Part shown: piece by piece, positions 1 to 64,000 of the stretch | Layout: each line of letters begins with the position of its first letter | Numbering within the stretch: the stretch's first letter is position 1 | From: Okamejei kenojei | Taxonomy: Eukaryota | Assembly (NCBI GenBank): GCA_035221665.1 | Contig: JAVHYY010000119.1 | Location: 1 to 64,000 of the forward strand | DNA: 64,000 nt | Reading direction: 5' to 3' | The notes under the pieces: generated by a model | Seen by the model: only the letters and a program-made list of their open reading frames with translations | Told to the model about the DNA's origin: nothing | The model's database searches: none | Program-made: the position numbers and the translations under genes

Positions 1-160
1 TTGTTCCCCCCCCCCCCCCCCTGATCGTGTCAACCAAGCATCTGCAGTTCCTTCCCACACAAAAATGCTTTCTTACATGGGGCATCTGTCGGTGTGGGGA
101 GGAGTGTTGTGTAGTGTAGTCTTGCGGGTAATGAGCTGGGACAAAGTGGGGGGGACTTAC

Positions 161-429
161 ACTGGACATTGACACGTTGAGCAGGGACGCCTGTTTTTAA
201 ACGAGATAATTCCTGCGGTGCATAAATAAGTCGCAGGTCACGGACCTTACTGTGGCCCTCAGTGGGTGTATTCCACACCATATCTCCGCAGATCTGTAGA
301 CTGGAGCACAGAGCTTTCTCCAGCTGTAAGAGTTCACTACAGGGTTGGCCTGTGATTCACACCGCAGTGTGATGTATTTACCAGCAGGAGGGGCTGTTGG
401 GGCTGTGATCCTCACATTGATGGGAGCGT
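161..429 (-). CDS. Siglec-like gene: domain 9 C2-set exon (tandem paralog of domain 8), several indels
   Basis: ttctag|AC GCT CCC ATC AAT ... CAG T|gtaagt, 269 nt. Sequence YAPINVRITAPTAPPAGKYITLRCESQANPVVNSYSWRKLC.., then the frame is lost and ends ..PAQRVNVQ. No transmembrane exon is in the window. Confidence 0.8.
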
Positions 430-1254
430 CTAGAAAGAGAAACATTCCCAGCTTTCAAGACACACACACAGTGGAGCTCCCTGTATATTTACGTCTCTAA
501 GACTCACTGTAAGAGCTGGCCAAGCCGGCCATCCGCGAGTCACGGTGCCAGGCGGAAGAAGGCTTTGCCCGAGCCGGATGCTTGCCGCTTTTCCGGGGTT
601 ACGTCCGCGACCGGGTGCTGTTAGAGAGGGTCTTGTTTGTATCGTAGTGATTTCGTATATTTGTAAGGATTGTAACATCGTTTAGTTTAGAGATACAACC
701 CAGAAACAGGCCCTTCGACCCACCGGGTCCGCGCGAACCAGCGATCGCCCGATCACACACTAGAGATACAGTGCGGAAACAGGCCCTTCGGCCCACTGCG
801 TCCGCGCCGCCCAGCGATCGCCCATTCACACACTATTTCTGTGTTTAGTTTAGAGATACAGCATAGAAACAGGTCCTTCGGCCCAATGAGTCTGCGCCGA
901 CCAGCGATCGCCCGCACGCTAACACTATCCTACACACACTAGGGGACAATTCTTACATTTAGCAAGCCAATCAACCTACAAACCTACTGTCTTAATATTC
1001 TCTAAGACTCTCTAATATTCTCTAAAACTCTCTAATATTCTCTCAAAGACTCTAATATTCTCATTCCTTCTCTCCAGAGATGCTGCCTGCCCCGCTGAGT
1101 CGCTCCAACACTTTGTGCCTACCTTTGATTTAAACCAGCACCTGCAGTTCCTTCCTACACAAAATGCTTTCCTTACATGGTGCATCTGTAGGAGTTCGGG
1201 AGAGTTGTAGAGTGTAGTAAAGATGGTAACGAGCTGGGACAAAGTGGTACTTAC

Positions 1255-1524
1255 ACTGGACATCGATGCGTTGAGCTGGGGATTCCGTTCCACCGAGAGA
1301 ATTCCTCGCGGTGCAGAAATAGTCACAGGTCCCGACCTCTACTGTGGCCATCAGTCTGTATTCCACACCATATTCCCGCAGATATGTAGGCTGAGTGCCA
1401 CAGAGCTTTTTCCAGCTGTAAAGAGTCACTGCAGGTTGCCCTGTGATTCACACTGCAGTGTGATGATGTATTCCCCAGCAGGAGGGGCTGTTTGGAGCTG
1501 TGATCCTCACATTGATGGGGGCGT
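1255..1524 (-). CDS. Siglec-like gene: domain 8 C2-set exon with compensating indels
   Basis: ctgtag|AC GCC CCC ATC AAT ... CAG T|gtaagt, 270 nt. Sequence YAPINVRIT..(ITLQCES)..YSWKKLC..DYFCTARNSLG..IDVQ. A +1 near 1491 and a -1 near 1434 leave a TGA in the read frame. Confidence 0.82.
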
Positions 1525-2608
1525 CTACAGGGAGAAGAAAAACATTCCCAGGTCAGACACACACACACCACACACCGTGGAACTCCCGCAACACACACAC
1601 AACAGTGGAGGATCCTTGCTATTTCTTTCCAATTTTCCCTATTCCAAAAAACACACCCCCATACATAACGAACCCCCCACTGTCTCGCGCTCTCCTGATC
1701 CCTCTTACTCCTCTCTGTCTATCCCTCCTCCTTACACCCACCCCCCAAACCCCCAATCTTATGAATCTAGGCCTTTCCCCTCACTTATAATCACCTCCCC
1801 CATCCACTCCCCTTACACTCCCCGCTTCCTTTCCATAGAATCCTCTCTCCTCCTTCTCTCTCTTTCTCTCCCCTTCTCTCCCGCCTTGCGGCACGCACGC
1901 CCTTTCGTCTGCACCTCCCTCACTCCAGGAGAAAAAACCTACGCGTTGTATAACAGGTATAAGAAGGAAGCGATGGAACAGGAGAGGGAGGGAGGGAGAG
2001 GGAGAGAGTGAGGAGTATGGGGAGAGGAGGAGGGAGAGTGAGAAAGAGTGTAAGAGGAGAGAGGGAGTGAGAAGGAGAGAGAGGGAGTGAGTGAGAGGTG
2101 GGAGTGAGAGAGAGTGGGAGGGATGGAGAGTTGGAGAGAGGAGGAGAGAGGGAGGCGAGGGAGAGAGAGTGGTGTTGGCTGCTGCCCGGTTCCGGGCCTA
2201 AGTCCGTGCACGTGTGTCCTGGAGTGAACATGCGGGGTGTCCACGGGTGACCTCTGGAGGCCTTCCGTGGGCGCGGGTCACCGCGTGTGGGTTCAAGTAA
2301 GTATGTGAAACAATGATTGTCATTGTTGTACTATATTGATTTTTTTATATAGTGCAATTGTTGATTATGGTTTGATGTGTTGTATTATATGATTGTGTCG
2401 AAAATGTTTTTGAAACTTAAAAAAAAAGGGTGAGAGGAGAGTGACAGAGAGGAGAGAGGGGGAGAGATGTAGGGAGGGAGAGAGAGAGGGAGTGGTGAGA
2501 GAGGGACGGAGAGGGAGTGAGGGAGAGAGGGAGGTGGCAGTGAAGAGGAAATACCGTTCCCTATAAGGGTTTGAAGGGTTTGTGTACGGGATGGTGGGGA
2601 ATACTCAC

Positions 2609-2889
2609 ACTGGACATTAACAGTGATGGTCGAGCTCACAGTTCCGATCTCGTTCCTCGCTGTACAGAGATACGGACCCGCTTGTTGTGGGGTAATTCTG
2701 TAGATCACCAGCGTCTGGTCCGAGAGTCTGTACACATAGTCATTGCGGTACCAGGAGTATCTGTTCACGGGTGGATCACTCACACGGCTAACACACGTCA
2801 GACTCAGGCGGTCATTCACTTCTCGTTCACCTCGGCGCCGACCTCCACACCATGACATCGGGACTCAATGTGAAAACCCTGGGGCTTAT
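2609..2889 (-). CDS. Siglec-like gene: domain 7 C2-set exon, frameshifted in its 5' part
   Basis: gtttcag|AT AAG CCC ... CAG T|gtgagt, 281 nt (3n+2). The 3' part reads LSLTCVSRVSDPPVNRYSWYRN..AGPYLCTARNEIG..VNVQ, but the entering frame stops at TGA at about 2816. Confidence 0.82.
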
Positions 2890-3149
2890 CTGAAACGTTT
2901 GGACAAGGAATGGGTACCAGGTTAGACAACACCATACAAGCTCCTCCATCCTCCGTCTCTCCTCCCTCCCTCCTCCCTCGCTCCTCCCTCGCTCCTTCCT
3001 CGCTCCCTCCCTCGCTCCCGCCCTTTTCCTCGCTCCCTCTCTCCCTCCCTCCCCTCTCTCCCTCCCTCTCTCCCTGCTCTCCACCCATCCCCCCCCCCCC
3101 CCCCCCCCCCCCCCGAACCACCATAGTCGATTGGGGTTACTCAGAGGTT

Positions 3150-3466
3150 TAAGTTCCGTTTAGTTCAGAGATACAGCGCGGAAACAGGCCCTTTGGCCCA
3201 TCGATTCACCAGCGATACCCGCCACACTTGTTCTATCCAGACACACTAGGGGGGGAATTTTACAGAAGCACCCCCCCCCCCCCCCCCCCCTATGAACCTA
3301 CAAACCGGCAGGTTTTGGGGTGGGAGGAACCGGAGACCGGAGAAAAACCCACGCGGGTACGGAGATAGAACGTGTAAACTCCATACAGACAGCACCCGTA
3401 GTCTGGATCGAACCCGGGTCTCTGGCACTGTGAGGCAGCAGCGCTACCCACTGCACCACTGTGCCG
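3150..3466 (-). mobile_element. HE1/V-SINE-type tRNA-derived SINE (representative of many copies, e.g. 9110, 19475, 24990, 26620, 30770, 49230, 55440)
   Basis: tRNA-like head with a GGTTCGATCC B box, the V-domain GTCTGTATGGAGTTT(G/A)CACGTTCT, and the tail GGGCCGAAGGGCCTGTTTCCGCGCTGTATCTCTAAACT. Confidence 0.8.
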
Positions 3467-4809
3467 ACCGACATTTTATACGTGGGGAGCCCGTGACTTA
3501 AGAATCTGATTGAATTTTTTGAAGATGTGACCAAAAAGGTTGATGAGGGCAGAGCTGAAGATGTTGTATACATGGACAACAATAAAGATTTCCAGAAGGC
3601 CAGTCATAGAGTGATACAGCGTGGAAACAGGCTCTTCAGCCCAACTTGCCCACGCCGGCCAACTTCCCCCATCTACACTAGTCCTATCTGCCCTCGTTTG
3701 GCCCATATTCCTCCAAACCTGTCCTATCATGTACCTGTCCTATGTTTCTTAAACGTTGTGTGATAGTCTGCCCAACTACTGGCTTCCCTACAGCTCGTTC
3801 CATGCACCACAACCTCTGTGTGGAAATTTGGACCCTCAGATTCCTTTTAGATCTTTTCCCTTCACCTTGAAACCAATGTTTCCTCTGGTCCTTGTTTCCC
3901 TACTCTGGGCAGAGACTCGTGGTTACCCGATCTCTATTCCCGAGGTGATTTTGTACACTTCTATAAGATCGCCCCTCATCCTCCTGCGCTCCAAGGAAAA
4001 GAGTCCCAGCCTGCTTCAACCTCTCCCTGTAGCTCAGGTCCCTCGAGTCCCGGCAAAATCTTCTCTAAACCGGTTCCAGCGCATTCCACATGGTAGGCTG
4101 CTCTGGAATGTTAGATCGCATGAGATCCCGGGAGAGAGGGAATGGATAGAGAATTGGCTCCATGGAAGGAAGCAGAGGTTGATGGTGGAAGGTTGCCTCT
4201 CAGACTGGAGGCCTGTGACTAGTGGTGTGCCTCAGGGTTCGGTGCTGGGCCCGTTACTGTTTGTCATCTACATCACAGATTTGGATGAGAACATACAGGA
4301 CAAGATTAGAAAGTTTGCTGATGATACAAAAGTGGATGGTATTGCAGATAATGAAGATGGTTGAGAAAAGTTTAGCTGGATCAGAAGAAGGTACAAAGTG
4401 TAACTCAGCAGAATAGGCAGCATCTCTGTGGAGAACGTGGACAGGTACAAAGTGCTGGAGTAACTCAGCGGGTCAGGCAGCATCTCTGTGGAGAATGTGG
4501 ACAGGTACAAAGTGCTGGAGTAACAGCGGATCAGGCAGCATCTCTGGAGAAAAGGAATGGGTGACGTTTCGGGTCGCCACCCTTCTTCAGACTCCCCTGA
4601 CTCTCAGTCTGAAAAAGGGTCTCAACGCAAATCATGTGAAAAAGTTTTTCCTTATCTCCGTTCTAAATGGCCGACCCCTTATTCTTAAACTGTGTGTGGC
4701 CCCTGTGTGTGACTCCCCCAACATCGGGAACATGTTTCCTCCCTCTAGCGTGTCCAATCCCTCACCGTTGAACTTTATCTCGGGAAGACATAGTCTGCGG
4801 GATACTCAC

Positions 4810-5082
4810 GCTTGCCGGTCACTGTGACTTCCTCAGATCGGCTGCTTCCCGCTGCATTGGTGGCTTGGCACACGTACTTCCCGAAATCCGCGTAGGATAT
4901 GGATGGAAACTCGAGATCACGACTGCTTCCCCTGTGGATTTCCGCTCCGTTTCTGTACCAAGTGTAGACTGGTGGATCAGCTGCGGTTGAACTACAGCTG
5001 AGAAGAACTCTCTCCCCTTCTCTCAAACTGTGGTCGATCAACCCGTTTACTCTCAGCGAGACCATGACGTTTCGGGGAGGGT
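4810..5082 (-). CDS. Siglec-like gene: domain 6 C2-set exon
   Basis: ttttcag|AC CCT CCC CGA ... AAG C|gtgagt, 273 nt, open. Sequence YPPRNV..EGERVLLSCSS..YTWYRNG..DFGKYVCQATNAAG. Confidence 0.92.
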
Positions 5083-5270
5083 CTGAAAACACAGAGAGAG
5101 ACACAAATAATAGGCAATAGACAAAAGGTCTAGCCAGCACCGCCATTCAATGTGATCATGGCTGATCATCCACAATCAGTATCCTGTTTCTGCCTTTTCC
5201 CCATATCCCGTACCTCCGCTATCCGTAAGACACATTATGAAGGGGGGGGGGTACATATTCAGCGACTTAC

Positions 5271-5568
5271 ACTTGACCTCTAGCATTCTCATTGTCCGGA
5301 CGGAAGAGGTCCCATTTGTGAACGTTGCCTCACACGAAACCGCCCATTGTCTTTCGTCGGAGCTCGGCATGAATTCCACCTCGCTGGAGTAGATCCAGTG
5401 CTGGTCCCAGTAAACGACACGGGTCACGACAGGGCGGAGGAGAGGCGGCTGCCAGAGGAGGAGAGGAACGTCGTCCGCGCAATAAACTGTGCAGGGAGCA
5501 GGTCAGAGACACCGCCCTCCCCTCCACCACCTGTCCTGGGTCGCCGATCTCCGGTGTTTCCAGTGCTC
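5271..5568 (-). CDS. Siglec-like gene: domain 5 (second d2-type C2) exon, +1 frameshift at about 5485
   Basis: caccag|GA GCA CTG ... AAG T|gtaagt. Length is 298 nt (3n+1). Removing one T from AGT TTA TTG restores SLTCSLHSYC..LLLW..SCEATF..LEVK. Confidence 0.85.
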
Positions 5569-5603
5569 CTGGTGAAGGAACGACAAGTTTAAGCTTCACA
5601 TCT

Positions 5604-5980
5604 GTGGGGTTGTTTAAATTCCTGGGAACCATTATCTCCAGGGACCTTAAAATGGGGGGCCACCATCGACTCCACAATCAAAATGGCCCAATAGAGGATG
5701 TACTTCCTGCGGCAGCTGAGGAAACACAATCTGCCGCAGGCAATGATGGTCCAAATCTATACAGCCATCACAGAGTCTGTCCTCACCTTCTCCATCATGG
5801 TCTGGTTTGGCGCAGCCATCCGGAGGCTGCAGCGAATCGTCCGATCAGCAGAGAAGGTTATTGGCTGCAACCTTCCCTCCATTGACCAACTGTACACTGC
5901 AAGGGCCAGGAAGCGAGCGGGTAAGATCATCTCTGACCCCTCTCACCCTGGCCACAAGCTCTTTGAATCGCTTCCCTCTG
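5604..5980 (+). mobile_element. Rex1/Babar-like LINE RT 3' fragment
   Basis: FKFLGTIIS..; MYFLRQLRK..IYTAITESVLTFSIMVWFG..LQRIVRSAEKVIG. Confidence 0.75.
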
Positions 5981-6254
5981 GAATATGGGGAGAAGGGGAG
6001 AAGGCAGGAACGGGGTACCGATTGTGGATGATCATGTTGCATGGCGGTGCTGGCTCGAAGGCCAAATGGCACCTGCACCTGTTGTCTATTGTCTATTCTT
6101 CACGTTTAAATTATAATGTTTTATTTTTAATTGTCTACTGTATATCATGTTGTTATTTGCGAGTGGAGCACCAAGGCAAATTCCTTGTATGTGTACATAC
6201 TTGGCTAATAAAATTTATTTAATTCTATTATTCAATAAGGTCAAAAGCAAGAGA

Positions 6255-6930
6255 GGTGCAGAATGGAGTCGCAGGTAGATAAAGTGGTCAACAAGGCTTT
6301 TGGCACTTTGGCCATCAGTCAGAGTATTGAGTCTATATGTTGGGAGGTCACGTTGCAGTTGTGCATTGGTGAGGCCGCATTTAGAGTATAGTGTTCAGTT
6401 CTGGGCACCGTGTTACAGGAAAGATGTCGTTGAGCTGGAAAGGGTTCAGAGAAGATTTACAAGGATGTTGCCGAGACCCGAGGGGCCTGAGCTCCAGGGA
6501 GAGGTTGAGGCAGGCTGGGACTCTATTCCTTGGAGCACAGGAAGATGAGGGGTAATTTTGTAGAGGTGTACAAAATCATGAGAGGAATAGATCGGGTTGA
6601 CGCACAGAGTCTCTTGTCCAGAGTAGAGGAATCGAGGACCAGAGGACATGGGTTCAAGGTGAAGGGGAAAAGATTTAATAGGAATCTGAGGGGTAACATT
6701 TTCCACACAGAGGGTGGTGGGTTTATGAAACGAGCTGACGGAGGAGGTAGTTGAGGCTGGGACTATCCCAACGTTTAAGAAATAGTTAGACAGGTACATG
6801 TATAGGTCAGGTTTGGAGGGATATGGGCCAAACGCGGGCAGGTGGGACTAGTTTAGATGGGGCATGTTGGCCGGTGTGGGCAAGTTGGGCCGAAGGGCCT
6901 GTTTCCACACTGTATCACTCTATGACTCTA
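6255..6930 (+). mobile_element. CR1 LINE 3' fragment (representative of more than 15 similar fragments)
   Basis: [27 protein letters not shown]; RGDLIEVYKIM..SRTRGH..FFTQRVV motifs. Confidence 0.85.
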
Positions 6931-8193
6931 CTCCATACACCTAGCACCCTTTGTGTGGAAAAGGTTACCCTTCAGATTCCAATTAAATCTTTTCCACCTT
7001 CACCTTGAACCAATGTCCTCTGGTCCTCAAGAGACACTGTGCGTCTACCCGATCTATTCCTCTCATGCTTTTGTACACTTCTAAAAGATCACCCCTCATC
7101 CTCCTGCGCTCCAAGGATTAGAGTCCCAGCCTGCCCCAACCTCTACCTTTAGCTCAGGCCCCTCGAGTCCCGGCAACATCCACTGGCTTAGTTTAGACAT
7201 ACAGTGCGTAAGCAGGCCCTTCGGCCCACCTTTGTGTACAAGCTTTTTGTTGCATGCTATCCAGTCAGCGGAAAGACAATACATGATTACAATCGAGCCG
7301 TCCACTGTGTACAGATACAGGGTAAAGGGAATAACGTTTTAGTGCAAGGTAAGGCCACATTTAAAGTATTGTGTTCAGTTCTGATCACCGTGTTATAGGA
7401 AAGATGTTTAGTTTGGTTCAGTTTAGTTTAGTTTAGTGATGCAATGCGCAAACAGGCCCTTCGACCCTTCTAGCCCCTTGGAGTGTGGGAGTTCTACCCT
7501 TCTAATCTGAAGAGATCTCAGGTCCTTGTTTCTATATGAAACAACATTTATTTCAAGAGGACTGGAATACAAACACAGGGAGGTAATGCTGAGGCTCTAT
7601 AAGGCGCTGGTCAGGCCGCATTTGGAATATTGAGAGGAAATATGGTCCCCATATCTGAGAAAGGATGTGCGGCTCTGGAGAGGGTCCAGAGGAGGTTTAC
7701 AAGAATGATCCTAGGAAGAAGCGGGTTAACATATGATGCGCGTTTGTTGGCACTGGGCCTGTACTGACTGGAGTTTAGAAGAACGAGGGGGGGGACCTAA
7801 TTGAAAAGTTACGGAATAGTGAAAGGCCTGGATGGAGTGGATGTGGAGAGGACGTTTCCACTGGTGGGAGAGTCTAGGACCAGAGGGCACAGCCTCAGAA
7901 TTAAAGGAGGTTCTGTTAGGAAGGAGATGAGGAGGAATTTCTTCAGACAGAGGGGGGTGAATCTGTGCGATCCGTTGCCACAGATGGCAGTGGAGGCCAC
8001 AAGTCAGTGGATATTGTAAGGCAGAGATAGATAGATTGTTGATTAGTGCGGGTATCAGAGGTTATGGGGAGAAGGCAGGAGAATGGGGTAGGGAGGGAGA
8101 GATAGATCAGCCATGATTGAATGGCGGAGTAGACTTGATGGGTCAAATGGCCTAATTCTGCTCCGAGAACTTGTGAAGATGATCTAACTCACC

Positions 8194-8693
8194 AATGGTT
8201 GCCAACTGTCCCGTATTAGCCGGGACATCCCGTACATTGGCCTATAAATTGGACCGCCATTGTTCCGTATTTGACTGCTACTACTCGGGATGACAGGACT
8301 GTCGGGTCGGAGCACCGCATTCGTCCCCACCTCGCCCGTCCCCGACGTAGTGCAGCCCATGGAGTGCAGCAGCAGCGCCTCGTCCGTGGCCCCGTCGATC
8401 GGTTGGTCGGCAGCCCGGCCAGCTGTCCGACCTTCGCTGACCGCCGACACCTCCACCGCCCCTTCTCATGGGCCGATCGTCCGTTCACGAGTTGGACGGG
8501 GCGCCGGACTTTGCCCCCAGGGCAAAAACCCCTCAGCTGGCCCGCCGGCTGGGTTTTGTATGCAGTCCGGCACCCAGGCCAACTCATCATTCACCCAGCC
8601 ACGGCTGAGTCAGCCAACGAATTGCCATTGGGAATTTGTCCCATATTTTGACCTTTTGTCCCTTATTTGGGAGCGGGGAAGTTGGCGAGCCTG
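8194..8693 (+). mobile_element. Non-autonomous hAT-type DNA transposon (MITE) with 8-bp TSD AACTCACC
   Basis: Imperfect TIRs aatGGTTGCCAACT / AGTTGGCgAgCCTG. TSD copies at 8186-8193 and 8694-8701. Related fragments at about 10345, 28765, 29670, 47200 and 48100. Confidence 0.8.
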
Positions 8694-8700
8694 AACTCAC

Positions 8701-9042
8701 CTGACACTAGGAGATTTATGCCGATGGCATCCGACCATTTATCTGAGCCTTCAAGGCGGAAGAAATATTTCCCACTATCCGACGATCCCAGGTTCTGGAT
8801 CTCCAATGAACAGTTTTGATCTTCCATGCTACCAATAAAGTGCACCCGTCGTTTATAATCTGCCCCACTCTCGCCTGAGGTGATGTACACGCGTGTCCCG
8901 ATGTAGTTGTCGTCTTTAAGCCAAATGCCGATCCAGGGACCATGCTTGTCCCTGGGCACACGGAAGCGACACGGGATGGTCACGCAACTCCCGACACGGG
9001 CTCGGACGGAGACGGGGGTCCACACCGCCCAGCCGTTGCCCC
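8701..9042 (-). CDS. Siglec-like gene: second, internal V-set Ig domain exon (V2)
   Basis: tctttcag|GG GGC AAC GGC TGG ... TCA G|gtgagt, 342 nt. Sequence GWAV..GSCVTIPCRF..NCSLEI..KYFFRLE..KWS is a complete Siglec V-set signature including the Arg. Confidence 0.92.
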
Positions 9043-9649
9043 CTGAAAGAGACCAGAGGCAGAGTGAGAGAAAGGGAGACAAAAGCAGGCCAACCCAACT
9101 TCGGAGCGAAGGGTTCGATCCCGTCCACGGGTGCTGCCTGTGCGGAGTTTGCACGTCCTCACCGTGACCCTCGTGGGTTTTCTCCGGGCACTCCGGCTTC
9201 CCCCCCATACTTGGTATAAATGTATTTTTTTTTTTTAAGTTGTCCCTAGCATGTGTAGGATAGTGTTAGTGTGCGGGGATCGCTGGTTGGCATGGACTCG
9301 GTGGGCCGAAGGGCCTATCTCCGCGCTGTATCTCTAAACTACACACAGGACTAGTGGGGGTGAACAGGCGATCACTGGTTGGCACTGACTCGGTGGGCCG
9401 AAGGGCCTGTTTCAGCGCTGTATCTCTGAATTAAACACAGAACTAGTGGGGGTGAACGGGCGATCACTGGTCGGCGTGGACTAGGTGGGTTGAAAGACCT
9501 GTTCCAAACATTTGAGAAACAGTTGGACAGGTACATGGATACAACAGGTTTGGAGGGATATGTACCAAATGTGGGCAGGTTCAGTCGCTGGGACATGTTG
9601 GCCGGTGTGGGCACGTTGGGCCAAAGAGCCTGTTTCCACGCTGTAACAG

Positions 9650-9728
9650 TTTGTGTTGGGCAAAGGGTTGCATTGGGGGCACCAGGCCTCCCGTGTGACA
9701 GGGACCAAACAGGTCCCACTTGGTCTAG
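9650..9728 (+). mobile_element. Helitron 3' terminal fragment
   Basis: GGGACC-AAACA-GGTCCC hairpin (9701-9717), then ACTTGGT-CTAG|T. Confidence 0.6.
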
Positions 9729-9811
9729 TTAAACATAGAGCTAGGGGCACGGACTCAGTGGGCCGAAGGGCCTGTTTCCGCGCTGTATCTCTGAACTAAA
9801 CTACGACGAAC

Positions 9812-10087
9812 CGTAAACGGGCAGCTTGGTTTTCTCGGAGGTCGCTGGTCCAACTGAATTGACGGCTTCACACCAGTAGTCTGTGCCTTTAGTTAGATGG
9901 GTGATCCTGATCTTGTTTGTAGACGTCTGTGTTTCAGTCGTCTGGGATGATCCATACCAAGTCTGGTGCCACCTGTAACTTGTAACTAGAGGATTACTGG
10001 ACCCTACTGTACATCTGAGTGATAGATAACTCACTCTAGGAGAGAACGTGAAGGGAGAGAGGGTCAGGAGAACAGATCTGGGGGCAT
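9812..10087 (-). CDS. Siglec-like gene: domain 3 C2-set exon
   Basis: ttttcacag|AT GCC CCC AGA ... TAC G|gttcgt, 276 nt. Sequence YAPRSV..LSLRCTVGSSNPLVTSYRW..YWCEAVNSVG is a CD22/sialoadhesin-like C2 (SSNP, Y-x-C-x-A-x-N-x-x-G). Confidence 0.88.
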
Positions 10088-11399
10088 CTGTGAAAACAAA
10101 AAGTATTTAAACTCTAATGAGCCGTGGAACGCAGCGGGTGATCCCTCCTTCCCCCACTCCCCCCCTCCCTCCCTCTTCATCGCCCCTCACTCCCTCCCTC
10201 TCTGCCTCCCTCTCTGCCTCCCTCCCTTCCTCCTTCCCTCTCTCCCTCCCGCAGTGTATGTGATAGGAGCAGAATTAGGCCATTTGCCCCATCAAGTCTA
10301 CACCGCCATTCAATCATGGCTGACCTATCTCTCCCTCCGAACTTGGGTTGCCAACTGTCCCGTATTAGCCGGGACATCCCGTACATTGGCCTACAAATTG
10401 ATTTGTCCCGTACGGGACTGCCCTTGTCCCGTATTTGACTGCTACTACTCAGGTCAAGGGGACTGTCGAGTTGGAGCTACAGAGAGAGGATGGGGCAGGC
10501 TGGATCTCTATTCCTTGGAGTGTAGGAGGATAAGGGGTGATCTTCTAGAGGTGTACCAAATCATGAGAGGAATAGATTGGGTAGACGCGCAGAGTCTCTT
10601 GCCCAGAGTAGGGGAATCGAGGACCAGAGGACATTGGTTTAAGTTGAAGGGGAAAAGATTTAATAGGAATCTGAGGGGTAACTTTTTCCACACAGAGGGT
10701 GGTGGGTGTATGGAACGAGCTGCCGGATTTGGTAGTTGAGGCTGGGACTATCCAAACGTTTAAGAAACAGTTAGTCAGGTACATGGATAGACATAAAAAG
10801 CTGGAGTAACAGGCAGTATCACTGGAGAGAAGGAATGGGTGATGTTTTGGGTCAAGACCCTTCATCAGATTGGTTAGGGAAAAGGGGAACGAGAGATATA
10901 GACGGTGATGTGGAGAGATAACGAACAATGAATGAAAGATATCCAAGTCTGAAGAAGGGTCTCGACCCGAAACACCACCCATTCCTTCTCTCCAGAAGTG
11001 AGTTACTCCAGCTTTTTGTGTCTGTCTCCTATATATCTATATATTACTAAAAGTCTGATCTTGACCGTTTTTGGCCCACTGTGCTGCCATTTCCGAGAGA
11101 ACGCCGCCACCTACTGACCTCATTATTGGCCACCTCGCTCAAAGCCCCCCTTCACCTTGCGGGACCAGAGGATTATTCCCATCGATAAAAAATGAGAGAC
11201 ATTAATGTTTTTAAAAAAATCCCTTCTCTCTGTTCTCTCTGCTGCCCCCGCTGGCAGCAGGGGGGAGGGGGGAGGTAGTATAATACCTGGAAGTGTCGTG
11301 CCTCACTCTCTGCCAGACCCAGGAAGTAAGAGGGTCACAGCTCTCTGAGCTGTGAACAACACTGAATGGATGTCTACGCCACGGTGAGTCCCCTTGATG

Positions 11400-11735
11400 T
11401 GGCTGCTGACAAATTGTTTACCTTTTTTTTAGTTTGTGTTCACAAAATGAATTTTGGTTGACAGGTGACTGCTTGCTGCCCAATTGTTTGCCTCGCCTTT
11501 TTAAAAAAAAGTTTATGTTCACAAAATGAATTTTGGTTGACAGGTGGCTGCTTGCTGCCCAATTGTTGCCTCGCCTTTTTCAAAAGAAGTTTGTGTTCAC
11601 GAAATGGATTTTGGATGTCAGGTGGCTGCGGCCCAATTGTTTGCCTCGCCTTTTTCAAGAGTTGTCTTCACAAAATGGATTTTGGTTGTCAGGTGGCTGT
11701 GGCCAAATTGTTTGCCTCGCCTTTTTCAAGAGTTT
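11400..11735. repeat. 72-bp minisatellite, left part (about 4.5 units)
   Basis: Unit TTCACAAAATGGATTT(T/A)GGTTGTCAGGTGGCTGCGGCCCAATTGTTTGCCTCGCCTTTTTCAAGAGTTTGTG. Confidence 0.92.
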
Positions 11736-14700
11736 TTTTTTGTTTTGTTTTTTTTGTTTTTGTTCGTTTATTTTATTAGAATACAGTACAAACCAATACA
11801 GAGGCACCTAATTTTGGGTGCCAACTATGTCATAACATGATACATTCTATGTACAACCTCCAGTTTTATGTTTTTGAAAAGGAAATGAAAAAAGACAAGA
11901 AATAAAAGAGAGAAGAAAAAGAGGAAAAATAGATATTAGAAAATAGAAAAATATGAAGTGTGTATATAAGAAAAGAAAAAGTAGAAAGTAGAAATAGGAG
12001 AAACAGACCCTTAAAAAAGAAAATTTTCAAATTTTTTTTCGGAGATGTAATTCTACCCACGACCTGACCTGAAATCAGTAATCTTTACGGTACTGCTGCA
12101 TCACATGATTCCAAAAAGTCGATGAAAGGGGACCAACTCCTTAAGAATAGGTCATATTTATCTATTAGACGGAGTCTCATTTCTTCAAGGTGAACTATGT
12201 CTGTCATATTACTAATCCACATTTTAATAGTTGGTATAGCTGTATTTTTCCAAAATTTAAGTATCAATTTCTTTCCAATTATTAACCCATAATTAAAGAA
12301 TACTTTTTTGGACTTTGTTTAAAACTTGATATCTTCTACTTAATTATTCAAATATAATCTATTCCGTATTTGGTTCTATTCTTGACTTGAAGAGCTTTGT
12401 AAATATATCAAATATTTCACTCCAAAATTTATTCAACTTTATACATCCTACAAATGAATGTGTTATATTGGCATTTTGAAACAAACATTTATCGCATCTA
12501 GGAGAAACATTTGAGTAGAATTTATTCAACCTCGTTTTTGAATAATATAGTCTATGTAATAATTTAAATTGAATTAATGTTGTGCATTAATGGAACAATT
12601 ATGTGTGTTCATCAGATACTTTCCCATCTATATTTCGGAATCTTTATCATTGGTTCATGTTCCCAATCTTCTCTTAGTGCCTCTGTTGAGGGTAATTCTC
12701 CATTTAATATACTATTATAAAAATATGATATTAGTTTTTGTGAATCGGCCTTAATATTCATTGCTTCTTCTAAAGGGTCTAAAAATATAGTTTGAAATCT
12801 ATATATTTCTTCATGAAGTCACATATCTGTATATATTTAAAATATTGATTATCATTCAGTTTAAATTTTGATTTTAATTGTTGAAATGATAACAATTTAC
12901 CCAATTCATACATATCTCCTACTTTCCTAATTCCCAGTGTATCCCATGTTTTATATATGTTTTGTCGATATAGAGATGGTTTGAAGTGCAGGATTATTCA
13001 ATATTGGGGTTAATACTGATAGATTATTTAATTTCAAGGATAATTTTATTTGTTTCCAAATTCTTATTGTATTCTGAATAATTTGGTTCTTCTTATATAT
13101 TATACTATTCAATTTTATCGGTGAGAACAAGATCGTTCCTCTATCGTACGTGAACCACTCCTCTTTCTCCATTCTTATCCACTCCGACTGGTGAGTGGAG
13201 TTATCCAACCAGTACATTATGTTTTTTATATGCACTGCCCAGTAGTAATACGTAAAGTTAGGTAATGATAAACCCCCAACTTCTTTAGGTTTACACAGAT
13301 GCTTTCGTTGAATCCTGTGTGCTCTATAATCTCATATAAAATTAGTGATATTAGAATCTACTTTTTTGAAAGAATATTTTGGAATATATATTGGGATCGC
13401 TTGAAACAAATATATTAATTGTGGTAAGAAAGTCATTTTTATAGTGTTAATTCTACCTATCAATGAGCGTTGTAGCGTTTTCCAAAATGTAATCATAACA
13501 TTCAGTTTATTTAATAGTGGCATAAAATTGGCACTAAATAATGATTTGTGTCTTCCCGTAATTTGAATATCCAAATACTTGAATTTTTCTGTTGCAATTT
13601 TGAAAGGAAATTTTAATAAGTGTCTCGCATCCTGTGGTTTCAAAGACATAATTTCGCTTTTATTCCAATTTATTCTATATCCTGAAAAAGAACCAAATTC
13701 CTCGATTAGTGTTAATAAGGTGGGGATATTCTTTTGTGTATTAGTAATATATAAAAGAATATCGTCAGCATATAATGAAATTTTATTCTTTGAGTCCTTA
13801 GTGTTATATCCGTGAATATTCGGATGATTTCTAATCCTTTCAGCCAACGGTTCTATCATAAGGGCAAATAACAATGGTGATAAGGCACATCCCTGCCTAT
13901 TACCCCTTGATAAATAAAATTTTGGAGATAATGTAATATTAGTTAATTTAACCCATCTAATAAAATTCTCTCCCGTATTAAATTTTTGGAGTACCTTATA
14001 TAAATACTAACATTATACCTGATCAAATGCCTTCTCCGCATCCAACGTAACGACTGAAATATCTTCAATGTCCTCTTTGTAAGAGTACATTATTTTGAAA
14101 AGCTTTCTCAAGTTATTAAATGATTGTCTTTTGGGTATAAATCCAGTTTAATCTGGGTTTACCAATTTGTTAATCTAATTATTCAGTCTTCTTGCTAGAA
14201 TCTTTGCTAAAATGTTCTGATCCGTATTTAGAAGTGATATAACTGTAAGAATCCAGTTCCTCTAAGTCTTTATCTTGTTTTGGTATAAGCGTTATTGTTG
14301 ATTCAGCTAAAGTTTCTGGTAGTTTATTTCCAGTATAAGCCTGTGTGTATATGTTGAATAATCTTGGTACAATTGACTCCTGAAATTGTTTATAAAATCA
14401 TTGCTAAAACCATCTGGTCCTGGGGTCTTCCCATTTTTCAATGAGTTTATTGTTTGTTTTATTTCTTCACTAGTAATCCGTGCTCCTAATTCCTCTTGTT
14501 CCAAACTACCCAATTTAGGGAGGTTGCAATTATCTAAAAAATTTGTAATTTTACTATCATCTGTGTTTATTTTGGTTGTGTATAAATTATGATAAAATTG
14601 GGCAAACCTTTTATTAATATCCTTTGGTAGTGTTTGAAGCTTGCCCTTATCAGATTTAATTTTAGTGATAGTATTTTCCTTTTCTTTGTGCTTCAGTTGC

Positions 14701-17700
14701 CCCGCTAATAATTTATGTGGCTTATCCCCAAATTCGAAGTGTGCCTGTTTTGTAATTTGGAATAGTCTTATTACTCTTGCCGATAATATTCTATTGAGTT
14801 TATATTTCAATAAAGTTATCTTATTATGTTTATCTATGGTTGGGTCATTTGCATTGTCCAGTTCTAATAATTTTATTTCCTGTTCAACCCTCCGGTTCTC
14901 TTTTATTTTCTTTATTTTGAAAACTTTGATAAGGGATTATAGCACCGCGAATATATGCCTTAAAGGTTTCCCATAATAGCGATACAGAAATACCCGGCGT
15001 CTCATTTATCTCGAAAAAAATTTTGTTTGTTCTTTTATATACTCATAACCCTGCGGGTTATTTAATATTTGTGCGTTGAATCTCCAAAAAGGTTTTATAT
15101 CCAGCATTCCCTCGATTTTAAGTATAAAAGTCAGTGGTGAATGATCGGAAATAATACTATTATGGTTTAGTCGTATACGGGATTAATTTTGTATCCAATA
15201 AGAAATAGTCAATTTGTGAATAAGTTTTATGAACCGATGAGTAAAACTAATATTCCCTTCCAATTGGGTTTGCTATTCTCCAAACATCAGTTATGTTATT
15301 ATTTTTTATATAAGTATTTAAGAATTCACAGGTCTTAGTTTCCCTACCTTATTGATTTATCCAAATATGGGTCTATAACACAATTGAAATCTCCCCCCAT
15401 TATTATATTTTGATAATTATGCTCTGCAATTATATCTACTATTTTCATAAAAAATTGGGGGTTATCAAAATTAGGTGCGTAAATATTTATCATAGTTAAT
15501 GGTGTATTATAAATTTCTCCCGTGACTATAATGTATCTTCCCTCTTTATCAGATATAGACTTCTTTAATTTAAAAGGTATACCTTTCTGAATTATAATGG
15601 CCGTGCCTCTTGCTTTAGATGTGAATGCGTAGTAAGTTTGACCTATCCAGTTTGCCCTTAATCTGATCTGAGTTTGTTGTTTCAAATGCGTTTCTTGTAG
15701 AAAAGCAATGTCCGTGTTTAATGATTTTAATTGCGCCAGAATTTTACCCCTCTTAATTGGCTCATTCGCACCTCTAATGTTCCAACTACAGAAAGTGAGA
15801 CCTCCGGTGTTTATTGGACCATTATCTTGCATTGGCTATTATTACCAGAATGTATGATTCATGTGATGCAGCCAAGTAGCTCAAAATCCCGAGTCCAGGG
15901 TTGTTCTTCATAATTTCTGCACTAGATTTACATCTCCTGACACTATTAAACATAAATTAAGGGAGGGGAAAAGAGAAAAACATAAAATGAAGTGTTTATA
16001 AAGGTTGGTAAATCTACAACTCATAATAGTGAATAAACAAAAAAAGTGAATGTAAGTTATCAAAAAAGCGATATCTTACAAAAAAGCCACCTATGGTGGC
16101 TAAGATTAATTTTAAATTCACCTCCGTCGATGGAATTATGCACTGGGCTTTGCCCCCGTAATAAAATATCATCTAATGTTAGTCGGTTTCCTCCACTTAT
16201 AACGAAAATTATCATGTCAGTTCGATTAATAGCCAAAAAAATTTAAAATAAAATAAAGGAAAAGCAGAAGATTTAAAATAAAATAAAATGGAGTTGTTAT
16301 GGGTTAGAGTACCACGTCAGCAATCACACTTTTAATTCGCCTATATGTTAATTGATTCATAATTAATATTTAATATTTAGAATATCTGTCTAACCTCCCC
16401 CATCCTTCCTACTATATAGTTAGACATGTTAGTATAATACATTAAACCTTTAGCGTTAATTAAATATGTTGTGTATATATAGTTAATTAGTTAGTTAGTT
16501 ATATGCTGTATGTGTAAATAGTAGATCATATAGTAATGAGACGAAGGCAGACCATCAAAACTGTTTTTAATTCAAAAGAGAACAGTCCAATAATTATCAG
16601 GGTTGAAAAACTTGGTGCAGAGCCTGCGACTTTGAACATTCCATCTGTTGAGCTTCAGTTTTTTCAATACAAGATGAAGTTAGGTCTCTGTTATTTAGGT
16701 CTGTCTGAGAGACGTCTGAACAATTCTAATGTCTTGTTTGAAACAAAAAAGCAAGCGTATGTCTTATTAGTCTGCTTTTCCTTGAATTTTATTTAAAATC
16801 TCCTGGGCATATTTGCAAGCTGAGTCTGGATCCGTGAATGAGCGTTGCTTAGCATTGTACGTAATAAAACATTTTGCTGGGTAGATAACACCGTAACAAA
16901 GTCCAGAAAGTCCTTGTAGAATACTGCTTGCACTTTTAAACTGGCGTCTTTTTGCCAGTAATTCCCGAGGGTAGTCTCTGTAAAATCTAATTTGGAAGCG
17001 AACAACACGATGAGCCACATCTATCTTTGGTTTATCTGGCAGTTTGAAAACATCTTTAAGCAAATTAGTGATAAAATCACACATTTGAGAGCCATGCATT
17101 GCCCCCTCTTTAACTCCTATTATCCTCAGATTCTGCCTCCTTGACCCAGCTTCCAAATCTTGACATTTCCCATTCAGGTTTTTCATCCGCTCCAAATTCT
17201 CGTTATGTTCTTTTTTTAAACCAATTATTTCCTGACCCATCTGCTGCATTTCACCCTCCATCTCTTCCATCAATTTTTCCGCTTTTGTAAATTGCTTCAG
17301 CAGGGAGTCATGTTTACTGTTATAATCTCTCTGCATACTTTCCAATTCCTTAGCAGTCCTCGACTCCAAATCTTTGAACTGCTGGTTCAGAGATACCTAA
17401 AGCTCCTTTAATTGTCGATTTTCTCAGAGAGGTTAACCTCCATTGTGGATAGGTTGTTCTGCATTGTAGAAAGATTATTCTGCATTGTAGAATTCATTTT
17501 AGAAAATTGCTTCTAAAGATCTTTAGTAATGTCTTTAGTAATATTAACTCTTACCGTTTCTTCCAAGCTTTTTGTTTCTTACTCCCTTTCTTTCAACTCT
17601 TTTGTTTCAGCTCTTGCAGCCATTTCTACTGTTGATTGTTGAGACTCCAGCTCCTCTTCCAAACTTTCAGGAGTTGTTTCAAGCTCATCCAGAGGTTTTT

Positions 17701-17948
17701 GGAGCTGGAGACTGATTGTAATCTTCTTGGGTCCTCTCTGACCTCTTCGCTTTTTCATCCGATTTTTACCGGTAAAATTGTTTTAAATCCAGATTCCACT
17801 GGTACTGTCTGATGATGACTGTACCCACAACGTTCAGCTATCCCAGTAAGAGTTTTAAAGTCGATCCTGGCATAGAAACCGACTTTAAACACGATTTGTC
17901 GGGAGCAGAACTCTGTGCAGCTGTCTTCACTGCATAGCAGCCACCAGA
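11736..17948 (-). mobile_element. Full-length, decayed L1-clade LINE (ORF1 about 17758-16767; ORF2 EN-RT 15832 to about 12085)
   Basis: ORF1 has RRQNLRIIGVKEG. EN has CSWNIRG..FLQETH..INIYAPN..GGDFN. RT has KTPGPDGF and SLYADDILLY. A-rich tail at 11736-11775. Multiple stops and frameshifts. Confidence 0.93.
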
Positions 17949-19152
17949 AGTTTGTGTTCACGAAATGGATTTAGGTTCTCAGGTGGATGCGGCCCAATTG
18001 TTTGTCTCGCCTTTTTAAAGAGTTTGTGTTCACGAAATGGATTTAGGTTTTCAGGTGGCTGCGGCCCAATTGTTTGCCTCGCCTTTTTAAAGAGTTAGTG
18101 TTCACAAAATGGATTTGGCTTGTCAGGTGGCTGCGGCCCAATTGTTTGCTTCGCCTTTTTCAAGAGTTTGTGTTCACAAAATGGATTTAGGTTGTCAGGT
18201 GGTTGCGGCCCAATTGTTTGCCTTGCCTTTTTCAAGAGTTTATGTTCACAAAATGGATTTTGGTTGTCAGGTGGCTGCAGCCCAATTGTTTGCCTCGCCT
18301 TTTTAAATTGTTTGTGTTCACAAAATGGATTTAGGTTGTCAGGTGGCTGCGGCCCAATTGTTTGCCTCATCTTTTTCAAGAGTTTGTGTTCACAAAATGG
18401 ATTTAGGTTGTCAGGTGGCTGCGGCCCAAATGTTTGCCTCACTTTTTTTAAGAGTTTGTGTTCACAAAATGGATTTAGGTTGTCAGGTGGCTGCGGCCCA
18501 ATTGTTTGCCTCGCTTTTTTCAAGAGTTTGTGTTCACAAAATGGATTTTGGTTGTCAGGTGGCTGCGGCCCAATTGTTTACCTCGCTTTTTTCAAGAGTT
18601 TGTGTTCACAAAATGGATTTAGGTTGTCAGGTGGCTGTGGCCCAATTGCTTGTCTCGCCTTTTTCAAGAGATGGTGTTCACCAAATGGATTATGGTTGTC
18701 AGGTGGCTCCGGCCCAATTGTTTGCCTCACCTTTTTCAAGAGTTTGTTGTTCACAAAATGGATTTTGGTTGTCAGGTGGCTGTGGCCCAATTGTTTGCCG
18801 CGCCTTTTTAAAGAGTTTGTGTTCACAAAATGGATGTAGGTTTTCAGGTGGCAGCGGCCCAATTGTTTGCCTCGCCTTTTTAAAGAGTTAGTGTTCACAA
18901 AATGGATTTGGCTTGTCAGGTGGCTGCGGCCCAATTGTTTGCCTCACCTTTTTCAAGAGTTTGTTGTTCACAAAATGGATTTTGGTTGTCAGGTGGCTGT
19001 GGCCCAATTGTTTGCCTCGCCTTTTTAAAGAGTTTGTGTTCACAAAATGGATTTAGGTTTTCAGGTGGCAGCGGCCCAATTGTTTGCCTCGCCTTTTTAA
19101 AGAGTTTGCGTTCACAAAATTGATTTGGTTGTCAGGTGGCTGCGGCCAAATT
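17949..19152. repeat. 72-bp minisatellite, right part (about 16.5 units)
   Basis: Same 72-bp unit. It generates the 24-aa repetitive ORFs in the track. Confidence 0.95.
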
Positions 19153-20560
19153 GTTAGACTTGGCTTGGCTTTTAAAATCGTTGCAACAGTTGGCTTCCAG
19201 CCCAAGAATCCATTCACTGTGTGCGTGTGTGACTTGAAATGGATTGACTTGACTTGAAATGGATTGTTGGCCCTGCACTCACTGTGCTTGACTTGACCCA
19301 CAATACCCATGCTAGTCTCCAGAAACCTCCCTGCCCCCCCACCCCCCCACCACCACTGGGCATCAATATTGGAATTGGTGGAGAGGTGGAATATTGCGTT
19401 GGGGACCAGCCCTCCTGTGTGAAGCTGGGACCCTTAATCTAGCATATACATATATACTGTATGTGTGCATATTCGGTGGCGCAGCAGTAGAGTTGCGGAC
19501 TCACAGCGCCAGAGAACCGGGTTCCAACTTGACTAAGGATGCTGTCTGTACGGAGTTTGCACGTTCTCCCCATGACCTGCGTGGGTTTTCTCCGGGTGCT
19601 CCGGTTTACTCCCACACTCCAAAGACGTGCGGGTCTGTAGGTTCATTGGCTTGCTGTAAATGTAAAATTGTCCCTAGTGTGTGTGTAGGATAATGTTGGT
19701 GTGCGGGGATCGCTGGTCAGCGCGGACTCGGTGGGCCGAAGGGCCTTTTTCCACGCTGTATCTCTAAACTAAACTAAAACAAACATACCATAATTCCTTT
19801 TTTACTCTATCTGTTGGGTCGTCACATTCAGGACGATCTGGATTTTGTCCGTAACACTGTTAAACATCTTGCCATTAATTGTACATTTTCCCCAAACATT
19901 TGACCTCCCAAATCGCAACACCTCGCACTTGCTCGAATTAAACTTCATCTGCCATTGCTCTGCTCATTTCTGTATCTGATCTATACCACGAAGATTGTCA
20001 TAGAGTGATACGGTGTTGAAAAAGGCCCTTCGGCCCAACCTGCCCACACCGGCCGACATGGATGATGCCCCATCTACACTAGTCCCACCTGCCTGCGTTT
20101 GGTCCATATCCCTCCAAACCTGTCCTATCCATGCACCTGTCCAACTGTTTCTTAAACGTTGGGATAGTCCCAGCCTCAACTTCCTCCACCAGCAGCACGT
20201 TCCATACACCCACCACCCTCTGTGTAGAAAGGTTACCCCTCAGATTCCTATTAAATCTTTTACCCTTCACCTTGAACCCATGTCCTCGGGACAGAAAGGT
20301 GGGAGAGAGGGAGGGAGAGAGAGGGAGAGAGAGAAAGTGCAAGAGAGAAAGAGGGAGAGCAAGCATTATAGAAAGAGAGAAAAAGGATGGAGACATGTTG
20401 GGGAGAGAAAAAGAGAGAGAGAGAGGGGGAGAGAGAGAGAGAGAGTGAGGGTGAGGGGGGGAGAGAGAGGCGAGAGAGAGGGGGAGAGAGAGGGGGAGAG
20501 AGAGTGAGCATGCAACTAAGAAAGAGAGAGAGCGGATTTTGCCATGATTGTGTGACTCAC

Positions 20561-20848
20561 AGTTGATGTTCAAGGTGACGTTTTCCCCTGCAGACTCTCC
20601 GGGTGAACGAACACATCTCAAAGACCTCCCGTGGTCTTGATAGGAAGCCACGAAGCTCAGAGTGAGGCTGGTAGTCCAGGAGTTCTCAGCTGATCCTGGA
20701 GTTTCGGTCTCAGAGACTGGATCAAAATCATCCATCCCTCTCCATCTCAGGTGACCAGGGCAGGCGAACTTTACCGAGCAGGTTAGAACCACCTTATTTC
20801 CCTCGATGATCTCCTCTGGTGAGGAGATAGTCAAGAAACTGGATTCAT
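20561..20848 (-). CDS. Siglec-like gene: domain 2 (Siglec d2-type C2) exon
   Basis: ccgaag|AT GAA TCC ... AAC T|gtgagt, 288 nt. Sequence EGNKVVLTCSVKFACP..LRW..SLTLSFVASYQDHGRSLRC, with the CxxxxxC motif typical of Siglec domain 2. Confidence 0.9.
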
Positions 20849-21109
20849 CTTCGGAGAGAGAGTCAGAGCATCAATTAGTAGTTTTTCTCTCCCTTTTTTC
20901 CCTTCTTGAGAAGGACTTAATTCAGTAATTCAAGAATCAAGAGAGTTTATTGTCATGTGTCCCTGATAGGACAATGAAATTTTTGCTTTGCTTCAGCACA
21001 ACAGAACATAGTAGGCATTGACTACAAAACAGATCAGTGTGTCCATATACCATTAAATAAATTACATTTTACTCTGTATCGGAAGATGCAAAGAATTTTA
21101 ATGGACACA

Positions 21110-21830
21110 TTACATCAGGCGCTCCGACATTTTCGCCACCTCCAATGTGATCCCGCCACTGGCCACATATTCCCATTGCCTCCCCTTTCTGCTTTCCTCA
21201 GAGACCGCTCCCTCCGAAACTCCCTGGTCAATTCGTCCCTTCCGACCCAAACCATCCCGTCCCCGGGTACTTTCCCCTGCAACCGCAGGAAATGCTACAC
21301 TTGTCGCTATACCTCCCCCCTCGACTCCATCCAAGGACCCTGACAGTCCTTTCAGGTGAGGCAGAGGTTCACGCACCTCCTCCAACCTCATTTACTGCAT
21401 CCGCTGTTCCAGGTGTCAACTTCTCTACATCGGCGAGACCAAGCGCCGGCTCGGCGATCGTTTCGCTGAACACCTCCACTCAGTCCGTCTTCACCATCCT
21501 GATCTCCCGGTACCTCAGAACTTCAAGTCCTCCTCCCATTCCCAATCTGACCTTTCTGTCCTCCTGCATTGTCAGAGTGAGGCCCAGCGCAAATTGGAGG
21601 AACAGAACCTCATATTTCGCTTGGGTAGATCACACCCCAGCGAACATTGACTTCGCTAAATTCAGATAGCCCTTGCTATCCCTCTCTCTCCATCCCCTCC
21701 CCTTTCCCAGTTCTCCCACTAGTCTTACTGTTTCCGACCACATTCTATCTCTGTCCCACCCCCTCCCCTGACACCAGTCTGAAGAAGGGTCTCGACCACG
21801 AAATGTCACCCATTCCTTTTCTCCAGAGAT
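21110..21830 (+). mobile_element. Penelope-like element 3' fragment (GIY-YIG endonuclease)
   Basis: GTFPCNRRKCYTC, then (frame change) IYCIRCSRCQLLYIGETKRRLGDRFAEH. A related fragment lies at about 25860-26250. Confidence 0.8.
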
Positions 21831-21995
21831 GCTGCCTGTCCCACAGAGTTACTCCAGCACTTCGTACCTGTCCACATTCTCCACAGAGATGCTGCCTGAA
21901 GGCTGTGTTACTCCAGCACTTTATACCTGTCCATGTTCTCCACAAAGATGCTGCCTGGCCCGCTGAGTTACTTCAGCACTTTATGTTTGTCTTAC

Positions 21996-22349
21996 CGGAG
22001 ATGTTCAGCAGAACCCCTTCCGGTCCGGAATATTTCCCATCCCGATTGCTCTCCATTCGGAAGAAGTACCATCCCTCATCCCGCTTGGTCAGACTGTCGA
22101 TTGTCAGAGTGCAGTCCTTGTCTCTCTCCCATTGTTCTGGGATCTTTGCTCCTGGATGGCGGGGAGGATCAGGACTTTCCGGAGAGCTGACGATGAGGGT
22201 GCCGTGTGTCTTGTCATCCTTGAGCCACTGAACGGTTTTCAGCCGAGAACCAGTGGGACAGGAGAAGGAACAGGGAATCCGTACACAGGTTCCCACGGCA
22301 GCCATGACATCCCTCGGAGCCTTCACCTCCCACTGATCGGCAACCACAC
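21996..22349 (-). CDS. Siglec-like gene: first V-set Ig domain exon (V1)
   Basis: ctgcag| ... TCC G|gtaag, 354 nt, phase 1-1. Sequence DQWEV..TCVRIPCSF..DCTLTI..WYFFRME..KYS shows the Siglec pattern: two B-strand Cys, an E-strand Cys, no F-strand Cys, and the conserved Arg in FFRxE. Confidence 0.92.
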
Positions 22350-22351
22350 CT

Positions 22352-23302
22352 GCAGAGAGAGAGACAGAGTCACAGAGTCACAGAGTCACAGAGTCACAGT
22401 CACAGAGGCACAGAGGCACAGATACACAGTCACAGAGACACAGAGACACAGAGACACAGAGTCACAGAGTCACAGAGTCACAGAGACACGGTCACAGAGA
22501 CACGGTCACAGAGACACGGTCACAGAGACACAGAGACACGGTCACAGAGTCACAGAGACACAGAGTCACAGTCACAGAGACACGGTCACAGAGTCACAGA
22601 GACACAGAGACACGGTCACAGAGTCACAGAGTCACAGAGACACAGTGTCCAGAGTCACAGAGACACGGTCACAGAGTCACAGAGACACAGAGACACAGAG
22701 ACACAGAGTCACAGAGACACAGAGACACGGTCACAGAGTCGCAGAGTCGCAGAGTCGCCGAGACGCCGAGACACAGAGACGCAGACGCAGAGACGCAGAG
22801 ATGCAGAGTCACAGAGACGCAGAGACACAGAGACACGGTCACAGAGACACGGTCACAGAGACATGGTCACAGAGACACAGAGACACAGAATCGCAGAGTC
22901 GCAGTTACAGACTCACAGAGACGTAGAGACGCAGAGACGCAGAGACGCAGAGTCACAGAGACACAGAGACACAGAGTCACAGAGTCGCAGAAGCGCAGAG
23001 ACGCAGAGACACAGAGACGCAGAGACACAGAGACGCAGAGACACAGAGACGCAGAGACACAGAGTCGCAGAGACACAGAGTCACAGTCACAGAGACACAG
23101 TCACAGAGACGCAGAAACACAGTCACAGAGACAGACACACAGAGACACAAAGACACATAATCACAGAAACACAGTCACAGAGTCACACAGTCACACAGAG
23201 TCACAGAGACGCACAGAGTCACAGAAACAGAGACACATAGAGTCATAGATACACACAGAGTCACAGAGACACACAGAGTCACAGTCACAGAGAGACACAG
23301 AG
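22352..23302. repeat. About 950-bp compound (CACAGAGA/CACAGAGT/CGCAGAGA)n minisatellite
   Basis: Directly visible 6-8-bp units. The array abuts the V1 splice acceptor. Confidence 0.95.
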
Positions 23303-23718
23303 TCCAGAACCAGGGGCCACAAACAGTCTACAAATAAAGGAGAGGTCATTTAGAACTGAGATGAGAAGACATTGTTTTCACCCTGAGAATGGTGAGTCTG
23401 TGGAATTCTCTGCCTCAGAGGGCAGTGGAGGCCAGTTCTCTGGATGCTTTCAAGAGAGAGTTAGATAGGGCTCTTAAAGATAGCGGAGTCAGGGGATATG
23501 GGGAGAAGGCAGGAACGGGGTGCTGATTATGGATGATCAGCCATGATCACAGTGAATGGCGGTGCTGGCTCGAAGGGCCGAATGGCCTCCTCCTGCACCT
23601 ATTGTCTATGTTTCTATGTGTGCCCCCCCCATCCCAGTGTACCCCCCCCTGTCCATCCGTCCCCCTCTGCTTTCCCCCACGGTCCCCTCGGCCGGACCGC
23701 AGTGCGTGACGGACCTAC

Positions 23719-23774
23719 CCTGGGCGAGGGTCAGGAGTGCCCACAATAAAGTTGTCATCGTCATTCGGAAAGAT
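23719..23774 (-). CDS. Siglec-like gene: signal-peptide exon (MTMTTLLWALLTLAQ-G; ATG at 23764)
   Basis: Minus strand reads ttctag|ATCTTTCCGA ATG ACG ATG ACA ACT TTA TTG TGG GCA CTC CTG ACC CTC GCC CAG G|gtagg. It is a hydrophobic leader ending in phase 1, and it joins the V1 exon in frame (G+GT=Gly). Confidence 0.85.
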
Positions 23775-24090
23775 CTAGAACGGACAAAGAAAGATGGTGA
23801 CCATCAGCACAAGTGTAGTTGTGTCAAAATTCCTGCCCCGCTCATCTCCTTCTCCCTCTCCATCTCCCTCTCCCCCTCTCTCTCACCCCTCTTCTCTCTC
23901 TCTTTAACTCTCCCCTATTTCTCTCTGTCTCTCTCCCTCCCTCTCGCTCCTCTCTCTCTTCCCCCTCTCCTCTCTTCTTTCTCTCCCTTTCCCACCTTTC
24001 CCCTCCCCAATTTCTCACTCTACCCTCTCTCTCCCTCCTCCTCTCCCTGTCTGTCTCTCCTTCTACCCCTCTCTCCCTGTCTCTCTCCTC

Positions 24091-24221
24091 NNNNNNNNNN
24101 NNNNNNNNNNNNNNNNNNNNNNNNNNNNNNNNNNNNNNNNNNNNNNNNNNNNNNNNNNNNNNNNNNNNNNNNNNNNNNNNNNNNNNNNNNNNNNNNNNNN
24201 NNNNNNNNNNNNNNNNNNNNN
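24091..24221. other. Assembly gap (others: 30961-31141, 42998-43156, 49421-49552)
   Basis: Runs of N. Confidence 1.
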
Positions 24222-24703
24222 AGATAGAGGATTTGATGACAGTGTCCAAACCACCAACTTCTCCCTCAGTCTCGACGTGACTGAAGGACTATCGTCAGTC
24301 ACACAGAGTGGAAACAGGCCCTTCCCCAAACTTGCCCACACCAGCCAACATGTCCCATCTACACCAGTCCCACCTCCACCACACCTGCTCTCTCACCCTC
24401 TCTCTCTCTCCCTCCCTCTCAAACACACTTCCATCTCTCTTTTTCTCTCCCCCATTTGTCTCTCTTCCTCTTTCTATATTGCTTGCGCTCTCTCCCTCTC
24501 TCTCTTGCTGTCCCTCGCTCACCAACTCACACTCTCTCCCTTCCTCTCTCTCCCACCTTTCTCCTCTCCCCAATTTCTCCCTCTCCCTCCCTCTTTCTCT
24601 CCCATCCCTTTCTCTCCCTCATCCTCTCCCACCCTCCCCTCTTCTCTCTCCTTCTCGCGCTCTCCCCCTCCCTTCCTCCCCCTCCCCCTCTCCCTCCCTC
24701 ACC

Positions 24704-24745
<42 letters not shown>

Positions 24746-24773
24746 CTCGCTCTCCCCTCTCCCAGAACCGTAC

Positions 24774-24880
24774 CGTTCACAGACTTGGTGATAAAATCCT
24801 CGGGAACAAGTCGGATGGAAGGTGATGGAGTGGAGCTAGTGACTAGGCATGAATGTCACCAACCAACACACCCTGCTTGA
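24774..24880 (-). other. Candidate non-coding first exon of the Siglec-like gene (5' boundary approximate)
   Basis: Unique non-repeat island ending in the donor-like ACG|GTACGG. The leader exon has its own acceptor, so an upstream UTR exon is required. Confidence 0.45.
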
Positions 24881-24910
24881 ACCACATCGAAGATACGGCA
24901 AATAAAAGCC

Positions 24911-24923
24911 ACTTTCACTTTCC
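24911..24923 (-). promoter_or_regulatory. ISRE/IRF (also PRDM1-type) element GGAAAGTGAAAGT
   Basis: Exact GAAANNGAAA match in unique sequence, about 140 bp upstream of the candidate first-exon donor. Confidence 0.6.
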
Positions 24924-25245
24924 CTAAAGAAAGAGGAGGTTTTTTTACTTGTACAACCCCCCCCCCCCCCCTCCCAACTGCCCAGGGCGTCACTGTGGCG
25001 CAGCAGGTAGAGCTGCTGCCTCACGCCGCCAGAGACCCGGGTTCCATCCCAACCACGAGTGCTGTCTGTACGGAGTTTGCACGTTCTCCCTGTGACCCAC
25101 GTGGGTTTTCTCCGGGTGCTCTGGTTTATAGAAACATAGAAAATAGGTGCAGGAGGAGGCCAGTTGTGGTTTCCTCCCACACTCCAAAGACGTACGGGTT
25201 TGTAGGTTAATTGGTTTAAGTAAAAATTGTAAATTGTACCCTAAT

Positions 25246-25297
<52 letters not shown>

Positions 25298-28200
25298 TAG
25301 TGTTAGTGTGCGGGGTCGCTGGTCGGCACGGGCTCGGTGGGCCGAAGGGCCTGTTTCAACGCTGTATCTCTCAACTAAACACAGAAATAGTGTGTGAACC
25401 GGCGATCGTTGGTCGGCACGGTGGGCTGAAGGGCCAATTTCCGCGCTGTATCTCTCAACTAAACACAGAACTAGTGTGTGAACGGGCAATCGCTGGTCGG
25501 CACGGACTTGGTCGGCCGAAGGGCCTGTTCAGCGCTGTATCTCTAAAGTCTAAAGCTACAGTTGCTCTCTAGAAAGCAAAATGTTGGGAATTATTTTTTT
25601 GTTTACGTGGCTGTTTGCTATATATTCAGTTCCCCTTTATCTTGTAGAAACCTCCTACATGAGTAATAGACTTCACAAACCCTGAACCATGTCTTAACAC
25701 CAAGTTCGAAAGCATTCATAAATTCTAGCAGGAGAATTAGGCCATTCAGCCCATCGAGTCCACTCCGCATTTCAATCATGGCTGATCTATCTCTCCCTCC
25801 GAACCCCATTCTCCTGCCTTCTCCCCATTACCCCCGACACCAGTACTAATCAAGAACCGATCTCCTGGTGACTCAGCACTTCAGCTCCCAATCCCATTCC
25901 CAATTGAACCTTTCTGTGCTGGGCCTCCTCCATGGCCAGAGTGAGTCCCACCGCAAATTGGAGGAGCAGTACCTCATATTTCGCTTGGGCAGTTTACACC
26001 AGAGCGGTATGAACATTGACTTCTCCAATGTCAGGTAGTCCCTGCTTTCTCCCTCCTTCCCCTCCCTTTCCCAGCTCTCCCACAGCCCACTGTCTCTGCC
26101 TCTTCCTTTCTTCTTCCCGTCCCCCCCCACATCACTCTGAAGAAAGGTCTCGACCCGAAACGCCGCCTATTCCTTCGCTCCATAGATGCTGCCTCACCTG
26201 CTCAGTTTCTCCAGCATTTTTGTCTACGTCCGATTTTTCCAGCATCTGGAGTTCTTTCTTAAACAAGAATCTATCTATGCCTTAAAAATATCCACTGACT
26301 TGTGGCCTCCACCGCCGTCTGTGGCAAAAATCCCACAGATTCACCACCCTCTGGCTAAAGAAATTCCTCCTCATCTCATTCCGATAGGAACGTCCTTTAA
26401 TTCTGAGGCTGTGCCCTCTGGTCCTAGACTCTCTCACTAGTGGAAACATCCTCTCCACATCCACTCTATCCGGGCCTTTCACTATTAGGTGACTTTCATT
26501 CAGGTCCACGAGATATGAAACGTTTTTTCTAACTCACCGACCGATGTTGACTCGGGTTTCCGAAGATGTCTCGTTCTCCCGACTGGATTCATCCCAGATC
26601 TCTATGTTGCAGTTGGATCGGCACAGCGGGTAGAGCTACTGCCTCACAGCACCGGAGACCCGGGTGCCATCCCGACCACGGGTGCTGTCTGTACGGAGTT
26701 TGTGCGTTCTCACCGTGACCTGCGTTGGTTTTCTCCGAGCGCTCCGGTTTCCTCCTACACTCCAAAGACGTGCGGGCTTTGTAGGTTAATTGGCTTCGGT
26801 AAAGATTGTAAATAGTCCCCTAGTGTGTGTGTGTGTGTAGGATAATGTTAGTGTGCAGGAATCGCTGGTCAGCGCGGACTCAGTGGGCTGAAGGGCCTGT
26901 TTCCGTGCTGTATCTCTAAACTAAACACAGAACTAGTGTGCGATCGGTCGATCGTTGGTTGGCGCGGACTCGGTGGGCCGAAGGGCCTGTTTCCGTGCTG
27001 GATTTCAGGGTAAACTGCACTGAACTTAACTAAACTAGATCTTATGGGAAGTTGTGATATGGGAACTGGTTAGCGTGTGTGTGTGGGGGTGCGGGTGGGG
27101 AAGCTTCAGAACGATATCTTGCAGGGGTGAAACTCTTCTGCAGAGAAGGAAGTCATCTCTGGGTTCAGATGAAATCACTTTATATCTCAGAACAACACAA
27201 ACCAAATGTAGATAAGATAACAGCCAGCCCTTACAAGGCTATGACACGTCTTGTGTAACATTTTCCACACACTTTAGTGGTAAACAAGTCTACAAAACGC
27301 TTCGCTAACTCAAACTGCACCTCACGCTGCCTCGGCAAGGCTAGCAGTATAATCGCGGACCAGTCTCACCCCCGGTCACTCCCTCTCCTGCCCTAACAAG
27401 GTTAATTCCCGGGATTGCGGGACTGTCACATGCTGAGAGATTGGAGTGGCTGGGCTTGTATACTCTGGAGTTTAGAAAGATGAGAGGGGGTCTTATTGAA
27501 GCATATAAGATTATTAAGTGTTTGGACACGCTAGAGGCAGGAAACATGTTCCCGACGTTGGGGGAGTCCAGAACCAGGGCCACAGTTTAAGAATAAGTGG
27601 TCGGCCATTTAGAACGGAGGCGAAGAAATACTTTTTCTCACAGAGAGTTGTGAGTCTGTGGAATTCTCTGCCTCAGAGGGAGGTGGAGGCCGGTTCTCTG
27701 GATACTTTCAAGAGACAGCTAGATAGTTCTCTTAAAGGTAGCGGAGTCAGGGGATATGGGGAGAAGGCAGGAACGGGGTACTGATTGAGGATGATCAGCC
27801 ATGATTGCATTTAATTGCGATGCTGGCTCAAAGGGCCGAATGGCCTACTCCTGCACCTATTGTCTATTGTCTCTCCCGTCGGGCAAGAGGTACTGAACCG
27901 TCCACTCACCAACTAGTGAGCCGTCCTTACCTCCCATCTACCTCATTGGAGACCCTCGGACTATCTTTGATCGGACGTTACTGGGCTTACTGGACGTTAA
28001 TTTATCCACTGACTTGTGTCCTCCACAGCCTTCTGGAGCAGATTTAGGCCATTCGGCCCATCAAGTCTACTCTGACATTCACTCACGGCTGATCTATCTC
28101 TCCCTCCTAACCCCATCTCCTGCCTTCTCCCCATAACCCCTGACACCCGTACTAATCAAGAATCTATCAATCTATCTCTGCCTTAAAAATATCCACTGAC

Positions 28201-31200
28201 TTGTGGCCTCCACCGCCATCTGTGGCAAAGAATCCCACAGATTCACCACCCTCTGGCAAAATAAATTCCTCCTTATCCCCTTCCTAAAGGAACGTCCTTT
28301 AATTCTGAGGCTGTGCCCACAGGTCCTAGACTCTCCCACTAGTGGAAACATCCTCTCCACATCCACTCCATCCAGGCCTTTCACTATTCTGTACGTTTCA
28401 ATAAGGTCCCCCCCCCCCCCCCCCACTCATTCTTCTAAACTTCAGCAAGTACAGGCCCATACTCCAAGGGACATGAAGGGCCGAATGGCCTGTTTCTGCT
28501 CTGTATCTCCGAACTAACATGAACTGAACCAAACTAAATTTTTTTCCTATAACACAGTGCCCAGAACTGAACATAATACTTTAAATGTGGCCTCACCAAC
28601 ATCTTTACCTTGCACTAAACGTTATTCCCCTTATCTGTATCACTGTGGACGGCTCGATTGTAATCATGTACAGTCACTCTGCTGACTGGTTAGCACGCAA
28701 CAAAAAAGCTTTTCACTGTACCTCGGTACACGTGACAATAAACTAAACCAAACTAAACTACCCGAGGCGCTGCTGCACTCCATGGGCTGCACTACGTCGG
28801 GGACGGGCGAGGCGGGGCCGGATGCGGCTCTCCGACCTGACAGTCCCCTCGACCCGAGTAGTAGCAGTCAAATACGGGACAAGGGCGGTCCCGTACAGGA
28901 CAAACCAATTCATAGACCAATGTACGGGATGTCCCGGCTAATACAGGACAGTTGGCAAGCCAAGTGGAAACAGACCCTTCAGACCACCTTGCCCACACCG
29001 GCCAACATACCCCATCTATACTAGTCCCACAGTAGTCCCACTGAAGATAGACACAAAAAGCTGTAGTAACTCAGCGGGACAAGCAGCATCTCTGGAGAGA
29101 AGGAATGGGTGGCGATTCGGGTCGAGACCCTACTTCATACTTGCATATCTTTCATTCATTGTTCTTTATCTCTCCACATCACCGTCTGTATCTCTCATTT
29201 CCCTTATGCATAACCAGTCTCAAGAAGGGTCTCGACCCGAAGCGTCACCCATTACTTCTCTCCAGAGATTCTGCCTGTCCCTCTGTGTTACTCCAGCACT
29301 TTGTACCTGTCCATGTTCTTCAGAGATGCTGCCTGTCCCGCTGATTTACTCCAGCTTTTTGTGTGTATCCCAGTAGCAGTCTAACTGTTTCTTAAACGTT
29401 GGGATAGTCACTGCCTCAACTACCTCCTCCCACAGCTCGTTCCATACACCCACCACCCTCTGTGTGGAAAAAGTTACCCCTCAGATTCCTATCTTTTCCC
29501 CTTCATCTTGAACCTGGTCCTTGATTCCCCTACTCTGGGCAAGAGACGCTGTGCGTCTACCCGATCTATTCTTCTCATGATTTTATAAGATCTCCCCTCA
29601 TCCTCCTGCGCTCCAAGGGATAGAGACCCATCCTGCGTCAACCTCTCCCTGTAGCTCAGGCCCCTCGAGTCAAATATGGGACAAGGGCGGTCCCGTTCGG
29701 GCCAAACCAATTTAGAGGCCAATGTACGGGATGTCCCGGCAACCCTAATCACGGCTCACTAAAAGCTCGTCAACAAAACATTTATAACTTTCTTCAGACA
29801 ACAGAGAATCTCGGAGGAAACCTGGCTCAAAGGCTCAGTGAACACACTTCCTCCCAGCGTCAGATACAAAACAGACACAACATGCTGGAGTAACTCATAG
29901 AGCCATAATCTTAGAGTCATAGAGTGATACAGCTTGGAAACAGACCCTTCAGCCCAACCTGCCCACACCGGCCAACATGTCCCATCTATACTAGTCCCAC
30001 CTGCCCGCGTTTAGCCCATATCCCTCCAAACCTATCCTATCCATGTACCTGTCCAACTATTTCTTAAACGTTGGGATAGTCCCAGCCTCAACTACCTCCT
30101 CCGGCTGCTCGTTCCATACACCCACACTCTCGTCCCATACACCCAGTGTGGAAAAGTTACCCCTCAGTTTCCTATTAAATCTTTTCCCCTTCACCTTGAA
30201 CCCATGTTCTATGGTCCTGGATTCCCCTACTCTGGGCAAGACACTCTGTGCGTCTACCCGATCTATTCCTCTCATGATTTTGTACACCTCTATAAGATCA
30301 CCCCTCATCCTCCTGCACTCCAAGGAATAGAGTCCCAGCCCTGCTCAAGGAAATGGAAACAAGTAACTGCAGATGTTGGTTTACCAAAAAAGAGACATAA
30401 AGTGCTGGAGTAACTCAGCGGGTCAGGCAACATCTCTGGAGAACGTGGACAGATACAAAGTGCTGGAGTAATTCAGTGGGTCAGGCTGCATCTCTGTGGA
30501 GAACGTGGACAGGTACAAAGTGCTGGAGTAACTCAGCGGGTCAGGCAGCATCTCTGGAGAACGTGGACATTCTCATCAGGTCTCCTGTCAGCCTCCGATG
30601 CTCCAGAGAAAATAATCCATTTGTTCAACAACGGTTAGATGCCTCGGTCACCATTCAAATAATTGTCTACCTTCCTGTTTTTTCCACCAAAGTGGACACC
30701 TCCAGATTCAGGGAAAGCACACCTCCAGATTCAGGGACAGTTTCTCCCCGGCTGCCCAACGTGTCATGGGCCGTCACAGTGGCGCAGCGGGTAGAGCTGC
30801 TGCCTGACAGCTCCAGAGACCCGAGTTCCATACCGACCACGGGTGGTATCTGTATGGAGTTTGCACGTTCTCCGCCTGACTTATGTGGGTTTTCTCCAGG
30901 CGCTCCGGTTTCCTACCACACTCCAAAGACGTGCGGGTTTGTAGGTTAATTGGATTTGGTNNNNNNNNNNNNNNNNNNNNNNNNNNNNNNNNNNNNNNNN
31001 NNNNNNNNNNNNNNNNNNNNNNNNNNNNNNNNNNNNNNNNNNNNNNNNNNNNNNNNNNNNNNNNNNNNNNNNNNNNNNNNNNNNNNNNNNNNNNNNNNNN
31101 NNNNNNNNNNNNNNNNNNNNNNNNNNNNNNNNNNNNNNNNNGATCGCTGGTAGGCCCGGACTCAGTGGGCCGAAGGCCCAGTTTCCGCTCTGTGGGCTAA

Positions 31201-33165
31201 AGGGCCTGTTTCCACGCTATATCTCTAATCTAAACACAGAACTATTGTGTGAACGTGCGATCGCTGGTCGGCACGTACTCGGTGGGCCGAAGGACCTGTT
31301 TCTTCGCTGTATCTCTAAACTAAACACAGAATTAGTGTGTGAGCGGGCGAACGCTGGTCGGCACGGACTCGGTGGGCTGAAGGGCCTGTTTCTGCGCTGT
31401 ATCTCTAAACTGAACACGGGACTAGTATGTGAACGGGCCATCGTTGCTTGGCGTGGACTCAGTGGGCCGAAGGGCCTGTTACCGCTCTGTATCTCTAAAC
31501 TGAACCAAGCTCTGCGGGCGTGCTAGATTGTAATCATGTACAGTCTTTCCGATGGCTGGTTAGCACGCAGTTAAAAATAGTTTTTACTGTAACTCGGTGC
31601 ATGTGACAACAAACTAAACTAGATTTAATGTTCGTGCCAAGGGACTTGCAATGTTCAAGCACTTTCACTTCACGTCCATCTGTTCATGTTTGAAGTCTTC
31701 TCACACAATTTGTGGTCTGTCGCTGGTTCCTGCTTGTGAGGGGAGTTGGAGAGTAAAATAGAACTGATTGATGAAACAACTGCCATCTTTTACCAGGATG
31801 TTTATCAGTGACAGGAGCAGAATCAGGCCATTCGGTCCATCAAGTCAACTCTGCCATTTGATCTCCTTTCGAACCCCATTCTCTCCCTCCCTCTCTCCCT
31901 CCCTTTCTCTCCCTCCTTTCTCTCCCTCCCTCCCTCACCCTCTCTCTCCCCCCCCTCCCTCCTAACCACCATAGTTGATTAGCGATACTCAGCATGGTTT
32001 ATGTTCCATTTAGTTTAGAGATACAGCACGGAAACAGGCCCTTCGGCCCACGGAGTCCGCGCCAACCAGCGATCGCCCATTCACACACTAGTTCTGTGTT
32101 GTTTAGAGATACAGCACGGAAATAGGACCTTCGGCCCACTGAGTCCGTGCTGACCAGCGATCACCCGTTCACACACTAGTTTTGTGTTTAGTTTAGAGAT
32201 ACAGCGTGGAAAGTCGTCAGATTTATTCGTCACATACACAATGAAGTGCAGTGAAATGAACTTGCCAGCAGCGGTACAATAAAAAAAAGAATACACAATA
32301 CACAATAAAAAATAGACTGTAGACTTTGTAGCCCAGGGTACTTCAGTAGTTTAGGTGAGTTGAATTTATTGTCCTGTGTGCAGTGAAAAGCTTCTTTGTT
32401 GCGTGCTAACCAGTCAGCGGAAAGACTGTACATGATTACAATCGAGCCGTCCACAGTGTACAGATACAGGATAAAGGGAATAACGTATAGTGCAAGGCAA
32501 AGTCCGATGAAAGGTAGTCCGAGAGTTTCCAATGAGGTAGGTAGTAGTTCAGGACAGCTCTCTAGTTGGTGAGAGGACGGTTCAATTCCCTGATAACAGC
32601 CGGGAAGAAACTGTCCCTGAATCTGGAGGTGTGCGTACGTTTTCACACTTCTGTACCTCTTGCCCGATGGTAGAGGGGAGGAGAGGGAGTGACCGGGGGC
32701 GAGACTGGTCCTTGATTATGCTGCTGGTTTTGTCGAGGCAGCGTGAGGTGTGGATGGAGGCGATGGAAGGGAGGTTGGATTATGTGCGTGATGGTCTGGG
32801 CTGCGTCCGCAACACTCTGTCTTGGATGGAGCTGTTCTCAAAACGGACTCTGATATCATCACCGATCTATCATGACCCAATTACAATGAATCTACACCCA
32901 AGAAGCCACACCAATACCTCGACATCCCATAGAGGTTTAGTACCTCTTTAGTGGCGTTTACAAACTTCCACAGATGCACCAGAGAAAGCATATTGTCAGA
33001 CTGCATCACAGCTTGGTTTGGGAACACCGCCTAGAAACATGGAAAAAAGGTGCAGGAGTAGGCCATTTGGCCCTTTGAGCCAGCACCGCCATTCAATATG
33101 ATCATGGCTGATCATCCACAATCAGTACCCCATTCCTGCCTTCTCCCTATATCCCTTGATTCCTC

Positions 33166-35710
33166 TTGTAGGGTGTAAGTTGCAGCAGGAGTTAAAACTG
33201 GCATGTAACAAAGGTAATGCCACTGTGGTGATGGGGGATTTCAATATGCAGGTAGACTGGGAAAATCAGGTTGGTTCAGGACCCCAAGAAAGAGAGTTTG
33301 TAGAATGTCTCCGAGATGGATTCTTAGAGCAGCTTGTAATGGAGCCGACCAGAGAAAAGGCAATTCTGGATTTAATGTTGTCCAATGAACCAGATATGAT
33401 AAGAGAACTCAAGGTAAAGGAACTGCTTGGAGGTAGTAATCATAATATGATTAGTTTTAATCTGCAATTTGAGAAGGAGAACGTTAAATCGGAAGTGGCG
33501 GTGATGCAGTTGAACAAAGCGGACTATGGAGGCATGAGAGGGGAGCTGGCCAAAGTAGACTGGAAAGGGATCCTAGCAGGAATGATGGTGGCACAGCAAT
33601 GGCAGGAATTTCTGGGCATAATCCGGACGACGCAGGATCATTTCATTCCAAAAAGGAAGAAAGATTCTAAGGGGAGTAGGAGGCAACCGTGGCTGACAAG
33701 AGAAGTTAGGGATAGAATAAAAATAAAATAAACGATGTATAACACAGCAAAGAGTAGCCGGAAGCCGGAAGATTGGGAAACTTTCATAGGACAACAGAAG
33801 GAAACAAAACGGGCAATACGGGCTGAAAAGATGAAGTACGATGGGAAGCTGGCCAGGAATATAAAGAAGGACAGTAAAAGCTTCTTTGGATATGTTAAGG
33901 GAAAAAGAGTAGCAAAGTCAAATGTGGGTCCCTTGAAGGCAGACACGGGTGAAATTATTATGGGCAACAAGGAAATGGCAGAAGAGTTGAATAGGTACTT
34001 CGGATCCGTCTTCACCAAGGAGAACACAAACAATCTCCCAGATGTACTGGAGGACAGAGGATCTAAGGGGGTAGAGGAACTGAAATAAATTTTCATTAGG
34101 CGAGAAATAGTATTGGGAAGGCTAATGGGACTGAAGGATGATAAATCCCCTGGGCCTGATGGTCTGCATCCCAGGGTCCTCAGGGAGGTGGCTCTAGAAA
34201 TAGTGGACACAGTGGTGATCATTTTCCAATGTTCAATAGATTCAGGATCAGTTCCTGTGGATTGGAGGATAGCTAATGTTATCCCACTTTTCAAGAAAGG
34301 AGCGAGAGAGAAAACAGGGAATTACAGACCAGTTAGCCTGACTTCGGTGGTGGGAAAGATGCTCGAATCAATTATTAAAGAGATAATAATGGATCATTTG
34401 GATAGCAGTAAAAGGATTAGTCCAAGTCAACATGGATTTATGAAAGGGAAATCATGCTTGACTAATCTTCTGGAATTTTTTGAGGATGTGACAAGTAAAA
34501 TGGATGAAGGGGTGCCAGTGGATGTAGTGTATCTAGACTTTCAGAAAGCCTTTGATAAGGTCCCGCATCGGAGACTGGTGACTAAAATTAGAGCACATGG
34601 TGTTGGAGGTAGGGTGTTGACATGGATAGAAAATTGGTTGGCGGACCGGAAGCAAAGAGTAGGAGTGAACGGGTCCTTTTCAGAATGGCAGGCAGTGGTG
34701 AGTGGAGTGCCGCAAGGCTCGGTGTTGGGGCCGCAATTGTTTACCATATATATGATTTGGAAGAGGGAATTAGGAGCAACACTAGCAAGTTTACAGATGA
34801 CACAAAGCTGGGTGGCAGTGTGAACTGTGAAGAGGATGTTAGGAGGTTGCAGGGGGACCTGGACAGGTTGAGTGAGTGGGCAGATGCATGGCAGATGCAG
34901 TATAATATAGATAAATGTGAGGTTATCCACTTTGGCACAAAAACAAGGGGGCAGATTATTATCTCAATGGGGTTAGGTTAGGTAAGAGGGAGGTACAGCG
35001 AGACCTGGGTGTCCTTGTACACCAGTCACTGAAAGTTGGCATGCAGGTACAGCAGGCAGTGAAGAAAGCTATAGGAATTTTGGCCTTCATAACAAGAGGA
35101 TTTCAGTACAGGAGTAAAGAGGTACTTCTGCAGTTTTATAGGGCTCTGGTGAGACCACATCTGGAGTATTGTGTACAGTTTTGGTCTCCTAATTTGAGGA
35201 AGGACATCCTTGTGATTGAGGCAGTGCACGAGATTGATCCCTGGGATGGCGGGACTGTCATATGAGGAAAGATTGAAAAGACTAGGCTTGTAGTCACTGG
35301 AGTTTAGAAGGATGAGGGGGGATCTTATAGAAACATATAAAATTATAAAAGGACTGGACAAGCTAGATGCAGGAAAAATGTTCCCAATGTTGGGTGAGTC
35401 CAGAACCAGGGGGCACAGTCTTAGAATAAAGGGGAGGTTAATTAAGACTGAGCCGGAAAAAAACTTTTTTACCCAGAGAGTTGTGAATTTATGGAATTCC
35501 CTGCCACAGAGGGCAGTGGAGGCCAAATCACTGGATGGATTTAAGAGAGAGTTGGATGGAGCTCTAGGACCTAGTGGAGTCAAGGGATATGGGGAGAAGA
35601 CAGGCACGGGTTATTGACAGCGGACGATCAGCCATGATCATATTGAATGGCGGTGCTGGCTCGAAGGGCTGAATGGCCTCCTCCTACACCTATTGTCTAT
35701 GTTTCTATGA
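33166..35710 (+). mobile_element. CR1 LINE, 5'-truncated ORF2 (EN C-terminus + RT), decayed; duplication copy A
   Basis: VVMGDFN..PTREKAILDL; KSPGPDGLHP; [13 protein letters not shown]; [11 protein letters not shown]; short tandem tail. Confidence 0.92.
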
Positions 35711-37437
35711 AAACATACAGTGAATCGGCCTCCATTGCCTTCTGTGGCACATAATTCCACAGATTCTCAACTCCCTGGGTGGAAAAAGTTTTTCCTCATG
35801 TCAGTCCTCTATGGCCGACCCCTTATTCTTAAACAGTGTGTGGCCCCTGGTTCTGCATGCCCTCAACATCAGGAACATGTTTCCTGCCTCTAGCGTGTCC
35901 AATCGCTTAATAGTCTTATATGTTTCAATAAAATCCCCTCTCATCCTGCTAAACTCCTTAATGTACAAGCCAAGCAGCTATATTCTCTCAGCATATGACA
36001 GTCCCGCCATCCTGGGAATTAATCTGGTGAACCTATGCTGCACTCCCTCAATAGCAAGAATGTCCTTCCTCAAATTTGGAGACCAAAACTGCACATAATA
36101 CTCCAGGTGCGGTCTCACCAGTGCCCTGTACAACTGCAGTAGGACCTCTTTGCTCCTATACTCAAATCCTCTCGCTATGAAGGCCAACATGCCACTAGCT
36201 TTCTTCACTTTCTGCTGCACCTGGATGTTCACTTGTCAAGAGTCAAGAGTGTTTTATTGTCATATGTCTTGCTATTGAGGGAGTGCAGCATAGGTTTACC
36301 AGGTTAATTCCCAGGATGGTGGGACTGTCATATGCTGAGAGAATGGAGCGGCTGGGCTTGTACATGCTGGACTTCAGAAGGATGAGAGGGCATCTTATTG
36401 AAACATATAAGATTATTAAGGGTTTGGACATGCTAGAGGCAGGAAACATGTTCCCGATTTTGGGGGAGTCCAGAACCAGGGGCCACAGTTTAAGAATAAG
36501 GGGTCGGCCATTTAGAACGGAGACGAGGAAACACATTTTCACCCGGAGAGTTGCGAGTCTGTGGAATTCTCTGCCTGAGGGCAGTGGAGGCCGGTTCTCT
36601 GGATACTTTCAAGAGAGAGTTAGATAGGGCTCTTGAAGATAGCGGAGTCAGGGGATATGGGGAGCAGGCAGGAACAGGGTACTGATTGTGGTTGATAAGC
36701 CATGATCACATTGAATGGCGGTGCTGGCTGGAAGGGCTGAATGGCCTACTCCTGCACCTGTTGTCTATTGTCTATTGCCGGATGGGACAATTAAATTCTT
36801 ACTTGCGGCAGCACAACAGAATATGTGAATATGTAAACATATTACATAATGGGGGAAGAGAAAAAATGTTCAATAAATAACCAATATAGTGCAGTAATGA
36901 TAGTATTTTGCAGTTCAGAGCTCAGAGCTTATTTGTTGTTCTCTTTAATAGCCTGATCATTGACTGAAGTACAAGAACATTGCACTTCCCCATTTCCTAA
37001 TCTGACACCATTTAGATAATAATCTGCCTTCCTGTTTTTGCCACCAAAGTGGTCAACCTCACATTTATCTGCCCAACCTGTCCAAGTCATCCTCATCGCA
37101 GCTCACACTGCCACCCAGCTTTGTGCCATCCGCAAACCCAAACTCTTCACAAGATTCCCTTCCATCGCGTCCATCTACACTTCACGCTGCCTCGGCAAGG
37201 TCAGCAGCATAATCGCGGACCATCAAGAGATACAGAAGTGTGAAAAAGAATGCACACACCTCCTGATTCAGGGGCAGTTTCTTCCTGGCTGTTATCAGGC
37301 AACTGAACCATCCTACAGCAACTAGAGAGAGGTCCTGAACAATTATCTACCTCATTGGTGACTCGGAATACCTCGGAATATCCTTGATCGGCCTTTACCT
37401 TGCACTAAAGTGTAAGAACAATCCCAGGAATGCATGG

Positions 37438-40400
37438 TGTTGTATTCGAGGGCTAAATAACTCACAAACGACACTTGGTGTACAGAACCCGAAGTGTATT
37501 TATTTCAAGCCATCTTGGCTGCTGCTAAAGCCCTGCAGATCCCCCCGGGACCCTCCCTGAGGAGACATTCATCTCGAGGCAGAGCCCTCTAGTGGTGATG
37601 GCAGGACACAACATCTCCCTCCTTATAAACGAACTAATAAGTTCCCTTATCCACCCAAATATGTCCATACGCAATTAGTCCAACATAACAGCTCGGTGAA
37701 CATAACGTTTATGGCTTCACAGCTGATAATCGTGCAGATACTGAAGTCTCCTCCTCTGTCGCTGAGAGCGTCTAGCGGCAATAGACTGCTCTGCTTTATG
37801 CTCTGCTTTATGCTGACCACAATCACTGTCTTGATTGGACATTTGGAAGGAAAAAGTGTCCTATTCGTCTTCTTCCTGTCCCTGTCTACTTGCAATGAGA
37901 CGCCTCGCGTTCCATCAGGTGTCATCTTGGAGGAGGTACGCGTTCTCGCTGAATCTCCGTTTAATCCGTATCGGATTGGAGACTGCGCTTGCGAGCTTTT
38001 GCTGTCTGTTAGGGCGGCTGATTCATACCCAGTCGCCGACCTTGAACCGCGGCGCTCGTACTCTGCATTTGGCATCACAGTATTCCTTTTGCTTGTCTCT
38101 GTGCTATCATTTCCGCCCTCGCTCTCGTGTCTGGATTTGGGTGCAATGGCGGTTGAAGAGCATTCAGTTTTGTTCGCAGGTTTCACCCTATCATCAGCTC
38201 TGCTGGCGTTTTCCCAGTCAACGTGTGTGGTGTGGATCTGTAGGATCGGAGGAGAATATGGATTGACTGTTTGAACGTTTTCCCCTCCGACATGCTCGCT
38301 TTTATGCTTTCCTTGATCACGCGATTGAATCGTTCAACCCCGCCGTTCGATTGGAGGTTGTATCTCGACATCCGCTGATGTTCAATGTCATAAATCGCAA
38401 GGAAATTTTTCAGATATGAACTGAGGGCCGTTGTCTGTCGTTATGTCCTCTGGCAGTCCCCACTTAGTGAGCAGCGTTTCAAGAATCATGATGATCGAGC
38501 TTGTCGTGACTGAGGAAGTAGCTGCGATCTCAGGCCACTTGCTGTAGAGACAGTGTGCTACAAGTAGAAACCGCTGGCTTCTTGGCGAAGCTTGCACCTC
38601 TCCAAAGATGTCAAATTGCAAGTGCCTCCATGGTTTGTCCGGCCGTGGGATTGGCCGAAGAGAAGCAGGACATGGTCTTGTTGCTTTCTCACTAATTGTG
38701 CATGCTTCACAATTTTTTACGAAATCTTCTACGCGACGATCTATTGCTGGCCACCACACTGCCTCGCGACACCGTTGTATCATCTTAATACCTGGGTGTC
38801 CTTCGTGTGCCAGTTGTAACACGCGGTGTTGCAGTGATTTGGGTATAACCACTCGAGTTCCGCGCATGACGCATGTATCGTCAACCACAGCCAGTTTGAG
38901 GCGTACCCAGTGGTACGGAACCAAGTCGTCTGCTATCTCCTTGGGCCAGTCCATCCTAAGATACTGGCAGATGATTTGCAGAGTGCCATCAGCTGTCCAC
39001 TGTGCTTTCAGCTCTCCCCGCATCACGAGATTCACCATTGTGTGCGAAATTACCGCGAGAACGTATTCGTCGATGTCACTTCAAGCGTCGCTATTGCGTG
39101 TGCTTGCGGGTGCCACCGTTGGGACGCGACTGAGCATGTCTGCGATGCGATTGCGTGAACCTGCGAGGTTTTCTACTTTGAAGTTGTATTGGTGAAGGCG
39201 ATCGGACCATCTGTAGATCCTGAGCGGACGGTGTCCTGAGCCTGACGTATCCAACAACGTAGTTAGTGGTTGGTGATCTGTACAGAGAGTGAATGGTCTC
39301 CTGTATAGGTATACGTGCCAGTGTTCATAGGCGTATATGCACGCTAATGCTTCGCGTTCCCCGGTGGAGTACTTGCATTCAGTGTCAGTCAAGGGACGGG
39401 ACGCGCATGTGATCGGTCGTTCGCTTTCATCGATACTCTGCGAGAACACTGCTCCGATCGCTATACCAGAAGCATCTGTTGTGATGTACGTTTCCGCACT
39501 TGGGTCGAAGTGTGCGAGAACAGGCGGAGATGCTATTTTGTCTTTCAGCGTGTTGAACGCGAAGTCCTGCTCATCCGTCCATTCCCACTGTGTGTCTTTC
39601 CGTAGCAGCTTCTGTAGCGGTTCTGCAATCTACGCGTACTGCAGCACAAACTTGCGGTAGACGTTGGTGATGTCCAGAAATGACGCTAGCTTTCATGTTA
39701 GTTGGGGCGGGGATCGCGTTGATGGCTTGGACATTGTCCTGAGTAGGCTCAACTCCCGACGCTGTCAATCTGTACCCAAGAAAGTCAATCTCGGATGCTG
39801 TAAATGTGCACTTTGCTGCGTTGTGCGTCAAGCTGTGTTGCATGAGACGAGCTAACACTGCATGTAGTCGTCGATCGTGTTCCTCCTTGTCCCTTCCATG
39901 GACCACGACATCATCGAGGAGATTGAGTGCTCCGTCAATGCCTGCCAGAACGGATGCCACGATTTTTTGAAATGCGCTAGGTGCTGAGCACAGTCCATAT
40001 GGCATCCTACGGTACTGAAATACTCCTTCATGTGTAATGAATGCTGACAAATGCCGACTGCGTTCTGCTAGTGGTACCTGAAGGTAGCGTTGGCGCATGT
40101 CCAGTTTTGTGAACACCGTTGAACCGTGGAACGACGCAGCTAGCTCTTGTATTGTTGGCAGAGGGTATTTGTCCGGAATGATGGCTTTGTTGACCGATTT
40201 GAGATCGATGCACAGCCTGAGTTCACCGTTCTTGCGTTGCACGATTACCAGATTCGATATCCAAGGGAATGAATCGATGCGCTCAATGATACCATCCTTT
40301 TCGAGTCGTTTCAGTTCCGTTGAGACTTCCGCGCGAATGGTCATAGGTGTTGTGAAACAGGCCGGACTGATGTGTCTACACGAGGTGCGTGGCAGTACCC

Positions 40401-41613
40401 TTTAACTATCCCAAAACCCGAGAAAAGGGAGGGGTACTCATGCCCATAGTCTGCGTCACTGATCACATTGATATTCATGCCGGTTGAGTCCTGAAGCTTG
40501 AACCCTAGTTGATCAAACAAAAGGACCTTTTGTAGAGTTCGACGCTCAAAATAGAAACCTTTGCCCCCACATCTATGAGAAGCGATACTGAGGTCCCAGC
40601 AATCTCGACCCTGCAATCTTTGAAAGTCCCTGTTGACCAAACATCCTGGTCAGCCCTGTCATTTATGTAGTATACGTTGTGTCCACCGGGAGATTCATTG
40701 TCTACATGGCGGACAGACGCCTCCTCCTTTGATGACCGGCATAATTTCTCAAAGTGATTCAGCTTTGAACACGCGTTGCATCGTTTACCGTATGCTGGAC
40801 ATTCCCCGGGAGCATGTATCCGGCCACAATTCAGACACTGCTTGTTTGAGCAATTGTGATTTGATTGCCTCTGAATGCCCTGCACTGGTGATGTTCATCG
40901 GATGAGATGCATGACTAAATGCTCCCTCAGAGCATGTCATCAGCTGTTGTTTGAGCACCCCGGCGTTATTCATTGCGCTTTCAATTTGCACATCTAACGC
41001 TTGTGCCTTTTCGAGTGTGAGAGCCTCATCCTCCATGAGAAGGTGCTCTCTAATCCGTCTCTCACCAGCTCATCAATCAGTGCTCCAAAATTGCACTTTG
41101 CAGCCAGTTCTATCAATGCAGAAGCAAATTGCTTCACTGGTTCACCTTGTCCCTGTGACCGTTGGCGAAACCAGTATCTCTCTATCAGCACACTTGTCTT
41201 TGGGCCAAAATATTGCAGTACTGTACTCACTCGTTGCAGCACTGTCGAGGTGCGCGAAGATTCGTTGTCCCTCCGTTCCAAGGCAATGCAGCAGAATCGC
41301 TCGGCGGCGAATGTTCGAAATGGCCGCGCCGTCCAGGCCACTTGCGATCAGGGAAGTCTTGAAACTTCCATACCAGCGTATCCATGGTACAGGAGGCTCT
41401 CCTGGAGTTTCCAAGAATGGAGATGGGGCAGTGATGGTTAAACCAGCCAACCTCGTCGCCAAATGTTGTATTCAAGGGCTAAATAACTCACAAACGACAC
41501 TTGGTGTACAGAACCCGAAGTGTATTTATTTCAAGCAGATTCCCCCAGGACCCTCCCTGAGGAAACATTCATTTTGAGACAGAGCCCTCTAGTGGTGACT
41601 TCAGGACACAACA
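37438..41613 (-). mobile_element. Gypsy/Ty3 LTR retrotransposon, Mag-like, decayed (LTRs 37438-37613 and 41464-41613)
   Basis: TGT..ACA short LTRs, PBS TGGCGACGAGG (tRNA-Ser type) and PPT AAGGAGGGAGA. Gag has a double Cys-His motif (CLNCGRIHAPGEC..CNACSKLNHFEKLC). Also protease LIDVGA, RT LLDDVVV, RNase H, and integrase HEGHPG/TDNGPQF. Confidence 0.93.
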
Positions 41614-41664
41614 TCTCCCTCTCTCCCTCCTTCCCTCCATCCCTACCTCCCTCTCTCTTCCTAT

Positions 41665-41769
41665 CTGCATGAAATACTCTTGGAGGAGACAGTCGACCGG
41701 CGGATCTGAAACCTGCAGAGGCTGCACCTCATTCAAAGTGTCACAGCATTTAATTAGAACCTGCTCAAG
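41665..41769 (-). pseudogene. PDE9A: PDE9-like catalytic-domain exon b (copy A), donor mutated GT>AT
   Basis: catcag|[35 protein letters not shown]|atagga, compared with recalled PDE9A [35 protein letters not shown] (35 codons each). Confidence 0.85.
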
Positions 41770-41995
41770 CTGATGATAGGAGAGGAGAGGAGAAAGGGGA
41801 GGAGAGGAGAGGGGAGGAGGAGGAGAGTAGAGGGCAGGAGAGGAGAGTGGAGGGGAGGATGGGGGAGGAGAGGGAAGGAGAGGGGAGTTTAATTTAATAT
41901 AGCTCCTTACACACCTCCCCGTCTCTGTAACCCCCTCCCCTTCCCTCCAGCCCCTACACCCCTCACCCCGTTACTGTAACCCCCTCCCCACTTAC

Positions 41996-42100
41996 GTGTT
42001 CTGGGTTTGTGAAGTTAAAGACCTCTACACACTGCGAGAAATCGGACATGATATCCCTGTGTCTCTCCATGTCCGTAACGAGAATCAGCTCTCTCATCCC
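41996..42100 (-). pseudogene. PDE9A: PDE9-like catalytic-domain exon a (copy A)
   Basis: ctcag|GMRELILVTDMERHRDIMSDFSQCVEVFNFTNPEH|gtaagt, compared with recalled PDE9A [35 protein letters not shown]. Confidence 0.8.
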
Positions 42101-43849
42101 CTGAGTTAGAAGCATATGTTTAGTTCAGATATACAGCGCAGAAACAGGCCCTTCGGCCCACCGAGTCCGTGTCGACCAGCGATCGCCCATTCACACACTA
42201 GTTCTTGAAACATGGAAACATAGGCAATAGGTGCAGGAGTAGGCCATTCTGCCCTTCCAGCCAGCACGGCCATTCACTGTGATCATGGCTGACCATCCAG
42301 AATCAGTAACCCCGTTCCTGCTTTCTCGCCATTTCCTTTGATTCCGTTAGCCATAAGAACTAAGGACTCGAAGGGTCGAATAGCCTACTACTGCACCTAT
42401 TGTCTATTGTCTAAATCTAACTCTCTCTTGAAAAATCCAGTGAATCAGCCTCCACTGCCTTCTGTGGCAGAGATTTTCACAGATTTACAACTCACTGGGT
42501 GGGAAATATTTTTCCTCGTCTCAGTCCTAAATGGCCGACCCCTACGTAAAATCCAAGGAGCAGAATTAGGCCGTTCGGCCCATCAAGTCTACTCCACCAT
42601 TCATTCACGGCTGATCTATCTCTCCCTCCTAACCCCATTCTCCTGCCTTCTCCCCATAACCCCTGACACCTGCACAAATCAACAATCTATCCATCTCTGA
42701 CTTAAATATATCCAATGACTTGTGGCCTCCACCGCCGTCTGTGGCAAAGAATCCCACAGATTTACCACCCTCTGGCTAAATAAATTCCGTTCATCTCCTT
42801 CCCAAATTCTTTAATTCCCTTTAATTCTGAAGCTGTGACCTCTGGTCCTACTCTCCAACTCCCTCCCCTCCTTTTCTCCCTTCTCTCTCCTACCCCCTCT
42901 CCTCTCCCCTAAGCCTCTTTCCCTCCCCTCCCCTCCCACCCCTTCAATCCCTCCCCTCACCTGCTCCCTCTCTTCTCCCTCCTCCCCATTACCCCTGNNN
43001 NNNNNNNNNNNNNNNNNNNNNNNNNNNNNNNNNNNNNNNNNNNNNNNNNNNNNNNNNNNNNNNNNNNNNNNNNNNNNNNNNNNNNNNNNNNNNNNNNNNN
43101 NNNNNNNNNNNNNNNNNNNNNNNNNNNNNNNNNNNNNNNNNNNNNNNNNNNNNNNNAGAGGAGAGAAGAGGACAGGAGGAGGAGAGGAGAGGGGGAGGAG
43201 AGGGGAAAAGAGGGGAGGAGGAGAAGAGAGGGGGGAGGAGGAGAGGAGAAGGAAGATGAGAGTGGGAGGAGATGGGAGGGGAGGAGATAAGAGGGGAGGG
43301 GATGAGGGGGAGGGGATAAGAGGGGAGGGGATGAGAGGGGAGGAGGAGGGGATGAGGAAGGGGAGGAGGGAGGGGAGGAGGGAGGCGGGGGTGAGGGAGG
43401 AGAGAGAAGAGAGAGCAAAGAGAGAGAGGGTGTGAGAGGGGAGAGAGAAAGGGGGAGAGAGAGCGCTCATTATGGAAATGTTTTGCAGGAGTGTGCTGTA
43501 CGTAAGGGAGCAATAACAATTTGAGAGAGGAACTTCAAGGATAAAACACAAAGTGCTGGAATAACTCAGTCTCAGGCATGCACAAGTAATGACACATTCT
43601 TCTTTGATCCCAAACCCAATTTTTCCAAATTATGTCAAGTTTATTGTTGTATGCATGTACGATGTACATACAAAAAAAGGTTACTTTGCAGAAGCATCAC
43701 AGGCTTAGGGACGGATTCACATGAAACATTAATTATACGGTAATTCTGTAAACCTGTTACGAGAGGACTGTGTAAATCTACAAGACATCAGTCAAATCAT
43801 GTTATGAAAAGTGCATGGTAGTGCAAGAGGAATCACGGTTGCATTAGGA

Positions 43850-44800
43850 TTGCACAAATGGTTTAAAGAATATAGTTGCAGGAAAGTAGCAGATCCTGAA
43901 CCTGGTGGTGTGGAACTTCAGGCTTCAGTATCTCCTACCTGATTTAGCAGCGAGACGAGAGAACGGCCCGGATGAATAGGAACCTTGATGACTGATGCGG
44001 CCTTCTTGTGGTGGGTTCTCATGTAGATGCGATTGATGGTGGGAAGGAGCGTGCCTGTGGTGAACTGGGCCAGGCCCACCACACCATGCAGCCTCTTGCA
44101 TTCCTGCGCATTGGATTGCCTTAGCAGGCCAATATGAAACTAGTCAGGATACTTTCCACAGTACATCTGCACAAGTTTGTTAAGAGTTCAGCTAGAGGTT
44201 ATTGTTGCAGCACCACTCAACCAGAGTTCCCCTCTCTGTAGTATCCTGTTGAAAAGGAAGGTACAGAGAACCAGGTATTGGAACTTAGGGGTAATTTGGA
44301 GGGGATGATAGTGTTGAATGCCGAGCCGCAGTTGATGAATAGCTGCCTGACATGTATTCTAGATCGTCTAGAGCAGAGTGCAGAGCCAGTGAGATAGTAT
44401 TTACGGATGACCAGCTGCGACAGTTAGCAAACTGAAGTGGATCCAAGTCATTTGTGAAGCAAGAGTTGATTTGCACCCTAACCAACCTCTGTAGACACTT
44501 TTTCACGTGAATCTAAGTGCCACCATATGGTAGTCTGTGAGGCAGATCATAGTGGTCTTCTTAAACATGGGAACGATAGATTCACTGTTGGAGCAGGTTT
44601 GAACCTTGACCACAGATGTAAGAGGTTGAGGATATTCTTGAATCCTCAATGTAGTTACTCGACACAGGATTTTAGTACTCAGCCATGAACACTATCTGGA
44701 CTGGGTGCTTGATGTGAACTCATCTTCTTGAAGGAAGATCTGACATTGACTTCAGCGACCGAGATCACAAGGTCATCATAGCTGTGAGTGTTCAGGAAGG
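43850..44800 (-). mobile_element. Old Rex1-like LINE RT fragment
   Basis: Degenerate RT motifs MKKCLQRLV..DLDPLQFA..ISLALHSALDDLE and APSPDSVHG. Confidence 0.6.
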
Positions 44801-45008
44801 AGCCAATAGAAGTTATGTTATCAAGGAACAGGAATGTGCAATAGCCTAGACATATTGTCAAAGTATACCTGTGGAGTGAAATAGAAGGATCTAACCAAGG
44901 ACTTGGTCTCAGAAAGCACATATCTATTTAGTTTTCATATGGGGAAATCTCATGTCAGCATGCACCAATAGAAATAGGAACATAAGGAACATAACATATT
45001 GTACAAAC

Positions 45009-45132
45009 CAATGGCAAGTATGGCTTCGTAATTCCGCTTCATGTTCTAATAACGGAGCTTCTCCCAGTCAGTTATTTCTTCAAACTCTTCCTTTGAAAAA
45101 TAGTCAGCAATGTCTTTGAAATGGTCAGCATC
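45009..45132 (-). pseudogene. PRDM9: PRDM9-type (ancestral) KRAB-domain exon with an in-frame TAG
   Basis: tttttccag|GAT GCT GAC CAT TTC ... ATT G|gtttgt, 124 nt, phase 0-1. Translation [41 protein letters not shown] aligns without gaps to my recollection of human PRDM9 [42 protein letters not shown]. Confidence 0.85.
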
Positions 45133-46376
45133 CTGGAAAAACAAACATTGTACCTGATACACTTTGGTGCATAATCTGTAATCATTAGTTATTAATTCCA
45201 AAACTGATTTTAAAATGTCATTTATTTATTTCATATAGGACAATTCCAGGATATTGAATCACAAATTAAAATTAACAGGTAACCTCTTCACGATAGAAAT
45301 GAGGTATTTCTTCACTCAGAATATAGTGACTTTTTTTTTCTAGTGTTTTGAAAGAAATCAGTTGTTAATTGCTTTCCAGCACGATCAAAATATTATTGAT
45401 TCAAAGATGTAATAAACCATATCAAAGATGTAATAAACCATGAGTGGAAACTGCACTTAGGGTGCAGGTCAGGAGTGATCTGCCCTGAAAGGTCCAGACC
45501 CAAAATGTTGCCTGTCATGATTCAAGATTGCAGCTTCCAGCTAAGACATCAGTGTCTACATTTCTGGCAATGAAGACAGTGACTAACATGGGCTTCCCCC
45601 ACACTGAAGTGAGGACCAGCACCCAGTGGCTGCTGCAAAAAAAAACTATTGTAAAAAATAAATTGTCGGTGGTAATCAGCAAGCCAGGCAGCATCTGTGG
45701 AGGTATGAATCTGAGTGAATGTTTCATGTTAATATTGTTTCCTCACAGCTGGGGAAGTTGCCAGATGGAGACAGACAATTAGAAGGATGAGGGAGATGGT
45801 CTGAATGGCCTCCCAGATCAATATTAATGTCAGTGATCCACTCCAGAGCCCAGGGAACTCATCCAATCCTCACTGACACCAATTCCTGGGGCTATGATGG
45901 TCTGAGAAGGAGCAGCAGCATCTTCCCCGTTCCCAGGCCCCTGAGAGGACATTTATCCGGCATCTTCTGCCCGGTCTCCCTGGAGGCTCACCTCTGGGCC
46001 CTGCGTCCCAGACATGGTCTCATCTCCTTCAGCAGCTTCTCGGTCTCCCTTCCTGAGCTCATACACCCACTTCTCCTCACCTCACCTCCGCTCACTTCTC
46101 CTCACCTACACCTCGACTAAACCCCTTGCCTCAATTAAACCCCTCGCCTCAACCAAACCTCACACCTCACTATTAAAGGTAGACAAAAATGCTGGAGAAA
46201 CTCAGCGGGTGAGGCAGCATCAATGGAGCGAAGGAATAGTCTTCAGTCTGAAGAAGGGACTTGACCTGAAACGTCACCTATTCCTTCGCTCCATAGATGC
46301 TGCCTCACCCGCTGAGTTTACCCAGCATTTTTATCTACCTTCAATTTTTCCAGCTTCTGCAGTTCTTTCTTAAACC

Positions 46377-46655
46377 TCACTACTAAACCTCGCCTCGAAT
46401 AAACTTCACCTCACACCTAACCCTCAACTCACTAAACTTCACCTCAACTAAACCTCACCTCAACTAAACCTCACCTCAACTAATCCTCACCTCAACTAAT
46501 CCTCACCTCATCTAAACCTCACCTCAACTAATCCTCACCTCAACTAATCCTCACCTCAACTAATCCTCACCTCATCTAAACCTCCCAGCTCACGACTAAA
46601 CTTCACCTGAACTAAACCTAAACGTCACCTCAATAAACTCCACCTCGCGACTAAA
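46377..46655. repeat. 16-bp minisatellite (AA(A/T)CCTCACCTCAACT)n
   Basis: Directly visible tandem units next to the CpG island. Confidence 0.9.
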
Positions 46656-46664
46656 CTATTTATA

Positions 46665-46975
46665 GCCCCCCCCCCCCCCCCGGCCGTTGGCGGCGCCTCA
46701 CGTGAGCGGAGCGGCTCCACCCAGAGCGCGGGTCACGTGGACAACTCCAGCCCTCGGCGGTAAAAGCCGCCGCGAGTTTCCCGCCATCCTCACCGGGGGG
46801 GAGGGGGGCAACGTGGAGAGCGGCGCAGGCGCAGGTGGTAGGGGGGGAGGGGCTGCGGCAGCCGCGGGCGGGGGGTCAGGCCTCGGGCTCGATGTCAATG
46901 TCAACGGGCGTGCGACCCCACCGGCTCTCTCCGGCAGTGCGCATGCGTCGCTCTCCGCGTACCCCCCCCACCTGC
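46665..46975 (-). promoter_or_regulatory. CpG-island promoter / probable first exon of the PRDM9-like remnant
   Basis: Very GC- and CpG-rich unique island. It carries E-boxes at 46698 and 46733, TTTCCCGCC at 46777, TGCGCATGCG at 46938, and minus-strand donors CCG|GTGAGG (46793) and AC|GTGAGG (46701). Confidence 0.65.
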
Positions 46976-49900
46976 CAAACTACATTTTTTTCCTCTAACA
47001 CAGTGCCCATAATACTTTAAATGTGGCCTCACTGACATCTTTACCTTGCACTAAACGTTATTCCCCTTATCTGTATCACTGTGAACGGCTCGATTGTAAT
47101 CATGTACAGTCTTTCTACTGACTGGTTAGCACGCAACAAAAAAGCTTTTCACTGTACCTCGGTACACGTGACAATAAATTTATCTAAACTAAACTACCCG
47201 AGGCGCTGCTGCACTCCATGGGCTGCACTACGTCGGGGACGGGCGAGGCAGGGCCGGATGCGGCTCTCCGATCCGACAGTCCCCTCGACCCGAGTAGTAG
47301 CAGTCAAATACGGGGCAAGGGCGGTCCCGTACAGGACAAACCAATTTATAGGCCAATGTACGGGATGTCCCGGCTAATACGGGACAGTTGGCAAGCCAAG
47401 TGGAAACAGGCCCTTCAGACCACCTTGCCCACATCGGCCAATATACCCCATCTACACTAGTCCCACAGTAGTCCCACTGAAGATAGACACAAAAAGCTGG
47501 AGTAACTCAGCGGGACAGGCAGCATCTCTGGAGAGAAGGAATGGGTGGCGATTCGAGTCGAGACCCTACTTCATACTTGCATATCTTTCATTCATTGTTC
47601 TTTATCTCTCCACATCACTGTCTATATCTCTCGTTTCCCTTATGCATAACCACACCCAAGAAGGGTCTCGACCCGAAGCGTCACCCATTCCTTCTCTCCA
47701 GAGATTCTGCCTGTCCCTCTGTGTTACTCCAGCACTTTGTACCTGTCCACGTTCTCCAGAGATGCTGCCTGTCCCACTGATTTACTCCAGCTTTTTGTGT
47801 GTATCCCAGTAGCAGTCTGTTTCTTAAACGTTGGGATAGTCACTGCCTCAACTACCTCCTCCCACAGCTCGTTCCATACACCCACCACCCTCTGTGTGGA
47901 AAAAGTTACCCCTCAGATTCCTATCTTTTCCCCTTCACCTTGAACCTGGTCCTTGATTCCCCTACTCTGGGCAAGAGACGCTGTGCGTCTACCCGATCTA
48001 TTATTCTCATGATTTTATAAGGTCTCCCATCATCCTCCTGCGCTCCAAGGGATAGAGACCCATCCTGCGTCAACCTCTCCCTGTAGCTCAGGCCCCTCGA
48101 GTCAAATATGGGACAAGGGCGGTCCCGTTCGGGACAAACCAATTTAAAGGCCAATGTACGGGATGTCCCGGCAACCCTAATCACGGCTCACTAAAAGCTC
48201 GTCAACAAAACATTTATAACTTTCTTCAGACAACAGAGAATCTCGGAGGAAACCTGGCTCAAAGGCTCAGTGAACACACTTCCTCCCACTGTCAGATGCG
48301 AAACAGACACAACATGCTGGAGTAACTCATAGAGCCATAATCTTAGAGTCATAGAGTGATACAGCTTGGAAATAAACCATTCAGCCCAACTTGCCCACAC
48401 CGGCCAACATGTCCCATCTACACTAGTCCCACCTGCCCGCGTTTAGCCCATATCCCTCCAAACCTATCCTATCCATGTACCTGTCCAACTGTTTCTTAAA
48501 CGTTGGGATAGTCCCAGCCTCAACTACCTCCTCCGGCTGCTCGTTCCATACACCCACACTCTCATCCCATACACCCAGTGTGGAAAAGTTACCCCTCAGT
48601 TTGCTATTAAATCTTTTCCCCTTCACCTTGAACCCATGTCCTCTGGTCCTCGATTCCCCTACTCTGGGCAAGACACTCTGTGCGTCTACCCGATCTATTC
48701 CTCTCATGATTTTGTACGCTATAAGATCACCCCTCATCCTCCTGCACTCCAAGGAATAGAGTCCCAGCCCTGCTCAAGGAAATGGAAACAAGTAACTGCA
48801 GATGCTGGTTTACCAAAAAAGAGACATAAAGTGCTGGAGTAACTCAGTGGGTCAGGCAACATCTCTGGAGAACGTGGACAGGTACAAAGTGCTGGAGTAA
48901 TTCAGTGGGTCAGGCAGCATCTCTGTGGAGAACGTGGACAGGTACAAAGTGCTGGAGTAACTAAGCGGGTCAGGCAGCATCTCTGGAGAACGTGGACATT
49001 CTCATCAGGTCTCCTGTCAGCCTCCGATGCTCCAGAGAAAATAATCCATTTGTTCAACAACGGTTAGATGCCTCGGCAAGGCCAGCAGCATAATCAAGGA
49101 CCAGTCTCACCCCCGGTCACTCCGTCTCCTCCCCTCTCCCATCCGGCAAGAGGTACAGAAGTGTGAAAACGAAAGCACACCACCAGATTCAGGGACAGTT
49201 TCTCCCCGGCTGCCCAACGTGTCATGGGCCGTCACAGTGGTGCAGCAGGTAGAGCTGCTGCCTAACAGCGCCAGATACCCGAGTTCCATACCGACCACGG
49301 GTGCTATCTGTATGGAGTTTGCACGTTCTCCGCGTGACCTATGTGGTTTTTCTCCAGGCGATCCGGGTTCCTACCACACTCCAAAGACGTGCGGGTTTGT
49401 AGATTAATTGGATTTGGTAANNNNNNNNNNNNNNNNNNNNNNNNNNNNNNNNNNNNNNNNNNNNNNNNNNNNNNNNNNNNNNNNNNNNNNNNNNNNNNNN
49501 NNNNNNNNNNNNNNNNNNNNNNNNNNNNNNNNNNNNNNNNNNNNNNNNNNNNGGGATCGCTGGTAGGGGCGGACTTGGCGGGCCGAAGGGCCTGTTTCTT
49601 CGCTGTATCTCTAAACGAAACACAGAATTAGTGTGTGAGCGGGCGAACGCTGGTCGGCACGGACTTGGTGGGCCGAAGGGCCTGTTTCTGCGCTGTATCT
49701 CTAAACTGAACACGGAACTAGTGTGTGAACGGGCAATCGTTGCTTGGCGTGGACTCCATGGGCCGAAGGGCCTGTTACCGCTCTGTATCTCTAAACTGAA
49801 CCAAGCTCTGCGGGCGTGCTAGATTGTAATCATGTACAGTCTTTCCGATGGCTGGTTAGCACGCAGCTAAAAATAGTTTTCACTGTAACTCAGTGCATGT

Positions 49901-50721
49901 GACAACAAACTAAACTAGATTTAATATTCGTGCCAAGGGACTTGCAATGTTCAAGCATTTTCACTTCATGTCCATCTGTTCATGTTTGAAGTCTTCTCAC
50001 ACAGTTTGTGGTCTGTCGCTGGTTCCTGCTTGTGAGAGGAAAATAGAACTGATTGATGAAACAACTGCCATCTTTTACCAAGATGTTTATCAGTGACAGG
50101 AGCAGAATTAGGCCATTCGGTCCATCAAGTCAACTCTGCCATTTGATCATGGCTGATCTCTCTCCTTTCGAACCCCATTCTCTCCCTCCCACTCTCACTC
50201 CCTTTCTCTCCCTCCTTTCTCTCCCTCCCTCCCTCTCTCCCTCCCTCACCCTCTCTCTCCCCCACTCCCTCCTAACCACCATAGTTGATTAGCTATACTC
50301 AGCATGGTTTATGTTCCATTTAGTTTAGAGAAACAGCGCGGAAACAGGCCCTTCGGCTCACCGAGTCCGCGCCGACCAGCGATTGCCCGTTCACACACTA
50401 GTTCTGTGTTTAGTTTAGAGATACAGCGCAGAAACAGGCCCCTCGGCCCACTGAGTCCGCGCCGACCAATGATCGCCCGTTCACACACTAGTTCTGTGTT
50501 TAGTTAAGAAATACAGCGCGGAAAGTCAAGTCAGATTTATTCGTCACATACACAATAAAGCGCAGTGAAATGAACTTGCCAGCAGCGGTAAAAAAAAAAG
50601 AATACACAATACATAATAAAAAATGTAACACCAACATCCACCACAGCATTTATCACTGTGGTGGAAAGCACAAAGTTTGGTCAGTCCTCCTCCATTTTCC
50701 CCGTGGTCGTGACCACAAACC

Positions 50722-53132
50722 ATATAACCATATAACCATTTAACAATTACAGCACGGAAACAGGCCCTCTAGGCCCTTCCAGTCCGTGCCGACCATTTGT
50801 TTTCCCCTAGTCCCATCTACCTACACTCAGACCATACCCCTCCATTCCCTTCACGTCCATATACCTATCCACTTTACTCTTAAATGTTAAAATCGATCCT
50901 GCCTCCACCACTTCTGCTGGAAGCTGATTCCACACAGCCACCACCCTCTGAGTAAAGAGGTTCCCCCTCACGTTACCCCGAAACCTCTGTCCCTTAATTC
51001 TCATGTCATGCCCTCTTGTTTGAATCTTCCCTACCCTCAATGGGAAAAGCTTATCCACGTCAACTCTGTCTATCCCTTTCATCATTTTAAAGACCTCAAT
51101 CAAGTCCCCCCTTAACCTTCTGCGCTCCAAAGAATAAAGACCTAACTTGTTCAACCTTTCTCTGTAACATAGTTGCTGGAACCCTGGCAACATTCTAGTA
51201 AATCTCCTCTGTACTCTCTCTATTTTGTTGACATCCTTCCGATAACTAGGCGACCAAAATTGTACACCATACTCCAGAATTGGTCTTACCAATGCCTTGT
51301 ACAATTTTAAACATTACTTCCCTACTCCTATATTCAATGCTCTGATTTATAAAGGCCAGCACACCAAAGGCTTTCTTTACCACCCTATCTACATGCGATT
51401 TCCACCTTCAGGGAACTATGCACAGTTATTCCTAGATCCCTCTGTTCCACAGCATTCCTCAATTCCCTACCATTTACCATGTAGGTCCTATTTTGATTTG
51501 TCCTGCCAAGATGTAGCACTTCACACTTATCAGCATTAAACTCCATCTGCCATCTTTCAGCCCACTTTTCCAAATGGCCCAAATCTCTCTGTAGACTTTG
51601 AAAATCTACTTCATTATCCACAACACCACCTATCTTAGTATCATCTGCATACTTACTTATCCAATTTTCCACCCCCATCATCCAGATCATTGATGTACAT
51701 GACAAACAACAGTGGACCCAACACAGATCCCTGAGGCACCCCACTGGTCACCGGCTTCCAACCTGACAAACAGCCATCCACCATTACTCTCTGACATCTC
51801 CCATTCAGCCACTGTTGAATCCATCTTGCTACTCCGCCAATAACACCCAAAGATTGAGCCTTCTTAACCAACCTTCCATGGGGAACCTTGTCAAAGGCCT
51901 TACTGAAATCCATATAGACAACATCCACTGCTTTACCCTCATAAATTTCCCTAGTTACCGCTTCAAAAAATTCAAGAAGGTTTGTCAAACATGACCTTCC
52001 AGGCACAAATCCATGTTGACTGTTCCTGATCAGACCCTGTTTATCCAGATGCTTATATATATTATCTCTAAGTATCCTTTCCATTAATTTGCCCACCACT
52101 GACGTCAAACTAATAGGTCTATAATTGCTAGGTTTATTCTTTGAACCCTTTCTAAACAATGGAACAACATGCGCAGTACGCCAATCCTCCGTCACTATTC
52201 CCGTTTCTAATGACATTTGAAATATTTCTGTCATAGCTCCTGCTATTTCTACACTAACTTCCGTCAATGTCCTAGGGAATATCCTGTCAGGACCTGGAGA
52301 CTTATCCACTTTTATATTTTTCAAAAGTGTCAGTACTTCCTCCTCTTTGAATCTCATAGTTTCCATAGCTACTCTACTCTTTCCCCTTAACTCACCGAGT
52401 TCAATATCCTTCTCCTTGGTGAATACCGAAGAAAAGAAATTATTCAATATCTCCCCCATCTCTTTTGGCTCTGCAGATAGCTGTCCATTCTGGTTCTCTA
52501 ATGGTCCAATTTTATCCCTCGTTATCCTTTTTGCTATTAATATAGCTGTAGAAACCCTTTGGGTTTACTTTCACCTTTCTTGCCAAAGCAACCTCATATC
52601 TTCTTTTAGCCTTCCTAATTTCTTTCTTAAGATTCTTTTTACATTCTTTATACTCCTCTAGCACCTCATTTATTCCATGCCTCCTATAATTATTGTAGAT
52701 ATCTCTCTTTTTTCGAAACAAGTGTCCAATTTCCCTTGAAAACCATGGCTCTTTCCAATTTTTACTATTTCCTTTCAACCTAACAGGGACATAAAGATTC
52801 TGTACTCTTACAATTTCCCCTTTAAATGTCTTCCATTTCTCTTTTACATCCTTCCCATGAAACAAAGTGTCCCAATTCACTCCTTTAAAATCCTTACGCA
52901 TTCCCTCAAAGTTAGCCTTTCTCCAATCAAAAATCTCTACCCTAGGTCCAGTTCTGACTCTCTCCATAATTAGATTGAAACTAATGGTATTGTGATCACT
53001 GGTCCCGAAGTGCTCACCAACGCATACCTCCGTCACCTGACCTGCCTCATTTCCTAACAGGAGGTCCAGCACTGCCCCTTCTCTGGTCGATACCTCTATG
53101 TACTGCTGCAAAAAACTATCCTGCACACATTT
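50722..53132 (-). mobile_element. CR1 LINE, non-inverted 3' portion (EN C-terminus, RT, (TATATGGT)n tail)
   Basis: CVQDSFLQQY..; [10 protein letters not shown]; [11 protein letters not shown]; SKYADDTK. Tail repeats at 50719-50745. Confidence 0.92.
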
Positions 53133-53502
53133 CAGAGGCCCACAGGAGCCGTTGGAAGAGAAGGAGGGGGAGGAGCGACACCCGACCGGTAAGCTTCAAA
53201 ATCTAGCGCGGGGCTTGTTTTCTTTCAGAGGCCCACAGGAGCCGTTGGAAGAGAAGGAGGGGGAGGAGCGACACCCGACCGGTAAGCTTTAAAATCCAGC
53301 GCGGGGCTTGTTTTCTTTCAGAGGCCCACAGGAGCCATTGGAAGAGAAGGAGGGGGAGGAGCGACACCCGACCGGTAAGCTTCAAAATCTAGCGCGGGGC
53401 TTGTTTTCTTTCAGAGGCCCACAGGAGCCGTTGGAAGAGGAAGAGGGGGAGGAGCGACACCCGACCGGTAAGCTTCAAAATCTAGCGCGGGGCTTGTTTT
53501 CT
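53131..53502 (+). repeat. Four 93-bp tandem monomers at the CR1 5' end
   Basis: The unit start TTCAGAGG recurs at 53131, 53224, 53317 and 53410, with a partial start (TTCAG) at 53503. Confidence 0.93.
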
Positions 53503-55243
53503 TTCAGGAGCTTACCCAAATCCATAACATTCCATTTGGAGAAGTGGGGTTTTTTTTTGAGGAAGCCGCTGATTGGTGGGAAGTGGACCAGGGTAAGCAG
53601 CTGATTGGCAGTCAGATCCCAGCAGTTTGTTGTGTACTTTGTATTGTGTTGCTGTTGTATCCTGTGTAGGGGGGGCAGTATGAAGGCCAGGGCAGTGTAC
53701 TGTTCTGGATGTCAGATGTGGGAGGTCAGGGAATCTGATAGCCCTCCAGACGTCCACATCTGCGCCAGGTGTGTTGAGATGGGGCTCCTAAAGGACTGTG
53801 TTAGGACCTGGAGCAGCAGCTCGATGACCTCCGTCTCCTCAGGGAGAGTGAGGAGGTAATAGAGAGGAGCTACAGGGAGGTAGTCACTCCCAGACCACAG
53901 GAGGCAGACAAGTGGGTCACGGTTAGGAAGGGCAAGGGGCAGAGGCAGGGGCTAGAGAGTACCCCTGTGACCGTACACCTGGAAAATAGGTACTCGGGTT
54001 TGAGTACGATTGGAGGGGACAGCCTAGCTGGGGGCACCAACAGCGGCCGGGCCTCCGGCACAGAGACCGGCCCTGATGCTCAGAAGGGTAGCAAAAAGAG
54101 GAGGGCAATTGTAATAGGGGACTCTATAGTTAGGGGGTCGGATAGGCGATTCTGTAGACGCAGTCGGGAGACCCGGATGGTAGTTTGCTTCCCTGGTGTC
54201 AGGGTCTCGCATGTGTCAGAACGTGTACAAAAGATTCTGATAAGGGAGGGAGAGGAGCCTGATGTTGTGGCACACATAGGTACCAATGACATAGGCAGAA
54301 AAAGTGATGAGGTCCTGAAGGGAGAATTTAGGGAGTTGGGGGGAAAGTTAAGGAGAAGGACCAAAAGGGTAACGATTTCAGGATTACTGCCTGTGCCGCG
54401 TGACAGTGGGAGAAGGAATGAAATGAGGTGGAGGATAAATGCGTGGCTGAGGGACTGGTGCAGTGGGCAGGGATTCAAGTTTCTTGATCATTGGGACCTC
54501 TTTTGGGGAAGGCATGATCTGTACACAAAGGACGGGTTGCACTTGAGCCCGAGGGGGGACCAATATCCTGGCAGGGAGATTTGCAAAGGCTACTGGGGAG
54601 ACTTTAAACTAGAAAGGCTGGGGGGAAGGACTCTGGTAGAGGGGGCTAGGGGTCAGGGTGTGGGGCAAGAGGCAGAGAAGGGAAGCACTCGGATCCAAAA
54701 TGTAGGCGAGAAAGATGAAAAAGATAATAGACCGAGAAGAAGGGATGGTGGGTTTCTAAAATGTGTATATTTTAATGCTAGGAGCATTGTAAGTAAGGTG
54801 GACAAACTTAGAGCCTGGATTGACACCTGGAAATATGATGTTGTGGCAATCAGTGAAACATGGTTGCAGGAGGGCTGTGATTGGAAACTAAATATTCCAG
54901 GATTTCGTTGCTTCAGGTGTGATAGAATTGGAGGGACCAGAGGGGGAGATGTTGCATTGCTTGTCAGAGAAGATATTACAGCAGTGCTTTGGCAGGATAG
55001 ATTAGAGGGCTCATCTAGGGAGGCTATTTGGGTGGAACTGAGAAGTGGGAACGGTGTAGCAACACTTTTAGGGGTGTATTATAGACCGCCAAATGGGGAG
55101 CGTGAATTGGAAGAGCAAATATGTAAGGAGATAGCAGATATTAGTAGTAAGCACAAGGTAGTGATTGTGGGAGATTTCAATTTTCCAAAAATAGACTGGG
55201 AAACACATTCTGAAAATGGGCTGGATGGTTTGGAGTTTGTAAA
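53131..55243 (+). mobile_element. Inverted 5' portion of the same CR1 (5'UTR monomers, ORF1 Zn-knuckle + SGNH esterase, EN N-terminus)
   Basis: CSGCQMW..HICARC; IVIGDSIVRG..HIGTND..DGLHL; YFNARSI..ISETW..YRPP..GDFN..GLDGLEFV, which continues in the minus-strand part as KCVQDSF. Confidence 0.9.
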
Positions 55244-56524
55244 CCTCTGCAGTTGCCGCTGCGGGCGGCCAGATGTGCAGACAACGCAAGTCCTGAATTG
55301 GTGCTTCCTTACTGGAGACCGCTGCTTCAAAATTGTGTAGGTCGCAGGCCGGCGGTCGAAGATCTAAAGGCCCTTCGGCCCACCGAGCCCGTGTCGACTA
55401 GCGATCATCCGTTCACACACTAGTTCTGTGTTTAGTTTAGAGAAACAGCGTGGAAACAGGCCTTTCGGCCCACCGAGTCTTTGCTGACCAGCGATCCCCT
55501 CACACTGACATTATCCTACACACACTCGGGACAATTTACACTTACATCAAGCCAATTTAACTACATACCTGCACGTGTTTGGAATGTGGGAGGAAACCGA
55601 AGTTCTCAGAAAAAACCCACCCAGATCACGGGGAGAACGTACAAACTCCTTACAGACAGTGCCCGTGGTCAGGATCGAACCCGGGTCTCTGGCGCTGCAA
55701 GCGCTGTAAGGCAACAACTTTATCACTGGGCCTGTTTCAGATAGGGACTCATCTGTAGACTTTGTAGTCCAGGGTACTTCAGTAGTTTAGGTGAGTTGAA
55801 TTTATTGTCCTGTGTGCAGTGAAAAGCTTCTTTGTTGCGTGCTAACCAGTCAGCAGAAAGACTGTACATGATTACAATCGAGCCGTCCACAGTGTACAGA
55901 TACAGGATAAAGGGAATAACGTATAGTGCAAGGCAAAGTCCGATGAAAGAGAGTCCGAGGGTTTCCAATGAGGTAGGTAGTTCAGGACCGCTCTCTGGTT
56001 GGTGAGAGGACGGTTCAGTTGCCTGATAACAGCCGGGATGAAACTGTCCCTGAATCTGGAGGTGTGCGTTCGTTTTCACACTTCTGTACCTCTTGCCCGA
56101 TGGGAGAGGGGAGGAGAGGGAGTGACCGGCTGCATCCGCAACACTCGGTCTTGGATGGAGCTGTTCTCAAAACAGACTCTGATATCATCACCGATCTATC
56201 ATGACCCAATCACAATGAATCTATACCCAAGAAGCCACACCAATACCTCGACATCCCGTAGAGGTTTAGCACCTCTTTAGTGGCGTTCACACACTTCCAC
56301 AGATGCACCAGAAAAAGCATATTGTCAGACTACATCACAGCTTGGTTTGGGAACACCGCCTTGAAACATGGAAAAAAGGTGCAGGAGTAGGCCATTCGGC
56401 CCTTTGAGCCAGCACCACCATTCAATATGATCATGGCTGATCATCCACAATCAGTACCCCGTTCCTGCCTTCTACCTATATCCCTTGATTCCTTTTGCCT
56501 TAAGAGTTAAATCTAACACTCTCT

Positions 56525-59075
56525 TGTAGGGTGTAAGTTGCAGCAGGAGTTAAAACTGGCATGTAACAAAGGTAATGCCACTGTGGTGATGGGGGATTTC
56601 AATATGCAGGTAGACTGGGAAAATCAGGTTGGTTCAGTACCCCAAGAAAGAGAGTTTGTAGAATGCCGCCGAGATGGATTCTTAGAGCAGCTTGTAAAGG
56701 AGCCGACCAGAGAAAAGGCAATTCTGGATTTATTGTTGTCCAATGAACCAGATATGATAAGAGAACTCGAGGTAAAGGAACCGCTTGGAGGTAGTGATCA
56801 TAATATGATTAGCTTTAATCTGCAATTTGAGAAGGAGAACGGAAGTGGCTGTGATGCAGTTGAACAAAGCAGACTATGAAGGCATGAGAGAGGAGCTGGC
56901 CAAAGTAGACTGGAAAGGGATCCTAGCAGGAATGATGGTGGCACAGCAATGGCAGGAATTTCTGGGCATTATGCAGAAGACGCAGGATCATTTCATTCCA
57001 AAAAGGAAGATAGATTCTAAGGGGAGTAGGAGGCAACCGTGGCTGACAAGAGAAGTTAGGGATAGAATAAAACTAAAAGAAACGATGTATAACACAGCAA
57101 AGAGTAGCCGGAAGCCGGAAGATTGGGAAACTCTCATAGGACAACAGAAGGAAACAAAACGGGCAATATGGGCTGAAAAGATGAAGTACGAGGGGAAGCT
57201 GGCCAGGAATATAAAGAAGGACAGTAAAAGCTTCTTTGGATATGTTAAGGGAAAAAGAGTAGCAAAGTCAAATGTGGGTCCCTTGAAGGCAGACACGGTT
57301 GAAATTATTATGGGAAACAAGGAAATGGCAGAAGAGTTGAATAGGTACTTCGGATCCGTCTTCACTAAGGAGAACACAAACAATCTCCCAGATGTACTGG
57401 AGGGCAGAGGATCTAAGGGGGTAGAGGAACTGAAAGAAATTTTCATTAGGCGAGAAATAGTATTGGGAAGGCTAATGGGACTGAAGGATGATAAATCCCC
57501 TGGGCCCAATGGTCTGGATCACAGGGTCCTCAGGGAGGTGGCTCTAGAAATAGTGGACGCAGTGTTGGTCATTTTCCAATGTTCAATAGATTCAGGATCA
57601 GTTCCTGTGGATTGGAGGATAGCTAATGTTATCCCACTTTTCAAGAAAGGAGCGAGAGAGAAAAGGGGGAATTACAGAGCAGTTAGCCTGACTTCGGTGG
57701 TGGGAAAGATGCTGGAGTCAATTATTAAAGAGGTAATAATGGATCATTTGGATAGCAGTAAAAGGATTAGTCCAAGTCAACATGGATTTATGAAAGGGAA
57801 ATCATGCTTGACTAATCTTCTGGAATTTTTTGAGGATGTGACAAGTAAAATGGATGAAGGGGTGCCAGTGGATGTAGCGTATCTAGGCTTTCAGAAAGCT
57901 TTTGATAAGGTCCCGCACGGGAGACTGGTAACTAAAATTAGAGCACATGGTATTGGAGGTAGGGTGTTGACATGGATAGAAAATTGGTTGGCGGACCGGA
58001 AGCAAAGAGTAGGAGTGAACGGGTCCTTTTCAGAATGGCAGGCAGTGGTGAGTGGAGTGCCGCAAGGCTCGGTGTTGGGGCCGCAATTGTTTACCATATA
58101 TATAAATGATTTGGAAGAGGGAATTAGGAGCAACACTAGCAAGTTTGCGGATGGCATAAAGCTGGGTGGCAGTGTGATCTGTGAAGAGGTTGTTAGGAGG
58201 TTGCAGGGGGACCTGGACAGGTTGAGTGAGTGGGCAGATGCATGGCAGATGCAGTATAATATAGATAAATGTGAGGTTATCCACTTTGGCAGAAAAACAA
58301 GGGGGCAGATTATTATCTCAATGGGGTTAGGTTAGGTAAGGGGGAGGTACAGCGAGACCTGGGTGTCCTTGTACACCAGTCACTGAAAGTTGGCATGCAG
58401 GTACAGCAGGCATTGAAGAAAGCTAATGGAATTTTGGCTTTCATAACAAGAGAATTTCAGTACAGGAGTAAAGAGGTACTTCTGCAGTTGTATAGGGCTC
58501 TGGTGAGACCACATCTGGAGCATTGTGTACAGTTTTGGTCTCCTAATTTGAGGAAGGACATCCTTGTGATTGAGGCAGTGCAGCATAGGTTCACGAGATT
58601 GATCCCTGGGATGGAGGGACTGTCATATGAGGAAAGATTGAAAAGACTAGGATTGTAGTCACTGGAGTTTAGAAGGATGAGGGGGAATCTTACAGAAACA
58701 TATAAAATTATAAAAGGACTGGACAAGCTAGATGCAGGAAAAATGTTCCCAATGTTGGGTGAGTCCAGAACCAGGGGCCACAGTCTTAGAATAAAGGGGA
58801 AGTCATTTAAGACTGAGCTGAAAAAAAACTTTTTTACCCAGAGAGTTGTGAATTTATGGAATTCCCTGCCACAGAGGGCAGTGGAGGCCAAATCACTGGA
58901 TGGATTTAAGAGAGAGTTGGATGGAGCTCTAGGACCTAGTGGAGTCAAGGAATATGGGGAGAAGACAAGCACGGGTTATTGATAGCGGACGATCAGCCAT
59001 GATCATATTCAATGGTGGTGCTGGCTCGAAGGGCCGAATGGGCTCCTCCTGCACCTATTTTTTATGTTTCTATGA
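56525..59075 (+). mobile_element. CR1 LINE, paralog of 33166-35710 (copy B)
   Basis: The 502-aa ORF at 56827-58335 is nearly identical to copy A, with the same boundaries and flanks. Confidence 0.92.
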
Positions 59076-60838
59076 AAAGATACAGTGAATCGGCTTCCAT
59101 TGCCTTCTGTGGCAGAGAATTCCTCAGATTCTCAACTCTGGGTGGAATTTTTTTTTCTCATCTCAGTCCTCTATTCTTAAACAGTGTGTAGCCCCTGGAT
59201 CTGCATGCCCCCAACATCAGGAACATGTTTCCTGCCTCTAGCGTGTCCAATCGCTTAATAGTCTTATATGTTTCAATAAAATTCCCTCTCATCCTTCTAA
59301 ACTCCAGAATGTACAAGCCAAGCCGCTACATTCTTTCAGCATATGACAGTCCCGCCATCCCGGGAATTAACCTGGTGAACCTATGCTGCACTCCCTCAAT
59401 AGCAAGAATGTCCTTCCTCAAATTTGGAGACCAAAACTGCACATAATACTCCAGGTGCGGTCTCACCAGGGCCCTGTACAACTGCAGCAGGACCTCTTTG
59501 CTCCTATACTCAAATCCTCTCGCTATGAAGGCCAACATGCCACTGGCTTTCTTCATTTTCTGCTGCACCTGGATGTTTACTAGTCAAGTCAAGAGTGTTT
59601 TATTGTCATATGTCTTGCTATTGAGGGAGTGCAGCATAGGTTCACCAGGTTAATTCCCAGGATGGTGGGACGGTCATATGCTGAGAGAATGGAGCGGCTG
59701 GGCTTGTACACGCTGGAGTTCAGAAGGATGAGAGGGCATCTTATTGAAACATATAAGATTATTAAGGGTTTGGACACGCTAGAGGCAGGAAGCATGTTCC
59801 CGATGTTGGGGGAGTCCAGAATCAGGGGCCACAGTTTAAGAATAAGGGGTCGACCATTTAGAACGGAGGAAACACTTTTTCACCCGCGAGTTGCGAGTCT
59901 TGTGGAATTCTCTGCCTGAGGTGGAGGCCGGTTCTCTGGATACTTGCAAGAGAGAGTTAGATAGGGCTCTTGAAGATAGCGGAGTCAGGGGATATGGGGA
60001 GCAGGCAGGAACAGGGTACTGATTGTGGATGATCATCCATGATCACATTGAATGGCGGTGCTGGCTGGAAGGGCTGAATGGCCTACTCCTGCACCTGTTG
60101 TCTATTGTCTATTGCCGGATGGGACAATTAAATTCTTACTTGCGGCAGCACAACAGAATATGTGAATATGTAAACATATTACATAATGGGGGAAGAGAAA
60201 AAATGTTCAATAAATAACCAATATAGTGCAGTATATAGTATTTTGCAGTTCAGAGCTCAGAGTTTATTTGTTGTTCTATTTAATAGCCTGATCATTGACT
60301 GATGTACATTGAAGGACATTGCACTTCCCCATTTCCTAATCTGACACCATTTAGATAATAATCTGCCTTCCTGTTTTTGTCACCAAAGTGGTCAACCTCA
60401 CATTTATCCACATTGTACTGCACCTGACAACTCACCCAACCTGTCCAAGTCACCCTGCATCCTCATCGCAGCTCACACTGCCACCCAGCTTTGTGCCATC
60501 CGCAAACCCAAACTCTTCACAAGATTCTCTTTCATCGCCTCCATCTACACCTCACGCTGCCTCGGCAAGGTCAGCAGCATAATCGCGGACCAGTCTCACC
60601 CCCGGTCACTCCCTCTTCTCCCCTTTCCCCATCAAGAGATACAGAAGTGTGAAAAAGAACACACACACCTCCTGATTCAGGGGCAGTTTCTTCCTGGCTG
60701 TTATCAGGCAACTGAACCATCCTACAGCAACTAGAGAGCGGTCCTGAACAATTATCTACCTCATTGGTGACCCTCGGAATATCCTTGATCGGCCTTTACC
60801 TTGCACTAAAGTATAAGAATGATCCCAGGAATGAATGG

Positions 60839-62270
60839 TGTTGTATTCAAGGGCTAAATAACTCACAAACGACACTTGGTGTACAGAACCCGAAGTGTAT
60901 TTATTTCAAGTCATCTTGGCTGCTGCTAAAGCCCTGCAGATCCCCCCGGGACCCTCCCTGAGGAGACATTCATCTCGAGGCAGATCCCTCTAATGGTGAC
61001 TGCAGGACACAACATCTCCCTCCTTATAAACGAAGGTTAATATATAAGTCCCGTTATCCACCCAAATATGTCCATATGCAATTAGTCCAACATAACAGCT
61101 CGGTGAACATAACGTTTATGGCTTCACAGCTGATAATCGTGCAGATATTGAAGTCTCCTCCTGTGTAGCTGAGAGCGTCGAGCGGCAATAGACTGCTCTG
61201 CTTTATGCTCTGCTTTATGCTGACCACAATCACTGTCTTGATTGGATATTGGGAAGGGAAAAGTGTCCTATTCGTCTTCTTCCTGTCCCTGTCTACTTGC
61301 AATGAGACGCCTCGCGTTCCATCTGGTGTCATCTTGGAGGAGGTACGCGTTCTCGCCGAATCTCCGTTTAATCCGTATCGGATTGGAGACTGCGCTTGCG
61401 AGCTTATGCTGTCTGTTAGGGTTGCTGATTCGTACCCAGTCGCCGACCTTGAACCGCGGCGCTCATACTCTGCATTTGGCTTCACAGTATGCTTTCCCTT
61501 TTGCTTGTCTGTGTGCTATCATTTCCGCCCTCGCTCTCGTGTCTGGATTTGGGTGCAATGATGGTTGAAGAGCATTCAGTTTTGTTCGCAGGTTTCACCC
61601 TATCATCAGCTCTGCTGGCGTTTTCCCAGTCAACGTGTGTGGTGTGGATCTGTAGGATCTGAGGAGAATATGGATTGACTGTTCGAACGTTTTCCCCTCC
61701 GACATGCTCGCTTTTATGCAAATTGCTTCACTGGTTCGCCCTGTCCCTGAGACCGTTGGCGAAACCGGTATCTCACTATCAGCACACTTGTCTTTGGGCG
61801 AAAATATTTGCCCAGTGCATTAACTGCAGTATTGTACTCACTTGTTGCCACACTGTCGAGCTGCGCGAAGATTCGTTGTCCCTCCGTTCCAAGGCAATGC
61901 AGCAGAATCGCTCGGCGGCGAATGTCCGAAATAGCCACGTCGTCCAGGCCACTTACGATCAGGGAAGTCTTGAAACTTCCATACCAGCGTATCCATGGTA
62001 CAGGAGGCTCTCCTGGAGTTTCCAAGAATGGAGATGGGGCAGCGATGGTTAAACCAGCCAACCTCGTCGCCAAATGTTGTATTCGAGGGCTAAATAACTC
62101 ACAAACGACACTTGGTGTACAGAACCCGGTGTATTTATTTCAAGCCAACATGGCTGCTGCTAAATCCCTGCAGATCCCCCCGGGACCCTCGCTAAGGAAA
62201 CATTCATTTCGAGACAGAGCCCTCTTAGTGTTTTCTATGGTGACTCATGGTATCAGGACACATACAAACA
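60839..62270 (-). mobile_element. Internally deleted copy of the same Gypsy element (LTRs 60839-61014 and 62075-62270)
   Basis: The gag 5' part is joined directly to the integrase 3' region at about 61719 (TTTTATGC|AAATTGC). About 2.8 kb present in copy A is missing. Confidence 0.9.
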
Positions 62271-62356
62271 TCTCCCTCTCCCTCCTTACCCCCCCTCTCT
62301 CCCTCCATCCCTCTCTCCCTCCCTCCCTCCCTCCCTCCCTCTCTCCCTCTTCCTAT

Positions 62357-62805
62357 CTGCATGAAATACTCTTGGAGGAGACAGTCGACCGACAGATCTG
62401 AAACCTGCAGAGGCTGCACCTCATTCAAAGTGTCACAGCATTTAATTAGAACCTGTTCAAGCTGATGATAGGAGAGGAGAGGAGAAAGGGGAGGAGAGGA
62501 GAGGGGAGGAGGAGAGCAGAGGGCAGGAGAGGAGAGTGGAGGGGAGGAGGGGGGAGGAGAGGGGAGGGGAGGGGCGGAGAGGGGAGTGGAGTTTAGCTTA
62601 GTATAGCTACTTACACACCTCCCCATCTCTGTAACCCTCCCCTCTCTCCAGCCTACACCCCTCACCCGTTTCTGTAACCCCTCCCCACTTACGTGTCTGG
62701 GTTTGTGAAGTTAAAAGACCTTACACACTGCGAGAAATGTGTCGGACTCCATTGATATCCCTGTGTCTCTCCCATGTCCGTAAACGAGAATCAGCTCTCT
62801 CATCC
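62357..62805 (-). pseudogene. PDE9A: PDE9-like exons a (62693-62805, with indels) and b (62357-62461), copy B
   Basis: [35 protein letters not shown] with the same dead AT donor. Exon a is frameshifted. Confidence 0.8.
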
Positions 62806-64000
62806 CTGATGTTGAAGCATATGTTTAGTTCAGATATACAGCGCAGAAACAGGCCCTTCGGCCCACCGACGTCCGTGCCGACCAGCGATCGCCCATTTCT
62901 CACCACACTAAGTTCTTGAAACATGGAACAATAGACAATAGGTTGCAGGAAGTAGGCCATTCTGCCTTCCAGCCAGCACGGCCATTCACTGTGATCATGG
63001 CTGACCATCCAGAATCAGTAACCCCGTTCCTGCTTTCTCCCCATTTCCCTTGATTCCGTTAGCCATAAGAGCTAAGGACTCGAAGAGTCGAATAGCCTAC
63101 TACTGCACCTATTGTCTATTGTCTAAATCTAACTCTCTCTTGAAAAATCCAGTGAATCAGCCTCCACTGCCTTCTGTGGCAGAGATTTTCACAGATTTAC
63201 AACTCTCTGGGTGGGAAATGTTTTTCCTCGTCTCAGTCCTAAATGGCCGACCCCTTTCGTAAATGTCCGAGGAGCTGAATTAGGCCCTTCGGCCCATCAA
63301 GTCTACTCCACCATTCATTCACGGCTGATCTATCTCTCCCTCCTAACCCCATTCTCCTGCCTTCTCCCCATAATCCCTGACACCTGCACTAATCAACAAT
63401 CTATCCATCTCTGCCTTAGATATATCCAATTACTTGTGGCCTCCACTGCCGTCTGTGGCAAAGAATCCCACAGATTCACCACCCTCTGGCTAAATAAATT
63501 CCGTTCATCCCCTTCCCAAATTCTTTAATTCCCTTTAATTCTGAAGCTGTACCTCTGGTCCTACTCTCCAACTCCACCCCTCCTTTTCTCCCTTCTCTCT
63601 CCTACCCCCTCTCTCTCCGTTAAGCCCTCTTTCCCTCCCCTCCCTCCCACCCCTTCAAAACCCCACACACCCACCTCCCTCCCCTCACCTGCTCCCTGAT
63701 ATTTCTCTTCACCCTCTCCCCATTACCCCGCCCACTCTCCACTCTCTCCCTCCGAGAGAGAGAGAGGGAGGGAGAGGGGGGGAATGGGGGAGAGGGGGGG
63801 AAAAGGGGGGGGGAAAGGGGGGGAGAGGGGGGGAGAGGGGGGGAGAGGGGGGAGAAGAGGGGGGGAGAGAGCGGAGGGGGGAGGAGCGGAGGGATGGGAG
63901 AAGTGCGAGAGGAGGACGGAGGAGAGAGGATTGAGAAGGGGACAGGAGAGGAGGAGAGAGATTGAAGGGGGAGGAGAGGAGAAGAGAGGGAGGAGGAGAA

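What the first reader, a model, noticed from the sequence alone, without database searches (positions are those of the whole stretch)
161..23774. Siglec with an internally duplicated sialic-acid-binding module: V-C2-C2-V-C2-C2-C2-C2-C2...
Seen: one leader exon, then nine phase-1 Ig exons. Domains 1 and 4 are both Siglec V-sets with the FFRxE Arg, an N-terminal Trp, a G-strand aromatic (KYS/KWS) and B-E strand Cys. Each is followed by its own d2-type domain (CSVKFAC, CSLHSYC) supplying the inter-domain Cys. Only about 770 bp of mostly SINE DNA separates domain 3 from V2, with no transmembrane or leader exon. Known: Siglecs normally have one N-terminal V-set, and primate Siglec-12 has two adjacent ones. 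Inference: an old duplication of the three-domain head (the copies are highly diverged) gave a receptor with two spaced lectin sites. I do not know this architecture from described Siglecs.
Basis: partly seen in the sequence, partly recalled or inferred. Interest (0 to 1): 0.85.

Follow-up and report, generated by a model that had tools for sequence, protein, structure and literature searches.

The report
Two-headed Siglec gene in a skate
The window holds a skate copy of a sialic-acid receptor gene, shared by sharks and rays, that carries a second lectin domain in the middle of its Ig chain; four of this copy's ten exons are out of frame as assembled.

Summary
The exon order is real. On the minus strand lie a leader, then V1, C2, C2, V2 and five more C2 exons. 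Both V exons are Siglec-type, and only about 770 bp of dispersed repeat separates domain 3 from V2.

The order is also conserved. Automatic RefSeq and UniRef models from at least 12 sharks and rays, named "B-cell receptor CD22-like" or "sialoadhesin-like", map collinearly onto the window. The full-length ones run L-V1-C2-C2-V2-C2-(C2)n-TM and end in a CD22-type ITIM tail. All of them join domain 3 directly to V2.

The lectin arginine is kept in 13 of 14 V1 and 16 of 16 V2 sequences. A predicted model of the Amblyraja V2-d5-d6 segment superposes on CD22 d1-d3.

- d5 has 1 extra base.
- d7 lacks 1 base.
- d8 has a +1/-1 pair that exposes a stop.
- d9 has three indels.

Real decay and assembly error cannot be separated here. 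I found no RNA evidence.

The three-domain duplication is only partly supported: V1/V2 and d2/d5 pair specifically, d3/d6 do not.

I found no paper describing this architecture. Many other multi-V Siglec-like models already sit in databases for bony fishes, a lungfish and turtles.

The parts
23719..23764 (-). Leader exon (ATG 23764-23762; 15 codons plus 1 nt; donor G|GTAGGT, phase 1)
   Evidence: Sequence read. It aligns with the N-termini of the Rhinoraja and Pristis orthologues.
21996..22349 (-). V1: Siglec V-set exon, 354 nt, open frame, FFRME arginine, KYS
   Evidence: It is 73% identical to the Rhinoraja V1.
20561..20848 (-). d2: C2-set_2 exon with the extra Cys pair (CSVKFAC), 288 nt, open frame
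   Evidence: (PF08205, 3.7e-9). It is collinear with Pristis residues 139-227.
9812..10087 (-). d3: C2 exon, 276 nt, open frame; weak donor ACG|GTTCGT with an in-frame TAG three codons past it
   Evidence: 76 of 90 residues identical to Leucoraja, no frame event.
9043..9811 (-). Intron between d3 and V2: three heads of a dispersed SINE-like repeat, an A-run and another repeat tail; no leader or transmembrane exon
   Evidence: One search finds the repeat motif 23 times in the window against 0 expected.
8701..9042 (-). V2: internal Siglec V-set exon, 342 nt, open frame; good acceptor (tctttcag|GG) and donor (TCAG|GTGAGT); FFRLE arginine, KWS
   Evidence: It is 85% identical to the Amblyraja V2.
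5271..5568 (-). d5: d2-type C2 exon, 298 nt; frame broken by one extra T near 5485, between CSLHS and YCADD
4810..5082 (-). d6: C2 exon, 273 nt, open frame
2609..2889 (-). d7: C2 exon, 281 nt; one base missing near 2818, which exposes a TGA
1255..1524 (-). d8: C2 exon of the YAPxxVRI type, 270 nt; +1 near 1492 and -1 near 1440, with a TGA between them
161..429 (-). d9: tandem copy of d8 (1.1-kb unit, 81% identical); +1 near 304, +2 near 264, -1 near 202; the strand-F Cys is not read

Best explanation
The locus is a skate orthologue of a Siglec gene shared by sharks and rays. In the intact orthologues the protein runs leader, V1, C2, C2, V2, C2, then 4 to 8 more C2 domains, a transmembrane helix, and a tail of about 165 residues. 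That tail carries four ITIM-like tyrosines and a YEN(V/I/M) motif in the same order as in CD22.

Inferred mechanism: an inhibitory receptor displays two sialic-acid sites on one chain. One sits at the tip (V1). The other sits two Ig domains lower (V2), heading a V2-d5-d6 unit built like a normal Siglec head. Ligand binding would bring the ITIM tail to its targets, as in CD22.

What is shown here is the exon order, the Siglec nature of both V exons, the conservation of the order and of the key residues, and the fold of the inner head. What is inferred is sugar binding by either site, signalling, and expression.

This particular copy is not an open reading frame as assembled. d5, d7, d8 and d9 carry at least seven 1-2-nt indels. 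I take d8 and d9 to be really degenerate duplicate exons. The single-base breaks in d5 and d7 I cannot tell apart from assembly errors. The transmembrane and tail exons lie beyond the start of the window.
For: Identity of the domains:
- Both V exons match Siglec V-sets.

Conservation of the order:
- A search of 1.84 billion proteins with V2 gave, as best hits, proteins with two V-sets, the second at about residues 320-440.
- These hits are RefSeq or UniRef models from Pristis, Carcharodon, Heterodontus, Chiloscyllium, Pristiophorus, Hemitrygon, two Mobula species, Hypanus, Rhinoraja, Amblyraja and Leucoraja.
- They map collinearly on the window, exon by exon.
- At the d3-V2 junction the window reads ...LPVY-G-GNGW; Amblyraja and Leucoraja read ...LPVYGGYGW.

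Key residues:
- The arginine is kept in 13/14 V1 and 16/16 V2 sequences, and the strand-G Trp in 16/16 V2.

Fold of the inner head:
- An AlphaFold model of the Amblyraja d3-V2-d5-d6 fragment (pLDDT 82) matches MAG Ig1-3 and CD22 d1-d3. E-values are 1e-20 to 1e-22, target TM-score reaches 0.74, and rmsd is 4.3 A.

Tail:
- The orthologue tails carry the CD22-like motif series. They align collinearly with hamster and caecilian CD22 tails, though only weakly (E 1e-3 to 1e-4 against nine tails, about 20% identity).

Frame breaks:
- A frameshift-aware alignment places the breaks at 5485, 2818, 1492, 1440, 304, 264 and 202.
- d8 and d9 differ by indels as densely in the exon as in the flanking intron.
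Against: - I have no transcript evidence. No RNA run holds the stretch, and the four runs laid were contigs of related species, dominated by repeats, with no exon-to-exon joint.
- All orthologues are computational gene models.
- The d3 donor is weak (GTTCGT) and an in-frame stop follows three codons later, so a short V1-d2-d3 product is conceivable.
- Against real decay: every break is a 1-2-nt indel in a short base run. No nonsense substitution is seen once the frames are followed, over about 370 codons. The window has no excess of private amino-acid changes: 13, against 12 in Amblyraja and 19 in Leucoraja. Other unchecked notes on this genome report similar +/-1 breaks in conserved genes.
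- Against full function: differences from related-species contigs run 10 synonymous to 23 non-synonymous, which is weak constraint. The Amblyraja model ends by reading into the intron after d6.
Confidence: 0.75

Rival explanations
1. The gene is fully intact in the animal. All seven or so frame breaks are indel errors of the assembly, and the window encodes a working two-headed receptor.
For: - Every break is a 1-2-nt indel at a run of 2-3 identical bases, and no stop codon remains once the frames are followed.
- Protein divergence of d3-d6 from Amblyraja and Leucoraja shows no excess of private changes.
- Unchecked notes from other windows of this genome describe +/-1 breaks in a histone H3, an MHC class I gene, Ig V and C1 exons and a DIRS element.
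Against: - All breaks fall in four exons (about 1,120 nt), and five of the seven fall in d8 and d9. None falls in the other 1,580 nt of coding sequence.
- d8 and d9 differ by 20 gap openings in 454 nt. That is as dense in the exon as in the intron, and far above any plausible error rate.
- The Amblyraja model also stops after d6.
Confidence: 0.3
2. There are two separate tandem genes: a short V1-d2-d3 gene, and a V2-led CD22-like gene whose leader lies elsewhere or was lost. The two-V gene models in all species would then be fusion artefacts.
For: - The d3 donor is weak, and a TAG follows three codons after it.
- Several database models of multi-V Siglec-like proteins contain internal hydrophobic segments and look like fused neighbours.
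- V1 and V2 are not sister clades.
Against: - No leader, promoter-proximal ATG with a hydrophobic stretch, transmembrane exon or tail exon lies between d3 and V2.
- The splice phases match, and the junction peptide is conserved from skates to sharks.
- The same junction is modelled in at least 12 species, several with multiple isoforms, each with a single C-terminal transmembrane helix.
Confidence: 0.06
3. The whole copy is a dead unitary pseudogene of the skate lineage. The 5' exons look intact only by chance or because the decay is recent.
For: - Four of ten exons are broken.
- The ratio of non-synonymous to synonymous differences from related-species contigs is near neutral, 23 to 10.
- The Amblyraja model is a fragment.
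Against: - If the 9 or so indels were spread evenly, none falling in the first 1,300 nt would have a probability of about 0.003 (my estimate from the exon lengths).
- There are no nonsense substitutions.
- Protein change is not accelerated.
- Leucoraja has open d5, d7 and d8-type exons.
Confidence: 0.3

Closest known systems
CD22 (Siglec-2)
   Same: - The segment from V2 to the C-terminus has CD22's layout: a V-set, a d2-type C2 with the extra Cys pair, a chain of C2 domains with the Y-x-W motif, and a transmembrane helix.
- In the orthologues the tail carries four ITIM-like tyrosines and a YENV-type motif in CD22's order.
- The modelled V2-d5-d6 superposes on CD22 d1-d3.
   Different: - An extra V1-C2-C2 module sits in front.
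- Amblyraja also has a separate single-V CD22-like gene (P0202/P0204), so this is probably a paralogue and not the CD22 orthologue.
- The V-sets group with sialoadhesin-like V-sets, not in a CD22 clade.
Sialoadhesin (Siglec-1)
   Same: - It is the best solved-structure match of V2 (3e-12). The residues I recall as its three sialic-acid contacts (Trp2, Arg97, Trp106) are aligned and conserved.
- V1 and V2 fall in the tree clade that contains tetrapod sialoadhesins (support 0.84).
   Different: - Sialoadhesin has one V-set and 16 C2 domains.
- The one sialoadhesin tail examined (axolotl) is 36 residues long and has no ITIM.
Siglec-12 (Siglec-XII) of primates
   Same: As far as I know it is the only described Siglec with two V-set domains in one chain.
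   Different: - By my recollection, its two V-sets are adjacent at the N-terminus. Here two C2 domains separate them, and each V has its own d2-type partner.
- Siglec-12 belongs to the fast-evolving CD33-related group. The human protein has lost the arginine (PMC7876704, abstract).
Automatic models of multi-V Siglec-like proteins in bony fishes, a lungfish and turtles
   Same: - Of 162 proteins carrying Siglec V-sets (the best V2 hits plus their cluster mates), 129 had two or more.
- V spacings were about 120, 190-230 or 300-330 residues. Some had a single C-terminal transmembrane helix.
   Different: - These proteins have different repeat units, such as V tandems, (V-C2)n or (V-C2-C2)n.
- None has been characterised, and some look like fused neighbouring genes.

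Membership tests
Siglec family | V-set Ig domain with the conserved strand-F arginine that binds the sialic-acid carboxylate | tested here: met
   V2 FFRLE aligns with the sialoadhesin arginine. V1 FFRME aligns with the Siglec-5 YFFRVE. The arginine is kept in 13/14 V1 and 16/16 V2 orthologue sequences.
Siglec family | Cysteine pattern of the head: C-x4-C in strand B plus a Cys in strand E of the V-set, and three Cys in the following C2 domain (the intrasheet and interdomain disulfides) | tested here: met
   - V1 has GTCVRIPC and KDCTL; d2 has CSVKFAC and LRC.
- V2 has GSCVTIPC and QNCSL; d5 has CSLHS, then the frame break, then YC and VSC.
- This is the sequence pattern only; disulfide bonding was not tested.
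Siglec family | Type I membrane protein with ITIM or ITIM-like tail, or a charged transmembrane residue | not testable with these tools
   The 3' end of the gene lies beyond position 1 of the window. No window match exists to Pristis residues beyond about 1080. The orthologues have the helix and the ITIM tail.
Siglec family | Arginine-dependent binding of sialylated glycans | not testable with these tools
   This needs glycan-array or cell-binding assays.
CD22 (Siglec-2) orthologue | A single N-terminal V-set followed by six C2 domains | tested here: not met
   There are two V-sets separated by two C2 domains.
CD22 (Siglec-2) orthologue | Cytoplasmic series ITIM ... YENV ... ITIM ... C-terminal ITIM | tested here: inconclusive
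   Met in the Pristis, Mobula, Carcharodon and Heterodontus orthologues. The tail exons are not in the window. A separate single-V CD22-like gene exists in Amblyraja.
Siglec-12-type double V-set | Two adjacent N-terminal V-sets (V-V-C2...) | tested here: not met
   In the orthologues the V starts are about 300 residues apart, with d2 and d3 between them. In the window, V1 and V2 lie 13 kb apart with two exons between.
Sialoadhesin (Siglec-1) | One V-set, 16 C2 domains, short tail without ITIM | tested here: not met
   The orthologues have two V-sets, 9-13 C2 domains and a long ITIM tail.

The most novel reading that the evidence does not exclude
Sharks and rays have kept, since before their split, a bivalent inhibitory Siglec. 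On this reading, two working sialic-acid sites sit two Ig domains apart on one CD22-type ITIM receptor. That would allow two specificities, or simultaneous binding in cis and in trans. The skate copy in this window would be a live member whose apparent breaks are assembly errors or skipped pseudo-exons.
Probability: 0.35. Interest if true: 0.7.

Novelty: new variant of a known kind. Interest (0 to 1): 0.5.

Why it matters
Textbook Siglecs read sialic acid with a single tip domain. As far as I know, the one described exception, primate Siglec-12, has adjacent V-sets and has lost binding in humans. Here the second head is internal and has its own partner domain. Its key residues are kept across sharks and rays, and it sits on a receptor with a CD22-type inhibitory tail.

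If both sites bind, this is a natural experiment in how spacing and valency tune an inhibitory lectin receptor. It also bears on how CD22 and sialoadhesin are related. The family can be tested now with intact orthologues from sawfish, manta or white shark.

For genome annotation, these genes are currently filed under misleading automatic names such as CD22-like, sialoadhesin-like, MAG-like, Siglec-15 and hemicentin-2-like.

Tried and rejected
- **RNA evidence.** The look-up of sequencing runs found no RNA holder. The four runs laid were contigs of related species, 90-96% alike in the exons and dominated by repeats. They showed no exon-to-exon joint and no usable coverage of the break at 5485. 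Both tools are single-use.
- **Spliced transcripts in the protein database.** I looked for a Logan-derived ORF spanning d3 and V2. The only Logan hit (P0311) is an unrelated single-V protein.
- **Literature.** Five full-text searches and two papers read found nothing on elasmobranch Siglecs or on internal or multiple V-sets. Subscription journals are not covered.
- **Leader for V2.** The ATG upstream of V2 (MGGKPECPEK...) is not hydrophobic. The Leu/Ser/Phe-rich stretch before the acceptor is the translated polypyrimidine tract.
- **Alternative acceptor in d7.** An AG after ...gaacgag would restore the frame. It lacks a pyrimidine tract and would delete strand A, so I rejected it.
- **Relaxed constraint.** A relative-rate count gave no excess for the window.
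- **Joined model.** In some searches exon translations were compared with orthologues inside local scripts, with X or a lower-case mark at each junction or frame break, and nothing was restored.


Full report
**What is in the sequence**

The gene lies on the minus strand. A 46-nt leader exon (23764-23719, MTMTTLLWALLTLAQ, donor G|GTAGGT) is followed by nine Ig exons with AG/GT borders placed for phase 1:

| Exon | Coordinates | Length (nt) | Frame |
|---|---|---|---|
| V1 | 22349-21996 | 354 | open |
| d2 | 20848-20561 | 288 | open |
| d3 | 10087-9812 | 276 | open |
| V2 | 9042-8701 | 342 | open |
| d5 | 5568-5271 | 298 | broken |
| d6 | 5082-4810 | 273 | open |
| d7 | 2889-2609 | 281 | broken |
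| d8 | 1524-1255 | 270 | TGA at codon 26 |
| d9 | 429-161 | 269 | broken |

A local tblastn with the exon peptides finds no further Ig exon of this kind in 24-64 kb.

Both V exons are Siglec V-sets.
- V2's best solved relatives are sialoadhesin (3e-12), Siglec-7, CD33, MAG, Siglec-8, Siglec-15 and CD22.
- From memory, sialoadhesin contacts sialic acid through Trp2, Arg97 and Trp106. In the printed alignment the matching residues line up with Trp, FFR-LE and K-W-S of V2.
- V1's best match is Siglec-5 (1e-9), with YFFR aligned.
- Both pass Pfam's cut-offs for V-set and Ig_CD22, and d2 is a C2-set_2 domain.
- V1 and V2 are 36% identical.

The 769-bp intron between d3 and V2 holds three heads of a dispersed repeat, found 23 times in the window against none expected. 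It also holds an A-run and another repeat tail. It contains no leader or transmembrane ORF.

Four exons are not open.
- d5, d7 and d9 are not multiples of three.
- d8 is a multiple of three but has a TGA at codon 26.
- A frameshift-aware alignment to the Leucoraja and Amblyraja orthologues places one extra base near 5485 in d5, between CSLHS and YCADD.
- It places one missing base near 2818 in d7.
- In d8 it places +1 near 1492 and -1 near 1440.
- In d9 it places +1 near 304, +2 near 264 and -1 near 202.
- d3, V2 and d6 aligned without a frame event. The leader, V1 and d2 read open in their own frames.

**What it is**

A phmmer search of 1.84 billion representative proteins with V2 returned 881 hits at E 0.001 or better. 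The best hits are proteins with two Siglec V-sets, the V2-like one at about residues 320-440. That position is what leader + V1 + d2 + d3 predicts.

The sources name them as RefSeq or UniRef models:

| Species | Accession or id | Note |
|---|---|---|
| Pristis pectinata | XP_051901442 | 1270 aa |
| Carcharodon carcharias | XP_041037097 | |
| Heterodontus francisci | XP_067874681 | |
| Chiloscyllium punctatum | XP_072409498 | |
| Pristiophorus japonicus | P0159 | |
| Hemitrygon akajei | P0187 | |
| Mobula hypostoma | P0188 | |
| Mobula birostris | P0189, P0191 | |
| Hypanus sabinus | P0192 | |
| Rhinoraja longicauda | P0001, P0185, P0186 | |
| Amblyraja radiata | XP_032872344 | fragment d3-V2-d5-d6 |
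| Leucoraja erinacea | P0190 | partial, d3 to a d8-type domain |

Their automatic names vary: CD22-like, sialoadhesin-like, MAG-like, Siglec-15 and hemicentin-2-like.

These proteins map collinearly on the window, exon by exon, on the minus strand.

The window is 84% identical to Amblyraja and 82% to Leucoraja over d3-d6. Those two are 83% identical to each other. So the window comes from a third skate lineage, and the locus behaves as an orthologue.

The d3-V2 junction peptide is conserved. The window reads LPVY-G-GNGW, Amblyraja and Leucoraja read LPVYGGYGW, and Pristis reads LPVYDSYSW. No species shows a leader-like insert there.

**The full-length protein in intact orthologues**

After V2 come a d2-type C2 and then 4-8 more C2 domains. 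The last ones are d8-type repeats. A single transmembrane helix follows.

The tail is 164-169 residues long. It has four ITIM-like tyrosines and YEN(V/I/M), in the order seen in mammalian and caecilian CD22. The tails align collinearly with those CD22 tails, but only weakly (E 1e-3 to 1e-4 against nine tails, about 20% identity). The one sialoadhesin tail examined (axolotl) has 36 residues and no such motif.

An AlphaFold2 model was built for the Amblyraja fragment d3-V2-d5-d6, using 16 sequences (mean pLDDT 82, pTM 0.69).
- Its best PDB matches are MAG Ig1-3 and CD22 d1-d3.
- E-values are 1e-20 to 1e-22. The target TM-score reaches 0.74, with rmsd 4.3 A over about 315 columns and 28% identity.

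So the inner V2-d5-d6 unit looks like an ordinary Siglec head.

**Are both heads likely to work?**

Across 14 V1-type and 16 V2-type sequences:

| Feature | V1-type (14) | V2-type (16) |
|---|---|---|
| Strand-B C-x4-C and strand-E Cys | invariant | invariant |
| Strand-F arginine | 13/14 (Pristis MAG-like paralogue has Gln) | 16/16 |
| N-terminal Trp | 14/14 | 15/16 |
| Strand-G aromatic | Tyr or Phe | Trp, 16/16 |

Conservation of both sites across sharks and rays argues that both are under selection. Binding itself is an inference.

**Origin**

Profile-profile comparison of the eleven domains of the orthologue alignment gives:
- V1 and V2 as reciprocal best matches (score 184);
- d2 and d5 as reciprocal best matches (68, next best 39);
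- d3 matching d6 (89), d11 (88) and d7 (85) about equally, while d6 matches d7 best (113).

I built a FastTree of 345 V-sets from the hits.
- The V1 sequences form one clade (0.95) and the V2 sequences another (0.996).
- They are not sisters.
- Both sit in an 87-tip clade (0.84) that also holds tetrapod sialoadhesins and teleost sialoadhesin-like multi-V models.

The two heads therefore separated before the shark-ray split. Short domains and modest support do not let me choose between an internal duplication and a fusion of two neighbouring Siglec genes.

**Is this copy alive?**

*For real damage:*
- d8 and d9 are units of a 1.1-kb tandem duplication. They are 81% identical, with 20 gap openings in 454 nt. 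The gaps are as dense in the exon as in the flanking intron, which no plausible error rate explains.
- The Amblyraja model ends by reading past the d6 donor into the intron.
- The 33 differences from related-species contigs that the reads tool listed split 10 synonymous to 23 non-synonymous.

*For assembly error, at least in d5 and d7:*
- Every break is a 1-2-nt indel at a run of 2-3 identical bases.
- No stop remains in about 370 codons once the frames are followed.
- The window has 13 private amino-acid changes, against 12 in Amblyraja and 19 in Leucoraja, with Rhinoraja as outgroup.
- Unchecked first-stage notes on other windows of this genome report similar +/-1 breaks in conserved genes, including a histone H3. 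I use these only as a lead.

All these exons sit between phase-1 borders, so skipping a whole exon keeps the frame. Database models that lack d2 (Rhinoraja P0001) or d5 (Pristiophorus P0013) exist. Degenerate d8 and d9 therefore need not kill the gene.

My odds:
- d8 and d9 really degenerate: about 0.7.
- The d5 and d7 breaks real: about 0.5.
- The whole copy non-functional: about 0.3. The gene fully intact, with every break an assembly error: also about 0.3.

**Limits**

- There is no transcript evidence. No RNA run holds the stretch. The four runs laid were repeat-dominated contigs of related species without splice joints.
- All orthologues are computational models.
- The transmembrane and tail exons lie outside the window.
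Local scripts compared the exon translations in order, with X at junctions and breaks.

**Novelty**

Five full-text searches and two papers found nothing on elasmobranch Siglecs or on internal V-sets. The teleost survey PMC7226832 lists only Siglec-1, CD22, MAG and Siglec-15 and does not mention cartilaginous fish.

The sequences themselves are already public as automatic models, and multi-V Siglec-like models are common. Of 162 proteins carrying such V-sets (the best V2 hits plus their cluster mates), 129 have two or more. They come from carp, tarpon, Hoplias, lungfish, turtles and others.

I therefore rate this as a new variant of a known kind. It is real and conserved as a family, and of moderate interest. 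This particular copy is of uncertain integrity.

Noticed in passing
window 17949-19155 and 11431-11729: A 72-bp minisatellite (16.8 copies, 91% matches), plus a shorter related array. Both lie inside the 10.5-kb d2-d3 intron and give long spurious ORFs on both strands.
   Followed up: partly
window 22358-23308: About 950 bp of an (ACAGAGTC)n-type 8/16-bp repeat fills most of the leader-V1 intron.
   Followed up: partly
window 12950-17400: An AT-rich stretch (29-36% G+C) in the d2-d3 intron has broken ORFs that look like a LINE: endonuclease- and reverse-transcriptase-like pieces and an ORF1-like coiled coil.
   Followed up: no
window 32-470 and 1133-1567: d8 and d9 belong to a 1.1-kb tandem duplication that includes intron sequence. 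The copies are 81% identical with 20 gap openings.
   Followed up: yes
P0185 (Rhinoraja longicauda, 'hemicentin-2-like', 1505 aa) and P0186: One skate model has three tandem V1-d2 units before d3-V2. Another has a third, frame-broken V2 copy after d6. The skate locus is a rearranging cluster.
   Followed up: partly
P0009 (Pristis pectinata, 'myelin-associated glycoprotein-like', 836 aa): A paralogue on the same contig shares the V1-d2-d3-V2-d5 head but has a different stalk and tail. Its V1 arginine is replaced by Gln while its V2 keeps the arginine.
   Followed up: partly
P0004, P0010, P0012, P0023, P0027 and others: Automatic models with 3-10 Siglec-type V-sets exist in anchovy ((V-C2)x10), lungfish (7 tandem V), mormyrids, carp and softshell turtle. 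Some have a single C-terminal transmembrane helix; others look like fused neighbours.
   Followed up: partly
window 9812-9801: The d3 donor is weak (ACG|GTTCGT), and an in-frame TAG follows three codons downstream. Read-through would give a short secreted V1-d2-d3 product.
   Followed up: no
window 24091-24221, 30961-31141, 42998-43156, 49421-49552: Four N runs of 131-181 bases. None lies inside the gene, and the nearest is about 330 bp upstream of the leader. They were left untouched.
   Followed up: no
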